This document shows, piece after piece, positions 1 through 64,000 of a stretch of DNA of 64,000 bases (within the stretch, counting starts at the first letter, position 1; each line of letters opens with the position of its first letter). The stretch comes from an uncultured delta proteobacterium (GTDB lineage Bacteria; Myxococcota_A; Polyangia; Polyangiales; Houyiibacteriaceae). The translations under genes were made by a program, and so were the position numbers. The stretch is from positions 371,814-435,813 of the forward strand of contig CAVOVB010000007.1 in NCBI GenBank assembly GCA_963699755.1, read 5' to 3'. The notes under the pieces were generated by a model. That model was not told the origin of the DNA, searched no databases, and was given only the letters and a program-made list of their open reading frames with translations.

Positions 1-329
1 CTCCGCTCTTCGTCGAGTTGCTGGCTGATGCCGATCGCGGCATTGCGACCGCGTGCCGTGTGGGGCTCAGGGTGCTGACCGCGCACGACTTCGGATTTGC
101 GCGCGACCCATGGCTCCGCTGGCTCTCGGAGCGCGGTCACGAAATCCGCACTCAATGGCTGATCGAAGGTCTCGGAGACGGCCGCGCCAATATTCGGCTG
201 CTGGCATCGCGTGAGCTCTGGCATCTGACCCACTACCTGCAGCCATTGTCAGAGACAGCCGATCGTGAGGAATTTCTGTCCGCCCAGGAGCGCTACCAGC
301 GTTGGTCGACAAGAAACCAACCGGTGTGA
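1..329 (+). CDS. C-terminal part of a HEAT-repeat-like helical protein (starts before the window)
   Basis: Frame open from the window edge to TGA at 329; 'LRVLTAHDFG..W..W...WLIEGL...RLLASRELWHLT' resembles the C-terminus of the 3370..5493 protein. Confidence 0.5.
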   Translation, partial: PLFVELLADADRGIATACRVGLRVLTAHDFGFARDPWLRWLSERGHEIRTQWLIEGLGDGRANIRLLASRELWHLTHYLQPLSETADREEFLSAQERYQRWSTRNQPV

Positions 330-914
330 CTAGAGCAGCCCGGCTTCACGCAGGAAAGCGCGCAGGGGCTCGACGCCTTCGAAGACCACGCTCTGGATTC
401 CAAGATCCCGCGCTACTTGGCAGTTGCCGACACGATCATCGACGAACAGGCACTCCTCGGGGGCTGCGCCGAGGGCTGCCAAGGCATGTAGGTACGCCGC
501 CGGGTCGGGCTTTCGCAAACCTGTGAGACAGGAGACGAACGTCCAATCGAGAAAGCGCGACGGCCTTAAACGTTCCTCGATCATTCGATACCAAACGGGA
601 TAGTTGGAGAACGCGTGCATCCTGTGGCCTGCACGGTGAAGCTCGGCCAGAAGCTCTTCGATCCCAGGTAGCCATCGGTATGAAGCGCGAACCCTACCGA
701 GGAAAGCTTGGCGGTCGAAGTCCCGACCGTCGGCAAAGAAGACATCTAGAAAGTCGTCCTCGCTGCGTTCCCCGCGCTCAAACTCGACCCAGGCGCTCGG
801 GTGCTTCACCACAAGCAGCTCGTCGAGGCTCATCGAGAAGAAGTCCGGCATCTCCACGAAAAATGGATCGTGTACCAGTGTTCCCAGGACGTCCCAAAGA
901 AGGATCGGAGGCAT
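330..914 (-). CDS. HAD-superfamily hydrolase (HAD-IA phosphatase)
   Basis: Motif I 'LLWDVLGTLV', motif II 'FSN', 'RKPDP', motif IV 'FVDD'; ATG at 914. Confidence 0.85.
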   Translation of the reverse strand: MPPILLWDVLGTLVHDPFFVEMPDFFSMSLDELLVVKHPSAWVEFERGERSEDDFLDVFFADGRDFDRQAFLGRVRASYRWLPGIEELLAELHRAGHRMHAFSNYPVWYRMIEERLRPSRFLDWTFVSCLTGLRKPDPAAYLHALAALGAAPEECLFVDDRVGNCQVARDLGIQSVVFEGVEPLRAFLREAGLL

Positions 915-918
915 CCGC

Positions 919-3333
919 TCAGCCCAGCATGGAGTCACGGAGCTCTTCCGGCGCGCGCCGCTCCAGCCCGTGACGCCGGAGCTTATCCAAGAAAGTCGTG
1001 CGTTTGAGCCCCAGCATGCGCGCTGCTTCGCTCTTGTTGCCGCCGGATCGAAGTAGTGCGCGCTCGAGAAGACGGCACTCCACCTCGCTATAGGTCCCGG
1101 TCAGCGACTCCTCTTCGTCGGCAACGGGCCAGGCAAGCGGCGGCAGGTCTCGGAGGGCGATCGTCCTGGCAGATGCCTGGCCGACCGCAAGCTCGATGAT
1201 CAGCTCGAGCTCGGCGATGTCACCGGGCCAGTCGTGTTCGACCAAGGCGGCCATCGCTTCCTCTTCGATGCCGACGGGCTCGCGGGCCAGAACCCGGCAT
1301 GCCCGATCGATGGCCAGTAGCGCTAGCGATGGAACGTCCTCGCGCCGGTCGCGCAAAGACGGAATCGTGAGGCCGTGTCGAGAGAACCGTCCTGCGAGGT
1401 CGGGGATGAGCGCACCGCGAATCTCGAGCTCGCCGATCGGAGCGCGTGTGGTCGCGATGAGCCTTGGCTGCAGCGCCTGGGGCTCTTCGCCGCCCTCCGC
1501 TTGCGCGTCCTGCTCGCTCAACGCTGCCGCGAGACGCGCCTGATTCTGCTTGGAGAGCGCGGGGAGATCTCGCAGGAGCAAGGTCCCAGCCGCTGCGGAC
1601 TGAAACCAACCCGCACCGCCCCCGCTCTCGGAGCCGAAGAGCAAGCTCGCGACCTGCTCTGAGGGCACAGCGGAGCAATCCGCCACCACGAAGGGCGCCG
1701 CCCAGCGCGGCCCTCGGTCATGGATGAAGCGGGAGACCGGCAAGACGGGAGACCCCGCCGGGGCGACGATCAAGACCGGATCGGTCACCGGGGCAAGCTC
1801 GATCGCACGCCTCTGCACGCGCCTCATCGATCGGCTGTATGCGACGTACAGAGTCCGATCTTCGGCGAGCCCGCGCCCGAGGACGTCACATTGGCCCCGC
1901 AGCTGTTCGAGCTCCCCTTCGAGCGCGGTGATCCGATCTTCGGCCTCACGGCGCAGTGTGGAAAGCTTCTGAATACGGTTGTCAGCCCGGCGTTGTGCAA
2001 GGGCCGAGGCCAGTGCGCCGCCGAGCGAATCGGCCAATCGACCCAACTCCTCGAGCTCGATGTGCGAAAGCGGCTCCGACCGATCGCCGAGCGGCAGAAG
2101 CAGGACCCCTTCGATCTGGTCGAAATGCACGCAAGGGACCGCGCAACCGATCCCCTGGAGCTCCATCGTATGCACCAGATCCCGAATGGACGGCTCCCGA
2201 ACGACTCGGGCGCGCAAGCTCACGAGGTCGAGGACTTCTTGATGACCGTCGACGAACAGAGCCTGTGTGACGGCCGCAGGAGCGTGGGCCGGCCTGATGT
2301 TCGCCCGTTCACCGGCGTCGAGCCGGATGCGCAGCGGGGGATCTAGGGTGTAGAGCTCCGGACGCTCCTCTTGCTCGCCCCGCGCCCTACTAAAGGGGAC
2401 GAGAATGCCTGCGGCGATCTCGTCGAGCACCGCTCCTCCGATCAAGCCCCTCCTGGCGGCCTCCGCCCCCTCTGCGAGGCGGCCCGAGGTGCTCCAAACC
2501 GCGCGATTGGAAAGCCTTCGCACGAAGGAAAACATCATCCACCAAAGCACTCCGGAGCCGAGCGCAAACAGGCCGAGCTGCCATCGCTCGAGGAGCGCGG
2601 CCGGAGCAAAGCCATAGGTCAGCGCGAAGCACGCCGCAGACGCGAGGACAACGGGCACGCCGACACGGCGTAAGGAACGCCACCCCGAGTCTAACCAGGC
2701 GAGATGTCCAAGCCAGAGCAGCGAGGCGACGGCGAATTCGACCGTGGTCGCCAGCAAGCCCTCGAACGGACCGAACCAGGCATAGGCGAGTCCAACTGCA
2801 AGGCTAGCAAGCGCGATGCCTGACAAGCCGCCCTCGACCACATGCCCTCTGTCGACCAACACGATCTGATGAAGGGCGCCGGTCGCCAGAATCCCCACGA
2901 CGACCACCACCCCAAAAGTCATTTCCGGCAGCAAGCCCTGGCGGGCCAAGCCGGCCCCGGCGAACGCAGCGAACGCGAGGGTCCCGAGAATACCGAAGCG
3001 TACCACCGGCCGGGTCTCGGGCGGCAAGACGAGATCGACGGTCGCAAGGGTTGCGAGCAGCCAGGCGATCTCGTGCGTGCGCTCGAGGAGCGCGGAACTG
3101 GTCCCAGCCGACGCGATCGCCACGGCCAGGCTCACGCCCATGAATCCCAACCTCGACGCGCCGCGCCTGCTCGACCAGGATGACAGGAGGATGAGCGGGG
3201 TCAGGGAAAGCCCGAGTGACAACAAGACGTGCACCCACTCAGGGGACGCCGCGGCATTCGAAGAGGCCCGCGCCGCCAGAACATAAAGAACGGACGCAGG
3301 ACCCAGGATGGTTAGGAGCCTCGGAATTCGCAC
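919..3333 (-). CDS. Membrane-anchored sigma54-activator-like (NtrC/Fis family) regulator with degenerate AAA+ domain
   Basis: Multiple N-terminal hydrophobic helices; 'PFVVADC', 'IPSLRDRREDVP', 'HDWPGD'; C-terminal Fis HTH 'GGNKSEAARMLGLKRTTFLDKLRRHGL'. Confidence 0.8.
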   Translation of the reverse strand: MRIPRLLTILGPASVLYVLAARASSNAAASPEWVHVLLSLGLSLTPLILLSSWSSRRGASRLGFMGVSLAVAIASAGTSSALLERTHEIAWLLATLATVDLVLPPETRPVVRFGILGTLAFAAFAGAGLARQGLLPEMTFGVVVVVGILATGALHQIVLVDRGHVVEGGLSGIALASLAVGLAYAWFGPFEGLLATTVEFAVASLLWLGHLAWLDSGWRSLRRVGVPVVLASAACFALTYGFAPAALLERWQLGLFALGSGVLWWMMFSFVRRLSNRAVWSTSGRLAEGAEAARRGLIGGAVLDEIAAGILVPFSRARGEQEERPELYTLDPPLRIRLDAGERANIRPAHAPAAVTQALFVDGHQEVLDLVSLRARVVREPSIRDLVHTMELQGIGCAVPCVHFDQIEGVLLLPLGDRSEPLSHIELEELGRLADSLGGALASALAQRRADNRIQKLSTLRREAEDRITALEGELEQLRGQCDVLGRGLAEDRTLYVAYSRSMRRVQRRAIELAPVTDPVLIVAPAGSPVLPVSRFIHDRGPRWAAPFVVADCSAVPSEQVASLLFGSESGGGAGWFQSAAAGTLLLRDLPALSKQNQARLAAALSEQDAQAEGGEEPQALQPRLIATTRAPIGELEIRGALIPDLAGRFSRHGLTIPSLRDRREDVPSLALLAIDRACRVLAREPVGIEEEAMAALVEHDWPGDIAELELIIELAVGQASARTIALRDLPPLAWPVADEEESLTGTYSEVECRLLERALLRSGGNKSEAARMLGLKRTTFLDKLRRHGLERRAPEELRDSMLG

Positions 3334-3369
3334 GATTGGAGCTCGTCTACGCGACGCGGCCGAAGTCTA

Positions 3370-5493
3370 TCACTGGCCGTCCACATGACCAGAATCGTGG
3401 GGCCGCGGCTCCACAAACATCCTGAAACCAACGGCCACCCACCAGGTCCGATACTTCTTCTGGGCAGCGATGCGCGCCCTCTTCGGCTGGCCGGGCTCGT
3501 AGCCGAAGTCTTCCTGCGTCAGGTGCCTGAGCTCTTCGGCCGCGCGCCGGCGCAAGCGCTCATCCGAATGCATCAGCGCATTGATGAGCCAAACCACGCG
3601 GTGTTCGTTGCGGTGCTTGTCGTACCAGGCGGTCCACTTCTTCTTTCTCCTATTGAAGTCCTGGCAACTCAGGCGCACCAGGCTTGCATGGGCAGCCGCG
3701 ACCACCCTAGCGTCCGGACTTTCGAGCAAGAAGGTGAAGAATTCGAATGAATCCATGTCGCGCAGTTTTCCGAGCGCCTCGATGGCAGCTACCTGTGGCT
3801 CGAGGTTTCGGCCGTCGCGCGCAGATGCCCGAAGCCGTTCGATGAGCTGCGTGAACTCGACCTCGCAGGCATAGAGGACGCTCAGCGCTCTGTATGCGCT
3901 ACTGCGAACCCCCGGATCGGAGTCGTATAATCGCCGGCCAACCGCTTGGACGAGGTCGGGGTGAACGAATTCGGAAGCGAGAACCGACGCGTAGTAGCGA
4001 ACGTCGGGGTCCTCGTCGTCGAGCAAGGGGAGCAAATAGGGGACCGAACGCTGGCCGAACGCCACGAAAGCTCTCGCGATCGGTGAAACATCTCTGCCTG
4101 CTGGGACGTTCGCGTGGGGCTCATTGCGATCAAACCAGAGCCCACCCGGAAACTCGCGGGCCAGGGCCGGCAGCGCAGCCTCGCCAATCGCCAACAAAGA
4201 AACGATGAGCCTTTCGTCGTCGGGTCCGGCCTCCCGAAGCTCGGCGACGAGCCCTTCGACCTCTTCTCCATAGTCGATGATGATGCTCGGGAGCGAGCCT
4301 AGCTCGGCCGCCGGCGCTGGTGCAGGACCCCACCTTCGGCCCGCGGGCTCCGTCTCGACGTTGGGCGGTGCGGAGCTCGGACCTCCGGGACGAAGGGACA
4401 CGACGTCGTGCGCGATCGCGCTCCCGTCGTTGTCACGACGCGGATCGATGGGCAGATGATGCCCTGCGCGTCCGGAAGGCGGCGAAGGCGAAGGTTGCCA
4501 ATCGGCGCCTGGCACGGGGGGCCAGGGGGCGGGCTGCCAGCCAGAGGCCGCTCTGGAAGACTTCTTGGGCGCTGGCGCGGGCTGCCAGGCCTGGGCGTCG
4601 GGCCGCACGGCCCCAGCCGGCGCAGGTGCCGGTTGCCAACCGCGCGTCGGCCCGCCGGGGAACGAGGCGCCATCCCCTGAAGGGCGCTGGGAGCTCCTTT
4701 GCCTCATCAACGGTCGGCCGAGGATTTCAGGAGGACGTGGTGGAAGGCTATAGCGGGTGGCGTCGACGAAGCCGGTCGTCGGATCGGAGCGCTTGCGATG
4801 TGGACCCGGGTCGGAATCGCGAAACGTGCCCGCGGGAACCGAGGAGCCGACCTTCGACGCCGCTACCAGAGGGGGTTCGGTATCGGCAATGCCGGTGGGC
4901 GGCGGGCTTGAGGACTCGAGGCGCGGGAAGGAGCCTGAGACCTGCTTCACGGGCGGGAGCGAGCTCCTGCTCCCGACGCCTTCGAACGGCGCAACATAAG
5001 GAACTGGGCCGGCATCAGCAGCCTCGAGCTGGTGGTTGAGCTGCCTCATCCGGGTCGTCATCTCGATGTCGTAGTGACGAGCCAAGCCCGCCTCGACGCG
5101 CACCGAACAAACGATCCGCTGGACAGGGTCGATACCGAGCTCGAAGGAGATTTCGCGGAGCGTGGCATGTGGGAGTGGACGATCGACCACCAAGACGACC
5201 GCATCTTCGGTCCTTGCGACGGGAATCAAGCGATGCCGGACGGCGAACTCGCGGGGCAAGACACGGATGGTGGTGATCGCCGTCTGCATCACCTCGTCAC
5301 GCGTGGCCGGCAAGAGCCCGTAGACGGCCGCGCAGTAGGCGTTCATCTCGTTCTCGCGAAGCAAGCCGAGCTCGAGGAGAACGGTGTCGAGATTGCCCCC
5401 GCGCATGACCTGATCCTGAATGGCCCCTTGCATTCTATCGATGGAGATCACCTGGTCGCGGACCAGGAGCGAGGCAAGAGCGGACATATCCAT
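3370..5493 (-). CDS. GspE/PilB N-terminal (MshEN-like) domain + Pro-rich linker + HEAT repeats
   Basis: 'LDTVLLELGLL', 'LPREFAVRHRLIPV' as in the T2SSE N-terminal domain; HEAT-like 'LLPLLDDEDPDVRYYA', 'AAIEALGKL'. Confidence 0.7.
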   Translation of the reverse strand: MDMSALASLLVRDQVISIDRMQGAIQDQVMRGGNLDTVLLELGLLRENEMNAYCAAVYGLLPATRDEVMQTAITTIRVLPREFAVRHRLIPVARTEDAVVLVVDRPLPHATLREISFELGIDPVQRIVCSVRVEAGLARHYDIEMTTRMRQLNHQLEAADAGPVPYVAPFEGVGSRSSLPPVKQVSGSFPRLESSSPPPTGIADTEPPLVAASKVGSSVPAGTFRDSDPGPHRKRSDPTTGFVDATRYSLPPRPPEILGRPLMRQRSSQRPSGDGASFPGGPTRGWQPAPAPAGAVRPDAQAWQPAPAPKKSSRAASGWQPAPWPPVPGADWQPSPSPPSGRAGHHLPIDPRRDNDGSAIAHDVVSLRPGGPSSAPPNVETEPAGRRWGPAPAPAAELGSLPSIIIDYGEEVEGLVAELREAGPDDERLIVSLLAIGEAALPALAREFPGGLWFDRNEPHANVPAGRDVSPIARAFVAFGQRSVPYLLPLLDDEDPDVRYYASVLASEFVHPDLVQAVGRRLYDSDPGVRSSAYRALSVLYACEVEFTQLIERLRASARDGRNLEPQVAAIEALGKLRDMDSFEFFTFLLESPDARVVAAAHASLVRLSCQDFNRRKKKWTAWYDKHRNEHRVVWLINALMHSDERLRRRAAEELRHLTQEDFGYEPGQPKRARIAAQKKYRTWWVAVGFRMFVEPRPHDSGHVDGQ

Positions 5494-5523
5494 CGCAATG
5501 TTGGCTTTGGACCCGATGACCTG

Positions 5524-6255
5524 TCAACGAGCTTGTCGGAAATCACCGAGGCGGTCTGCAATGAGCGCCAGGGCAGCGGGCACGGCGGTTTCGACCCGCA
5601 GGACCCTGGTTCCCAAGCTGGCGACCGAAAACCCCGACCCTTCGAAGATCGCGATCTCCTCGTCGGTGAATCCTCCTTCTGGTCCCAGTGCGCACCATAT
5701 CTGCTCGAGGGTCGGTTCGAGCGCGAGCGCTCCCTGAGCTCTGGCTCCGAACAAGACGCCTCGAGCGTCTGTTGGCACCGCCTCGAGCCATGCGCTCACG
5801 GGGCGAGGGGGGTGCACGATCGGGATGTCGTCGCGCTCACATTGAGCGGCCGCCTCGTTGGCGATTCGCGTCAGTCGTTCGACGCGTGAGCGCGCGCGCG
5901 CGCAATCCCAGCGGGGAACCGTTCGTTCGGTCTGCATCAGCGCGACCTCGTCGACGCCAAGCTCAGTTGCCATGCGCACGCAGTCGTCGAGCTTCGAGCC
6001 TTTTGGGATCGCAAGCATGAGGACGACGCGGGCGCGTTTCGTTTCGGCGGTTCGCGCAGGCTCTGCACGACAGAGCACCTCGCCAACGACCGACTCGAGC
6101 CGCGCCGCCGCGGCGCGTCCCTTGCCATCGAATAGGACGACTGCGTCGCCGGTGCGAAGACGGAGCACGTGAACGTGAGAGCTCGCCGCGTCTCCGAGCA
6201 GCACCGCTCCGCCCTCCTCCGGTAGCTCCGGCACGTAGAGTCTACGAACGGTCAT
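5524..6255 (-). CDS. rsmE: 16S rRNA m3U1498 methyltransferase
   Basis: 'HVLRL', 'ATELGV', 'EAAAQCER', 'LGPEGGFT', 'LGTRVLRVETA'; ATG at 6255 overlaps the prmA stop. Confidence 0.93.
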   Translation of the reverse strand: MTVRRLYVPELPEEGGAVLLGDAASSHVHVLRLRTGDAVVLFDGKGRAAAARLESVVGEVLCRAEPARTAETKRARVVLMLAIPKGSKLDDCVRMATELGVDEVALMQTERTVPRWDCARARSRVERLTRIANEAAAQCERDDIPIVHPPRPVSAWLEAVPTDARGVLFGARAQGALALEPTLEQIWCALGPEGGFTDEEIAIFEGSGFSVASLGTRVLRVETAVPAALALIADRLGDFRQAR

Positions 6256-7109
6256 GGCTCGTCGGGCCTCAGGACGCAGGCGCACCACTCTCCCTCTTCG
6301 AGGCAGGCCTCGAGCTCCATCGGGGCGTAGGCAGCGAGCAGAGCGTCCCGTTCGCCGCGCAGGATCCCACTCAAAACGAGAACCCCAGCGGGCGCCAGGC
6401 GCGCTTGGAGGTCCTCGGGCATCTGAACGAGAACCCTGGTTTCGATGTTGGCGAGGACGATGTCGTAGTCGCCGTCGATTTCGGTCAGTGGCCGCGTCGA
6501 GACCTGAATTCCCTGCGCGACGCCGTTGAGAGCTGCATTTCGTCGTGCGACGACCACGGCATCCTCGTCGATGTCGATTGCGACAGCAGACTCGGCGCCG
6601 AGACGGAGCGCGGCGATCGACAAGACCCCGCTTCCGCATCCGACGTCCAAGACCCGCTCCCCGCCAGACACTCTCTGATCGAGGACCCGTAGGACGAGCC
6701 TGGTCGTTTCGTGGTCGCCGCTTCCGAATGCATTCTCTGGATCGATCGTGAGGACCACGTCGCCGTGCTTGCCGTCCGCCTGCTCCCAGGAAGGGTGGAG
6801 CAGAAGGCGCTGGCCAATACGCTGAGCACCAAAGCCGCGTCGCCACTCCGTCGCCCAGTCCTCTTGGGCCACGTAGATGAGATCGGCTTCGTACTCGCTA
6901 CCGATCTCGCGCAAGGCGTACCGCGCGGAGGCCTCGTCCGGAAATGCTGCGATGACGACGGCCTCGCCCAGGGCCGGCTCCCGCACCAGCGTGGTTTGGT
7001 CGCGCTCTTCGAGGCCTGTTGCGCCAAGCTCCCAGAGTCGGAGCTCCGCCAGCTCGAGCTGCTCGGCTCGAACCCGAATGGTCACGAACGGATGGCGGGC
7101 CTCGGTCAT
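6252..7109 (-). CDS. prmA: Ribosomal protein L11 methyltransferase
   Basis: 'AFGSGDHETT', 'VLDVGCGSGVLSIAA', 'IVLANI', 'LSGIL'; adjacent to rsmE. Confidence 0.93.
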   Translation of the reverse strand: MTEARHPFVTIRVRAEQLELAELRLWELGATGLEERDQTTLVREPALGEAVVIAAFPDEASARYALREIGSEYEADLIYVAQEDWATEWRRGFGAQRIGQRLLLHPSWEQADGKHGDVVLTIDPENAFGSGDHETTRLVLRVLDQRVSGGERVLDVGCGSGVLSIAALRLGAESAVAIDIDEDAVVVARRNAALNGVAQGIQVSTRPLTEIDGDYDIVLANIETRVLVQMPEDLQARLAPAGVLVLSGILRGERDALLAAYAPMELEACLEEGEWCACVLRPDEP

Positions 7110-7345
7110 CGCAGTTCGACCATGCGGGCGGAGAGGTAGATCACCAGGAACAAAACCCAAGTGATTGGGCCGAGGCGGTTGCCGCCACGCCAGGCGACGA
7201 TGGGCGTGAAGAACGGCACGATGAATCCCAGGTAGCGCCATTGCGCAGCCAAGGGGCCGGAAAGCACGCGCCAGGCCATCACGAGGTGCGTGAACAGAAG
7301 CGCGGCGCCAGAAAGAGCCCAAAGCGCAAGCAACCAGAGTTCCAC
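7106..7345 (-). CDS. Small hypothetical membrane protein
   Basis: Three hydrophobic segments; stop overlaps the prmA start; GTG start estimated. Confidence 0.6.
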   Translation of the reverse strand: MELWLLALWALSGAALLFTHLVMAWRVLSGPLAAQWRYLGFIVPFFTPIVAWRGGNRLGPITWVLFLVIYLSARMVELR

Positions 7346-7380
7346 AAGTCGCGTTCTAGCCCATTGTGGGAAATTGCGCC

Positions 7381-8238
7381 TTACAACTCCACGAACTCGG
7401 TCACCGCCTCCGGTTCCCCGCCGCAGCTCTCTGGGCGCGCGACACCCCGGTCCTCGAGCCGCAGCCGAACCATCTCCTCGCCGGATGCCGTCCGAAAGCG
7501 CGCCTCCCAAGTCGACGCGGGTTGCTCAGCGGTCCCGAGCCAATCGAGCCCATTGGCAGCTTTCAGCCCCAAGCGCTCTCGCAGGAAGATCTCCGCCGCC
7601 TGCGTGGATCGATCATAGGCGCAGCGCCCGCGAAAAAGATCCAGCTCACCGACCTCACCGGCTCGCCGTGCCGTGACCCACGCGTCTACATGCTCCGGGC
7701 GCAGCCGGCCGTACATGAGCCCATCGGGCAGCCACAGGACACAAGGCGCAAAACGATGCCCGCCGAGGTGACTCGTCTGCCAGACGTCGACGCCTTGTGA
7801 TTGAATAGCGCGGAACGCCGCGCTGCCTAAGACCCCACAGCAACGGTCGCGTCGGCCGTGAACGCACACCAGGCAGACCGGTCCGCTCTGCTCAGCGCGC
7901 ATCGCGTCGAGGTCGAGGTCGAGAAGGTCTTCGTATCGGTCGAGCTCGGCCTTCGAGATCTGCTGCCGACCTCTGGCCGAAGAAACGGTCATGAAGAGCG
8001 GGTGTTTACCGGAACGCCCAGGTCGACGGATGAGCTGTAGGCGTGAGCGCGGAGTTGCGAGCCAATCACCGAGCCGGGCTCGCACCGCCTCTGTCAAGGC
8101 CTCCGTCTGAAGCGCCTTGGGTGCCCAGCTCTGCACCACTTCGAGTAGGAACCAGCGATCGACCGACTCGATTGCAGTCCCAGCGAGGGACTCTCCCAGT
8201 TCGAGCGACGCCGCCGAGCATGCGGGAACGGTCACCAC
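7381..8238 (-). CDS. Sucrase/ferredoxin-like (thioredoxin-like [2Fe-2S]) family protein
   Basis: 'LVCVHGRRDRCC', 'WQTSHLGGHRFAP', 'YGRL'. Confidence 0.85.
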   Translation of the reverse strand: MVTVPACSAASLELGESLAGTAIESVDRWFLLEVVQSWAPKALQTEALTEAVRARLGDWLATPRSRLQLIRRPGRSGKHPLFMTVSSARGRQQISKAELDRYEDLLDLDLDAMRAEQSGPVCLVCVHGRRDRCCGVLGSAAFRAIQSQGVDVWQTSHLGGHRFAPCVLWLPDGLMYGRLRPEHVDAWVTARRAGEVGELDLFRGRCAYDRSTQAAEIFLRERLGLKAANGLDWLGTAEQPASTWEARFRTASGEEMVRLRLEDRGVARPESCGGEPEAVTEFVEL

Positions 8239-8555
8239 TAGTCCGCTGGTACCGGAAGGGGACGCGCCATCTCTTCGGCGGCTTGGTCGATCGTGTGTTG
8301 CCGACGCACCGCGATCTCGGACCGCCAGGCCTCGTACTTCGATTGCATGCTGGCGAGCTGCTCGCTGGCTCGCGCTAGATGGCGCTGCAGACGCTCCCGC
8401 TGTTTTGGATCGCGCGCCTCGGCGAGCGCCTCACGGACCGCTTGCTGAATGAGCTTCATCCGCGCCACCGCATCGGCGAAGTTCTCTCGCTTGGCAAAGC
8501 GACGCGCCTGCACCATCCAGATAGCCCAACGCTCTTCTTCCGTCCTGAGGTCCAT
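8238..8555 (-). CDS. Hypothetical coiled-coil protein
   Basis: Natural-looking helical ORF, tightly packed between neighbours. Confidence 0.65.
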   Translation of the reverse strand: MDLRTEEERWAIWMVQARRFAKRENFADAVARMKLIQQAVREALAEARDPKQRERLQRHLARASEQLASMQSKYEAWRSEIAVRRQHTIDQAAEEMARPLPVPAD

Positions 8556-8567
8556 CGCTCTGCCAAT

Positions 8568-10184
8568 TTAGGGCGTTTCGCGGGGCGGTCCAGCCGAGCC
8601 GCGAGGGCGGTGGTAGAGCCACCAATTCTCGAAGTGCGCAACGCGCTGAATCGACGGATCCGTGGCGAAGAGGCTGTCGGGCGAATTCACCCGGCGAACC
8701 AGAAACCAGTCGAAGAAGTCGCCGTGCTGGTCGAGCTGGAAAAGCTGTGGGCTCCATTCCCAGCGCAGTGGTGTTTCGGGCGGGATCACGGCGTTCGGAT
8801 CCGAGCTGTCGCGATATCGAAACGGGTCGGTCCCGAACTGCGCAAAGTGGAAGCTCAGCCAGCCGCCGCGCTCGGCCTGCACATACGCGGGCAAATGGAT
8901 GTAGGGGCTGTTTCGAGCCCGCGAGCCCTGGTGGTCGTACACCAGAAACAGCAGCTTGGGAGCCTTGGGAAGCTCGCGAACGATCTCTCGAAAGTGCACG
9001 GTGGTCGTCGAGAAGTCTTTGTGCGCGTCTGCGACGAATTCGCCGAGCGGCGCAACCGCGACCGCCGTCCAGATCACGAATCCGAGATGCGCCCAAGTCT
9101 TGCGCGGCAGATTCGGAAGCAGTGCGGGCAGGAGAAACGCTGCGGCGGTGATTTCGCGCGGAAAGACGAACCACCAGGGCCCGAGCTCCATCGGAAGCGT
9201 CAGGTAGAGGCCGAGGGACAGCAGCATCGCGATCGCAACCAGGGCGTGGGCGGGCACCACCCAGCTACCCTTGGGCCAAGAGCGCAGACGAGCGACCGCA
9301 ACTGCGAACAGCGCCACCGCGGTCACCACGAAAAGAAGCCCAGCACGGCGAAACACGAAACTGTCTTCATCGCCCATGAAGATGTCGACTGCATAGGCGC
9401 GCGCCTCGGACATGCGACCCCAGGCCGGAGGCCAAGCCCAGTCGATTCGTGGAATCGTGAGATCCGCGCCGGCGGTCACCCAGACACCGAAGAGCGCGGT
9501 CGAAATGCCAATCGGAATCAGGAGGCCCCTGATGCTGTCGGCTCTCTGGTACATCAACAAAGCAGTGAGCACGAGCATCAGGATCGCCAAAGGTAGGCGA
9601 TACGGGTAGGTGAAGAAGAGCAGAACCAGTACCGCGGTCAGGAGGCCTTGAAGCCTCAGGCTCGGCTGATCCACCACACGCAGGCCGAGACCGAGGACGA
9701 TCGCAAAGAGGCCGAGCGAAGCCAAAAAGGCGATGAACCCCCAGTGCGCGGGGACGCCCCATACGGCCAGCAGCCCCCAAAGGCCGAGAAATGGGGACTT
9801 CCCCAAGCCCCAACAGAGCACCATCAGGCCGATGGGCAAGAGCGCCAGCAACAGCGCGGCCGCAACCTTGGTAGCCACCACGGGCGGGAGCGCCAACATG
9901 AAGATCGCCGCGAGAGCGTAGAAGGTCACCGAAGGCATGGCGAACAGTTGAAACTGGAACTGCTCGTGGAAATGCCAGCCTGGATCCGGGTAGTGACGAA
10001 ATACCGAAGATGACGCCGTATGAAACGGGAAGCTCGTGATCATCGGATAGTCGGCAGCCCACAACGGCGCACCGACTACGTAGGCGATTGTCGCTGCAGC
10101 GCAGATCCAGGCGAGCCACTCAAGTGGTGCCGGACCCGTCGAGCGTGCAGCCGGTCCTCTGTGCCCCCCCGGCATTGCTGTCAC
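8568..10184 (-). CDS. Polytopic membrane protein (possibly GT-C-fold glycosyltransferase-like)
   Basis: About 11-12 hydrophobic segments plus a soluble C-terminal domain; function is a guess. Confidence 0.55.
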   Translation of the reverse strand: MTAMPGGHRGPAARSTGPAPLEWLAWICAAATIAYVVGAPLWAADYPMITSFPFHTASSSVFRHYPDPGWHFHEQFQFQLFAMPSVTFYALAAIFMLALPPVVATKVAAALLLALLPIGLMVLCWGLGKSPFLGLWGLLAVWGVPAHWGFIAFLASLGLFAIVLGLGLRVVDQPSLRLQGLLTAVLVLLFFTYPYRLPLAILMLVLTALLMYQRADSIRGLLIPIGISTALFGVWVTAGADLTIPRIDWAWPPAWGRMSEARAYAVDIFMGDEDSFVFRRAGLLFVVTAVALFAVAVARLRSWPKGSWVVPAHALVAIAMLLSLGLYLTLPMELGPWWFVFPREITAAAFLLPALLPNLPRKTWAHLGFVIWTAVAVAPLGEFVADAHKDFSTTTVHFREIVRELPKAPKLLFLVYDHQGSRARNSPYIHLPAYVQAERGGWLSFHFAQFGTDPFRYRDSSDPNAVIPPETPLRWEWSPQLFQLDQHGDFFDWFLVRRVNSPDSLFATDPSIQRVAHFENWWLYHRPRGSAGPPRETP

Positions 10185-10202
10185 GGTACCACAGACTCGC
10201 GC

Positions 10203-11072
10203 TTAGCCGTTGAGAGCTTCGGCGCCACCGATGATTTCCATCAATTCCTTGGTGATGGCGGCCTGGCGGGCCCGGTTGTACTGCAGGGTCAACCGATCGA
10301 TCATGTCGCTCGCGTTGTTGGTCGCAGAGTCCATGGCAGTCATGCGAGCACCAAACTCCGAGGCGACCGACTCGAGCAGAGCGCGATAAATCTGTACCTC
10401 GACGTGCATCGGGAGCAGCGTATCGAGGAGGGCGTCCTGGCCAGGCTCATAGATGAACTCCCCTAGCCGGTCGTCGGCGAGCTCGAGTGGCTCGATTGGC
10501 AGGAACGGCTCGATCACGACCTGCTGACTGATCGCGCTCTTGAACTCGTTGTACACGAGGTAGCAAGCGTCGAGATCGAGCGAGGTGTAGTCCTCGACGA
10601 TGTAGCGGCCGATCTCGCCTGCCTTGTCGGCGCTCAGATCCTCGAACACTCCGAGGAAGTCGTGCCGGATGTCTGCGTTTCGGCGGGTGAAGTAGTCCCG
10701 TCCCTTTCGGCCGATGATGCCGAAGCAGACCTCGCTGCCCTCTGCCTCGAGCTGCTTCCAGCGATTGAATGCCGCCTTGCAGATGTTCGAGTTGAACGCG
10801 CCGGCCAAGCCGCGGTCGCTCGTGAGAACGACCAGCATTACACTCTTCGGCGCACGCCTGGCCAACAAGGGATGAGCGTCTTCTTCTGGGCTGACACGCG
10901 CAGCCACCCCGCTCAGCACCTCGAGGGTCTTGATCGCGTACGGACGAAGGCGTTCGATGTTCTCCTGCGCCTTCCGCAAACGAGCACCGGCGACCAGTTT
11001 CATCGCGCGGGTGATCTTCTGCGTGTTCTTGACGCTTCCGATGCGCTTTCGAATGTCCTTGAGGTTTGCCAT
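10203..11072 (-). CDS. atpG: F1 ATP synthase gamma subunit
   Basis: 'RIGSVKNTQKITRAMKLVA', 'SDRGLAG', 'ARMTAMDSATNNA', 'YNRARQAAITKEL'. Confidence 0.98.
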   Translation of the reverse strand: MANLKDIRKRIGSVKNTQKITRAMKLVAGARLRKAQENIERLRPYAIKTLEVLSGVAARVSPEEDAHPLLARRAPKSVMLVVLTSDRGLAGAFNSNICKAAFNRWKQLEAEGSEVCFGIIGRKGRDYFTRRNADIRHDFLGVFEDLSADKAGEIGRYIVEDYTSLDLDACYLVYNEFKSAISQQVVIEPFLPIEPLELADDRLGEFIYEPGQDALLDTLLPMHVEVQIYRALLESVASEFGARMTAMDSATNNASDMIDRLTLQYNRARQAAITKELMEIIGGAEALNG

Positions 11073-11078
11073 GTCGGG

Positions 11079-12731
<1,653 letters not shown>

Positions 12732-12757
12732 TTTGCAAGGCTCCTGATTCGATGCGG

Positions 12758-13306
12758 CTACGGCGTGTTGCCATCCGCAAGCAACGTTTCCCTAAGCTCG
12801 CTCAACCGGTTGCTGATGCTCCCGTCGAACACCTGGTCGCCGACGCGTGTGACCACGCCACCGATGAGCGAAGGATCTTCCTTCTTGACGAGCACGACCT
12901 CTCGGTCGGTCACCCGCTCGAGCGTTTCGGTCAACCGCGCATAGTAAGCGTCGGCCAAGGGCTTGGCGCTGACGACCTCTACGCGAACGCGCCCGGTCTC
13001 GGCCTCTGCGAGCTGCTCGAGCGCTTGAAGCACGTCGTCGAGGTGCCCGAGGCGCCCCTTGTCGGCGAGCAGGCCGACCGTGTTCCGAATGAGCTTCGAA
13101 CAGCCGAGCTTCTCCATCACGGCATCGACGGCGGCCTTCAATGCGGGCCTTGGAATGACGGGATTGCGGACGATGTCGCGAAGCTCGGCGCTGACCTTCC
13201 AGGCATCGGATAGCGACCCGACGTCTCGCAACACGCTGTCCATCTCGCCCTGCTCGCGCGCGAGGTCCAACAGGGCCTTTGCATACCGTCGTCCGAGCGC
13301 GCTCAT
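12758..13306 (-). CDS. atpH: F1 ATP synthase delta subunit
   Basis: 'RRYAKALL', '[21 protein letters not shown]'. Confidence 0.95.
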
Positions 13307-13986
13307 GATTGCCGATCCTCGATGACCTCATCGAGGCGATTTAGATACGCCTCGGCAAGCTGACTTTGATCTGCGTCGGTGGTTCGCTCGGTGAGCAACT
13401 CCTGCGCTGCAAGCACAGCCGCGCTGGCGGCCATCTGCGTCAGCTCCTTGCGAAGCTGCTTGATCTGCTGCTCGATCAGGAAATTGGTGTCCTTGCGCAT
13501 GCGAGCTGCCTTTTCTTCGGCCTGGGCAACGATGCGATCGCGCTCTGCCTCGCCCGCCTTGATCATCTCGGCGCGAATCTGGACCATCTCCTGGTCGAGC
13601 TTCTCGAGCCGCGTGGCGGTCTCCATGTGGCGCTTCTGAGCTTCGGCGCGAAGTTGCTGGGCCTCTGCGAGCTCTTTCTCGACTTCAGCGCGCTTCGCTG
13701 CGAGGGCTGGGTTGCCCTTTTTGGCGATCACCCAACCAATCAGGAGAAGGAGCACGGTGAAGTTGATGAGCGTGCCCTGGAACTCCCGGTCGCGAATCAG
13801 TGACGAGAAGGTGAGGTCGCCGTGGCCTTCGTGGCCATCGTGGGCGGCTTCCTCTGAGTCGACAGCTTTGATGACTTCTTCCGCGGCTTCGTGGACCTTG
13901 GAGCCCTGGCCTGCGTCTTCGGCCCATGCCAGGCCCGGCAAAGCCAGGAAGAGTGCAAACAGCGTCAGCGCACACGCGCGTCTCAC
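13303..13986 (-). CDS. atpF: Fo ATP synthase subunit b (with N-terminal extension)
   Basis: 'INFTVLLLLI' TM followed by long coiled coil; position before atpH. Confidence 0.85.
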   Translation of the reverse strand: MRRACALTLFALFLALPGLAWAEDAGQGSKVHEAAEEVIKAVDSEEAAHDGHEGHGDLTFSSLIRDREFQGTLINFTVLLLLIGWVIAKKGNPALAAKRAEVEKELAEAQQLRAEAQKRHMETATRLEKLDQEMVQIRAEMIKAGEAERDRIVAQAEEKAARMRKDTNFLIEQQIKQLRKELTQMAASAAVLAAQELLTERTTDADQSQLAEAYLNRLDEVIEDRQS

Positions 13987-14450
13987 TGGACCTCCCGATT
14001 CAGCATCTTCGATGCGATCTGCTTGGCCAACGCCGGAACGGACTGCTCGAGCTCAGCGCGAAGCCGCTTCGCCTCTGAGGTGATTTTGGCGTCAGCCTCG
14101 GCGAGCTGCTTGTCGGTCTCCTCGCGAACACGGTCGAGCACGGTGCGCTCCAGGCGCTTGCCCTCGGCGCGAAGGCGATCGCGCTCCTCGCCGGCTTGGA
14201 GCCGTAGGCGGCGCATCTCGACCTCGAACTCCTCGCTCTCGGCGGAGGCCTCGTCTTGAAGACGAAGCGCCTCGAGCTTCGCGCCCTCGATGGCGTTCTC
14301 GCGCGCTTCGAAAAGCGCGACCATCGGACGGAAAATCAGGGGCCGGAAAACAAGGAAGGCAAGAGCGAACAGGACGAGCTGAACCAGAATCGTACCGTCG
14401 AGGTCGATGATGGAACCCTCAGACAAAAGGGCTGTGAAAAGCACGTTCAT
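13983..14450 (-). CDS. atpF: Fo ATP synthase subunit b'
   Basis: 'IDLDGTILVQLVLF...LIFRPM...RENAI' b' signature; start estimated. Confidence 0.85.
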   Translation of the reverse strand: MNVLFTALLSEGSIIDLDGTILVQLVLFALAFLVFRPLIFRPMVALFEARENAIEGAKLEALRLQDEASAESEEFEVEMRRLRLQAGEERDRLRAEGKRLERTVLDRVREETDKQLAEADAKITSEAKRLRAELEQSVPALAKQIASKMLNREVQ

Positions 14451-14730
14451 CGCAGCGGTATTCCCGTCTCGGACCAAAAGGCCCTGCAGGAAAGAAACTC
14501 CAACTGGAGACAATCTCCAAACGGCGCTTGGGGCCGAATCGCCGCTACGGCAAGGACGAAACCCCAGCGGCGCGCGTTCCTAGCATGGGCCCGAACCCAG
14601 TCAAGGAAGGTCGGGGGTCGTGTCCGCCGCGGTTCGGGTCGACCCCTGCAGGCCCTCGAAGACTCGGGTTCGGAGCGCTCGAACCGACCTCCTGGCCACC
14701 GGCTCGTTCTCTCGTCTGGTAGGTCATGAA

Positions 14731-14745
14731 GTGACGTTACGTCAC
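14731..14745. promoter_or_regulatory. Perfect palindrome, candidate transcription-factor site in the divergent atp/beta-barrel intergenic region
   Basis: GTGACGT-T-ACGTCAC. Confidence 0.4.
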
Positions 14746-14828
14746 GCGTTCAATCACCGATTCGGGGCGAATGAGCTCAAGGCCAGAAAGACAAGCCTGC
14801 CGCCCAGGGCTTGCTAGGTTGAGCGCGA

Positions 14829-15662
14829 ATGAGGCGGAGCATCCGATTCTTCGTTTTCGCCGCAGTTTTGGCGGGGCTCGTTGCGCCAGAGCGGGCCTGC
14901 GCAGAGATGCGCCCCGCCAAAGGCGCGCAGGACGAAGGATCGGATCTGCCGATCTTGGTGATGCTGATCGGCCTTGGCGCGCGGTTCAGGAACATCCATC
15001 TGGAGCTCGCCGATCGCGAAGGCGACAGCGCGGATCGGAGCTTCGAAACGGGGGCCTACTTCGACTTCGCGTGGCACCTGCTGCTCCGCCCCATGTCCCG
15101 CCGTTCGCCTCGAGCTTCGGTCCAGGCCATCGTTTTTCAGATCGACGGAGGTGCAGGGATCGGCCTCAAGGCCGAAGCGGCGAGCGGGATCGAGCTGCAG
15201 ACCAACACCTGGCGAATGCTGGGGCAGCTTGGCTACCTCTACCCGATCGGGCGTCTCCAGGTCGGCGGGTTGGCCGGCCTCGGCGGAGACGTGTTCAAGA
15301 TCGATCTCAACTCGATCCTCCCGTCCTCGAGGCTCCTCTACGCCCGATTGGGCCCGGCGCTAGTCTACGAGGTCGTCGCGAAGCTCCTCGGTTTCCGCGC
15401 CGACTTTGGCCTTCGATTTCCCTTCTCGTTTGGTGAGCTCGACGATGCGTTCGGAATGGACAGCTCGGGGATCGGTGTAGACGGCGCGCTGGCCGTCGAA
15501 GGACGCCTAGAACGCGGCTTCAGCTACGGGGTCCGCTTCGTCTGGGAGTACTATCGCTTGCGTTTTTCCGGCTCGAGCATGGAAGTCCCAGCGAAAGCCT
15601 ACGGCGGCGACGGCAAGGACCACGCGTTGACGATTCAGCTCCTGCTCGGCTGGTCCCTGTAA
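14829..15662 (+). CDS. Probable outer-membrane beta-barrel protein
   Basis: Signal peptide, alternating amphipathic strands, terminal 'IQLLLGWSL'. Confidence 0.7.
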   Translation: MRRSIRFFVFAAVLAGLVAPERACAEMRPAKGAQDEGSDLPILVMLIGLGARFRNIHLELADREGDSADRSFETGAYFDFAWHLLLRPMSRRSPRASVQAIVFQIDGGAGIGLKAEAASGIELQTNTWRMLGQLGYLYPIGRLQVGGLAGLGGDVFKIDLNSILPSSRLLYARLGPALVYEVVAKLLGFRADFGLRFPFSFGELDDAFGMDSSGIGVDGALAVEGRLERGFSYGVRFVWEYYRLRFSGSSMEVPAKAYGGDGKDHALTIQLLLGWSL

Positions 15663-16057
15663 CCGTCAGGGGAGGTATCCTCCGCAGAGCGCGGCAAAAC
15701 CGGCCGATCTTCGAGCTCGAGCACCTCGCCCATGACGCAGGAGCCATCGAAGAGGACCCCCTTCTCCATGAAAAGAGCCTGCGTCCGGATGTCGCCTCGC
15801 ACCTGGGCCGGCGCATGGAGCTCGACGAGCTCGGTCGCATGAATGTCCCCCTCGATTTTTCCGCCGCAGACGATCAAGCTGTGCACTCGAATCGCACCTT
15901 TGATGATCGCCTTTTCGCCGATGACCAGGAGCCCTTCGCTATAGACCTCTCCTTCGAACTCGCCGTCGATGCGTGCTCGCCCCTCGAAGAAGAGCTTGCC
16001 TTCGTATCGGGTGCCAACCCCGAGAAGCGCGTGGATGACGGTGTCCTGATCCTGCAT
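15635..16057 (-). CDS. Bactofilin (polymer-forming cytoskeletal protein)
   Basis: 'LLGVGTRYEGKLFFEGRARIDGEFEGEV...GDIHA...GVLFDGSC'. Confidence 0.9.
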   Translation of the reverse strand: MQDQDTVIHALLGVGTRYEGKLFFEGRARIDGEFEGEVYSEGLLVIGEKAIIKGAIRVHSLIVCGGKIEGDIHATELVELHAPAQVRGDIRTQALFMEKGVLFDGSCVMGEVLELEDRPVLPRSAEDTSPDGYRDQPSRS

Positions 16058-16182
16058 CGCGAGCTCGATGGTAGAAAGCTCGGACCGGAGGGTCAATGCG
16101 CACTCGTGGGGCTTGCCGGCCGCCGCAGTGACCCTAGCTCCACAGGGCTGGCGTCGTTGACTGGCCTAGGGGGTCGTGCTAG

Positions 16183-17685
<1,503 letters not shown>

Positions 17686-17697
17686 TGGGGCTCAGCG

Positions 17698-18126
17698 ATG
17701 GCGAACTCCGAATACCTGCAACTCGACGTGGTTACACCGACCGGCTCCGTGCTGTCCGCGAAAGTGGATTCGGTTCAGGCGCCGAGCGTCGAGGGCGAGT
17801 TCGGCGTACTTCCGAACCACCTTCCGCTCCTGGCCGCGCTCAAGTGCGGGCTTCTCGTGTGGGAGGTGGAGGGCAAGCGCAAGATCGCAGCAATCGGCCC
17901 CGGCTTCGTGGAAGGCGGTCCCGACAAGGTGCTCCTTCTGACCGACGTCTTCGCATCGCCGGAAGAGATCAGGCCCGACGAAGTTCGCCAAGAGCTCGCC
18001 AAGGCGGAAGAGGCCCTCAGAGCCTTCGACGAGCTGTATGAAGGCCCCGACTACAACGAGCTGCAACGCGACGTCGATTGGGCGCACGCACGGCTCGAAG
18101 CGTACGCCGCTTCGCGCGCGGTTTAG
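17698..18126 (+). CDS. atpC: F1 ATP synthase epsilon subunit
   Basis: 'LDVVTP', 'GEFGVLPNHLP'; follows atpD. Confidence 0.95.
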   Translation: MANSEYLQLDVVTPTGSVLSAKVDSVQAPSVEGEFGVLPNHLPLLAALKCGLLVWEVEGKRKIAAIGPGFVEGGPDKVLLLTDVFASPEEIRPDEVRQELAKAEEALRAFDELYEGPDYNELQRDVDWAHARLEAYAASRAV

Positions 18127-18160
18127 TCGTGTGCGGGGAATCGCTTGGAGCGGGATGCCC

Positions 18161-18892
18161 TTACGACGGCTCTGCTTCGGGGGTCAATTGGGTCCACTGT
18201 TCTAGGGCGGTGAGCGCTGCCGACTGCTCGGCTTCTATCTTGGAGCGCCCACTCCCTATGGCGACGTGTTCGTCGTTGAGCTCCAGAGCTACGGTGAATT
18301 CTCGTTCGTGGTCGGGCCCTTCGGTCGCGACCAGACGGTAGCTCGGCGTTCCTCCGAGATTTGCCTGAGCCCATTCCTGCGCGCGTGACTTGGCATCCCG
18401 CTGCCCGGGCGCGCTGGTGTGAATCCGCGGCCCAAAGACCCGGCGAGCTGCTTCGAAGGCCGCATCCGCCCCGCCGTCGCGATAGACGGCCCCGATACAG
18501 GCTTCGAGGGCACTCGAAAGCAGCCTCGGCTTCACGCGGCCGCCGGATTTCTCCTCGCCTTTCCCTAGCCGCATCGCGTCGCCCACGCCGATCGCCTCCG
18601 CCGCTTCGCAGAGGCCTTTTTCGCTCACCAGGTCGGCTCGCCGCCGCGTGAGCTCGCCTTCATCAGCATCGGGGAACTGCACGTACAAGAGGGAGGCCAC
18701 GACCAGATCGACTACTGCATCACCCAGGAACTCCAGGCGCTCGTTGTCGGTCAAAGCGAGGTCCGGCCGCTCATTTTTGAACGAGCTGTGGGTGAGTGCG
18801 TCGAGCAACAGGCTCTTGTCAGCAAAGGAGTAACCGAGCTCCTTGGACAGGCGGAGCGCCGCTTCTCCGAGTGGCTCATCGCGATTGGACAT
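18161..18892 (-). CDS. rnc: Ribonuclease III
   Basis: 'ALTHSS', 'NERLEFLGDAV', dsRBD 'GPDHEREF...GRSKIEAEQSAA'. Confidence 0.97.
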   Translation of the reverse strand: MSNRDEPLGEAALRLSKELGYSFADKSLLLDALTHSSFKNERPDLALTDNERLEFLGDAVVDLVVASLLYVQFPDADEGELTRRRADLVSEKGLCEAAEAIGVGDAMRLGKGEEKSGGRVKPRLLSSALEACIGAVYRDGGADAAFEAARRVFGPRIHTSAPGQRDAKSRAQEWAQANLGGTPSYRLVATEGPDHEREFTVALELNDEHVAIGSGRSKIEAEQSAALTALEQWTQLTPEAEPS

Positions 18893-18959
18893 CGACGCCA
18901 ACCTATCAGTCAACTCGGGGCCGATCCATAGCCAAGCGGCGCCATGCTATACGCGCGCG

Positions 18960-19505
18960 GTGGACTTTCCCCCAGAGGAGTTGGAAACGACGCGGCTCCG
19001 TCTGCGGCGCCCGACCATCGAGGATGCGGAAGCGGCGTTCGAATCGTACGCCGGCGATCCGAAGATAACCTACTACATGACCTGGTCGCCGCACAGCAGC
19101 GCTGCACAGACACGGGAGTTCTTTCAACAGACCATCGATGCCTGGGACTTGCGCATGGGGCATCGGGTCTGGCTGATCGAGCGGAAAGGCGATGGTGTGC
19201 TGATGGGGACGATCGGATGCACCGTGCTCCTACACCGCGTGGAGGTCGGCTTCGCACTTGGGAGTCGCTTCTGGGGAAAGGGATACATGCCCGAGGCCCT
19301 GGCCAAGGTCTGCGAAGCGGCATTCGCCGACGAGCGGATCGCACGGGTTCAGGCGCTCTGCGACGAAGAGAACAGGCAATCCTCGCGGGTGATGCAGAAG
19401 GTCGGAATGCGATACGAAGGCCGGCTTCGAAAGTATGGCTGGCATCCGAATCGCTCGGAGCATCCCCGCGACTGCCTGATGTATTCATTGGTTCGCGGCG
19501 ATTGA
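18960..19505 (+). CDS. GNAT N-acetyltransferase (RimJ/RimL type)
   Basis: 'LETTRLRLR', 'FWGKGYMPEA', 'NRQSSRVMQKVGMRYEG'. Confidence 0.88.
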   Translation: MDFPPEELETTRLRLRRPTIEDAEAAFESYAGDPKITYYMTWSPHSSAAQTREFFQQTIDAWDLRMGHRVWLIERKGDGVLMGTIGCTVLLHRVEVGFALGSRFWGKGYMPEALAKVCEAAFADERIARVQALCDEENRQSSRVMQKVGMRYEGRLRKYGWHPNRSEHPRDCLMYSLVRGD

Positions 19506-19538
19506 AACGCTGATCGAAGCGACTATGCTCCGCCAGCG

Positions 19539-20447
19539 ATGCGCATGCTGACGACCGTAGCGGACCAGGCTGAGGCCAAGACCCTGGGCGATGCGCTCTA
19601 TTCAGACGGCATAGTCACGACGCTCAAGGAAACGCGTGACGGTTCGATTGCGATTTGGGTCCATGACGAAGAGCAGATGGAGCAGGCCCGAGCCTTTCTG
19701 AACGGCTTTGATCCAAGCTCGAGTCGAGTCGCCGAGATGGCGAAGAGGGCTCGCGCCCAGCGCAAGCAAGAAGCCAAGGCCGACGAGCGACTCCGGATAC
19801 GTACCGAGAAAGTTCGCCAGCAGATCGAAGCGAAGCAAAACATGCGGATCGGGACGGTGACGACCGGCCTGATCGCCATCTGCGTCGTCGTGTTCTTTCT
19901 GACCGACATGGGCAAGAACGTGAGCGTGGTCGGGTATTTCACATTCGTTCCGCCGGTGCCGGCGCGCGGCGGCCTAGTCTGGGGCGACGTGAGCGCGATC
20001 TGGCAAGGGCAGCCCTGGCGCCTGTTCACGCCGATGCTCCTGCACTTCGGCTTCATGCACATCCTCTTCAACATGTGGTGGTTGAAAGACCTCGGCACCG
20101 CGATCGAGCGTGTGTTCTCGGCGCGCTACCTACTCGTCTTCGTCCTCGTGACCGCGGCATTTTCGCACGTCCTCGAGTACGCCATGTCCGGCCCCACGAC
20201 CTTCGGCGGCATGTCCGGCGTGGTCTATAGCCTCTTTGCCTTCATCTGGATCCGGGGCCGCCTAGACCCGAGCTTCCCCTACCGAATGCCGCAGCAACTG
20301 GTGACCTTCATGCTGATCTGGCTGGGGCTTGGTTTCACTGGATGGGTCGGGCCGATTGCGAACTGGGTACACACCGGCGGGCTGCTGGTAGGCGCGGTCT
20401 GGGGGGTGCTTTCGTCGGGATACATCCAGCGCAGACTCGGTCACTGA
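19539..20447 (+). CDS. Rhomboid intramembrane serine protease (GlpG-like)
   Basis: 'QPWRLFTP', 'HILFN', catalytic 'GMSG', 'HTGGLLVG'. Confidence 0.92.
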   Translation: MRMLTTVADQAEAKTLGDALYSDGIVTTLKETRDGSIAIWVHDEEQMEQARAFLNGFDPSSSRVAEMAKRARAQRKQEAKADERLRIRTEKVRQQIEAKQNMRIGTVTTGLIAICVVVFFLTDMGKNVSVVGYFTFVPPVPARGGLVWGDVSAIWQGQPWRLFTPMLLHFGFMHILFNMWWLKDLGTAIERVFSARYLLVFVLVTAAFSHVLEYAMSGPTTFGGMSGVVYSLFAFIWIRGRLDPSFPYRMPQQLVTFMLIWLGLGFTGWVGPIANWVHTGGLLVGAVWGVLSSGYIQRRLGH

Positions 20448-20464
20448 CACTGACGCCGACACTC

Positions 20465-21094
20465 TCAGAACAGTGGCATCAGCGGAGCATAGCTCCGCTC
20501 CCGGTCTCCCCGGATATCATCCAAGACCCGCTCAATCGCCACCCTGCCCTCCCGCTCGATCATCCGTTCGTTGTGCGAGACGACCGAGGCGGCGACGCTT
20601 TGCGCCGGCTTCTGCTCTTTCAGCTTCTGCAGATCGATGTCGAAGATGTTGCGGTAGTGCGGTGGGTCTTGTGCCCGGATTTCTTCGAGGAGGGATCTGC
20701 GGACGAGTTGGACGGTGGGGTCGGGAGTTTGTCTGAGGAACTGGATCGAGCCCGCGGATCGGGCAGCGTTTGGGTAGAACGTCGCGGCGAGAAAGACGCC
20801 AGCTTGCTGCTCTCCGATCGATTTCGCCCAGTCGGAAAAGGCATCGGCTCCTGCGGTGAATCGTGGCGCGATCACGAACGCGACTTCGACGGTTTGGTCG
20901 TGAGCCCAGCCGTCCAGCACCGGCGTTAGCTCCTCGGGGCTGCAAGACGCGCTGGTGACTACGTGCGCGCGGGTTCGATCCCCAACGTGCGCGGGCTTGG
21001 CCCAGGGGCAAACCGAGAAGCGTTCGATCAGCTCGCGCCGGTAGCGTTCGAGAAGCCGGAGCGCCTCACGGCGGAGTGCCTCGTGGGGATTCAT
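20465..21094 (-). CDS. Hypothetical protein (DUF1415-like 'CPWA' motif)
   Basis: 'LIERFSVCPWA', 'LRQTPDPTVQLVR'; ATG at 21094. Confidence 0.6.
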   Translation of the reverse strand: MNPHEALRREALRLLERYRRELIERFSVCPWAKPAHVGDRTRAHVVTSASCSPEELTPVLDGWAHDQTVEVAFVIAPRFTAGADAFSDWAKSIGEQQAGVFLAATFYPNAARSAGSIQFLRQTPDPTVQLVRRSLLEEIRAQDPPHYRNIFDIDLQKLKEQKPAQSVAASVVSHNERMIEREGRVAIERVLDDIRGDRERSYAPLMPLF

Positions 21095-21099
21095 CGAGC

Positions 21100-21576
21100 T
21101 CAATCCCTTGCCTGCGCGATTCGCCTGGAAAGGTATTCGTCGAGGTGCGGGACGATCTGCATGCCGAGCGCTTCGCCGGGAGTGAGGAACTCGGCCCGCA
21201 CCACCTCGCGGTTGTCGACCTGCACCTTTGGCTCGACGTCCACCTCGAGCTCGTAGATGTCCAGGGTGTCCTGGCGATGCTCGAAAACATGTGTGCCGTG
21301 ATAGGCATGGACCAATCTCTTGGGCTGCACCTGGATTCCAACTTCTTCGCGGAGCTCGCGCGCCGCGGCCGTCCTGCGATCTTCGCGCGGTCGGATGTAG
21401 CCACCCGGCAAGGTGAGCTGCGGTCGATAGGAGTTCTTCACGAGCAAGACTCGGCCATGGTGCCAGACCGCCACGAGCGCTCCCGTCGTCTCGGGTCGTC
21501 GAATGAACCAGAGAAGCCGCAACACCCAATGCGCTGCGCGATACACCGCCCTGATCAAGGCGTTGAACATGTTCAC
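21100..21576 (-). CDS. NUDIX hydrolase
   Basis: Nudix box 'PGGYIRPREDRRTAAARELREEVG'. Confidence 0.9.
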   Translation of the reverse strand: MNMFNALIRAVYRAAHWVLRLLWFIRRPETTGALVAVWHHGRVLLVKNSYRPQLTLPGGYIRPREDRRTAAARELREEVGIQVQPKRLVHAYHGTHVFEHRQDTLDIYELEVDVEPKVQVDNREVVRAEFLTPGEALGMQIVPHLDEYLSRRIAQARD

Positions 21577-21627
21577 AGGTTACCAAAAGAGCTCGGCGCA
21601 GAGAAATCCCTGCCGAGCCAGGGATTC

Positions 21628-23022
21628 TCAGAGGGTTCCGCCGACCCGTGCCCAGTCCCCGCGCCGGTACGCAACGATGCCTAGAAACATGCGAACCAGG
21701 AACGAAATGGGGACGGCGACCCAGATTCCAAACGCCCCCCAACCGACCACGAAACCCAGGAACCAGCTGAGGGGAACCTGGATGATGAGGGTGCCGACGA
21801 TGTTGATCATCAGGCTGGTGTTGGTGGCGCCTGCGCCGCGCAGCATGCCGACGAGCGCGATGTGGATTCCGACGATCGGCATGCCCCAACCGAGGACCCG
21901 CATCCAAAGTATCGAATAGCGCCCGAGCTCGGTTGGCGAATCGACATTGAAGATCGCGATGATCGGTTCCGCTCCGAAGACGATCGACAAGCCGAGAACG
22001 GTCATGATCGCGGTGGAGAGCAAGATACCCCCGTGCACGACTTGACGCGCCTCACGCTCATCACGCGCACCGAGCGCGTTGCCGACCATCGCCCCAATCG
22101 CCTGGGAAACCCCCAAACCCGGAACGAATGCCAGCGACTGAACCCTCAATCCGATTCCGTGGGCAGCGACCGCCACCTGAGCGACGCGCGACAACATTCC
22201 GACCACCGAAAGGAAGACGACGTTGAGAACCAACATGTCGAGGGCAGCGGGCGCGCCGATACGAAAGAGGTCCCTGGCGAGCGGCTGGTCAAGTCGCGCC
22301 AGGCCGAGGTATGCGCGGACGCCGTAGACGACATCGCGCCGGAGAAGGAACACCATGAGATAGACTGCAACGGCTTGCGAGATCACGGTGCCCCAGGCTG
22401 CGCCGCGGACGCCCATCGCCGGAAGGCCGAGGCGCCCAAAGATGAGCCCGTAGTTCAAAACGACGTTGAGGAGGTTACTCAGCAAGGCGATCATGAATGG
22501 CAGCATCGTATTGCCGACGGCCCGCAATGCAGCGGCGAAGAGCATGTTCAAATAGAAGAACACGGTGAGCGAAAGAAGTGGGCGCAGGTAGCTCACCGCC
22601 AGATCGCGTACGTCTGCATCGGCGCCCAGCCATTCCATCACGAGGCCAGCGCAGAGGTTTCCGACGATCGCAACCGCGATCGACACCAGATAGGTGAGAA
22701 GGATGCTTTGATGAAGAACGTGATTGATGCGATCGGATTGCCGAGCGCCGTGAGCGCGCGCGATGAACGCGACCGTGCCGACGGTCAGCCCGAGCATCGC
22801 CACCATCAGCAGGAATACGAGCTGGCCGGCAAACCCGAGGGCCGTGAGCGCTTCCTCGGCGTCTTCCAGGCGACCGCACATGGCCGTGTCGACGGCCAAG
22901 GTGAGGACACTGAGCAGGTTCAGGCCGACGATCGGCATTGCCAGATCGAAGAGGCGCCGGAAGATGATGCGATCGACGCCTCTGAATGGACCTGACTTCA
23001 TTCGTGGCGGGGGAGCCTGCAT
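21628..23022 (-). CDS. MATE family efflux transporter
   Basis: 'VDTAMCGRL', 'LRAVGNT', 'NVVLNYGLIFG..GLPAMGVRGAAWGTVISQ', 12 TM pattern. Confidence 0.92.
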   Translation of the reverse strand: MQAPPPRMKSGPFRGVDRIIFRRLFDLAMPIVGLNLLSVLTLAVDTAMCGRLEDAEEALTALGFAGQLVFLLMVAMLGLTVGTVAFIARAHGARQSDRINHVLHQSILLTYLVSIAVAIVGNLCAGLVMEWLGADADVRDLAVSYLRPLLSLTVFFYLNMLFAAALRAVGNTMLPFMIALLSNLLNVVLNYGLIFGRLGLPAMGVRGAAWGTVISQAVAVYLMVFLLRRDVVYGVRAYLGLARLDQPLARDLFRIGAPAALDMLVLNVVFLSVVGMLSRVAQVAVAAHGIGLRVQSLAFVPGLGVSQAIGAMVGNALGARDEREARQVVHGGILLSTAIMTVLGLSIVFGAEPIIAIFNVDSPTELGRYSILWMRVLGWGMPIVGIHIALVGMLRGAGATNTSLMINIVGTLIIQVPLSWFLGFVVGWGAFGIWVAVPISFLVRMFLGIVAYRRGDWARVGGTL

Positions 23023-23075
23023 CGCTCGCCATGACGGCGCCAGTGTTTTCGCGATGGTGCTAGTCTTGTCTGGCA

Positions 23076-24581
23076 ATGGCCGGCGAGCCAAGAGAGTTTG
23101 GTCCTTATCACTTGCTACGCCGCCTCGGCGTGGGTGGCATGGCCGAAACGTTCGAGGCAACGCGAGCCGGGACTGGCGGATTCGAGCAGCGCGTATGCGT
23201 GAAGCGGGTGTTGCCGGCCTACGGCGGCGACGAGGAGTTCCTCGCTCGTTTCGAACGAGAGGCGAAGCTCGCGGCCCAGCTGCGCCATACCAACATCGTA
23301 GGCGTGGTCGACGTCGGTGAAATCGAAGGAGCTCACTTCATGACGCTCGAGCTCGTCGACGGCGTGGACCTCCGCTCGTTGCTCAAGTCGTCTCCTCAGG
23401 AGAAGCTTTCCGCCGGCACGGTCGCGTTGATCGGCTTAGACCTCGCCTACGCGCTCGAGCATGCACACAAGACCCTTGTTCATCGTGACATCTCGCCCTC
23501 GAACATTCTGCTGAGTCGCTCCGGCGAGGCGAAGCTCGCGGACTTCGGCATCGCCAAGGCGCTCGAGAACACAAAGGTGACAGCAAGCCGAAGTGCAAAA
23601 GGGAAGGTTCCGTACATGTCACCGGAGCAAATGCGAGGCGAGGCAGTCGACGGACGAGCCGACTTGTTTTCGCTTGGCGTGGTGTTGTTTGAGGCGATTG
23701 CCGGCTTACGCCCTTTCGACGGGGCGCACGACGTCGAGACCATGCAGAAGATCCTCGACGGCAATCGGCTCTCGTTGCAAGAGGTCACTCCAGAGACGCC
23801 AAGGCCCCTGCGCGAGATCATTGAACGCTTGATCGAGGTGGATCGCGATGTGCGTATGCCGAGCGCGACGCGCCTGATCGAAGAGCTTGCCCTAGTATCG
23901 CCGCCTCCATCGGCACGATGGAAGCTCGCATCGACGATAGAGAGCTACCGAGGCGGCCCAGAAGCTCGCCTCCATGTTCGCGCGCGTGAAGAGGAACGAG
24001 ATACCGAGCTGAGCAGCCCGCCAAAGCTGATTGCTCTGCTTTCGGCCGAAAACGATGCGCCGCCGCAGAAACCAAGTCGAGTCGGACGGGCGTTGGTTTT
24101 GGCGAGCGCGGCGATGGCGATCTTGGCGATGCTCTGGCTGGCGCAGGGGCCGAGGGCAGAGGAGATAGGGGCGGCTTCAGCGCCCATGTCAGTGCCAGCG
24201 GCAGGGCCAGCGGCAATGCCAGCGTCGGTGCCAGCGGCAGAGCCAGCGTCGGTGCCAGCGTCCGTGCCAGCGTCAGGGCCAGCGTCGGTGCCAGCGGCAG
24301 AGTCAGAGCCGAGGCCGGTGGCTGCGTCGGTATCCGGGTCGGCGAATCGGCCGGGGCCAGAGCTGCCGGACCGGGTGAGCAGAGGATGGGTCCACGTTGT
24401 GGTTCAACCCTGGGGCAATGTTTGGATCGACGGCTCCTTCATGGGACGGGCGCCGGTCAAGGCTCGCCTGCCAAAAGGGAAACACATCATCAAGGTGGGG
24501 CGAGAGCTGCCGAGCCAAACCAGGATCGTCCGAGTCGAAGCTGGGGCCCGAAAAGAGCTTGAGATCAAGCTTCCGGAATAG
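23076..24581 (+). CDS. Hanks-type Ser/Thr protein kinase with TM helix and C-terminal PEGA-like domain
   Basis: 'LGVGGMAET', 'VKRV', 'HRDISPSN', 'DFG', 'YMSPEQ'; 'PWGNVWIDG'. Confidence 0.93.
   Translation: MAGEPREFGPYHLLRRLGVGGMAETFEATRAGTGGFEQRVCVKRVLPAYGGDEEFLARFEREAKLAAQLRHTNIVGVVDVGEIEGAHFMTLELVDGVDLRSLLKSSPQEKLSAGTVALIGLDLAYALEHAHKTLVHRDISPSNILLSRSGEAKLADFGIAKALENTKVTASRSAKGKVPYMSPEQMRGEAVDGRADLFSLGVVLFEAIAGLRPFDGAHDVETMQKILDGNRLSLQEVTPETPRPLREIIERLIEVDRDVRMPSATRLIEELALVSPPPSARWKLASTIESYRGGPEARLHVRAREEERDTELSSPPKLIALLSAENDAPPQKPSRVGRALVLASAAMAILAMLWLAQGPRAEEIGAASAPMSVPAAGPAAMPASVPAAEPASVPASVPASGPASVPAAESEPRPVAASVSGSANRPGPELPDRVSRGWVHVVVQPWGNVWIDGSFMGRAPVKARLPKGKHIIKVGRELPSQTRIVRVEAGARKELEIKLPE
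24193..24302 (+). repeat. 12-bp-period imperfect tandem repeat (CCAGCG-anchored) encoding a PA[A/S]x linker
   Basis: About nine CCAGCG units at 12-bp spacing. Confidence 0.8.
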
Positions 24582-24584
24582 GCG

Positions 24585-25841
24585 CTACTCTACGACGATG
24601 GCACCGCACGGGAATTCGGCCGAGAAGGTCACATCACCGCTCTTGAACGTGTCACAGGCGCTGCCGACGAGCTCGATCACGTCGTCGACCCCTGGCTTCA
24701 CCCGCCACTCGCTTGGGCAGCTCAGCGGCATGCCGTTGAGGCGAACGTCACTCCCGGGGTCGTTGCAAGCCTTCTCCTTGTCGTCGAAGCGCTTGTCCAT
24801 CTGGATGTCGCAGGAAATGCTCGCGCCGATGATCGCGCGGAACTCGTCTTCGAGGTCCTGTGGATTGGTGCCCACCCAGAACGGCGCGTCACCCTGCGAG
24901 CCGTTCGCCGCAAGGCCTATGCCGACATTGGCGACCTCTTGAATGTGGTTCTCTGTGTCCATGTTCGACAACGCGCCGACCCAGAGCGCAAGAACGTCGA
25001 TCCCAGCACTGTGGGCGTTCCCGGCCGCAGAGACCGCCTCAGCCCGAGCACCTGCCGTCGGGTTTGGATCGGGTACTTCGCAGGAATCAGGCTCGCCATC
25101 GGTCGCCAGCACGATGATCGTCGGGCCCTCGGCGGGCGGCGGATCCGCCTGAATGATGTCGACTAGCACGTCGATCGCGTCACCCGTTGGCGTGTCTTCC
25201 CCCCCAGGAAAGCTCGCCGGGTAGCTCATGTTGATCGTACTGGAGTTGTTCATGGCGAAGTCGACCTGCGTGTCGAAGATCGGGCACTCCGAGGGGGTGC
25301 TTCCCCCGTTCTGCGACTGGTAGGTCGTCAGACCATAGCGAACGATCGAATCCGTCTCGGCGATGATCTCCGTAATCGCAGCGTGCGCCGCTTCCCAGCG
25401 GTTGAGCCCGCCGCCGAAGTTCTCGGGCATCGAGCCGCTCTGATCGACGAGGAACATGATGTTCGGAATGCTTCGAGTAGGCGTGATCGTCACCGACTGA
25501 CAGCCGTTGCCGCCCGAGTTCCCAGTACCCCCCGTACCGCCGGTGCCCAGGATGGGCACGCAGCGACCCCGTGTCGTGTTGCAGGTCGAGCCCGAAGCAC
25601 AGCCTTCGGTCGCGGTGCAGTTCGCAACGCACTTGCTGTTCTGACAGAAGCTCGCCTCGCACTGCGAGTCCGAGGAGCAGGTCTTGTCGCAATCCGGTGG
25701 GGGGTTGTCCAAGGACGCGCAGGTGAGGACCACGCCACCGGTACCACCGGTACCGCTGCGAGGCCCGCTACCGTCTCCGCCACAGGCGAGAAGCGTGAGA
25801 GCAGCCAAGCCCACGAACACAATCGAAAGCGAATTACGCAT
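24585..25841 (-). CDS. vWA-domain lipoprotein with Cys-rich segments (myxobacterial, CglB-like architecture)
   Basis: Lipobox 'LLAC', Gly/Thr linker, MIDAS 'DQSGSM', 'TPT', 'LATDGEP'. Confidence 0.85.
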   Translation of the reverse strand: MRNSLSIVFVGLAALTLLACGGDGSGPRSGTGGTGGVVLTCASLDNPPPDCDKTCSSDSQCEASFCQNSKCVANCTATEGCASGSTCNTTRGRCVPILGTGGTGGTGNSGGNGCQSVTITPTRSIPNIMFLVDQSGSMPENFGGGLNRWEAAHAAITEIIAETDSIVRYGLTTYQSQNGGSTPSECPIFDTQVDFAMNNSSTINMSYPASFPGGEDTPTGDAIDVLVDIIQADPPPAEGPTIIVLATDGEPDSCEVPDPNPTAGARAEAVSAAGNAHSAGIDVLALWVGALSNMDTENHIQEVANVGIGLAANGSQGDAPFWVGTNPQDLEDEFRAIIGASISCDIQMDKRFDDKEKACNDPGSDVRLNGMPLSCPSEWRVKPGVDDVIELVGSACDTFKSGDVTFSAEFPCGAIVVE

Positions 25842-26258
25842 CTACGAACTCCCCAACATGAAAAAGCCAACTATGCCAACATTCTACACTGACTCTGTAG
25901 TGGCTGCAAATCACGCCGAACCAGCGCCTGCGTCGATATGCTAACGGTTCCAGGCAGTTAGATGCACGGGCGGCTCCGCTGCGCCGCCCATCCGCGCGCA
26001 ACCGCATCGCCCCGGCCTCCCAAGCACAGCCTTCGACCGCACAGAATAGTCCAAATCCGCGTCCGGAGGCCAGCGCCCGAGGCCTTTTTTCCTCTAGGAA
26101 AGGGCTCGGAAACCTTCTGGAAACAACGGCGTTCCAGAGATCTGGACAACGAGCTCTCGGGCGCGGCGAATCACCGGCCTGGAGTCAACCCCCGTGGTCA
26201 ACCGCCGAGTCAGCTCGCTGGTGCCCCGGCGACGCGAACATCTTTAGGAGTAGTGACG

Positions 26259-27296
26259 ATGAGTATCATCAAGGCTGAATACATCTGGATCGACGGCACG
26301 GAGCCGACCCCGCTTCTTCGCTCGAAGACCCGAATGCTCGAGGCGAGTCTGATCGAGAAGGTTCTCGGTGCGATCACCGGTGTCGCCGCCCTGCCGAACT
26401 GGGGCTTCGATGGGTCGAGCACCAACCAGGCCACCGGCGACGATTCCGACTGCCAGCTCTTCCCGGTGTTCGCGTGTCGTGATCCACTCCGAGGCGGCGA
26501 CAATATCCTCGTGCTCTGCGAGGTGGTGACGCACGGTGGAACGCCGCACCCCAGCAATACCCGACGCGCCGCAGAGGATACCGAGGAACGCTTGAAGGAT
26601 CTCGCTTGCTGGTACGGCATGGAGCAGGAATACACGATGATGAAGGACGGCTACCCGCTCGGCTTTCCGGAGGGTGGCTATCCCGGGCCCCAGGGTCCTT
26701 ACTACTGCGGCGTGGGTGCTCAGTACGTATTCGGCCGCGAGATCGTCGAAGAGCACATGGACGCCTGCATCAAGGCCGGCCTGAAGATCTCGGGCATCAA
26801 CGCCGAGGTCATGCCCGGCCAGTGGGAGTTCCAGATCGGACCTGCAGGCATCACCGAGGTTGGAGATCACATGTACATGGCGCGCTACCTCCTCGGCCGC
26901 ATCGCGGAGACCTACGGCGTGGACATCTCCTACGACGCCAAGCCCGCCAAGGGCGACTGGAACGGCGCCGGCTGCCACACCAACTTCAGCACCAAGGCGA
27001 TGCGCGAAGACGGCGGCTTGAAGGTGATTCACGAGTACTGCGAGAAGCTCGGCGAGCCGGACCGCATCCAACGGCATCTGGCCGCCTACGGTGCGGGCCT
27101 CGAGGAGCGTCTCACAGGTGCACACGAGACCGCATCCTACAAGGAGTTCAAGTACGGCGTGTCCGACCGCGGCGCTTCGATCCGAATTCCGATGGCGACC
27201 GACCTCGAAGGCAAGGGCTATCTCGAGGATCGTCGCCCCTGCGCCAACATCGACCCGTACACCGTGGCTCGCCTGATGGCCGAGGCCGCGGAGTAA
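26259..27296 (+). CDS. glnII: Glutamine synthetase type II
   Basis: 'AEYIWIDG', 'WGFDGSST', 'GPQGPYYCGVG', 'NAEVMPGQWEFQIGP', 'DWNGAGCH', 'EDRRP'; 345 aa; AGGAG RBS. Confidence 0.95.
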   Translation: MSIIKAEYIWIDGTEPTPLLRSKTRMLEASLIEKVLGAITGVAALPNWGFDGSSTNQATGDDSDCQLFPVFACRDPLRGGDNILVLCEVVTHGGTPHPSNTRRAAEDTEERLKDLACWYGMEQEYTMMKDGYPLGFPEGGYPGPQGPYYCGVGAQYVFGREIVEEHMDACIKAGLKISGINAEVMPGQWEFQIGPAGITEVGDHMYMARYLLGRIAETYGVDISYDAKPAKGDWNGAGCHTNFSTKAMREDGGLKVIHEYCEKLGEPDRIQRHLAAYGAGLEERLTGAHETASYKEFKYGVSDRGASIRIPMATDLEGKGYLEDRRPCANIDPYTVARLMAEAAE

Positions 27297-27313
27297 AGCG
27301 ACGGCCCTCAAAC

Positions 27314-27352
27314 AGAGAGGCGCCGCGTTCTTCGGAGCGCGGCGCTCTTTCG
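27314..27352 (+). terminator. Intrinsic terminator between convergent glnII and ADH
   Basis: GCGCCGCGTTC-TTCG-GAGCGCGGCGC stem followed by TCTTTCGTT. Confidence 0.8.
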
Positions 27353-28357
27353 TTAAACCGTCAGGACGGCTGCGCCGCGAATTCCATCGCACTTAAGTCG
27401 TTCGAGCGCCTCGTTGACATTCTCGAGCGGAAAAATCTCGACGTGCGTGCGCACGGGGACCGCCGCCGCCTCTTGCAGAAACGCGAGCCCATCTTCACGC
27501 GTGTTGTTGGCCACACTACGAACGACTCGCTCGCCATAGAGAAGCTCGTACGAGAGCTCTGGAATCGGGCTCATGTGAATGCCTCCGAGCACGAGGGTGC
27601 CGCCCTTGTCGAGATGCGAGAGCGCGGCAGGGACGATCTCACCGGCCGGCGCGAAGATGATGCCGGCGTCGAGCGCGACCGGAGGCTTGTCGATCGTGCC
27701 GCCCGTCCAAGCTGCGCCGAGCTCCTCGGCAAGCGCCTGATGTTTCTGGCGGTCGCGCGTGCAGACGTAAACCTCCGCTCCCCGCGCTCGGGCGATCTGA
27801 ATGGCGACGTGACCGGCTGCGCCGAAGCCGTAGAGCCCGAGACGCGCACCGGACCAGTCGTCGATGCCCGTTTTCTCGAGACAGCGGTAGCCGATGATGC
27901 CGGCGCAAAGAAGGGGCGCGGCTTGCAGGTTCGAAAACCCCGCTGGCAGCGGGTAGGTGAAGCTCGCCGGCGCCACGATGTACTCGGAAAAACCACCGTG
28001 AACAGTCCAGCCCGTGAAGTCGGGCGAGTCGCAAAGGTTTTCGCGTCCGCTGGCGCAAAACGAACAGCAGCCGCAAGTTCGGTGAAGCCAGGCAACGCCG
28101 ACTCGCTCGCCAAGCTCGCGATCTGACACGGAGGAACCGAGTGATTCGATTGTACCGATGACCTGATGACCCGGAATGACCGGCGAACGCCTTACTTCGA
28201 GATCGCCTTCGACGACATGCAGATCGGTTCGACAGACGCCGCACGCATCAACTCGGATTAGGACTTCGTCCGGAGCCGGCGTCGGAACCGGCACCTCATC
28301 GAGGCGCAGGGGGCGCGTCTGGATGGGAGCGGGACTGTCGAGGAGGGCGGCTCGCAC
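27353..28357 (-). CDS. Zinc-dependent alcohol dehydrogenase family protein
   Basis: 'CGVCRTDLH', 'PGHQ', 'CGCCSFC...C', 'GFGAAG'. Confidence 0.93.
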
Positions 28358-28611
28358 GTCGTGAGCTTACACGATCCCGGACACGAACTGGCGCCGCCAC
28401 TGGCACGCGGAAGGGGGCTCGCGTCGGCCACGGGGCTGGGCGCGCTGGGCGCAAATCCTGCGCGCGAAGCTTCTCGCCCACTGGCGTCAACAATTGCAAC
28501 GAACGCTCCGTTCCGATATACGACTGGACCATCGTGGCCAGGAACCTCCAGCGGGCCTGGGATAGCCCAGGCATCAGCAGAGCCAATGGGATCTCCCGGA
28601 AAGGCGACGGC

Positions 28612-29685
28612 ATGGAGCTCGCGACCATGGCCGAACCTCGCGGATGGGTCGAGAAGCTCGCATACAGAGCCGACGGCTTCCTGGTGGCGCAGATCAGCAA
28701 GCTCCAGCCCGCAGATCTCAAGGACCCTCCCGAGCTCGTTCGCGATCTGACTGCTTTTGCGTCGAGCGACGGCTATCGAAGGTACCGTGAAAGCACTGGC
28801 GATCTGTTCCCGAAGCCCGGCCGCATCGACGTAAAGAAGCGCTGGTTGGCGCCACAGCGTGTCGGATACGCCGAGTGGAGCTGGCACAGTGTCCACCCGC
28901 TCGTCTTCAAGGACATCGAACACGAGTATCGGAGCCACAGGGACAATCAGACGGCCCTGCTCCGAACGCTGAATCTGAGAATCAAGGGAAAGCCGATGGC
29001 GATCCTCGTGAACGGCTTTTCGTCGGGCCACCATCTGATGGAGCGTGTCGCTTGGCCGATGCGAGAGTTTTTCCGCCAAGGGATTGGGGTGTCGCTCTTC
29101 GCGCTTCCTTTCCACGGGAGACGGGGGCATGCATTCCCACCCGAATGGCCGCAACAGGACACTGCGTTCACGATCGAAGGATTTCGTCAGGCGATCTGGG
29201 ATTTGCAGATCGCGATTCGCGCCATGCGCGAGGCGGGCGCAAGTCATGTGGGCGTCGCCGGCATGAGCCTTGGCGGCTACACAGCGTCGCTGCTGGCAAC
29301 GGTCACCTCGGACATCGACTTCGTGCTGTCCTACATTCCGATCTGCAGCGTCCCCGACGTGATGAACGACAACGATTTGGTCCCGGGCACCGGCGAAATC
29401 CAGCGGACGCTCTACGAGGGCTACCGCGAGCAGCTCGTTCCCATCACGCCGGTCTGCCGCAGACCCACGGTCGAACCCGAACGCGTCTCGATCATTTCCG
29501 GAGCCTACGATCGCCTCGCCACGGTGGAGCACGGCCAGCGTCTCGCAGATCACTTCGGGGCAGAGCTCATCCAGTTCCCCGGCGGGCATATCGTTCAGAA
29601 CCGTCGCGCGCAAGCGTTCCGAGAGGCCCTGGAAGGGTTCCGAGGTCGTGGCGTGCTACCGCCAAGGCGCTGTGCTGCGCGATGA
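28612..29685 (+). CDS. Alpha/beta hydrolase
   Basis: 'LPFHGRR', nucleophile 'GMSLGG', 'FPGGH'; start uncertain. Confidence 0.85.
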   Translation: MELATMAEPRGWVEKLAYRADGFLVAQISKLQPADLKDPPELVRDLTAFASSDGYRRYRESTGDLFPKPGRIDVKKRWLAPQRVGYAEWSWHSVHPLVFKDIEHEYRSHRDNQTALLRTLNLRIKGKPMAILVNGFSSGHHLMERVAWPMREFFRQGIGVSLFALPFHGRRGHAFPPEWPQQDTAFTIEGFRQAIWDLQIAIRAMREAGASHVGVAGMSLGGYTASLLATVTSDIDFVLSYIPICSVPDVMNDNDLVPGTGEIQRTLYEGYREQLVPITPVCRRPTVEPERVSIISGAYDRLATVEHGQRLADHFGAELIQFPGGHIVQNRRAQAFREALEGFRGRGVLPPRRCAAR

Positions 29686-30061
29686 AGTTCAGAATCATCT
29701 CGCGGCTCACCGGCGCAATGCACAGTGTCGGCGCCACGCCCCAGAGAAAGACGAGGCCGTATTCCTCGCTCATACCATTTCCACCGTGAACCTGAATCGC
29801 GGTCTCGACGGCACGCGTAGCCGACTCGCCCGCGGCGTCCTTGGCCACGTTGGAGGCGTCTCCGGCGTCCTTTCCGTGGTCGACGAGCCATGCGGCGTTC
29901 ATGGTCATCAGAGGTGCGAGCTCCACTTCGATCTTGGTCTCGGCCAGCGGACGGGCGAGCCCCTGATGTGTGCCGATCGGCTTGTCCCAGACCGAGCGTT
30001 CATTGGCGTATCGCGATAGTCGGATCAGCGTCTTTTCGAGAGCTGGGGCGTTCGCGTCCAC
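29567..30061 (-). pseudogene. C-terminal fragment of an acyl-CoA dehydrogenase
   Basis: 'YANERSVWDKPIGTHQG', 'AIQVHGGNGMSEEYG' only; N-terminal two-thirds missing; overlaps the convergent hydrolase. Confidence 0.75.
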
Positions 30062-30101
30062 GATGAAGAGCGATAGACGACCCCGGCCCCTTTCGTCGCA
30101 C

Positions 30102-30761
30102 TCACCATTGCAGGATGGGCCAGCCTTCTTGACCGGCCGCCCGCTTCAGCCTCGGATCGGGGCATACGACACGAGGATACCCGACCGCTCTCAACATCGG
30201 CGCATCGCTGTAAGAGTCGGTGTAGAAGTAGCAATTGCCAAGCTCGATGCCCCGCTCCGACGCCCAAGCTTCGGCGCGTTCGACCTTCCCCGCGCCGTGG
30301 CAGAGCGGCGGCACGAAAGTCCCGCGAAGGTTTCCGTGCTGGTCCGTTGGGAAGTCGTTGCAGAGAAAATCGTGGAGCTCCCAGCTGTCGCACGCAGCCC
30401 TCGAAGCAAACGCGGACGCGCTGGTGAGCAACACGAGATGATGCCCCTGTTCTCGGTGTTCGCGAAGGGCGCGACTGGCGCCGGGACGAAGATGGTGCAC
30501 GACATCCTGCGCGAACCAGTCGCGCGTCTCTGCATCGAGACCATCGTAGGACCGTCCACGATAGTGAGCCACGGCCTCTTCGAACGCCGTCTCGATGTCG
30601 ATGAGCGAAAGGTGATAGAGCAGGTTCCAAACCATGACTCGTCCGAACTGCCGGATCGAAATGCTCCCGGCGAGGAGCTCGTGCTTGGCCCAAAGCGTCG
30701 AGCTATTCATGTCGAGCAGCGTGCGGTCGAGATCGAAAAAGGCGGCGGTTCGGGAGTCCAA
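30102..30761 (-). CDS. HAD-IB hydrolase (SerB-like)
   Basis: 'AAFFDLDRTL', 'LLTSAS', 'YTDSYSDAPML', 'PDPRL'. Confidence 0.9.
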   Translation of the reverse strand: MDSRTAAFFDLDRTLLDMNSSTLWAKHELLAGSISIRQFGRVMVWNLLYHLSLIDIETAFEEAVAHYRGRSYDGLDAETRDWFAQDVVHHLRPGASRALREHREQGHHLVLLTSASAFASRAACDSWELHDFLCNDFPTDQHGNLRGTFVPPLCHGAGKVERAEAWASERGIELGNCYFYTDSYSDAPMLRAVGYPRVVCPDPRLKRAAGQEGWPILQW

Positions 30762-30888
30762 GTCTCTTATCCTCCTACGGCGAGCCTGAGGTTTGACGCA
30801 ATCGAAAGCGGACGCCAGCCGTCGAAGCCCTGTTGCGTTCCCGGCGATCTGCTGGCTTCATAAGGCTGTGGATTCCAGTCCGCCCACC

Positions 30889-31782
30889 ATGAGCAACGAG
30901 CAGATCGCCGAGATCCTCGAGCAGGTCGCCGACCGACTGGAAGCGCAGCACGCCAACATCTATCGCATCGACGCATACAGGGCTGGCGCTGCGGTGGTTC
31001 GGAGTCACGAGTCGAGCATTCAAGAACTGGCCCTCACCGCCGGGCGCAAGGGGCTCGATGCATTGCCGCAGATTGGCTCTAGCCTTTCAGGCGCGATCGA
31101 GGAGATCGCGCATACGGGAAAGCTTCGAATGCTTGGGCGACTCGAGGGGACACTGTCCGCGGTCGAGCTCTTCAAGACCGTCCCAGGGATCGGCGAAGAG
31201 CTTGCCGAACGGATCCACCGAGAGCTCGACATCGACACGCTCGAAGCTTTGGAGGTGGCAGCGCACGACGGAAGCCTAGACGCGGTGGCTGGCTTCGGTC
31301 CGCGTAGGCTCGAATCGGTCCGCGATATACTCGCAACGATGCTGACGCGCTCGTCGCGCGGCAGAGCGCGCAGGTTCGCGGAGCTCCAAGCGGCAGGTGC
31401 CGAGGTCACCCTACCGATGACCGCCGAAGCCAAACCAGATGTCGCGCTTCTGCTCGCGATCGATCGAGACTACCGAGAGAAGGCCGAAGCGGGGGAGTTG
31501 CCTCGCATCGCCCCGCGGCGGAACAACCCGGACGGCGCCGCCTGGCTGCCCATTTTCCACAGCTACCAAGGGGACTGGCACTTCACCGCCCTGTACTCCA
31601 ACACCGACCGCGCCCACGAGCTTGGACGGGTGCGGGATTGGGTGGTGATCTACTTCGAACGCGACGGCGACGAAGGGCAATGCACCGTCGTCACCGAATA
31701 CCGGGGGCCGCTCGCAGGAAAGCGGGTCGTCCGTGGACGCGAAGATGAAGTCGCCGCGCTCGAAGCAAACCAAAGTCAGTAG
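30889..31782 (+). CDS. Helix-hairpin-helix DNA-binding protein (PolX N-terminal-like, no polymerase core)
   Basis: 'NEQIAEILEQVADRLE...ANIYRIDAYR', HhH 'LPQIGSSL', 'VPGIGEELA', 'VAGFGPRR'. Confidence 0.8.
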   Translation: MSNEQIAEILEQVADRLEAQHANIYRIDAYRAGAAVVRSHESSIQELALTAGRKGLDALPQIGSSLSGAIEEIAHTGKLRMLGRLEGTLSAVELFKTVPGIGEELAERIHRELDIDTLEALEVAAHDGSLDAVAGFGPRRLESVRDILATMLTRSSRGRARRFAELQAAGAEVTLPMTAEAKPDVALLLAIDRDYREKAEAGELPRIAPRRNNPDGAAWLPIFHSYQGDWHFTALYSNTDRAHELGRVRDWVVIYFERDGDEGQCTVVTEYRGPLAGKRVVRGREDEVAALEANQSQ

Positions 31783-32483
31783 AGGGTCGCAGAAAGGAAC
31801 CGGCTCAAGCCTTCGAGCACCTGCATCGGGATTTCATGGCCGCCCCTAAACGGAACCCAGTCGGTCGATAGGCCGGCGTTGCGCATCTCGTCGCGCAACG
31901 CTTCGGCTGCTTGGAAGGAGAGGAGCGGATCGTTGGTGCCATGACTCTGAAACACCGGCACCTGCGGCTTCTCCGCCATGCCCCCCTTCCAGGCTTGGAG
32001 GTTCACTGCCGTTCCCGAAAGGACGACCAGGCCGGCTGGCGTCACGTGCCTCGTGAAGACGGCATTGCAGGCCACCATCGAACCCTGGGAGAAGCCGCCG
32101 ACGACGAGGCGCTCGTCTGGCACGCCGAGCTGCTCTTGCATCGCTTCGAGCATCTGCACGACCTGATCGGTGGCTTCCTCCATGCCGGGCGGAATCTCTG
32201 CCGCGTAGCTCCGTGGCCCTGCGGCCATCGCTTGCTCGGCTCGCGCGAAATCAACCATCCACCAGGCGCGGGCACCAAACAAACCGGGCACCTCCTGCGG
32301 CGCCTCGGGAAACGCGAAGCGCAGCCCGCGCGGTACATCGAGCACCCGCCACAGGCCGATCAAGTCTGTTCCTGGGGCGCCAAAGCCATGCATCAACACG
32401 ACCAGGGGCCCATCGCCCCCGCCGTGCCGATCTGCTCCCCCGGTCCATCGGACCTTGATTTCGCCGAATTGCTGTTCACGCAT
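31776..32483 (-). CDS. Phospholipase/carboxylesterase
   Basis: 'MHGFGA', 'GFSQG', 'HGTNDP', 'GGHEI'. Confidence 0.9.
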   Translation of the reverse strand: MREQQFGEIKVRWTGGADRHGGGDGPLVVLMHGFGAPGTDLIGLWRVLDVPRGLRFAFPEAPQEVPGLFGARAWWMVDFARAEQAMAAGPRSYAAEIPPGMEEATDQVVQMLEAMQEQLGVPDERLVVGGFSQGSMVACNAVFTRHVTPAGLVVLSGTAVNLQAWKGGMAEKPQVPVFQSHGTNDPLLSFQAAEALRDEMRNAGLSTDWVPFRGGHEIPMQVLEGLSRFLSATLY

Positions 32484-32599
32484 GCGGGCGAAGTGTAGCG
32501 CCGTTTGGAGCGATTACCCGGTCGCGCTCGCGTAGGCTATGCTGAATGTCTTCCTTCAGGGGCGGTGTCCGGCGGTGAATCCGGCACCGATGACACGAA

Positions 32600-35020
32600 G
32601 TGCACGCTTGCAAAGACTATCATCGATCGACTGCATTCCTTGCGGTCGTCTTTTGCCTCACGCTCGCGGGATGCTCCAGCGCAGACGGTAGCCCGCGGGA
32701 TGGTACTGGCGGCAGCGGATCTGGAGGCAGCGCTGGCGTTGGTGGCGCCTCCGGAGCCGGCGGATTCGGGGGCACCGTTGGAAGCGGCGGCATGGGCGGT
32801 AGCGCTGGAAGCGTTGGCACGGGCGGCACTGCTGGAAGCGCTGGCATGGGCGGAGCCGGTGGAGCCGGTGGCATGGGCGCGGGCGGCGTGGGCGGCACTG
32901 CTGGAGTCGGTGGCGTCGGCGGCGCTCCCGTGAGCGGCCCCTTCACATCCGATGACTTTGACAGCGCGACACTCGACACGGACCTCTGGGACATCATCGA
33001 CCCTCAAGGCGATGGGACCGTCTCGGTGGTCGGTGCGGGGACATCGAACGCGCGGCTCTTGCTTTCGGTGCCCGAAGGCACCGCTCATGATCCCTGGGTC
33101 GTCAACACTTCGTTGCGGGTGATGCAGCCCGCGACGGACGAAGACTTCGAGATCGAGGTCAAGTTCGAGTCGCTGCCAACGGAAAAATTCCAAAGCCAGG
33201 GGCTGCTGGTCGAGCAGGACGCCGGGCACTTCATCCGCTTCGACCTGTACAGCGATGGGATCTCACTCTTGGTTTTCAGCGCCGTGTTCGCCGACGGCTC
33301 GCCCATCACTCAGCTGAACCAAGCCATCACTGCGTCGTCGATTCAGTACTTGCGGCTGACGCGTACCGGTGACGTGTGGACCGAGCACTATTCTTTGGAC
33401 GGCCAGAGCTGGACGACGGTCGCGAGCTTCACCCAGTCGCTCCAGGTCTCATCGGTTGGTGTCTTTGCAGGCAACTTCGACCCGAGCCCAGCGTACACGG
33501 CGGTGGTCGACTACTTCTTCGAGACCTCGTCCCCGATCGAGCCCGAAGACACGCCGCTCTGTCTCCCCGGCGAGGTGTTCACGCTAGCGGCGGGCTCGGT
33601 TGGGCCCGGAAGCGTGCTGCTGAATCCGGACCTGAGCAGCTATGCCTGCGGTGCGACGGTGACGCTGACCGCAGAGCCAGACCCGGGCGCGCTCTTCCTG
33701 GGATGGGGCGGCGCACTCAGCGGAACGACCAATTCGGCGGCTCTCACGATCGAGTCCGACACCGCGGTCACGGCAAGCTTCGAGCTAGACGCATCGTCGC
33801 CCGTGATCAGCAACGAGTATGTGGTGCGCTACGAGACCTCGGCCACGCTGAGCTGGGAGACCGACGAGCTCAGCACGGGGCTGGTGGAGTACGGCCTCAC
33901 GACCGCGTACGAGCTCGGGTCGGTGGCCTCTAGCGCGCTACAGCCCGCGCACACCGTGACACTGCCTGGCCTGAGCGCTGGGACCGTCTATCACTACCGC
34001 ATCACGGCCGAAGATGGCTTTGGCAACAGCGGCAGCGGTGCCGACGCGACGTTTACGACGACCCGCAGCGGCCCAGGTGGTCCGGACATCCTCGTCTGGT
34101 ACGGCCCGTACCAAGTGTTCGGCAAGGCCGGTGTGCCGCAGCGATTCATCAACATCTTGGGGAACGCGGACGACTTCGACGATGTGATCTATCTGGGCTA
34201 CTCGCTCGACGGAGCGCCGGAGCAGCCGCTCACCCTTGGACTGAACGGAAGCCGACTCGCGTATCCTGGCGATTTCAACGTCGAAATCGCCTACGACGCG
34301 CTGCAGGCAGGAGTCAGCGAAATCACGATTCGCGCCATCGACGGGGCTGGCTTCTGGAGCAGTCAGACCGTGGAAGTCGAGTACATCGACGACGTCGTCA
34401 CGCCCCTGCCATACAGCATCGACTGGGCCAGCGTCGCTCAAGTGTCGGACGTTGCTCAGATCGTCGACGGAAACTGGTCGCAAGAAGCGGGCGGCTTGCG
34501 GACGGTACAAACCGGCTACGACAGGCTCGTCGCGATCGGCGATCTCTCGTGGACGAACTACGAAGCGCTGGTCGAGCTCACGCTCAACGCTCCGGTCAAT
34601 CGTTCGGTGGCGCCCATCATTGGCCTACTCATGCGCTGGACCGGTCACTACGACTGGGATGGTCAACAGCCGCGCATCGGTTGGCACCCCATGGGCGCTT
34701 TGCTGGCGTACGCCTGGCTTCCTGACCCATACACCGGCTTGATGGCCTGGACCAGCAATGGGAGCACGACACAGGGCAGCGGCACCACGCCGGAGCCGGG
34801 CGTGGGTGTGCCTCATCTGATGAAGATGCGGGGCGAGGAGCTGCCCAACGGCGACATCATGTACAGCGTCAAGTTGTGGCCCTCGGCTCAGGTCGAGCCC
34901 AGCGCCTGGGGACACAGCTACACCTCGTCCACGTCGCCGCCGAGCGGCTCTCTTGTGGTGGTCGCGCACAACGTGGACATCACGATTGGCGACGTGAGCG
35001 TCGTGCCTGTCTCGAACTAG
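32600..35020 (+). CDS. Large surface lipoprotein with lectin/ConA-like, InlB B-repeat-like and Fn3-like modules
   Basis: Lipobox 'LAGC', long GG(S/T/A) linker, 'VTLTAEPDPGALFLGWGG', 'LSWETDE...VEYG...HTVTLPGL..GTVYHYRI'. Confidence 0.7.
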   Translation: MHACKDYHRSTAFLAVVFCLTLAGCSSADGSPRDGTGGSGSGGSAGVGGASGAGGFGGTVGSGGMGGSAGSVGTGGTAGSAGMGGAGGAGGMGAGGVGGTAGVGGVGGAPVSGPFTSDDFDSATLDTDLWDIIDPQGDGTVSVVGAGTSNARLLLSVPEGTAHDPWVVNTSLRVMQPATDEDFEIEVKFESLPTEKFQSQGLLVEQDAGHFIRFDLYSDGISLLVFSAVFADGSPITQLNQAITASSIQYLRLTRTGDVWTEHYSLDGQSWTTVASFTQSLQVSSVGVFAGNFDPSPAYTAVVDYFFETSSPIEPEDTPLCLPGEVFTLAAGSVGPGSVLLNPDLSSYACGATVTLTAEPDPGALFLGWGGALSGTTNSAALTIESDTAVTASFELDASSPVISNEYVVRYETSATLSWETDELSTGLVEYGLTTAYELGSVASSALQPAHTVTLPGLSAGTVYHYRITAEDGFGNSGSGADATFTTTRSGPGGPDILVWYGPYQVFGKAGVPQRFINILGNADDFDDVIYLGYSLDGAPEQPLTLGLNGSRLAYPGDFNVEIAYDALQAGVSEITIRAIDGAGFWSSQTVEVEYIDDVVTPLPYSIDWASVAQVSDVAQIVDGNWSQEAGGLRTVQTGYDRLVAIGDLSWTNYEALVELTLNAPVNRSVAPIIGLLMRWTGHYDWDGQQPRIGWHPMGALLAYAWLPDPYTGLMAWTSNGSTTQGSGTTPEPGVGVPHLMKMRGEELPNGDIMYSVKLWPSAQVEPSAWGHSYTSSTSPPSGSLVVVAHNVDITIGDVSVVPVSN

Positions 35021-35176
35021 GCTGGGTCATCCGAAAGCAGCTAGCGCGCGCAGCAGGCCGGCATTCATCACGCGACCGCTGGAAAGAACAGACAATGTCA
35101 CATCGACTTGGCCTGTCTCGCGCCTGCCGGATACTCGCGCTCGTCTTGCAGCTCGATCCGTAACCCGGTTGGCAGC

Positions 35177-37954
35177 TCAGCGTGCTTTGTCGGTCTGCTT
35201 CTCGACGGATCCTGTCGCCTGATCGCCTCGTTTGGCCGCCTCGGACTCCAGCTGCGCAGCCCGCTTGCGTGCTTCGGCAACCGCTTGGTTGGCGCGCTTG
35301 TCGGCTTCGGAAATGAGCTGGTTGGCGCGCTTGTCGGTCTCGCTTCGAATGCGCTTGGCGCCCTCCTTGGCTGCGACTGCTTTGAGTGGGTTTCCCGCGC
35401 TTTCCCGCTCTAGCTGAGCGGCTCGCGCGTATCCCTCCTTGCGTGCGATTTCCGCGGCCTTGGTCGCTTCTGCGCGGATCTGACGGGCGCGCTGCTCTGC
35501 TTCGTCGATCATCCGTTTCGTTTGCTCGGCGACTTCTTGCAGGGCGCGTGCCTTCTGCTCCGCGAGCTGCGCCGAAACCGCGTCGGCAACGGCTCCGCGA
35601 AGCGCGTTCGTGTCGAGATCCACCGAGACGCGGGGCGCGTCGATCGATCCGCTCAGGTTTGCGCGCACCCCAACCGTCTGAGCCTTCGACAGGTCCAGCT
35701 TGAGCGCCTGGGCTTGCTTTGCGAGCTGCGACGACAACTTGTCCAAGGGAACATCGGTGCTGATTTGGTACTTCATCTCTTGGTCGAGCCCGTGGGTGCC
35801 GCTGACCTGCATGGAGACCCCACGCGCTTTGACCGTGAAGGGCGTCAACTTCACGGCGCCATCTTCGATCTTGAACCGTGTCTGGAAGCTCTGGATGTCG
35901 AGGGGCTTGCTGATGAACGGAATGGCATCGTTCAACGAAGCTAGTGGTTTGAAGTCGCTGCTGAGCTTGCTCTGAAGGGCAGCCGCCAGACCGCTCGCCG
36001 CAATCGAATCGAGCTTCGGGGAGAAGTCTTCCGCGAGAGTGCCACTCGCGTTGAGGTCGGTCGAAAAGCGCCCATCGAGAAAGCGAGCGATCGGTGCATA
36101 GGCTCTCATGGAAGGAAGCGCCTCGAACGCATCCGCAAAGCGAACCTTATCCACCGCATATTTCAGGTCGAACGTAGCTGGCTGGCCGACGGGGGTGCTC
36201 ACCGTCCCGTCGAGCTTCATGGAGCCCCCAAGCGCATCGGCGCGGACTCCTTCGAGGATGAGCCTCCGATTCAGAAGGCGGCCGGCGCCCTTGAAATCCG
36301 TGAGCACGAGGTCCCCATAGCTGAGCTTGCCGACGTCGAGCTGGAGATTTGCATCGATGTTGTCGGGAAAGACAAAAGCGGCTGACTGGCCGTCGACCGG
36401 GGATTCCTCGGTCGAGAAAAAATCCTCCACTCGAAGATGCTTCGACTTCACCCAAGCGCTGGCGGTGATTTTTTGGTCCTCCATCAGCAGCGTGGTGAGA
36501 GGAGAGAGCAGCCCGGTCACCGAGAGATCACTCTCGGCGACCTGTGCTTGGAGCTCTTTGATCTTCGTGCTTTCGGGGGAAAGCTCGATGCGAGCGGCAA
36601 CGACCCGCACCGCTGGCGCGTCGGCTGACCGATAGATGAGATCCGTGATGGTAATATCGCCTGTCAGCTTCTCGATGCGTTCGCCTTTCGCGATCAAGTC
36701 GATCTCGGCCGCGATGACGCCCTCGAGGGTCTCGACGTCGGGTATTGGATAGGCCTTGGCGATCTCCGCGAGGTCGAATCGCCCGTCGAGGGCCAGGTCG
36801 ACGTTCGGTTGAGACAAAGGCCGGGTGACCATCAGGTGCCCTCTCGCGTGGCTCTTTCCCGCGGCGATGCTGAACTTCGGGACCTCGATTCGCGCTTTGT
36901 CGAGATTCCCTCCGGGGTGAGTCACCTCGGCATCGAGATTGAGGTCGGTGATGCCGAGTGGAAGGTCCGGGTACTTCAAGGTCGCGTCCCGGACGTTTCC
37001 CTTGGCCGAGAAGGAGGGGATGTCGTCGTCGCCTGGCCCGAGCTGGCCTCGCACCATGGCCTCGAGCGAAAAGGCTCCGCTTGCCTCAAGCCCGGCGAAA
37101 TCCGCGGCGTACGCATTCGGAATCGCCGAGATCAACGCCTTGACGGGAAGCCCCTTCTTGGAAGCGAGCTCCACATCGAGATCGGTGCCTTCGTTGGCCC
37201 ATCCGACCGTTCCCGAACCCTCGATCCCGAGTTGGTTGACGGCTACTTCGAGCCTGTGGATGCTCAGCTGCTCCGATCCCGTGTCGATCGTGGCGTCCAG
37301 GGAGACGCTCGTCTTGGCCTTCTTCAAGTAGGTGACCCCGCCTACCCTCGCCGTCAGCTCGTCAACCGTGGTCTCCGACGATAGCTGCTGTATCGGACCG
37401 GAGATTTTCGCGCGCCCATCGTGTTGGAGCCCCCCGAGCCGGATCTCGACGCCCGGCTCGTCGTAGGTGATCAGCCCTTCATTGATCCGATATCGTTTGA
37501 TCTCGAAGGCCACGGTATCCGCGGACGCGTCGGTCTTCTCCGTTTGCTCCGGAACAATGTCGTAGTTGGCCCGACCATCCTCGGCGACTCGAACCTGCAG
37601 CACGGGTCGGTCCACTTCGATGGACTCGATTTGCACTGCGCCGTCCAGGATGAGAGCTAGCAAATCGACACCAGCGCCAATCGACTTCGCCGACAGGAGC
37701 GTGGTCTGTGCAAATTCGCCTTTCCCGGTGATCGCGAGATCCGCGACTTCAGCCGTCAGAGTTGGGAAGGTCGAGAGCAATGACACGTCGAGCTCGGAGA
37801 AGGTCACCGTCGCGTCGAGGCGCTCGTTGAGCTCGGTGCGGAGTAGCTCGACGATTCGGTCCCTAAATAGGAACGGCACGAGTGCGAGACCGACGAGGAG
37901 CAGCCCCAACAGCGCCGTGACCGCAATCAGCGTAATCTTCACCGGTTTCTTCAT
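35177..37954 (-). CDS. AsmA-family protein with C-terminal coiled coil
   Basis: N-terminal anchor + 'PFLFRDRI', 'SLLSTFP', 'DGRANYD', beta-rich body, 'SGTHGLDQ'. Confidence 0.8.
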   Translation of the reverse strand: MKKPVKITLIAVTALLGLLLVGLALVPFLFRDRIVELLRTELNERLDATVTFSELDVSLLSTFPTLTAEVADLAITGKGEFAQTTLLSAKSIGAGVDLLALILDGAVQIESIEVDRPVLQVRVAEDGRANYDIVPEQTEKTDASADTVAFEIKRYRINEGLITYDEPGVEIRLGGLQHDGRAKISGPIQQLSSETTVDELTARVGGVTYLKKAKTSVSLDATIDTGSEQLSIHRLEVAVNQLGIEGSGTVGWANEGTDLDVELASKKGLPVKALISAIPNAYAADFAGLEASGAFSLEAMVRGQLGPGDDDIPSFSAKGNVRDATLKYPDLPLGITDLNLDAEVTHPGGNLDKARIEVPKFSIAAGKSHARGHLMVTRPLSQPNVDLALDGRFDLAEIAKAYPIPDVETLEGVIAAEIDLIAKGERIEKLTGDITITDLIYRSADAPAVRVVAARIELSPESTKIKELQAQVAESDLSVTGLLSPLTTLLMEDQKITASAWVKSKHLRVEDFFSTEESPVDGQSAAFVFPDNIDANLQLDVGKLSYGDLVLTDFKGAGRLLNRRLILEGVRADALGGSMKLDGTVSTPVGQPATFDLKYAVDKVRFADAFEALPSMRAYAPIARFLDGRFSTDLNASGTLAEDFSPKLDSIAASGLAAALQSKLSSDFKPLASLNDAIPFISKPLDIQSFQTRFKIEDGAVKLTPFTVKARGVSMQVSGTHGLDQEMKYQISTDVPLDKLSSQLAKQAQALKLDLSKAQTVGVRANLSGSIDAPRVSVDLDTNALRGAVADAVSAQLAEQKARALQEVAEQTKRMIDEAEQRARQIRAEATKAAEIARKEGYARAAQLERESAGNPLKAVAAKEGAKRIRSETDKRANQLISEADKRANQAVAEARKRAAQLESEAAKRGDQATGSVEKQTDKAR

Positions 37955-38045
37955 ACCCCTCCGTGCCCGTTCTCGTAGCACACCCCCGCGGCGCATGCGC
38001 CAGGGCGGCCTTCTCTACAGCGCGGAAGGCATCCCTCTTGGACTC

Positions 38046-38069
38046 GTCGGGGCGGCAGGATTCAAACCC
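38046..38069 (-). other. Degenerate tRNA 3'-end fragment (tRNA-Pro-like), possible att scar
   Basis: Minus strand GGGTTTGAATCCTGCCGCCCCGAC resembles T-loop + acceptor strand; no 5' half. Confidence 0.35.
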
Positions 38070-38331
38070 GACGTGGATCCCCTGAAGGTTGGCTGCGAGC
38101 GCCGGAAGCCGGAACCTCGGCTCCCTCCTGGCGAAGGCGACGGCAGAAGTTGAGACCGGAGGCGTTGCCCAGCATCACGTCCAAGACGATCAAGTCGACG
38201 CCGGTCGCTTCGAGCAGGCGGGCGGCCTCGGACGGCGTGGGGGCCCCGAGGACCTGGTGGCCGTCGTGTTCCAACGCCCGCTCGGCTACCTCGAGTGTCT
38301 CCTCGTCGTCATCGAGCACCAAGACCCGCAT
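38062..38331 (-). pseudogene. Truncated response-regulator receiver domain
   Basis: 'MRVLVLDDD', 'DLIVLDVML...SGL' then loss of similarity before the conserved Thr/Lys; no output domain. Confidence 0.7.
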
Positions 38332-38426
38332 GCGACCGGTATCTCGCACGCTGAGGAGCGCCGCGGCAACGGAAACCTTCCGCGGCCCGCCAGTTCACCA
38401 ACTCGATCTGCCCCTCTTCATCGCAA

Positions 38427-38957
38427 TCATTCGTCGGAATCGGCGTCATCCTCGTAGGCTTCGATCGCTGGGATGCGATTGTCGGGCAGTTGCCGGGCCT
38501 GGTCGACATGGACGCTTGCCGCGCCATGCTGGTACACTAGACGTCCGCCCGCCTCGCCAGCTCGATAGCCAAGCCCCAGCACCACGACACTGCCGAGGCA
38601 AGAAAAGATGATGAGTGCATTGCTCAGCTCTCCCTCGCGAAGCGCCAGTGGAATCGCCATCAATGCAAGCACGATGGCACTTGCCCAGATGAAGAGCTCC
38701 GCCGCTTCTTCGTGAAAGTCGATGTACCGTTCTTCGACGACGCGTTCCACGCGTTCCTTCTCGGAGTCTCCGGAGTACATCGCGACCAACCCCGAGCCTA
38801 CGAGCGTGCACTGGAGTAGAAAGACGATCACCCACACGCGGCGATCGAACCAACCTCGCAAGTACGCGAACGTGACGCCGCCGGCGACCAGCGGCATCAA
38901 GATCGCGAGAGCGATCGGAAGATGGATGAGTCTGGGGTGAAAGAGCAGTTGTTCCAT
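38427..38957 (-). CDS. Membrane protein (DUF2231-like)
   Basis: 'HPRLIHLPIAL', 'HEE', 'GGRLVYQHG'. Confidence 0.75.
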   Translation of the reverse strand: MEQLLFHPRLIHLPIALAILMPLVAGGVTFAYLRGWFDRRVWVIVFLLQCTLVGSGLVAMYSGDSEKERVERVVEERYIDFHEEAAELFIWASAIVLALMAIPLALREGELSNALIIFSCLGSVVVLGLGYRAGEAGGRLVYQHGAASVHVDQARQLPDNRIPAIEAYEDDADSDE

Positions 38958-39007
38958 GGTGATGTCGTCCTAGCGGGGCCATGCCTGCGGCCCCAGTGCG
39001 CAGGAGC

Positions 39008-39958
39008 TTAGCGGCCTAGGTGGAAGAAGGTGGCGGCGATCTGGTTCCCGAAGTTTAGTAACGCGACCTGAACCTGGTCGAGGTATTCGTGCAGACCCGA
39101 TTCGATCACCGCTTCCGGAGAGCGCGAGGTTAGTTCCTTGAGGGCCTCGAGTGACGCTCGCGGAAACCTTACGTCCTCGAGATCTTCGTTCGCGAGAAGC
39201 CCGTCGAGGGTGAGCTCGATGTTCTCCACGCAGAGCGGCAACGACCTCGGGAAACGCGGGTTGAGGAGAATGAATCCCGCCACCGTCATCGGTGTCATCT
39301 GCGCAGGGTACACCCGCCGGTACCCGTGATACGCAGATGCCGACCGAAGGAGCGCGTTCCATTGCGCGATATCGACCGGAGTCCCGACATCGCTCCAGGA
39401 TGGCAGCAGCGCATGATACTTGATATCGACCAGGCGTGTGATCTGATCGCAGAGCTCGATGAACGTACCAAGCCGATAGAAAGCCCACACCTGATCGCGG
39501 AACAGCGTCCCCGTCACGATGCCATAATGCAGTTGACAGCCCTCTTTGATCTGTACGCAAAGCCTAGACAGCTCCGACAGGCTCACACGACGCGGCGTCA
39601 GAGAGGCCACCCAGTTGTAGAACACGTTGAGCTGGGTCCAGGTTTCCAGGCTGATCAAATGTCGAATGCTCCGTGCATTCTCGCGGGCCGAGCGCACCGA
39701 GGAGATGATCGAATTCGGGTTGTCGGGGTCGATGAGGTAAAAGCGCACGACGTCTTCCGAGGTCAGTCTTCGGTAGCGCTCGAAGAATCGGTCCTCGTCG
39801 CGATGTAGCTTCAAGATGGGGAGCCAGTCGTTCGCGCCTTGCGCATCGCGGGCGAACGTCTCGTTCACCTCGAGAATGCGCGCTAGATTCTCGGCACGCT
39901 CCATGTAGCGCGCCATCCAGTAGCTGTTTTCAGCAAATCTTGCGAGGAGGCTACTCAA
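39008..39958 (-). CDS. Alpha-E domain protein
   Basis: 'YWMARYMERAENLAR', 'ARENARSIR', 'FPRSL'; coupled to ATP-grasp gene. Confidence 0.9.
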   Translation of the reverse strand: MSSLLARFAENSYWMARYMERAENLARILEVNETFARDAQGANDWLPILKLHRDEDRFFERYRRLTSEDVVRFYLIDPDNPNSIISSVRSARENARSIRHLISLETWTQLNVFYNWVASLTPRRVSLSELSRLCVQIKEGCQLHYGIVTGTLFRDQVWAFYRLGTFIELCDQITRLVDIKYHALLPSWSDVGTPVDIAQWNALLRSASAYHGYRRVYPAQMTPMTVAGFILLNPRFPRSLPLCVENIELTLDGLLANEDLEDVRFPRASLEALKELTSRSPEAVIESGLHEYLDQVQVALLNFGNQIAATFFHLGR

Positions 39959-41399
39959 GGACCCAGGTATCCTTCGTGCCACCGCCCTGCGACGAGTTCA
40001 CGACCAAAGAGCCCTTGCGGAGCGCCACGCGCGTCAGTCCTCCCGGCAACACCCAGCTCTCCTTGCCCGTCACGATGTATGGGCGCAGGTCGACGTGACG
40101 TGGCTCGATGGTTTGGCCGATCAGGGTCGGGCAGACCGATAGGTCGATGACCGGCTGGCTGATGTAGTTGGCGGGGTTGCCCTCGATCCGCGCACGGCAC
40201 TCTGCGAGCTGCTCTCGGCTCGACTTGGGTCCAACGACCACCCCGTAGCCTCCCGATTCCCCGACCGGCTTGACGACGAGCTTGTCCAGATTGGCCAGGG
40301 TGTAGGCGAGGCCGTCGGGCTCACGGCAGAGGTGCGTTTCGACGTTCTGGAGAATGGGCTCCTCGTCCAGGTAGTAGCGAATGATTCGCGGCATGTACGC
40401 GTAGATCGCTTTGTCGTCCGCCACGCCGGTGCCGACCGCGTTGGCGAGTGACACATGGCCGGCCCGGTACACCCTGAACAGGCCCCGTACGCCCAGCAGG
40501 CTCTCCGGATTGAACTGCTCTGGATCGATGAACGCGTCGTCGACTCGTCTGTAGATGACGTCGACCCGGCGCAGCCCACCGGTCGTTTTCATGAACACGT
40601 ACCCTTCGTCCACGACCAGATCCCGACCTTCGACGAGGGGAACACCCATCTCCCGAGCCAAAAAAACATGCTCGAAGTATGCCGAGTTGAATACCCCAGG
40701 TGACATGAGCACGATCTTGGGCTCGGATGCCTCTGGCGGTGCGATCTCGGCCAGTGCAGCTCGAAGGTGCATTCCGTAATCCGACACCTGACGCAAGCCG
40801 ATGTTGTCGGTCAAGTCGGGAAAGGCGCGGAGCATCAAATGCCGATTCTCGACGACATACGAAACGCCCGACGGCGTTCGGGCGTTGTCTTCGAGCACGC
40901 GGAAGACACCTTGGCCGTCTCGAACCAAGTCGGTTCCGCAGATGCTCACATAGGTGTTGTAGGGCAAATCGAGGCCTTGCATCTCCGGCCGAAAATTTCC
41001 GTTTTTCAACACCAACTCGGCGGGCACCGTGCCATCTTTGAGGATGCGCTGATCGTGATAGACGTCGTACAAGAAGTGATTGAGCGCCGACACGCGCTGC
41101 ACGCAACCGCTCTCGATCTGCCGCCAGTCGTCGCTCGAGATCACCCGCGGAATGACGTCGAACGGAAGGACTCGATCGATCGCGTTTCGGTCGTCGTAAA
41201 CCGTAAACGTAATCCCGAGGTTATACAGCTCGCGATCGCTGGCTTGGGCGCGCCGGCGGAGGGCTGAAATTTTCATGCCTTGCATGCGATCTCGCATCCG
41301 CTCCGCGTGGAGGGCGGGCTTGGCTTCGCTCCCGAGCATCTCACAGAAGAAGCCACCTGGATCGTAACTCGAAAACAGACCGCTTGTGGAATCAGCCAA
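39951..41399 (-). CDS. Circularly permuted type 2 ATP-grasp protein
   Basis: 'VLEDNARTPSGVSY', 'NSAYFEH', 'VDVIYRR', 'RHVDLRP', 'VVNSSQGGGTKDTW'. Confidence 0.95.
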   Translation of the reverse strand: MADSTSGLFSSYDPGGFFCEMLGSEAKPALHAERMRDRMQGMKISALRRRAQASDRELYNLGITFTVYDDRNAIDRVLPFDVIPRVISSDDWRQIESGCVQRVSALNHFLYDVYHDQRILKDGTVPAELVLKNGNFRPEMQGLDLPYNTYVSICGTDLVRDGQGVFRVLEDNARTPSGVSYVVENRHLMLRAFPDLTDNIGLRQVSDYGMHLRAALAEIAPPEASEPKIVLMSPGVFNSAYFEHVFLAREMGVPLVEGRDLVVDEGYVFMKTTGGLRRVDVIYRRVDDAFIDPEQFNPESLLGVRGLFRVYRAGHVSLANAVGTGVADDKAIYAYMPRIIRYYLDEEPILQNVETHLCREPDGLAYTLANLDKLVVKPVGESGGYGVVVGPKSSREQLAECRARIEGNPANYISQPVIDLSVCPTLIGQTIEPRHVDLRPYIVTGKESWVLPGGLTRVALRKGSLVVNSSQGGGTKDTWVLE

Positions 41400-41514
41400 G
41401 GATCCTCTGCACTCCCCCCGTGATCAAGGGTACATATGTCAGGGTTGGGACCAGCTAGCAAGCCACGTCGCGGTCGAGTGTGGCGCTAGCACGTTGCGCC
41501 TCACGGAGCTCTCC

Positions 41515-42690
41515 TCAGAAGATGCGGACACCAAGCGCGGCCAGCACGGCGATGTACGTGGAGTCCTCCAACCAGACCGCCGGGAAGCCCCAGCTGCCGC
41601 GGATGTTGACCTGGTACCGGCCGGCGGGACCAAAGCGTAGATCGCCGAACACGGTGAGGCCGCCGGCGCCACCGTAGCTGTTGAGCGCGCCGACCCGATA
41701 GACGTCGTTGAAGGCGCCGCCGGCCACCAAAAGCCCGAACTCGTGTTGCGAGCTTTCCTTGGCTTTGAGATGAAGGCCCAGCTGGCCGGCAAGGAGCCGT
41801 TCGCTGATCAGTCCGGGCCAAGGGAGACCGGGCACCGGAGTCACGTACGGGCTGGCGCCGCCGATGCGCTGGCGCGAGATGTCGTCTTGTCTCCAGCCGT
41901 AGTTGCCCCATTCGTCGAGCTGAAGCCGGACGAATGGCCCCAGCTGCCAGCCGGCCTTGAGCCATTGGGCCACGCTATAAATGAGTTTGCCCGGATCGTT
42001 TCGACCGTCCGAAAGGCCCCAGGGCCGTACATCGGACCGCAGGTTGAGCCCGCCGTCGATCCCCACGGCGATGCCCGTGATGCGCGGGAACACGCGGTGG
42101 CTTTCCCACTCCTCGCCAGGCGCGTCGATCTTCCAGAAGTTGTATCCGATCCGCGGCTCGAAGACCCAGGTGTTGGGCGGGAGCGCGAAGTCTGGCGAGG
42201 TGGAGGTCCGATCGCCAAACCACCAATACCGGACGGGCGCAAGGATCTCGATCGTTTGGTGCTTGCCCGGATACCACTGCAACTTCGTGTGCAGGAGCGC
42301 GTAGCTCGCCTTGATCCCGTACTCGTTGTACCGGCGGCCCTGCTGGTAGTAGTCGTTGAGCAGCTGCGAAATCACGGCCTCGCCCTCGAGGAAGGCGAAG
42401 AACGCGAGCTTGCCATGGGCGAACGATAGCCTCTCGATCCCCACATGGGCCTTGGTCGTGTTGTAAAAGAGGTGAAGGTTGCCGCCACCGACGATGCCTT
42501 CCCCGACGCTGTCGAAGCCGGCCCAACCGTGCCCGCTGAGCTGGTTGTTGAGGCCCGGCGCGAAGTTGATCTCCCCACCCCCGAGCACGCCGGCATGCCA
42601 TGTTTCGGGTTCAGCCCTGCCGACGGCGGGCAAGCCCGCTGCCACGATGGCTACGAGGGCGACGACCGCCGCCATAGACCTGCATCTCAT
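41515..42690 (-). CDS. Probable outer-membrane beta-barrel protein
   Basis: Signal peptide, aromatic/Gly-rich amphipathic strands, terminal Phe ('LGVRIF'). Confidence 0.6.
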   Translation of the reverse strand: MRCRSMAAVVALVAIVAAGLPAVGRAEPETWHAGVLGGGEINFAPGLNNQLSGHGWAGFDSVGEGIVGGGNLHLFYNTTKAHVGIERLSFAHGKLAFFAFLEGEAVISQLLNDYYQQGRRYNEYGIKASYALLHTKLQWYPGKHQTIEILAPVRYWWFGDRTSTSPDFALPPNTWVFEPRIGYNFWKIDAPGEEWESHRVFPRITGIAVGIDGGLNLRSDVRPWGLSDGRNDPGKLIYSVAQWLKAGWQLGPFVRLQLDEWGNYGWRQDDISRQRIGGASPYVTPVPGLPWPGLISERLLAGQLGLHLKAKESSQHEFGLLVAGGAFNDVYRVGALNSYGGAGGLTVFGDLRFGPAGRYQVNIRGSWGFPAVWLEDSTYIAVLAALGVRIF

Positions 42691-42757
42691 GACTGCTCCG
42701 TACTCGCAAGAGCGGGACGTGCCAGCCGACCGACCCCGCACGTGCTACCTGCACCGG

Positions 42758-44140
42758 ATGTGGTTCTCGGGCTCACCCTCGACCAGACAGCGAGCTCGTG
42801 GTCGGAATGATTTCGGCGCGAAGCAGGCCGCGCTGGTAGCGACCCTCGTCCTCGCGGGCTGCCCTTCGAAGCGCGCCGAGCCGCTTGAAGAGGCGCCGCG
42901 CGACCCGCTCATCGATCGGGCGATGGCGTTCTATGAAACCCGCGCGTCCTACGAGCAGCCGGTCGTCGCGACGGCGGTCCCCAAGGGCCTGACCGACTTG
43001 CGCGCCGAGACCTGCGGCGCCTGCCATCAGGAGATTTACCAAGAATGGGCCGTGAGCACGCATAGGCGCGCCTGGCTCGACGACGCCCAGTTTCAAAAAG
43101 AGCTCGCAAAATCGAGGGGCGCCGACGACCCGGCGCGAGGGGACGTGAGCTGGTTATGCGTCAACTGCCACACGCCCGTCGTCGCACAGCTGGAGAAGCT
43201 CGTCGTGGGTTTGACCGACGGACGGATCGAGCGACCCGAGTACGTGATGAACCCGACCTTCGACGAGGCGTTGCAGCGCGACGCGGTCACCTGCGCAACC
43301 TGCCACGTTCGTGATGGCATCGTCTACGGCCCGTACGGGGACAGCCAGGCACCCCACCCCACGGCTAAGGACGGAGACCTCTTGAAGGTCGAGGTCTGCA
43401 CGCGATGCCATCAGGCCGAGCGCCTCTACACCTCGGAAAACCTCGGATGCTTCTTCAGCACGGGACGCGAGTGGGCCGCGTCGAGCTACGCAGAGGCCGG
43501 CCAAACCTGCCAGAGCTGTCACATGCCCGAGGTCGAACGGAAGCTCGCTGCCGGCTTCGATACCCCCGTCCGCAAGACCCGGCGGCACTGGTTCGGAGGG
43601 TCGCTCATCCCCAAAAAGCCGGAGTACGAAGCGGAGATCGCGCCACTACGAGAGATCTACGGCAACGGCCTGACCATCACGACGCAGCCGGTCACCGCAG
43701 AGCTCCGCGCCCTAGCCAAAGAGGCGCCGGCCCTCGCGGCTCAGGACCAGGCTCTGGCAGCGAAGAACACTCGCATCTGTCGACGATGCAAGAGCGAGCT
43801 CGCCATCGTCATCGCAAACGACCGGGCCGGACACTACATGCCGAGCGGCGATCCCGAGCGCCACGTCGACGTGGAAGTCACGGTGCGACGTGGCAGCAAG
43901 GTCGTTGGACGCGCATGGACACGGCTCGGTTCACGCTACGCCTGGTGGCCCGAGGTCACGCTGCTCGCCGATACCCGCATCCCGCCTGGTCAAAGGCGGG
44001 TGCTGGTCGTGCGCGTTCCGTCCGACGGAGAGGTGGAGGTCATCGCCATCAAGGCGCGGATGTACGAGGAGGCGTTCGAATACCATCAGCTCGAGGGGAG
44101 CTACGTCCGTGCCCGCGAGTTTTTCCGGAAAACATTCTGA
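42758..44140 (+). CDS. Pentaheme c-type cytochrome lipoprotein (cytochrome c554/c552-like)
   Basis: CGACH, CVNCH, CATCH, CTRCH, CQSCH; lipobox 'LAGC'; 'AGHYMPSG'; start uncertain. Confidence 0.88.
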   Translation: MWFSGSPSTRQRARGRNDFGAKQAALVATLVLAGCPSKRAEPLEEAPRDPLIDRAMAFYETRASYEQPVVATAVPKGLTDLRAETCGACHQEIYQEWAVSTHRRAWLDDAQFQKELAKSRGADDPARGDVSWLCVNCHTPVVAQLEKLVVGLTDGRIERPEYVMNPTFDEALQRDAVTCATCHVRDGIVYGPYGDSQAPHPTAKDGDLLKVEVCTRCHQAERLYTSENLGCFFSTGREWAASSYAEAGQTCQSCHMPEVERKLAAGFDTPVRKTRRHWFGGSLIPKKPEYEAEIAPLREIYGNGLTITTQPVTAELRALAKEAPALAAQDQALAAKNTRICRRCKSELAIVIANDRAGHYMPSGDPERHVDVEVTVRRGSKVVGRAWTRLGSRYAWWPEVTLLADTRIPPGQRRVLVVRVPSDGEVEVIAIKARMYEEAFEYHQLEGSYVRAREFFRKTF

Positions 44141-44171
44141 TGAACGACATGAGCGGAGGCTCGAGGCCGAC

Positions 44172-45398
44172 CTAGACTCCGAAGCGCGCCCTGTAGTCGG
44201 CAAACCGGTTTTCGATCTGCGCGACGTCGAGCCCGTAGTCCGCGATCTCGTAATCGTGCTCGCCTAGCTGCGCCTTCGGGTCCTCGGCGATGCGAGCCCG
44301 GAGCTGAGCAACGAGAGCGTCGCCGAACGGGAGGCCGAAGTGCTGGTATATCTCCTCGACGACCCCGAGCGTCCTCGAACGAAGATCGGCGAGCCGGACG
44401 TCATAGATCTGGGAGGAGGGGAGCGCGGCTCTCGCTTCGAGGCCGCGATCGATTCCGGCACGCGAGTAGTCCATCCAGAATTGCCCGACGTCGCAGAGGT
44501 CGAGGTCTCGTCGAAACTTCGATGCGATGCGAGCGGTGAGGCTGCATTGTGAGCCGATCGTACCGACCAGCTCTCGGTGGGTTTGAATCACCTGCGCATC
44601 CGGGTACACGGTCAGCAGAGCTTGCAGGTTCCAGAGGTGCCAGGGGCATTTGAGAAGCCAGCGGGTTGCAGAGCGTTGCGCCCAAAGAATCTGAAGCTGA
44701 CGCTTGTGCCATTCATAGGGACCGACCATGTCCCAGTCGAGCATGCGCGTTGCATACCCAAAATCGCCTAGACCAACGCAGAACTTCATGTTCGCCATGT
44801 CGTTCTCCAAGAGGAAGAAGTCCTCTTCTTCGCCGTCGACAGTGACGACGTGCACCTGGGCCTGCTCCGGAATCATGATTTCGTCCATCGCGACTTCATG
44901 CCCTGCGCGCCAACGACGCCAAGGTTCGTCGCCCATGAGGTCGCGCGTGCGACCGACGGGCCGTGCGAGCTCCCAGGTGCTCGCCGTGCGACTCGTCGGG
45001 TCCGCGGCCAGGACGCGGTGAAGGTACGTCGTCCCGGTTCGAAACAAGCCCGTAATGACGAGCGGACGGTCGATTCGGATGTCCTCTATATCGGGGCGCT
45101 GCTTGAGCGCCTCGACGATGCGCAGGCGGTTACTCAGGTGCCAATGCAGAATGTAGAGAATCCCGAAGCGTCCAAGCGTGTTCCAGTCGGTTTCGAGCAG
45201 GGTATCGACGGTCTCTTGCAATCGTCTACGAAGGTTTCCATCGGGATCGCCGTAGTCGTCGAGCCCAGTCGAGCGCTCTGCCCGTTTCATCGCGCGCTCG
45301 GGATCGATCCGGAAGAGCAGCTGGCGAACCGGATCGCCAAGAAGGGTGACCATCGAGAGCGGAAACGAAGGCCTGAGTGATTTCGGCGGTGGGCTCAT
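44172..45398 (-). CDS. Sulfotransferase family protein
   Basis: PAPS-binding 'ITGLFRTGTTYL', 'WLLKCPWH', 'QTHR'. Confidence 0.9.
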   Translation of the reverse strand: MSPPPKSLRPSFPLSMVTLLGDPVRQLLFRIDPERAMKRAERSTGLDDYGDPDGNLRRRLQETVDTLLETDWNTLGRFGILYILHWHLSNRLRIVEALKQRPDIEDIRIDRPLVITGLFRTGTTYLHRVLAADPTSRTASTWELARPVGRTRDLMGDEPWRRWRAGHEVAMDEIMIPEQAQVHVVTVDGEEEDFFLLENDMANMKFCVGLGDFGYATRMLDWDMVGPYEWHKRQLQILWAQRSATRWLLKCPWHLWNLQALLTVYPDAQVIQTHRELVGTIGSQCSLTARIASKFRRDLDLCDVGQFWMDYSRAGIDRGLEARAALPSSQIYDVRLADLRSRTLGVVEEIYQHFGLPFGDALVAQLRARIAEDPKAQLGEHDYEIADYGLDVAQIENRFADYRARFGV

Positions 45399-45514
45399 GG
45401 TGTGAAAGGACTCAGTGGCAGGGGGCAGAGCCAATTCCAAAGTCCTATCAAAGCTTATATACAGTGCGCGCGGCTTCGCATGACGTCTAGAAATGCGCGA
45501 ATCTGGTTTCGACG

Positions 45515-45545
45515 TCGGTTCTCAATTTGAGCCCGACGGCAACAG
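45515..45545 (+). repeat. Dispersed island repeat, copy C (degenerate)
   Basis: TCGGTTCTCAATTTGAGCCCGACGGCAACAG; 21/31 identical to copy A. Confidence 0.5.
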
Positions 45546-45573
45546 AGCTGATGCCCCTGGCATCTATCCAAGC

Positions 45574-47679
45574 TCAACCAGGTTGCGCTGGTTTTTTGCT
45601 GGGTGCTGCAGCCCGCGGTGTCGAAGGACGCTTTGCTTTCTCGCGTGCCTGCAGGGCCAACTGCCGCACCCTGGCGATGTCTTCATCGGAGAAAACGCCA
45701 TTCACACCCGAAATCGCAGCCAGCCGCATGCCGTGCTTCAACCCCAGTTTGTAGATTTCATGCACCTTTTCCCACTCGATGGTCCGGCCTAGGGTGAAAT
45801 TTTCGAACCGACCCTCGAGCGTGAGCACGATGGTCTCCGCAAGGCATGCATACACCACGTTGTGGTCTTCAAAACCGATTTGCTTCATGCGCACTTTGCC
45901 CGGCAAGTATACCTCGCCCGATTCGATGACCAACACATCAGGACGTTTGGCGACTTCTTCGGCGGGCAGGTCGAGTGGCCGCGCCACGTCGGTGATCACA
46001 CAGCCCGGCTTCACTTTCATGATATCGAGAATCTTCTTTCCAGCGCCGGAGGTTGCCGTGACGATCATATCCATGTCGCTGATGCTGCGGTCACTGTCTG
46101 CATAGGAAGCCAGTACCAGCTTTGCCTCGGGTGATTCTCTGAGTATCGACTTCTCGAGCACCAGGAGCTTTGCGGATTCCGGCGACACGAGGTGGACTTC
46201 CTCCGCTGTCCGGGCCAAGAGCCTGGCGCAGGCCGAGCCGATCGCACCGGTGGCGCCGACCACCATCGCCTTTCCCTTGATTTTCCTGCCCTTCTCGAGC
46301 TCGACCAAGCCCAGCCTGGCGGCGGCATCATGCGCTGCCCACAGGGCGCCCGAGGCGCTGTAGCTATTGCCGGTGGTGATAGGCAGCGGGGCGCGCTTGG
46401 CCACGGTGACCCCGGCGTCTCCGACCACTTTGGTGAAGGCCCCGAGACCCATGATCTGCGCGCCCATCTTCTTGGCCATGTCTGCGGCCGCCAAGAGTTG
46501 ACGATACGTGAACTCGGGACTGTGAGACATGATCTGTTTGGGCGTGCCCCCGACAGTAATCAGCCACCCTTGGGCCTCCACCCCTGAGGGAGACCGAATG
46601 CCCTCGACTTTCGAGTACACCATAGGCGGTGTGTGGGCGATCGCCTTTTCGACGACATCCATCACCGCCGGCGGCGACACTTTCGACAGAATCTCCAAAG
46701 GCTTCAGGTTCGTCAGGTATTTCTGCGAGAGCGGGTGGATCACAAACGCGAAGCGATTGATCTGTTTCTTGCCCTCGATTGGGTAGATGATTCTGGGTTT
46801 GAGATCCAGATCGGTGAATATCTCCAGGTAGTCGTCGTGCGAGATCTCCTTCGCAGGTTTGCCCAGCGCCGCCAGAATCATTGCCCCGACGATATTCAGG
46901 CCCACGGTCTGCTCAAATGGCTGGATGCTGCAGTCGATCACGACCCGAACCCCCCGTTCCTTCAGGACCTCCTGCCGGTCGGGGGAAATCGTCGAGGTCA
47001 GCACGACCTTCCCTTCCAGTTCCCCCGGACCATATCGCTCGAGCTGGTGGTAGGACGCGACAATGACATCCGCATCCCGTACCGCTTTCTTCAGAAGGAA
47101 TCTGTTGAACAGCTTCCCGGGCGCCAACGACGGTAGCAACCCGCCTTCGGGACCGAATCGCAGCACCGGGTGACTAGCCGCTGCATACCGTTCCAGGCCG
47201 CTCAATGAATGCAGGAGGCTCGGAGCGCCGAACTGGAGAACCGGATCGGCAAAGGACAAGTTCTGGGTGAACTCCGCCATGACGGACGCCAAGCGATAGT
47301 TGGTCGTGCCTGACAGGAACAACACCTTTGCATTGTTGAAGAAATTGCGTAGCTCGTGCTGGGCCGAGCGCAACGACCACTCCTGCACCATCTCCCGTAG
47401 CCGCGCGCCGGTGCTAACAAGGGTATCACCAGCCAGCTTTTCGAGCTTTGCGGTATCGCGTTGATGAAAATAATGGGTTCCCACGAAATAGTGATCGTGC
47501 ACCAAGCCGAGCCCGATGGCGTCGACCTTGTCCCGCCACTCGACGATGAGCTTCTCAGCTGCCTCAAAATCGTGATCGGTACCAATGCGCACGACATTGA
47601 AATCGTGGCCGAGGAATTGGGCTCTGAAGTTACAGTCGAGACTGTCGGGACCCAGGCTGATACTGGCGATGTGTTTCAT
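45574..47679 (-). CDS. Two-domain dehydrogenase; C-terminal half resembles acyl-ACP reductase
   Basis: 'RFAFVIHPL', 'GLGAFTKVVG', 'TTGNSYS', Rossmann 'VVGATGAIGS', 'DVARP', 'ACLAETIVLTLEG'. Confidence 0.8.
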   Translation of the reverse strand: MKHIASISLGPDSLDCNFRAQFLGHDFNVVRIGTDHDFEAAEKLIVEWRDKVDAIGLGLVHDHYFVGTHYFHQRDTAKLEKLAGDTLVSTGARLREMVQEWSLRSAQHELRNFFNNAKVLFLSGTTNYRLASVMAEFTQNLSFADPVLQFGAPSLLHSLSGLERYAAASHPVLRFGPEGGLLPSLAPGKLFNRFLLKKAVRDADVIVASYHQLERYGPGELEGKVVLTSTISPDRQEVLKERGVRVVIDCSIQPFEQTVGLNIVGAMILAALGKPAKEISHDDYLEIFTDLDLKPRIIYPIEGKKQINRFAFVIHPLSQKYLTNLKPLEILSKVSPPAVMDVVEKAIAHTPPMVYSKVEGIRSPSGVEAQGWLITVGGTPKQIMSHSPEFTYRQLLAAADMAKKMGAQIMGLGAFTKVVGDAGVTVAKRAPLPITTGNSYSASGALWAAHDAAARLGLVELEKGRKIKGKAMVVGATGAIGSACARLLARTAEEVHLVSPESAKLLVLEKSILRESPEAKLVLASYADSDRSISDMDMIVTATSGAGKKILDIMKVKPGCVITDVARPLDLPAEEVAKRPDVLVIESGEVYLPGKVRMKQIGFEDHNVVYACLAETIVLTLEGRFENFTLGRTIEWEKVHEIYKLGLKHGMRLAAISGVNGVFSDEDIARVRQLALQAREKAKRPSTPRAAAPSKKPAQPG

Positions 47680-48453
47680 AGGTGCTCTTCCCGCGCTGTG
47701 AAAACCAAGTGCCTAAGTTACAGGCTTCCCGTCGCCAGAACCAGCGACCATCTTGGTGAGCAGCCAGCACCCCAAAAAACAAAGATTCTGCCGACCTTGG
47801 CCGAAAGGGAGCGCGTGCTCGGTGATTGCCGTGGGTTGTCGTGAGCTGGGAGTCATCGGCGATTGGGGGCGAGGGCAGCCCGGCGACGTCTTCGACAAGC
47901 GAGACACCGCCTCGACCCGCGACGGATGGCCTCAGTGGATCTTCCAACGGCCGCGGTCGCCTCCGGACTCGGGGCGATGCTTTCGCATGACGAGATCGAA
48001 GCTCACGACGCCGAGATTGCAGACGCTGGTCACCCGCTCTTGGAACAGCCCGCTTGGGGAGTATTCATGGTGCGAGGCAACCACGAATCGATAGGCAAGA
48101 AGGATCGCGCTTCGAGGGCTGTCCTCGCCGGCCTCTCGTAGTGGAATGCGAACGCCGAGGTTGCCGCATGCACCGAGCGTTCTGTCAGGTAGCAGCACCT
48201 CGGTGTGACCGTCGTCGCTAAACACGATCTGCTTTTCGTTGATCGGATGACTGCAGTAGAATCCGCCCGCGAGGAACGGGGCGATGACGCTTGGCTGATC
48301 CTTGGGAATGCACAGATCAAACGTGAACGGAGGCGCGTCTCCCGATGTAGTGATCCTCCGGTCTCTCCGCCCACTGGAGCGTCGCCCGTCCCGCGAACAT
48401 GCAGGATGTCCACGGCGTGGTCGATCTGGGGATGCAGCGCAACCGCGTCGTCG

Positions 48454-48485
48454 AAAAACAAAGCCCGGGTCGAGCCCGGGCTTTG
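48454..48485 (-). terminator. Intrinsic terminator of the Hsp20 cluster
   Basis: Minus strand AAAGCCCGGG-CTCGA-CCCGGGCTTT followed by GTTTTT. Confidence 0.85.
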
Positions 48486-48528
48486 AAGGCACAGGAGTGC
48501 GGCCCGCCGCCAGTGCAACCGCTGGCAT

Positions 48529-48801
48529 TCAGGTCGCGGTGACCGGAACGCTCACGGGTGCGGGCCTTGCTTGCTTGGGGATTTGAATGGTCAGCACGCC
48601 GCCGCGCAGGGCCGCCCGCGCCTCGTTGGCGTCGAGGTAGTCAGGGAGCGAGAAGCAACGATACCAATCCTCACCGAGCCGCTCTCCCCACAGCGGTTTG
48701 TCGCTGGGCTCTTCGCCACGGGCACGTGCTGTCCAGTCACGCGATCGGCCGTACGGCGAATCGCGTTGCGCATGCGCTCGATGAAATTGTTTATCGTTCA
48801 C
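48529..48801 (-). pseudogene. Third Hsp20 copy, internally deleted or degenerate
   Basis: C-terminal alpha-crystallin motifs 'RCFSLPDYLD...GGVLTIQIPK...SVPV' but N-terminal strands missing. Confidence 0.6.
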
Positions 48802-48824
48802 CTCGTCATCGCGCTCCGTTCGAG

Positions 48825-49208
48825 CTAGGAGCCGCGGACTTCGATGCGCTTTGGCTTGGCGGCTTCCGACTTTGCCAAATGGACACGCAACACTCCTTGA
48901 GAGAGCTCGGCGCTCACGCCGTTCGGATCCACTGTGTTTGGCACTCGGAATACGCGCGAGAACGCAAGAGCGCGGGTTTCGGCTTGCCCTTCGGGTGCGG
49001 CCTGCGTTCCTTCGATGAGAAGCTCGGAACGATCGAGCCGCACTGAGAGCGCATGTTTCGGCACGCCCGGGAAATCCGCCACGACCAGGATCTCGTCCTG
49101 GCTCTCGTAGATGTCCACCGGCGGTGTGACGGTCACGACCTGGGCTTCCTCTGGCTGGTCGAGACTAGTCGCTTGACGTTGGGTCAGGGCAGTGGCTTGA
49201 GTAGTCAT
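48825..49208 (-). CDS. Hsp20/alpha-crystallin small heat-shock protein
   Basis: 'PPVDIYE', 'ADFPGV', 'GVLRVHLAKSEAAKPKRIEV'; GGAGG RBS. Confidence 0.92.
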   Translation of the reverse strand: MTTQATALTQRQATSLDQPEEAQVVTVTPPVDIYESQDEILVVADFPGVPKHALSVRLDRSELLIEGTQAAPEGQAETRALAFSRVFRVPNTVDPNGVSAELSQGVLRVHLAKSEAAKPKRIEVRGS

Positions 49209-49225
49209 CGTCTCACCTCCCTTGG

Positions 49226-49711
49226 TTACGAAACCTTCACTTGGATTTGCCGCGGCTGCTCCTCGGCCACCTTCGGCAAGGTCATTTCGAGAATCCCGTT
49301 TTTCAGGTTGGCCGTGGCCTTCTCGGCGTCGATGCGGCAGGGGAGTGTGAAGCTTCGCGCGAACGAGCGGTTGCCCCTCTCCTGTCGGTGCACGGAGTAG
49401 CCCTCCGGCACTTCGCTCATGCGTTGGCCACGGATCGTCAGCGAGCTCTGCTCCATGGAGATGTCGAGATCCTTCTCCGAAACCCCCGGCACCTCGGCGC
49501 GGAGCCGAAGCTCTGAGCCGGAGTCGTAGAGCGCGATGCGAGGCCATGCCGAGCCGGCGAACGTGCCGCCCTGCGCGCGTGCATCGCGGCCCCCGTCCCA
49601 GCCCCGCTCGAAGTCGAGGAAGAGACGATCCATCTGGTTTCGAAGGTCGTTCAGTGCCGACAGCTCGCGGTCGAGACCTCCGAAGCCCAGCTCATTCCAT
49701 CGTGTCAACAT
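49226..49711 (-). CDS. Hsp20/alpha-crystallin small heat-shock protein
   Basis: 'AEVPGV', 'FARSFTLP', 'NGILEMTLPK..PRQIQV'; AGGAGG RBS. Confidence 0.95.
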   Translation of the reverse strand: MLTRWNELGFGGLDRELSALNDLRNQMDRLFLDFERGWDGGRDARAQGGTFAGSAWPRIALYDSGSELRLRAEVPGVSEKDLDISMEQSSLTIRGQRMSEVPEGYSVHRQERGNRSFARSFTLPCRIDAEKATANLKNGILEMTLPKVAEEQPRQIQVKVS

Positions 49712-49753
49712 CGTGTAACCTCCTTTCGTGATGCCTCGTAAGAGGCGCTTCTC

Positions 49754-49773
49754 ATGGATGAGTAATCATCCAT
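49754..49773. promoter_or_regulatory. Palindromic operator candidate upstream of the Hsp20 cluster
   Basis: ATGGATGA-GTAA-TCATCCAT, next to a sigma32-like -35 CCCCCTTGA on the minus strand. Confidence 0.45.
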
Positions 49774-50042
49774 CGGAGCGGATCAAGGGGGTGTTGACAG
49801 CCTGCGAGGGATGTCTAGAAATTTCCGAAGATGGCGGTCTCCCGCCTGCTGTGGAAGGGAATGTCGGAGTACTTCGATCGCTTCGGCAGGAGGGCAGGTC
49901 TGAGCTTCCCGATGATGCGGGCTTTGGGGGGCAGGCCACGACACCGGCCCTTGAGGCGTCGGGGTGTGTGTACCTGACCACATGCCGGAGAGGAATGGGT
50001 CGGGGTGTTCGCGCGCAGCCGACCGTCATGGGTCCATAGAAA

Positions 50043-50059
50043 TTGGCACAATTGGCGCT
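50043..50059 (+). promoter_or_regulatory. Candidate sigma54 (-24/-12) promoter
   Basis: TTGGCACAATTGGCGCT with GG-N10-GC spacing, about 90 bp before the 50147 ORF. Confidence 0.45.
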
Positions 50060-50146
50060 GAAATATCGGAGATTTTGGTGAACGCCGTTCATCCACCTAT
50101 CCTGTTCGATGGCCGGGTATTCGCCCCGGGGAACAGGGAACCACTC

Positions 50147-51658
50147 GTGCTATTGAGAACACGTCTTGCGATACTCCTGCTATTCGCATCGGGCGCTGCG
50201 ACGGACCGCGGAGCAACCGTGGTCGAGGAGGGAGGGGCACGCGCTGCGACGATCGACTCGTCCCGGCAATTGCCCGATGAGATGGTCCGGTTTTCGACTT
50301 CAGTGATCAAGGCGCTAAACGACGGCGACGCGAAGCCGCCTGCGAGCAACAGCTATAGTCACCAGAGGTTCTTGGGCCGGAGAGAGCCACTCGGCGAGCC
50401 ACATATTCAACTGGAGTCGACCGACGCACACTCCATGCTCGCGTCGACCGACTGCTCCGGCTGGCTCAGCTTCGCGCTCAACACGGTCTCGCCTCTCCAT
50501 GAAGCCGTCCTGCAGTCGCAGCGGAAACGGCATGAGTACAACCGCGTCTATTCCGAGGACTTCGTGTTGCGGGAAAGTCGGAGACCATGGGCGCGAGCAT
50601 TCGTCGTCACCCATCATTTCCGGGGTGAGCAGGCGAACGCGACCGGCTTTGAGCCCGTTCCGAACTTCGAATACCTGCAGTCGGGCGATATCGGTGCCTA
50701 CGCGATGGGACGCTACGCCAAGCCATCCGATGAAAGCCGCCCCAAGCCCACCGATACTGGACACGTCTTCGTCGTGGTGGGTCCGCCAACCGTGGTCGAT
50801 CCGGCCACCAAGGGCTACGATGGCCGCGGAACGCTTCGCGAGGACGCGGCGAAAGTCATCGCCGTGCCAGTGATCGACTCGAGCGCAACCGTTCACTTTG
50901 ATCCGGACTCTAGGAAGAACGGGGAAGCGCGTTACTCCTTGCCGGAGTTTCGTCCTCATCCTCGTACAAGAGCTGGTGGGGTGGGCACCGGCACGATTTG
51001 GTTCGCCCTCAGCAAAGAGGGGCACGTCCTGCAGCGGCGTCTGGGCCCCAGACAGAAATATCGCCCAGTGCTCGCACGTGCTGCCCGCCTGCACGCGCGC
51101 ATTTCTCTCGACGAGGCGATTTCGGATGATGGAGGTGCTCTGCTGGTGCGCGTCTTCGAGAACTCTCGCTCTGAGTTCGACGGTGCCTCTTATGGGGATG
51201 CGCCAGTCCATCTCACCGGCAAGGGCGGTCTTCGTCTCGCCAGCGGACGGCTTGTCTTGAATGGTCACAACGATTTCTCTGGAGGCGTAACCGTTCAGTC
51301 CGCAGACTTGATCGTCGCGTCACCAACCGCGCTAGGCACTGGCGACGTCGCGGTCCATGGAGGGTCGGTGACGCTTCAACAGCCCGCGATAGGGGAGTCC
51401 GCAATGCTCAGTGTCGCCGAGAGTCTGCCCGATGGGGCGATTCGCCTCGATTTTGACGGAAGCAACGTCGTGCGAGCCCTCGAAATCGGAGAGACGACGC
51501 ACGACTGTGGGACCTGGGGCGGACCCGAGTCTGGAGCCACGTTCGTCCATCCGGTCTTCTCCGGTCCCGGTGTCCTAAAGCTTGCCACCCAATCGAACGA
51601 GACATGCGTACTGGCTCCCGCGCCTCCTGAACCGGGGACTGTTCCACAGGAGGAGTAG
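50147..51658 (+). CDS. Secreted protein: NlpC/P60-like N-terminus + autotransporter passenger-associated beta-strand repeat
   Basis: Signal peptide; 'DCSGWLSFAL', 'GDI', 'TGHVFVV'; 'GRLVLNGHNDFSGGVTVQSADL...ALGTGDV'; start estimated. Confidence 0.6.
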   Translation: MLLRTRLAILLLFASGAATDRGATVVEEGGARAATIDSSRQLPDEMVRFSTSVIKALNDGDAKPPASNSYSHQRFLGRREPLGEPHIQLESTDAHSMLASTDCSGWLSFALNTVSPLHEAVLQSQRKRHEYNRVYSEDFVLRESRRPWARAFVVTHHFRGEQANATGFEPVPNFEYLQSGDIGAYAMGRYAKPSDESRPKPTDTGHVFVVVGPPTVVDPATKGYDGRGTLREDAAKVIAVPVIDSSATVHFDPDSRKNGEARYSLPEFRPHPRTRAGGVGTGTIWFALSKEGHVLQRRLGPRQKYRPVLARAARLHARISLDEAISDDGGALLVRVFENSRSEFDGASYGDAPVHLTGKGGLRLASGRLVLNGHNDFSGGVTVQSADLIVASPTALGTGDVAVHGGSVTLQQPAIGESAMLSVAESLPDGAIRLDFDGSNVVRALEIGETTHDCGTWGGPESGATFVHPVFSGPGVLKLATQSNETCVLAPAPPEPGTVPQEE

Positions 51659-51788
51659 TCGGGACAGAGCCGGAAGCGTGACGAAATCGACAATACGCGC
51701 TCGAAGTTGCACGGTTGTTGGAATCAGGTGAGCCCCCTGTTCGGGTTGATCAGGAATTTCGCCCCTGTCGCCCGTTCTCCGTACACCG

Positions 51789-52172
51789 ATGGTGGGGAGG
51801 CTCGTGATGCCAGTTGATGGGGGCCAGGTTGGCTGGAAGTTCTGGCGGCGCTGGGCGTTGGCCAGCTCCGTAGCCTGGTTTGCGGGCTTGCTATTGGGCT
51901 TCGTAGCGGCCAGTGCTTCTGAGCCCGTTCTTGGGATCGATCCCCTTCAAGGAATACTTGCGTATTTCATCCTGGGAGTCTGTCCCGGCGCCGGTGTCGG
52001 CGTCGCGCAATGGCTGGTCCTGAGGAAACTATCGTTCCTTGATTTTCCGAGCCCAGTCGTCGGCGATGGACTTGGCAGCATCGCGACCGCCGAGCCCGAA
52101 CGCGAGCGCGGCCGCAACGGCAACGCTGCCCAGGGTGAAACCAAACGCCATGCTGACGATGTTGTCGGCTAG
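51789..52172 (+). pseudogene. 5' fragment of a membrane protein
   Basis: 'WKFWRRWALAS...VGVAQWLVLRK' then runs into the antisense of the opposite fragment. Confidence 0.5.
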
Positions 52173-52277
52173 GCCCACGGCCTTCAGGCCCATGGCCTTC
52201 AGGCCCATGGCGAGCACCAAGCCAAGGATCGCGATTCGGGCAATGTTGGCGAGCCCGGGGCTCCCGTGCTCCGTCAG
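52029..52277 (-). pseudogene. 3' fragment of a CmpX/MscS-associated TM-helix protein
   Basis: 'ANIARIAIL...GLADNIVSMAFGFTLGSVAVAAALAFGLGGRDAA'; cut off at the IS110 junction; internal 15-bp duplication. Confidence 0.65.
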
Positions 52278-52339
52278 CTGATATGTAGCGACCGGTCAAC
52301 AGAGATGATGGGGTTTCCTTTGTGTCCTTAGTGTCCTTT

Positions 52340-52530
52340 GTAGTTGGTTGAACGGCTCAAAGAAGCTGGCGAACAAAGCGACGGTTGATCAATCTGATAT
52401 TCGTGGATCGGCCCGAAGGCCGCCGACATGGTCATCATCCGTCGGGAGCTCGCTCAGACTAGTGGCGCGAGTTGGGCACGGCCGTGCCTATCGCATAAAT
52501 GTTTCGAGGCTTGTCCTTCCCGTGGGGATG
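52340..52530 (-). ncRNA. Putative bridge RNA/seekRNA in the IS110 right end (limits approximate)
   Basis: Segments matching the target junction (11/12) and donor junction (7/7), separated by hairpins. Confidence 0.7.
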
Positions 52531-53697
52531 CTTGCCAGCTTCTTTGAACCGTTCAACAGGCGGGCCCGGCGTGTTCATCTCGGCTTCGCGCTGCCGCCCC
52601 ACGGCCCACACAAACCCGGCGAGCTCTCGACTCATCGCGGTCACCGTGACCTGGTGAGACTTGGCTCGGATCCTCATTCGCCCGTGTTTTCGGTAGAGAC
52701 GCTTTTGCGCCTCCCACGCCATGTCGACAATGGCTTGACTCTGCCCTTGCTGGCGCCGCTTGAGGCTTGGACTGCGGCGAGGCCGAAGACGTCCACAGAA
52801 CGCCGACTCCCCCAAGACCCGGCGAAGATGCGCATTGCCCGTCTTGGTGATGCCACCCTGGTGCCGGCGGCCGCCACTGGAGTGTTCGCTCGGGACCAAA
52901 CCCAGGTAGCCCATGAACTTTTGGGCGCTGGGAAATCGCTCAAACGAACCGACCTCGCTCACCACGGTCACCGCGGTAAGCATCGCCACCCCGCGAAGGC
53001 TTTGCAGGGCCAGGACCAGCTCTTGCATCCGTGGAGGCGCCTGCTCGACCGCGCGGTCAATCGCTCTGTCGAGCCGCGCCACGCGCTCGGTCGCATGCTG
53101 CACTTCGTTTTTGTAGTCCACAAACGTCTCCTCTTGCGCCGCATGGTCGAACACCTGCGAATCGAGCCATCGCCAATGCGCTTGGCCCCAGGCGCTGCTC
53201 TGCGTATCTCGACGGCGGCCCAGGCGAAGCAAGAATTTGCTAAGCCGGTGCCGAGCACGGAGCTGGTCTTTCTTGGCCGCCTCTCGAGCACGAACCAAAT
53301 CGCGCAACGCCTGGTGCTCGGCATCCGGCACAAAGATCGGAGTCAGTTCGCCTGCCCGGTAAGCCTGCGCCAGCTTGAGCGCATCGCGCTTGTCGGTCTT
53401 GATGCGATCGCCTGCCCGCACCGGCACCAACGTGGGCGCAATCACCTCGCACGCGAGGCCCATCTTATGCAGCTGCCAGTACAGTGCATAGCCGGTCGGT
53501 CCCGCCTCGTAGCAAACGCGAAGCGACTTCGCCCTGCCGAGCTTCTTCATCGCCTTGCGAATCGCATCGGGTTGATTCGGAATCGTCCCTACCCCGCGAC
53601 CACGACCACGGCTGCTTCCTTCCGCCACCGCCACGGTGATCGTGTCCGCGTGCACATCCAGTCCCACGTACGTCCAGCTTGCTGTATGGTTCGACAT
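52459..53697 (-). CDS. IS110-family DEDD transposase/recombinase
   Basis: 'VGLDVH', 'CYEAGPTG', 'KTDKRDA', 'GLVPSEHSSG', 'ITKTGN'. Confidence 0.96.
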   Translation of the reverse strand: MSNHTASWTYVGLDVHADTITVAVAEGSSRGRGRGVGTIPNQPDAIRKAMKKLGRAKSLRVCYEAGPTGYALYWQLHKMGLACEVIAPTLVPVRAGDRIKTDKRDALKLAQAYRAGELTPIFVPDAEHQALRDLVRAREAAKKDQLRARHRLSKFLLRLGRRRDTQSSAWGQAHWRWLDSQVFDHAAQEETFVDYKNEVQHATERVARLDRAIDRAVEQAPPRMQELVLALQSLRGVAMLTAVTVVSEVGSFERFPSAQKFMGYLGLVPSEHSSGGRRHQGGITKTGNAHLRRVLGESAFCGRLRPRRSPSLKRRQQGQSQAIVDMAWEAQKRLYRKHGRMRIRAKSHQVTVTAMSRELAGFVWAVGRQREAEMNTPGPPVERFKEAGKHPHGKDKPRNIYAIGTAVPNSRH

Positions 53698-53794
53698 GAC
53701 CGACTCCCTTCGTATGTAGCTCTGCGCTACGGTCTTTTCCGATTCGCAGCGCAAACTACGGTCTGCGATCGGAGTCGGTCGCTACATCTTGACT

Positions 53795-53838
53795 AGTGCC
53801 GCGAAATTCGGCACTCATCTTGAGCCCGATGAGCTAAG
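53795..53838 (+). repeat. Dispersed island repeat, copy A (IS110 target)
   Basis: AGTGCCGCGAAATTCGGCACTCATCTTGAGCCCGATGAGCTAAG. Confidence 0.75.
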
Positions 53839-53908
53839 GGAGCGACTACCGCCACTTCATAGTCGCGGCTTGTTATGAAGGCGAGGTGTTCGTGGGAGAG
53901 CCGCGCCC

Positions 53909-54751
53909 CTAGTTCGCGGGGATCACGGGAATCTCGATGTCGGGGCCTACGGTTTCGAAGATGCAGATTTCGTCGCTCCAGACGCCGAGCGGCATGCCGT
54001 CGAGCGTGAGCTCAAACAGGAAATCACCCGACCAGTTGATGACGACAGGGTCGAAGGAGGTCGGGGAAAGCTCGAGGGTGACCTCCGTCAGCGAACCAAG
54101 CACGGTGGAGTATTCGAAGCGAGTGGGGTCGCTAAAAAACGCCGCACCAAGAGGGGCTCCGACGAAGCTCGGATCGAGCGTCGTCGTCGCTTCCGACACG
54201 TTGGCGTGTCCGATCGCCGTCGAGGCAGAAAACAACGCCGACTCTCCCGCGTCCTGGAGGACGATGAAGAGCGGATCTTCGAATCGGACGATGTAGGAAA
54301 GTGTGGCGCTACCCGACCCATCCGATACCACCTCCAGGGTCAACGAGGCCCCGAACGTAACCGGGCCAATCGAAGTGGGGAAGAAGGTGCAACCGTCGTC
54401 ACCGAAACCGTTCAACTTCGTCGCGGCCCAGGTCGTCGACCACGTTCCAGCGGCCAGCGTGGGCTTGGGCTCGCACACGCTGTCGATGCAGATGCCGGGC
54501 TCGCCATCGAGGTCACACTCGGTCCCGTTCTCGAGCACGGGCTGCTGGTCGAGTGAGCACGTGAGACCTGGCTCGATGTTCCACGCGTCGGCGGTGCAAG
54601 GATTGTCATCCCGCTCTGCGCACGTCGTACACGGAAACTCGAACCGGTTCCCCTCTTCGTCGAAGTCGTAGCAGGTCGGGCTCTCGCACTGCGAAAGCCC
54701 GCTCAGGAGAGCGAAGCCGATCAGCAACGAAAGAACTCCCGCGAAACGCAC
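53909..54751 (-). CDS. Hypothetical exported Cys-rich protein
   Basis: Signal peptide, 'DDNPCTAD', 'ENGTECDLDGEPGICIDSVC', acidic beta-rich C-terminus. Confidence 0.7.
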   Translation of the reverse strand: MRFAGVLSLLIGFALLSGLSQCESPTCYDFDEEGNRFEFPCTTCAERDDNPCTADAWNIEPGLTCSLDQQPVLENGTECDLDGEPGICIDSVCEPKPTLAAGTWSTTWAATKLNGFGDDGCTFFPTSIGPVTFGASLTLEVVSDGSGSATLSYIVRFEDPLFIVLQDAGESALFSASTAIGHANVSEATTTLDPSFVGAPLGAAFFSDPTRFEYSTVLGSLTEVTLELSPTSFDPVVINWSGDFLFELTLDGMPLGVWSDEICIFETVGPDIEIPVIPAN

Positions 54752-54804
54752 GGATTGGAGGTTAGCGTGCTCGCAAAGAAATGGGAAGACTCCACAGTTC
54801 GACG

Positions 54805-54904
54805 CACGCCTCCCAAACCGGTCGCCGCCCTCTGCCCGTCGAGCCCCCTACCCGACATTTCAAACTTGGAAAACCGCCCGACGCTTCTATCCGGGTTTGA
54901 CATC
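54805..54904 (+). repeat. Orphan duplicate of the IS1202-like right end
   Basis: 97/100 identical to 56849-56948. Confidence 0.9.
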
Positions 54905-54968
54905 TGTAAGGCCAATATAGAAATGTCGGGTCTGTGCCAGATTCAAATGTCGGGTTCAGACCCCACCC

Positions 54969-56285
54969 ATGGATACGGAGCTCGTTCTCATGAGCCGGCG
55001 CGAGATCGAGCGTGCCGAAGTGATGCGGCAAATCGCCGAGCGTCGCATGACGCAGCGACAAGCGGCATTGACCCTGCAGCTAAGCGTCCGGCAGATCGAG
55101 CGGCTCTACGCGTCCTACAAGCGCGACGGTGCCGCCGGTCTGGCTTCCAAGAAGCGCGGCAGCCCAGGAAACAATCGCTACGACGACGTGATTCGAGGGA
55201 CGGCGCTCGGGATGATCCGACGCCACTACTCGGATTTCGGACCCACGTTGGCGCACGAGAAGCTCACGGAGCTTCACGGTTTCCCGATGTCGGTCGAAAC
55301 GGTGCGCCAATGGATGATCGACGACGGTCTGTGGATGACCCGCGCCGAGCGAAAGAAACGTGTCCAGCAGCCGCGGCATCGACGGGATTGCTACGGCGAG
55401 CTCATTCAGATCGACGGTTGCGACCATCCCTGGTTTGAAGACCGTGGTCCTCGTGCCGTGCTGCTCGTCTACGTGGACGACGCCACCGGCATGCTCATGG
55501 AGCTGCACATGCGTGAATCGGAATCGGCGTTCAGCTACTTCGAGGCAACTCGAAATTATCTCGAGCGCCACGGAAAACCGGTGGCGTTGTACAGCGACAA
55601 AGCCGGCGTGTTCCGCGTCCATGCGAGGAGCCCCAAGGCCGGCGACGGCTTCACGCAGTTTGGCCGCGCCATGAGCGACCTCAATATCGACGTCATCTGC
55701 GCCAATACCCCAGCCGCCAAAGGCCGGGTCGAGCGGGCGCACCAAACGCTCCAAGACCGGCTCGTCAAAGAGCTTCGGCTCGCGGGCGTGTGCAGCATCG
55801 AGGAAGCCAATGCCTTTCTCCCGCAATTCATGGCGGATTACAATCGGCGCTTCGGCCGCATGCCGCGCGTGGATCATGACGCACATCGAGCCCTTCTGCC
55901 CCAGGACATCCTCGAGGACGTCTTCACCTGGCAGGAAACGCGGAAGGTGACGCGCAATCTCACGTTTCGTTTCAAGCGCACGATGTATCTTCTAGAGCCG
56001 TCGAAGGCGGCGAAACGCGCCGCCGGAAAACACGTGACCGTGCATGAGCTCGAGGATGGTGCGCTCTTCATTCGCTTCGAAGGCAAGGAGCTCTCGGCCT
56101 GTGCTTTCGACAAAGATCGGCGTGTCAGCCAGGGCGCCATCGTCGAGAACAAGTTGCTCGGCGCTGCGCTCGAGCATATCCGCAAGCAACAGCAACACGA
56201 GGAGCTCGAAGCGACTCGATTGGCGTCAGCCAAGACCAAACGGGACAAGAGACTCATCCGGAACAAGTTCGCCGCCTACCGGTAG
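54969..56285 (+). CDS. ISNCY/IS1202-family DDE transposase
   Basis: 'YSDFGPTLAHEKL', 'GELIQIDGCDHPWFE', 'VDDATG', 'YSDK', 'AKGRVERAHQTLQDRLVKEL'. Confidence 0.95.
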   Translation: MDTELVLMSRREIERAEVMRQIAERRMTQRQAALTLQLSVRQIERLYASYKRDGAAGLASKKRGSPGNNRYDDVIRGTALGMIRRHYSDFGPTLAHEKLTELHGFPMSVETVRQWMIDDGLWMTRAERKKRVQQPRHRRDCYGELIQIDGCDHPWFEDRGPRAVLLVYVDDATGMLMELHMRESESAFSYFEATRNYLERHGKPVALYSDKAGVFRVHARSPKAGDGFTQFGRAMSDLNIDVICANTPAAKGRVERAHQTLQDRLVKELRLAGVCSIEEANAFLPQFMADYNRRFGRMPRVDHDAHRALLPQDILEDVFTWQETRKVTRNLTFRFKRTMYLLEPSKAAKRAAGKHVTVHELEDGALFIRFEGKELSACAFDKDRRVSQGAIVENKLLGAALEHIRKQQQHEELEATRLASAKTKRDKRLIRNKFAAYR

Positions 56286-56304
56286 AGCGGGTGCACAAGC
56301 CGTC

Positions 56305-56646
56305 CTAGGAGGCTTCGTCATCGATGAGCGGAGCATCGACGAGGTCGTCCACGCGGCTGTGATACTCGACGTGCACCCACTCTTTGAACAGCGCTAGCGT
56401 TCGGTTCTTCGGCCAAAGGGCCTCGTCGGTGTACCAGCTTTCGAGCTCGCTTTCGAACAGCAGCTCGTGGTTCAGCGCGATCCATTCCTCGACATCCTCG
56501 GGGTACGTGATGGGGTGGATCAAGTACACGGTCTGCTCATCCTGGCCTACCTGGATATCGGGGGAGTCGTCGTGCGGGTCCGCTTCGTTGATCCACCGCA
56601 CGAAGGGATCCTTGTAGCGCAGGATGATCGCGGTTCGATTGACCAT
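56305..56646 (-). CDS. Small acidic hypothetical passenger protein
   Basis: 'MVNRTAIILRYKDPFVRWIN...ELESWYTDEALWPKNRT..FKEW'; GGAGG RBS; lies inside the IS ends. Confidence 0.75.
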   Translation of the reverse strand: MVNRTAIILRYKDPFVRWINEADPHDDSPDIQVGQDEQTVYLIHPITYPEDVEEWIALNHELLFESELESWYTDEALWPKNRTLALFKEWVHVEYHSRVDDLVDAPLIDDEAS

Positions 56647-56946
56647 TGTGGGCCTCCTCGAGCCCTTGCGCGACGCTCTGCGGGCTCACCCCGTCCAGGG
56701 CAAGCCAAGCTCACGTTTGGCTTCGATCTCCGGCCGAAACGACGCGCGAGCGCCCCGAATCCCCGATGGCCGACGCCCTGCTCGGCCCTGCCGCACCGCC
56801 CTGCCCACAGCAAGGGCAAACACCAGTTCACCGGCCACCCCACCGGCCCACGCCTCCCAAACCGGTCGCCGCCCTCTGCCCGTCGAGCCCCCTTCCCGAC
56901 ATTTCAAACTGGGAGAACCGCCCGACGCTTCTATCCGGGTTTGACA

Positions 56947-56977
56947 TCGGCGCGCATCTTGAGCCCGATGGGCCAAG
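56947..56977 (+). repeat. Dispersed island repeat, copy B (abuts IS1202-like right end)
   Basis: TCGGCGCGCATCTTGAGCCCGATGGGCCAAG; 27/31 identical to copy A. Confidence 0.8.
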
Positions 56978-57012
56978 AGAGGGGTCGACACAACCCTGGG
57001 CAGCCAGCAAAG

Positions 57013-57804
57013 CTACCAGTCTTCCATCGGCATGCATTCAGACATCCAGCTCCACTCCACGTCGGTCATGAACCAGGTGTAGGCTTCGAGGTCGCTCACG
57101 CCCCATTCCTTGAAGCCGCGGACCCGCTCGAACAGGGCGGTGGCATGGTCACCACTGGGCTCATCGAGCAAGTCGTTGAAACACAGCATCAGGTCGCTGG
57201 GCTTTTCGGGCACCGATTCGAGGGCCCTGGGCAACCACTTGTGGTACGGGAAGAGCCTTCGATTGTGCGCCAGCAACAACCGGCCCGTGAATAGTGCGAG
57301 CTGACTGACCGCTCGCGTCAGCGTGTAGCGATTGTCGTGGCGTTCAGCCTCGTGGATGAGCCAATGCTGAATGAACGCCATGCTGTAGAAGGCCTTGATG
57401 CGCTCATCGTGCCCGGCCTCGGGATAGACAGGAATGCGTTGCAGAAGGGCATCCAGGCCGGAGACGTGCGAGTAGGCGAAGAAGGCACCCTCGAAGGCTG
57501 CGCGGGAAGGTTCATTTCCCTTTTCTGCTACGTCGTCGAGGTACGCGAGGTTGATGATTTTGCCGTCGACGTACCCGCCATCGTAGTCACAGAGGTCCTT
57601 GCGATTGATAAACAGATCGCGCTCGGCCAGGCGCCGCTCGAACACGTCGTCGGTCGCAATGATGAGGAAGTCTACATCCGAATCCTCGCGGGCGTAGCCT
57701 TTCGCGACAGAGCCCCCGATGATCAGCCCACGGAAACACGGATCGTCGCGGTAGGCGTCGGCCAGGCGGTCGATGGCTCGCCGGTGGTGGTCCCGCATCC
57801 TCAT
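57013..57804 (-). CDS. Pol-beta-superfamily nucleotidyltransferase with C-terminal helical domain
   Basis: 'IGGSVAKGYAREDSDVD', later 'YVD', 'PYHKW'. Confidence 0.85.
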   Translation of the reverse strand: MRMRDHHRRAIDRLADAYRDDPCFRGLIIGGSVAKGYAREDSDVDFLIIATDDVFERRLAERDLFINRKDLCDYDGGYVDGKIINLAYLDDVAEKGNEPSRAAFEGAFFAYSHVSGLDALLQRIPVYPEAGHDERIKAFYSMAFIQHWLIHEAERHDNRYTLTRAVSQLALFTGRLLLAHNRRLFPYHKWLPRALESVPEKPSDLMLCFNDLLDEPSGDHATALFERVRGFKEWGVSDLEAYTWFMTDVEWSWMSECMPMEDW

Positions 57805-57940
57805 GCCGGCAGTGTATCATGACGCGGCCCGCATCGCGTTTGCGCGGCCACGGCAGGTGAAAACTGTTCGACGAAGACAAAGTCATCTCGACTTCCCCTG
57901 CTTCCGAAGGGAGCCGTCTGAGGTTGCGCCCGAAAGAGGT

Positions 57941-58411
57941 TCAAGCGATTGAGGACAGCGCCTCGTCTAGCCTTCCGCCCACGCCGCGCATCACCCGCCC
58001 AAACACGCGAGCGTCTTGCGCGCTGAGGCCTTCCATCATGATCTTGACGACTTCGGCCTGCTCGCGGACCCCTTTCTTGAGGACGGCTCGCCCTTTGCGC
58101 GTGAGGTAGACACGGTATCCGCGCGCGTCGTCCGGGTCGCTTTCCCGCCTGATGAGCCCGAGCGCTTCGAGACGTTGCAACAGGGCCGTCACGTTGCTTT
58201 TCGCCACCAGGAGCCGGTCGGCGAGGCGCATTTGAGAGAGGCCTTCGTCGCGAGCGATGGCCAGCAGGACCTCGTAGCGCGCGATGCTGAGGTCGAGGAG
58301 CGCCAGTCGCGCGGTCAAAAGCCGCTGGCACTTCATGTAGGTTTTCACCACCTCCAGCCAAGAGGCGTACTCGGGGATGTCGTCCAGCTCGGAAATCCGC
58401 TTTTTCACCAC
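57941..58411 (-). CDS. MarR family transcriptional regulator
   Basis: 'LSQMRLADRL..AKSNVTALLQRLEALGLIRR..DPDDAR..RVYLT.KG'. Confidence 0.93.
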   Translation of the reverse strand: MVKKRISELDDIPEYASWLEVVKTYMKCQRLLTARLALLDLSIARYEVLLAIARDEGLSQMRLADRLLVAKSNVTALLQRLEALGLIRRESDPDDARGYRVYLTRKGRAVLKKGVREQAEVVKIMMEGLSAQDARVFGRVMRGVGGRLDEALSSIA

Positions 58412-58421
58412 ATCCCTAATT

Positions 58422-58439
58422 TAGTTCACTTGTGAACTA
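58422..58439. promoter_or_regulatory. Probable MarR operator
   Basis: TAGTTCAC-TT-GTGAACTA perfect IR about 10 bp upstream of the MarR start. Confidence 0.7.
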
Positions 58440-58535
58440 TTTGCAATGGGCTATCGAAGCAACGATCGCGCTGCCAAGCTGATCGCGGCACTGCCGGAAT
58501 GGCAATCGCGCGCCGTTTTGAACGCGCGCCCCGGA

Positions 58536-58778
<243 letters not shown>

Positions 58779-58796
58779 GAAAAGGGGGTTGTGCCC

Positions 58797-59042
58797 ATGG
58801 ACGACGTCCGTCGGGCTGCCGCCGCGCTACTTCATCGGGTAGCGGACGGCGGCGAAATCCCAATGTTGGTGCTGCGCGAGTTTGCGAACCTCGTGCTGCA
58901 CTCGGAGCTGGTTGCGGGTGCCCGCGCAGTGCTCGACGGGCCACCCGAGTTTGCCGTGAGGCGTGCGCTGGAGCTTGCGAGCGTTGTTCTGGCCGTCGGG
59001 GTGGGTGCGGAACGCGAACACACAAAGGGAGGGACGAAGTGA
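58797..59042 (+). CDS. Small hypothetical protein coupled to mobC
   Basis: 81 aa; GTGA stop/start overlap with next gene. Confidence 0.5.
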   Translation: MDDVRRAAAALLHRVADGGEIPMLVLREFANLVLHSELVAGARAVLDGPPEFAVRRALELASVVLAVGVGAEREHTKGGTK

Positions 59043-59386
59043 AAGGCGGCGGAGCACGGAAGCCGAAGTCACGAATCGTCTCGTTCCGTGTCGATGAGGA
59101 AGATTTCAGTCGGCTCGATACCCTCGCCCAGCAAACCAGCCACTCGCGTGCAGAGGTGCTCCGTCGATGTCTCGTGGGTGCTCGCCTGAAAAGCACCATC
59201 GATGCACAGGCGCTCACCGAGGTTGCACGGGTGCACGCCGACCTCAACCGCATCGGCGGCCTCCTCAAGCTCGCCATCCGAGAGGGCGTTTCTGATCGAT
59301 CGAGCCACAACAGGCTGAACCTCGAGCTCCTCGACTCCATCATCCAAGTCCGTCGAGCGGTGGAGCGGCTAGCGGGCCGTCGGTGA
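59039..59386 (+). CDS. Relaxosome accessory protein (MobC/TraJ-like, ribbon-helix-helix)
   Basis: 'IVSFRVDEEDFSRL...SRAEVLR', 'VHADLNRIGGLLKL'; overlaps relaxase start. Confidence 0.8.
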   Translation: MKGGGARKPKSRIVSFRVDEEDFSRLDTLAQQTSHSRAEVLRRCLVGARLKSTIDAQALTEVARVHADLNRIGGLLKLAIREGVSDRSSHNRLNLELLDSIIQVRRAVERLAGRR

Positions 59387-60630
59387 TTGTCCGGCACCAA
59401 CGTGCATCGGCAAGCAACAAAGGCTTTCGTCAGCTCGCGCGCTACATTCGAGGTCGAAGCGACAAGCCGCGAGCGACCTGGTTCCTGGCTGCCAATCTTC
59501 CTGGCGTGACCGGGACCCGTGACCTCGAGCTGGCGTGCCGACTCGTCGAGGCTGTGAACGCGCAGAACACCCGCGCGGGCAGCAACCGTACCTACCACCT
59601 CGTCGTCTCGCTTCACCCGGAGGACCGAAGCCTCGACGGGAACGAGCTCAGGCGTGTTGTGGAAAACCTTGTGGAGACGTTGGGGTTTGCCGGTCACCAG
59701 TACATCGCCGCCCGTCACAACGACAAAGACCACGAACACGTGCACGTGGCCATCCACAAGATTCATCCGGAGACCTTTCGCATTCACTCGCCAGCCTGGG
59801 ATCACCAGAAGCTCTTCACCGCGGGCCGTGCGCTCGAACGAGAGCTCGGACTCACGCCGCTTCAGTCCAAGGTGCGCGATCGTGAGAAAGTCCCGCAGAG
59901 AGCAGCGGACCACGAAGCTCAGCACGGGATCGACAGCTTTGCTCGCTGGGCCCGGAACGAGCTAGGTCCCGCACTTCGAGCCGGGCAGCTGCGGAGCTGG
60001 GACGATGTTCACGACGTGTGCGCCAGTCTTGGTGTCGTGCTTCGCCCGCATGGCAACGGCCTCGTCTTCGAGGACGTCGAGCAAGGCATGCGAGTGAAGG
60101 CCTCTTTTGTAGATCGCCAGCTCAGCAAGCCCCGCCTCTGCAAACGGTTCGGAGACTTCCAGCCAACGCCAGGGCATCAGCTGGAAGCCGCAAGAACCGC
60201 GACCCTGCGATACTCCCCCGCCCCGGCCATCGCGCCGCAGGGCTTGTGGAAGGAATACGAGCAGTCTCTCGACCAGGCCCGAAGGCAGCGCCGACACGCC
60301 TGGAGCAGCTACCGAGACACCGCCTCTCGCGAGCGTCGGCGGCTCAAAGAGAAGTATCGAAACCAGCGAGGTCTCCTCGCCGCCCTACCCGTGTCGGGCC
60401 GCGACCGAAAACGGCTTTCACAACAACTGGCGCTCCGCCGAGCCATCGAATCCCGGGCCCTCAAGCGGAAGCTCGCAGTCCAACGGAAGGCGATTCAGAA
60501 GACTCCGCACCCTGGCACATGGCGTCATTTCGTCGCCAGTCGCGCCGCGCAGCGCGACGCCCGTGCGATTCGAATTCTACAGCGACCAGAGCGGGAGCTA
60601 GGCCGTTCCAACGAAGAAAGAGAGTTGTGA
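59383..60630 (+). CDS. MOB-P type (TraI-like) relaxase
   Basis: 'LARYI', 'TYHLVVSL', 3H motif 'HNDKDHEHVHVAIHKIHP', 'GNGLVF', 'VKAS'. Confidence 0.9.
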   Translation: MIVRHQRASASNKGFRQLARYIRGRSDKPRATWFLAANLPGVTGTRDLELACRLVEAVNAQNTRAGSNRTYHLVVSLHPEDRSLDGNELRRVVENLVETLGFAGHQYIAARHNDKDHEHVHVAIHKIHPETFRIHSPAWDHQKLFTAGRALERELGLTPLQSKVRDREKVPQRAADHEAQHGIDSFARWARNELGPALRAGQLRSWDDVHDVCASLGVVLRPHGNGLVFEDVEQGMRVKASFVDRQLSKPRLCKRFGDFQPTPGHQLEAARTATLRYSPAPAIAPQGLWKEYEQSLDQARRQRRHAWSSYRDTASRERRRLKEKYRNQRGLLAALPVSGRDRKRLSQQLALRRAIESRALKRKLAVQRKAIQKTPHPGTWRHFVASRAAQRDARAIRILQRPERELGRSNEEREL

Positions 60631-60709
60631 GATGCGAGGAGACGGAGTGGAGACGCAGATTGGCGAGCCAACTGCGGTCTAGAGTGCGCCGCAAATCGAC
60701 ACAACATTG

Positions 60710-60753
60710 AGTACCGCGCAATTCGGCGCTTAGAATTGTCCCCAGGGGCTAAG
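60710..60753 (+). repeat. Dispersed island repeat, copy D
   Basis: AGTACCGCGCAATTCGGCGCTTAGAATTGTCCCCAGGGGCTAAG; 31/44 ungapped identity to copy A. Confidence 0.65.
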
Positions 60754-60914
60754 AGGCCCGCGACTGCTCACGTTTCCGGACTGCAGTTGAAACGACCCCA
60801 CCCAGGTGGCGTTCGGCCGTCATCCGTCGGCGGCTGCGACTGCCGAGCTCGTTGGGAAAAGGCGGCAAGAGTCGTGCTCGACGCCAGCCCGGGTGAGGTC
60901 GTGTACGGCACGCT

Positions 60915-62768
60915 TCATTCCGTGCCCGAGCCTTTGGGAGGGTAGTCGAGTGTGTCGGCGAGCTCGCTGCGGATGTCGGCATCATGATCGGGAAACGGCA
61001 GGCGGTTTTCGTCTCGCCAGCGCGCGACCTCCGCCTCGGCAGCCTTGGCGAGCTCCGGATCGGGGTCTTCAGACTGCGTCAGGTAGAGGGTTTGAGAGGG
61101 GAAGGCAAAGCCGCAGCCTGCGTCTTCCACGATGTCTTTGATGCGCAGCATCACGTCTTCTTGGATCGCGAAGAACTCGTTGCGATCCTGAGTCGCGACG
61201 TACGCGAAGACCTCGACATCGAGTGACGAACTACCGTACCCCACGAATCGTACGCGCGCCGGATCGCGCAAAACCTTGGGGTGCTGGATCAAGAGCTCGC
61301 GTAACCGTACGAGGACGAGTCGCAATTGGTCGGGCGTGGTTTCGTAGCGAAGCTGGAGGGTGGTCTGTAGCAGGATGGAATCTCGGCGCGACAAGTTCGT
61401 GAGCTCGAGCTGGGAGAAGTCGGCATTCGGGATGGTGATCACCGTGCGATCGCGTCCGCGCACCCGAACCGAACGCAGGCCGATCGCCTCGACCGTCCCG
61501 AGCGTGTCACCAAATCGACACAACTCGCCGACCCGGACTGGCGCGTCGGCGAACAGGATGAAGCCTCCGATGACGTTCTCCAGTGTCGGGCGTATCGCAA
61601 GCGCGACCGCCAAGCCGCCGACGCCGAGCCCGGCGAGCATGGGGGCCACAGGCACACCGAGGCTTTCTGCCAGGCTCATCAGCACATAGACCGTGAGCAG
61701 CACGGCACCGAGCTTGGAAATCAGACGCACGAGTTGGGCATCGAGGGCATAGGCTCTCATGTCACGCACGTGAATGACGGCGTCGGCGACGAGCCTTGCG
61801 ACCGTGAACAGCAACCAGATGGCCGCGAGGTGACCGAGCGCGGAGAGCAGGCCGATGGTCACCGCTCGCTCAGCGCCTGTGAGACGGATCCAGTCGGCGA
61901 CCCCCCGCTGTACGAATGCGATCAACGCGATGGCGACGACGGGGCGAAGCGCGCGGAGCCGCGCAGTCACGCTCGAGGTCGATCGCTCCCGGTCGGCGAT
62001 GAATCCGGTCAATCTGTAGGTCAGGCTGAAGAAGATCAGGCCCATGAGAACGAGGATGGTCAGCGCGCTCCACTTCCAGAGCGGGACGCCACCCAAGGTC
62101 ATAAACCAGCGAGGTGGCAGCGCTTCGACCGCACGATGAAAAAACGCCGGTGCCGCGAATCCTGGCTGAAGGCGATACTTCTCCTGCACGCCGTCGAACT
62201 TCGCAAAGCGTTTCTTGACGGGCAGCGATTTTGCTCTTTCGAAAAATTCCGGCAGGCGCGCGACTGTCTCGGCCGAGAACCGATACTGCGGCGGTGCCCC
62301 GACAGCCGAGTCGATCCGCACGATGCGAAGCTCGGTAGGGGGAATCGTCCAGTACGCAGGCATGCGCTCCGGATCGAGGTCCGGACCCGGAATCTCCTTG
62401 CGAGCCGGAATGTCGATGCGAATGAGAATCTCGAAAAGGTAAAGTGAAGACTCGACCAACGCGCGAAGCTCGGGCTCGCTGCTTGGTCGGTCGACCTCGA
62501 GAGTCTGAAACAGGCGGTCGCGGTGGGCCCCTACCGCCTCTCGCTTTCCCTCGTAGGATGCCTCAATCGCGGCCGTGGCCTCGGTCAAGAACGTGTTCAG
62601 CGTCGCTTCGGGTGAGGAGACATCGGGTGGCTCGAGCGGGTGCGTTTCAGGGCCGCCGCTTTCGCCGGCTCCCGCACCAAGCGGAAGAGTCAGTACCGTG
62701 AGGGCCGCCAGGATGAATACAACACTGATTCGCGAAGACGGTCGTGTGAAAAGCAGACGTTCGGTCAT
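60915..62768 (-). CDS. MscS-family mechanosensitive channel
   Basis: 'AGLGVGGLAVALA..PTLENVIGG', 'GTVEAIGLRS', 'IPNADF', 'FAFPSQT'. Confidence 0.93.
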   Translation of the reverse strand: MTERLLFTRPSSRISVVFILAALTVLTLPLGAGAGESGGPETHPLEPPDVSSPEATLNTFLTEATAAIEASYEGKREAVGAHRDRLFQTLEVDRPSSEPELRALVESSLYLFEILIRIDIPARKEIPGPDLDPERMPAYWTIPPTELRIVRIDSAVGAPPQYRFSAETVARLPEFFERAKSLPVKKRFAKFDGVQEKYRLQPGFAAPAFFHRAVEALPPRWFMTLGGVPLWKWSALTILVLMGLIFFSLTYRLTGFIADRERSTSSVTARLRALRPVVAIALIAFVQRGVADWIRLTGAERAVTIGLLSALGHLAAIWLLFTVARLVADAVIHVRDMRAYALDAQLVRLISKLGAVLLTVYVLMSLAESLGVPVAPMLAGLGVGGLAVALAIRPTLENVIGGFILFADAPVRVGELCRFGDTLGTVEAIGLRSVRVRGRDRTVITIPNADFSQLELTNLSRRDSILLQTTLQLRYETTPDQLRLVLVRLRELLIQHPKVLRDPARVRFVGYGSSSLDVEVFAYVATQDRNEFFAIQEDVMLRIKDIVEDAGCGFAFPSQTLYLTQSEDPDPELAKAAEAEVARWRDENRLPFPDHDADIRSELADTLDYPPKGSGTE

Positions 62769-62826
62769 TGCAGATTGCTCCGTGGCGCTAGCTTAGTGGG
62801 TAAGACTAAAGGGCCCAGGCGCTTCG

Positions 62827-63978
62827 TCAGTTGAGTGGCAGTGTGAGCACAGGCCCGGCTTTCCTCGTGTTCCCGGACTGCAGTTGGAAGAGCTGATCGA
62901 GCAAGTTGAACGTCGACTTCGAGTTGAGGTCCGAGTCCTCGATGTAGAACCAGGTCCCGCGATACTCCACACGGACGAAGGCGTCGTTTGGGACCTGGTC
63001 GCTCGAGGCGACCCGAAACACCGCGCCGGTCAGCTCTCGCCATTCGAACTCGGTTCCGTCGCGATATCGGGTCACCGTCACTTTGCCGGCTTCGACGTCC
63101 TGCGGGGGCGGCTCGACGCCCTGCGAGAGATAGCTCATCACGCCGATGAGCGCGCGCGGCAAAATGCCGATTTCGCGAGGCGAGCGATAGGTCGGGTTCG
63201 TCGTCAAGAAGAACTCGTTGAGGTCCGACCGGATACCCAGAATCTCTTTCAAGCGTTTCGATTGCTCGGCGATCTCGGGAGCGTCCCCGAATACCAGGGT
63301 CATCACAAAGGGCGTCTCTGGGTCCCCGAGCGGGATCGTGTCGAGGGGCTCTTCGGGACCGAGGCGCCGGTAACGCAAATCCAACGCGTCGGCCTGGCTC
63401 ATTTCGTCGAACAGTGTTGCAACTTCGACGAATCGCTCGAAGTCCGGCGCGAGATCAGGCGTCGGCCCAGCCGCAGTAGGCGCGTTCCACACGTCGTTGA
63501 TCCGTTGGACACAGCAGCGCAGGAGACGTTCGAACCGCCAACCCGAGTGACTGAGGAGCACAATCGCCCCCATCGGTACGGGCGACAACAGGCGGTTCAC
63601 GAACGTTTCGCCTTGAAGCGGCGTGTACGTGATGGTGGGTCGGTCTTCGTAGTACACGTCGCCCCCAACGCCTCCCACTGCCTTATTGTCCGGCCCACCG
63701 ATTCCGCCTACCGATGCCGAGCCTGCAATACCCAGCACGTACTGGGTCGCGACGCTCGACACTTCGATGAAATAGGGGGTGTCGCGATAGCGGAGTCGGA
63801 CGAGGTTCGCGAGCATCTGCTCGTTGCGGGTATCGATGATGGCCGAGTTGTAGTCGAAGCGCGTCTTGCGGATCGATTTGGGACCGACCTTCGTACAACT
63901 CGACAGCAAGACCACAGTCATGACGCAGGCCAGACAAACAGGAAATAAACGGATGGCTATTCGCGATGCTGTCGTCAT
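62827..63978 (-). CDS. Hypothetical lipoprotein
   Basis: Lipobox 'LSSC'; 'QMLANLVRLRYRDTPYF', 'PTITYTPLQGE', 'YRGTWFYI'. Confidence 0.75.
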   Translation of the reverse strand: MTTASRIAIRLFPVCLACVMTVVLLSSCTKVGPKSIRKTRFDYNSAIIDTRNEQMLANLVRLRYRDTPYFIEVSSVATQYVLGIAGSASVGGIGGPDNKAVGGVGGDVYYEDRPTITYTPLQGETFVNRLLSPVPMGAIVLLSHSGWRFERLLRCCVQRINDVWNAPTAAGPTPDLAPDFERFVEVATLFDEMSQADALDLRYRRLGPEEPLDTIPLGDPETPFVMTLVFGDAPEIAEQSKRLKEILGIRSDLNEFFLTTNPTYRSPREIGILPRALIGVMSYLSQGVEPPPQDVEAGKVTVTRYRDGTEFEWRELTGAVFRVASSDQVPNDAFVRVEYRGTWFYIEDSDLNSKSTFNLLDQLFQLQSGNTRKAGPVLTLPLN

Positions 63979-64000
63979 CTCGGCGCGAAACGTATCTCAA

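Follow-up and report, generated by a model that had tools for sequence, protein, structure and literature searches.

Broken copies of a rolling-circle transposon end with a dif-like core in genomic islands of an uncultured Myxococcota bacterium

Much of the carriage of resistance genes falls to ISCR elements, whose gene pick-up rests on models; according to PMC6218425, transposition of none of them had been shown as of 2018. Processes ascribed to these IS91-family elements include one-ended transposition and "sandwich" capture between two oriIS ends, the latter attributed to Yuan et al. 2024 in 10.1101/2025.01.22.634252. An ISCR element can also be housed in an integrase-mobilized genomic island, as in the GIsul2/CR2-sul2 unit, which is moved by the island integrase through att sites, with no dif-like site or duplicated oriIS unit mentioned in the abstract (PMC9376610). 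In Acinetobacter, the pdif/xrs modules comprise many dif-like sites with variable spacers that part gene blocks in islands, and chromosomal islands of dif modules are described in a passage of PMC12907356. IS1202-family elements of the ISAba32 subgroup insert there with their left end 5 bp from the XerC arm; passages of Siguier et al. (bioRxiv 10.1101/2022.12.17.520857) and Harmer et al. (PMC10132070) describe this geometry at Xer sites, along with TGT ends, a 5-bp duplication, a passenger gene, tandem insertions, and insertion at chromosomal dif, mainly in Proteobacteria.

We analyzed a 64,000-nucleotide stretch of an uncultured Myxococcota genome (the window) whose repeats resemble each of these systems in part. 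Like ISCR1 and ISCR2/ISVsa3, the elements involved have an HUH transposase (~41% identical to those of ISCR1/ISCR2), an in-register oriIS, variable and target-unspecific DNA beyond oriIS, and captured neighboring DNA; unlike them, they have an oriIS end that contains a dif-like core (four reference ISCR ends yielded none) and a second, precise inner boundary that delimits a ~104-bp unit, with up to ~50 solo copies per genome and no class 1 integron. The Acinetobacter modules share the partition of gene blocks by dif-like sites and the ISAba32-group insertions, whereas the sites described here are mostly direct repeats with 7- to 8-bp spacers, form part of a transposon end, and have no set cargo genes; by their orientation and free cargo they depart from the pdif- or integron-like modules suggested in the initial annotation. 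The IS1202 elements share all of the ISAba32-subgroup features listed above but reside in a Myxococcota host, and the tandem junction in the window measures 2 bp, not 5. The present sites resemble cer/psi plasmid resolution sites and IMEX attP sites in combining an Xer core that has a longer spacer or a degenerate XerD arm with conserved XerC-side sequence, one type lying just downstream of a mob region. Here, in contrast, the flank of the core is a transposon end that is wholly different between two subfamilies, and no accessory protein was identified.

The initial annotation had noticed a 31- to 44-bp repeat with four copies in one orientation, starting at 45515 (C), 53795 (A), 56947 (B), and 60710 (D); these positions, the common orientation, the matches between copies (A/B, 27/31; A/C, 21/31; A/D, 31/44), and the dyad CTCATC-N8-GATGAG in copy A were all reproduced. 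We found that this repeat is the inner third (34 bp) of the ~104-bp unit, which forms the oriIS end of a rolling-circle element in the ISCR/IS91 family. The window contains broken pieces of this unit, none of the four copies being complete. From the outer end inward, the unit consists of an ISCR-type terminus, ~40 bp, an XerD-like arm, a 7- to 8-bp spacer, an XerC-like arm, and a 34-bp R segment ending at the precise inner boundary. Among the findings that the initial annotation had itself listed as speaking against its reading are identity to a transposon end, which is what we recovered, and a plain REP sequence, from which the clustered copies, lacking any preferred gene orientation, depart. 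The repeat greatly exceeds chance expectation: its profile yielded 38 genome matches of at least 18 bits and none in the reversed genome. The source genome was found to contain 54 unit sites; in agreement with the initial annotation, copies cluster in variable islands and synteny breaks at them. The unit pattern is present in 20 of 24 genomes of the same genus and has no match in the viral contigs searched. In a sister subfamily (R2), the dif-like core is kept and the repeat (R1) is swapped for an unrelated 15-mer. Outside this family, duplicated ends with dif-like cores also occur in three genomes belonging to two other families of Myxococcota, and the unit measures 50 to 85 bp in the types other than the 104-bp one; a genome of another family, G233, has 28 dif-like matches and a ~50-bp unit that agrees with its host's own dif.

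Table 1. Features of the window relevant to the repeat unit
Feature	Position	Strand	Evidence
Copy C: decayed IS1202-type right end (45501-45514) and decayed R segment (45515-45548)	45501..45548	+	nhmmer E 1.5e-6
Cargo gene, 701 aa	45574..47679	-	Weak aminotransferase/reductase matches
Truncated mscS, C-terminal fragment	52029..52279	-	NF033912 positions 324-365 only
IS110-family (IS1111-like) element, subterminal inverted repeats	52280..53794	-	NF033542 over cut-off
Transposase of IS1111-like element	52459-53697	-	
Copy A: rest of the spacer, with XerC-like arm ATTTCGCGGCA	53795..53807	-	9/11 to host dif arm
Copy A: inner R segment (contains the dyad)	53808..53841	+	46.7 bits
Cargo gene	53909..54727	-	No family match
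Orphan right end from a previous IS1202-type copy	54800..54902	+	95% to 56844-56946
IS1202-family element, TGT...ACA ends	54905..56946	+	NF033594 over cut-off
Transposase (54969-56285) and passenger ORF (56305-56646) of IS1202 element	within 54905..56946	+	
Copy B: R segment, begins with 5-bp TCGGC	56947..56980	+	49.6 bits
34-nt copy of 5' part of tRNA-Leu(TAG)	58630..58663	+	Identical to tRNA gene start on contig C1
mobC (59039-59386) and MOBP relaxase (59383-60630)	59039..60630	+	PF21983, PF03432, NF041893 over cut-off
Copy D: dif-like core ATTGCGCGGTA CTCAATG TTGTGTCGATT	60694..60722	-	XerC arm 8/11, XerD arm 7/11
Copy D: R segment	60723..60755	+	37.8 bits
Cargo after D: MscS gene (60915-62768) and 364-aa gene	60915..63921	-	

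Within the window (Table 1), we infer that only relics remain, namely, halves left by IS insertion (A, B, and C) and one relaxase-linked hybrid (D). Copy C is a decayed hybrid: the R profile alone gives it 4.9 bits, but it is recovered by a model of 12 junctions between an IS1202 right end and the repeat. Homology of the adjacent 701-aa gene to relatives begins 10 to 25 bp past this copy. The R segment of copy A stops at the inner boundary of the unit, and the IS110 element that had been placed at the edge of A is inserted inside the unit, at the CT of the spacer. The truncated gene reported at that edge is real (the mscS piece) but lies at the far end of the IS element; it adjoins the left end of the element, in the place normally occupied by the ori/XerD half of the unit. 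Two more left ends were recovered, and their flanks differ from this one. The IS1202 element stands in tandem behind the orphan end and abuts copy B, as had been observed, with its last base at 56946; its insertion cut the R segment of B off from the XerC arm. The tRNA-Leu(TAG) fragment is probably the att remnant of the island. Copy D has a 7-bp spacer and is of the relaxase-linked type, which lacks the ori terminus; relatives have the relaxase and the site in common and diverge directly after the site. The proposal that C and D bracket the accessory region finds no clear closure at D, since the window's contig stops at 64000 and a 5.5-kb segment across this copy has a 99.8% counterpart on contig C1; the cargo block after D is found on C1 and in two relatives.

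The dif-like core occupies the 29 to 30 bp directly left of the repeat, on the opposite strand. As the order of the unit places the core before the repeat, the Xer-like site lies beside the dyad and not in it; the initial annotation was right that an Xer-like site is involved, though not about its location. The 11-6-11 reading of A is contradicted by the IS1202 left ends, which face the arm to its left, and by the sister subfamily, which keeps the core without that sequence; the stretch of B likened to an XerC arm is not the Xer-like site either. Over 195 sites, the arms match the host boxes at means of 8.4 to 8.6 of 11 (XerC) and 6.9 to 7.9 of 11 (XerD). In the comparison with chromosomal dif that had been suggested, the arms do resemble dif, but single R1 cores reach 14/22, equal to the shuffle maximum, so that raw identity is not significant; the C-proximal bases of the R1 spacers (CTAG) are also unlike those of dif. 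The core of the sister unit matches dif at 18 to 19 of 22 positions around a 6-bp spacer, and agreement of the core with the host dif was seen in two families. Host dif occurs once per genome in most of 32 of the 41 genomes; GC skew gave no terminus placement for it in the source assembly of 11 contigs. The source genome encodes an XerD over cut-off and an XerC candidate. Judged by its sequence, the unit has the form of an Xer site (two 11-bp XerC/XerD-like arms and a 6- to 8-bp spacer) and is a candidate site.

The transposase proteins score over the cut-offs of PF04986 and PF14319, and their translation contains HFH and RYLLR, which we take to be the HUH and single-tyrosine motifs. An HUH transposase with a Zn-binding N-terminal domain places them in the ISCR/IS91 group; they fall below the cut-offs of NF052416 and NF033538, and hence no named clade is assigned. 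The unit is present at 12 of the 14 loci where the transposase match covers at least one third of the protein and is followed by at least 200 nt, in 10 of the 12 at exactly 153 nt for R1; when all 23 C-terminal transposase matches are considered, 14 have an R1 site and 2 more a sister unit. The oriIS terminus lies in register, about 220 to 235 bp past the transposase stop codon. A profile built from 95 unit termini scored above shuffles on the ends of ISCR2 (19.1; shuffle maximum, 10.7), another ISCR element (19.3; maximum, 7.6), and a third. On the ISCR1 end it scored only 4.5, under the shuffle maximum of 10.0, and the unit termini align in register with the published ISCR1 oriIS 22-mer; by this profile, the terminus is absent at 2 of 6 reference ISCR loci. 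Alignment of 17 regions upstream of the transposase, where a terIS would lie, showed no clear common end in the portion listed, an integrase being usually found there. The target tetranucleotide typical of canonical IS91 elements (IS91, IS801, IS1294) is missing: no tetranucleotide is fixed beside the 184 ori ends (the commonest 4-mer occurs at 11).

Solo units lie mostly head to tail between unrelated cargo, inside tRNA-integrated islands that have an integrase and the ISCR transposase at one end and the mobC-relaxase pair at the other. Neighboring sites within 10 kb share orientation in 53 of 66 pairs. The location of copies downstream of minus-strand genes, true of the window, does not extend to the 54 sites, where the four orientations of neighboring genes number 16, 13, 13, and 12. 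Solo units are often identical to the resident transposase end: at one locus (L253), four 100% identical units of 103 to 105 bp separate unrelated cargo, the last being joined to the transposase end. An array unit with identical C arm and R was found for 5 of 11 transposase-attached ends, against 82 of 33,954 cross-source pairs; the other 6 lack such a neighbor. Genus-wide DNA searches for empty sites recovered homologues of the cargo that lack units, and in no case were the flanks joined: none of 118 solo units has an empty site, homologues reaching both junctions for 11 of them, and the primary insertion step is therefore unseen. Simple insertion of a mini-element, tested twice, was likewise unsupported, and no cargo-free relaxase-site-transposase platform was found.

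The two halves of the unit reassort at the core and are inherited independently across the spacer. In pairs whose upstream DNA is at least 95% alike and whose downstream DNA is different, 1 of 9 shows a difference in the spacer and 8 of 9 show one in the R center. Among 17 ends, sequence identity near the transposase correlates with that of R (rho = 0.37) and of the C arm (0.47) and is unrelated to that of the ori half (0.03); because the pairs are not independent, these correlations overstate the certainty. The R center also differs in 2 of 3 pairs with common downstream cargo, which a single spacer crossover fails to explain; a crossover in the variable center of R, which those two pairs fit, was superseded by the linkage break at the spacer. 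The exchange could alternatively be homologous recombination in the ~25-bp conserved block. In contigs of four public runs, no joint was interpretable as a circle junction, and the few joints that turn back on themselves have short sides and fit other family members.

The unit, copied dozens of times between captured gene blocks, suggests gene capture that borrows a host recombinase, and we consider rolling-circle capture combined with an Xer-type exchange the best model (probability, roughly 0.6), its catalytic steps being inferred. The transposase would start at the ori terminus and often stop at the inner boundary, leaving, as we propose, the short unit joined to new DNA. Read-through from that unit copy with loose termination would then produce a circle of unit plus cargo. 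A strand exchange on the XerC side of the core, for which host XerCD is the likeliest agent, would place this circle in a unit already present or in the dif-like site that follows the relaxase of the island. One unit would be added with every capture, building the head-to-tail arrays of the tRNA-integrated mobilizable islands. Somewhat short of even odds, we would extend this to an integron-like capture platform, undescribed but widespread in Myxococcota: its HUH transposase, of ISCR type, would excise and copy the short end unit to snip arbitrary chromosomal DNA, host XerCD would stack the circles into arrays inside the mobilizable tRNA islands, and the core would co-evolve with host dif. The footprints are abundant and precise (units of 104 bp or 50 to 85 bp, junctions exact to the base, and arrays with the same sequence as the resident element), which makes them a compact substrate on which capture could be tested. 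If the end of a rolling-circle transposon carries a dif mimic that agrees with host dif in at least two families, this would join two mobility systems usually treated apart; no printed link between them was found in the literature searched, which included few subscription papers.

Rolling-circle capture alone is an unlikely alternative, under which the core would be bound by XerC/D and not recombined, serving either as a decoy or, in the manner of a roadblock or terminator, to fix the inner boundary. Circles would return through RecA-type recombination along the 104-bp unit, a route suggested earlier for ISCR1 and the 3' conserved segment. Consistent with it, a short spacing that is constant within each type separates the core from the inner boundary in three types of unit (34 nt in R1, 15 nt in R2, ~14 nt in G233), the core stands in either orientation relative to the transposase across families, and the identical in-cis units would be substrates for homologous recombination. 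The linkage break at the spacer argues against it, as do the relaxase-linked sites, which have their own D arm and spacer and share just the C arm and R with their neighbors; the block to the right of the spacer that sites have in common is short for RecA. An independent Xer cassette system of the pdif type, as in the initial annotation with the core relocated, and with an ISCR element that merely carries or targets one site, we consider improbable: it would accommodate the dif-like core, the IS1202 targeting, the synteny breaks, the relaxase-linked sites without an ori terminus, and the precedent of the Acinetobacter islands, but Xer cassettes would need no ISCR terminus, which 184 of 361 distinct sites possess. 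Both unit ends, moreover, form precise junctions with foreign DNA and cut through foreign genes. The prevailing shared orientation likewise departs from the inversely repeated sites that flank pdif cassettes, and none of 29 loci with cargo homologues elsewhere has a site.

Even less probable is recombination of the core by the island's own tyrosine integrase, divergently encoded beside the ISCR transposase. Of the 8 mapped islands with a transposase, 7 have an integrase gene, or a piece of one, immediately upstream of it (L019 showed none), and GIsul2 provides a precedent; nevertheless, the location of these integrases at tRNA genes and the tRNA-derived att remnant of the window account for their target, and the core tracks host dif in two families. 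We give hardly any credence to a REP-like intergenic repeat or an integron attC site, despite 52 of 54 sites being centered between gene calls and R holding imperfect palindromes. A neighbor within 15 kb is found for 94% of sites against 25% expected (maximum, 52% in 1,000 draws), gene orientation shows no preference, and the identity to the transposase end contradicts such a repeat; moreover, there is no shared DNA fold in 114 units (no base pair in >30%) and no Rfam match over 44 to 64 kb of the window. As the initial annotation had noted, the attC core is lacking: the consensus has neither GTTRRRY nor RYYYAAC, and with the siteless cargo homologues attC cassettes were rejected. A Tn3-type res site or inverted repeat, considered on account of a TAAG end, was also rejected, as the consensus has no terminal GGGG and the transposase link points elsewhere.

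Both IS types target these sites, as had been proposed, IS1202 at 5 bp from the XerC arm and the IS1111 type by splitting the spacer. In the source genome, 3 of 5 IS1202 left ends lie 5 bp from the XerC arm of a unit and 1 lies 5 bp from the true dif, as is also seen at dif in three relatives; all 4 IS1111-type right ends lie at the CT of the dif-like spacer. From these end positions, the IS1202 element of the window appears to belong to the ISAba32 subgroup (left end 5 to 6 bp from the XerC arm, 5-bp duplication), a placement that refers to the 4 of 5 left ends genome-wide, the window copy itself being the tandem with 2 bp. A dif mimic in the transposon end would explain the gathering of dif-hunting IS1202 elements in these islands. 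An intact pair (C11:76273/77596) has TCGGC on both sides of the IS1202 insertion. Where the short unit joins new DNA, the flank is biased to G[C/T].

On re-check, the positions and pairwise identities that the initial annotation gave for four copies of a repeat (A to D) were confirmed. A 35-bp profile of the repeat recovered 38 matches of at least 18 bits in the 5.35-Mb genome of the window (G000) and none in the reversed genome at the same threshold, and a profile of the conserved DNA left of the repeat recovered 13 further sites. Profile matches of both kinds, two weak repeat matches, and copy C made up a list of 54 sites, 52 of which are centered between genes in our own gene calls. A neighbor lies within 15 kb of 94% of them, against a mean of 25% and a maximum of 52% in 1,000 random draws, and the clusters contain accessory genes, transposases, mobC-relaxase pairs, and integrases (254 proteins scanned, namely, the gene calls of at least 100 to 105 aa in the clustered regions). 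The expected clustering in variable islands is thus borne out. A pattern search found matches in 20 of 24 genomes of the same genus and in none of 16 genomes of other families.

A consensus built from 186 full sites defines a unit of about 104 bp that runs from an ISCR-type ori terminus through a XerD-like arm, a 7- to 8-bp spacer, a XerC-like arm, and the repeat (34 bp, designated R) to an inner boundary. The 29 to 30 bp left of the repeat, read on the opposite strand, form an 11 + 7/8 + 11 dif-like core. The canonical dif-like site, ATTTCGCAGAA CCTATA TTATGTAAACT, is single in this genome and is present in 32 of 41 genomes from the order, with one copy per genome in all but three; the xerD gene of the genome, at C3:404339-405214, passes its family cutoff, and a second Xer gene, the xerC candidate at C5:26049-26948, falls just below it. 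Compared with the host dif, the unit arms match at 8.4 to 8.6 of 11 positions on the XerC side and at 6.9 to 7.9 of 11 on the XerD side. The core of a single unit matches at 14 of 22 positions, which shuffles also reach, so it does not stand above them; a sister subfamily exceeds that score (18 to 19 of 22, with a 6-bp spacer). The sister unit, whose 15-bp inner segment is unrelated to R, shares the end point before CCGGCAAACAA, so the repeat is not the essential part.

Insertions locate the arms. Members of one IS1202 subgroup are described as leaving 5 bp between their left end and the XerC arm on insertion (Siguier et al., bioRxiv 10.1101/2022.12.17.520857; Harmer et al., PMC10132070). Three of the five IS1202-type left ends in the genome lie at 5 bp from the XerC-like arm of a unit, one lies at that distance from the true dif, as an IS1202-type element also does in three relatives, and one belongs to a tandem copy in the window. 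This geometry puts the XerC arm left of the dyad CTCATC-N8-GATGAG of copy A, which had been read as an 11-6-11 Xer site; that reading has to be given up. The right ends of IS1111-like elements in this genome fall at the CT of the spacer in 4 of 4 cases. From the two kinds of insertion, A comprises the XerC arm and the repeat, and B, which follows an IS1202 right end, comprises the repeat only; C is B in decayed form (E = 1.5e-6). Copy D has both the complete core and the repeat and lies 92 bp downstream of a relaxase gene (a relaxase-linked site).

The outer part of the unit relates it to the oriIS end of ISCR elements. Some units lie about 120 bp from the end of the gene of an IS91-family transposase (PF04986, PF14319), a protein of 468 to 492 aa that is about 41% identical to the transposases of ISCR1 and ISCR2. 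Matches to the C terminus of this protein number 23 when at least 200 nt of downstream DNA is required; a unit follows at 153 to 154 nt in 14 of them and a sister unit in 2, and the other 7, all of them partial matches, have neither. The profile of the outer end (consensus of 95 copies, AGGGCGTTT...CTAT..C) scored 19.1 bits against the ISCR2 end (shuffle maximum, 10.7) and 19.3 and 12.5 against two other ISCR ends. The ISCR1 end, for which a 232-bp oriIS region (PMC6218425) and its closing 22-mer (PMC13023784) are described, is in register, though its score is only 4.5, and the profile found no terminus in two of six reference ISCR loci. Judged by these comparisons, the repeat-bearing unit is an ISCR end, that is, the identity to a known transposon end that the initial annotation had named as counting against its interpretation. 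A dif-like core above shuffles is absent from four reference ISCR ends, and our literature searches found no paper that connects a dif-like site to the end of an IS91/ISCR element.

The ori terminus is present on 184 of 361 distinct sites, and 27 of the 361 are attached to a transposase end. Conservation drops sharply at both unit ends; no target motif is seen beyond the ori end in this set, and the flank beyond the inner end is biased to G followed by C or T. Comparison with flank homologues showed that both ends cut through foreign DNA, often within genes. Homologues of one 9.7-kb cargo stretch in other genomes have the unit at 0 of 29 loci, and those of a second stretch have it at 6 of 28, with a relaxase gene at each of the six. 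The sites coincide with synteny breaks, as had been anticipated: only 4 of 57 pairs alike upstream are also alike downstream, with the pairs not independent and many having a common relaxase or IS flank. Searches covering 118 solo units, 11 of which have homologues reaching both junctions, turned up no empty site. Short tandem duplications, e.g., a 22-nt repeat, end exactly at the inner boundary in five loci (L281, L416 [G044:C82], L081, L256, and L243) and look as if the inner end had been re-joined to GC within its own unit.

Several islands carry arrays of units. In locus L253, four units, 100% identical over 103 to 105 bp, have unrelated cargo between them, and the last is joined to the transposase end. 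The XerC arm and repeat of these units recur in the relaxase-linked site, which has a spacer and XerD arm of its own, and one cargo is a 532-bp copy of the relaxase end of the same island. The order in L253 and L426 is mobC-relaxase, site, repeated (cargo, unit), transposase, integrase, and tRNA, with a similar layout in L428, L427, L424, and L267. Of 11 transposase-attached ends with an upstream neighbor, 5 have an array unit with an identical XerC arm and repeat (one of them of the sister type, which varies little) and 6 have none; the cross-source background for such identity is 82 of 33,954 pairs. Neighboring sites share their orientation in 53 of 66 cases. In the window, a partial tRNA-Leu(TAG) copy is probably an att remnant, and the ORF over it is likely spurious. 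Recent copying or an artifact of assembly may account for the doubled 5.5-kb block, as the contig stops where the window does and bin contamination is 9%.

Coordinates of features in the window and in other loci
Feature	Source	Position	Remark
Multihaem cytochrome c gene	window	42479-44140	left of island edge
Copy C	window	45515
Two tandem Hsp20 genes	window	48825-49711	cargo between C and A
Copy A	window	53795
Orphan IS1202 right end	window	54800-54904	only TC before next left end; usual 5-bp duplication missing
Copy B	window	56947
198-aa ORF	window	58446-59042
5.5-kb block (relaxase, site D, MscS, 364-aa gene)	window; G000 C1	58507-64000; 1583460-1588953	99.8% identical; also in genome G023 at 100%
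5' part of tRNA-Leu(TAG), 34 nt	window	58630-58663	upstream of mobC
Copy D	window	60710
39-bp direct repeat, 77%	window	60754-60792; 62851-62889	right after D; 3' end of 364-aa gene
Thr-Tyr-Gly-Thr and Trp tRNA cluster	G000 C1; C7	1660610-1662514; 339345-341392	on two contigs
Rhodopsin and beta-carotene dioxygenase genes	L014 (G000 C1)	1254-3102 (1939254-1941102)	cargo between two units; photolyase nearby
IS1202-type left end	L236 (G000 C3)	687005	5 bp from true dif
Canonical dif-like site	G000 C3	687011
63-bp duplicated transposon end	L433 (G408:C468)	4769-4831; 7360-7420	dif-like core; IS1202-type left end after second copy

The two halves of the unit have partly separate histories. In 9 pairs, upstream DNA is at least 95% alike and downstream DNA differs; 1 of these pairs has two different spacers, and 8 have different sequences in the variable center of the repeat (background difference rates, 0.96 and 0.98, respectively). 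The 3 pairs with downstream cargo alike all have different spacers, and 2 of them also differ in the repeat center. For 17 ends attached to a transposase, sequence identity over the 166 bp nearest to the transposase correlates with that of the repeat (rho = 0.37) and the XerC arm (rho = 0.47) and not with that of the ori half (rho = 0.03). Mutual information in 115 units is 0.09 to 0.16 among ori-side blocks and 0.02 to 0.07 across the core (null, 0.039). These sequence patterns point to exchange of the halves at or just right of the spacer and do not name the enzyme.

IS91 transposition is described as starting at oriIS, forming circles, and often failing to stop at terIS (PMC13181058), and circles from IS91 elements are reported in Sphingobium (PMC5737581). 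We propose that the transposase would also stop at the inner boundary, thereby putting a short unit beside new DNA; read-through from the newly placed unit could then yield a circle, which would be incorporated at a unit already present through exchange on the XerC side of the core. In its working, the system would combine ISCR capture (the two-oriIS sandwich of Yuan et al. 2024, as cited in 10.1101/2025.01.22.634252) with Xer-site modules (PMC12907356; PMC9376610; PMC13393415). The main rival keeps the capture and lets XerCD only bind the core or act as a terminator. A pure pdif-like Xer system, close to the modules first suggested, would agree with the Xer-like site and the synteny breaks, and to that extent the suggestion stands; it leaves unexplained the ISCR terminus, the junctions through genes, and the direct orientation of the sites.

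A related transposase is found in 71 of 401 genomes of the phylum. Of 24 transposase loci in other genera, 19 have enough downstream DNA, and a dif-like site matching at 16 to 18 of 22 positions (shuffle maximum, 14) is present in 3; several more have a XerC-like arm 25 to 35 bp inside a CCTAT terminus. In G233, a genome of another family, 17 fetched regions were used to examine 28 pattern matches, one of which resembles the host dif, the rest being a unit of about 50 bp in which the XerC arm continues into a CCTATACGC terminus. A duplicated end lies 2 to 2.6 kb away in two further genomes (63 bp in G408 and 92 bp in G188). The core orientation relative to the transposase is reversed in these other-family loci, and the duplicate in G408 has a TGT-starting IS end 6 bp from its XerC arm.
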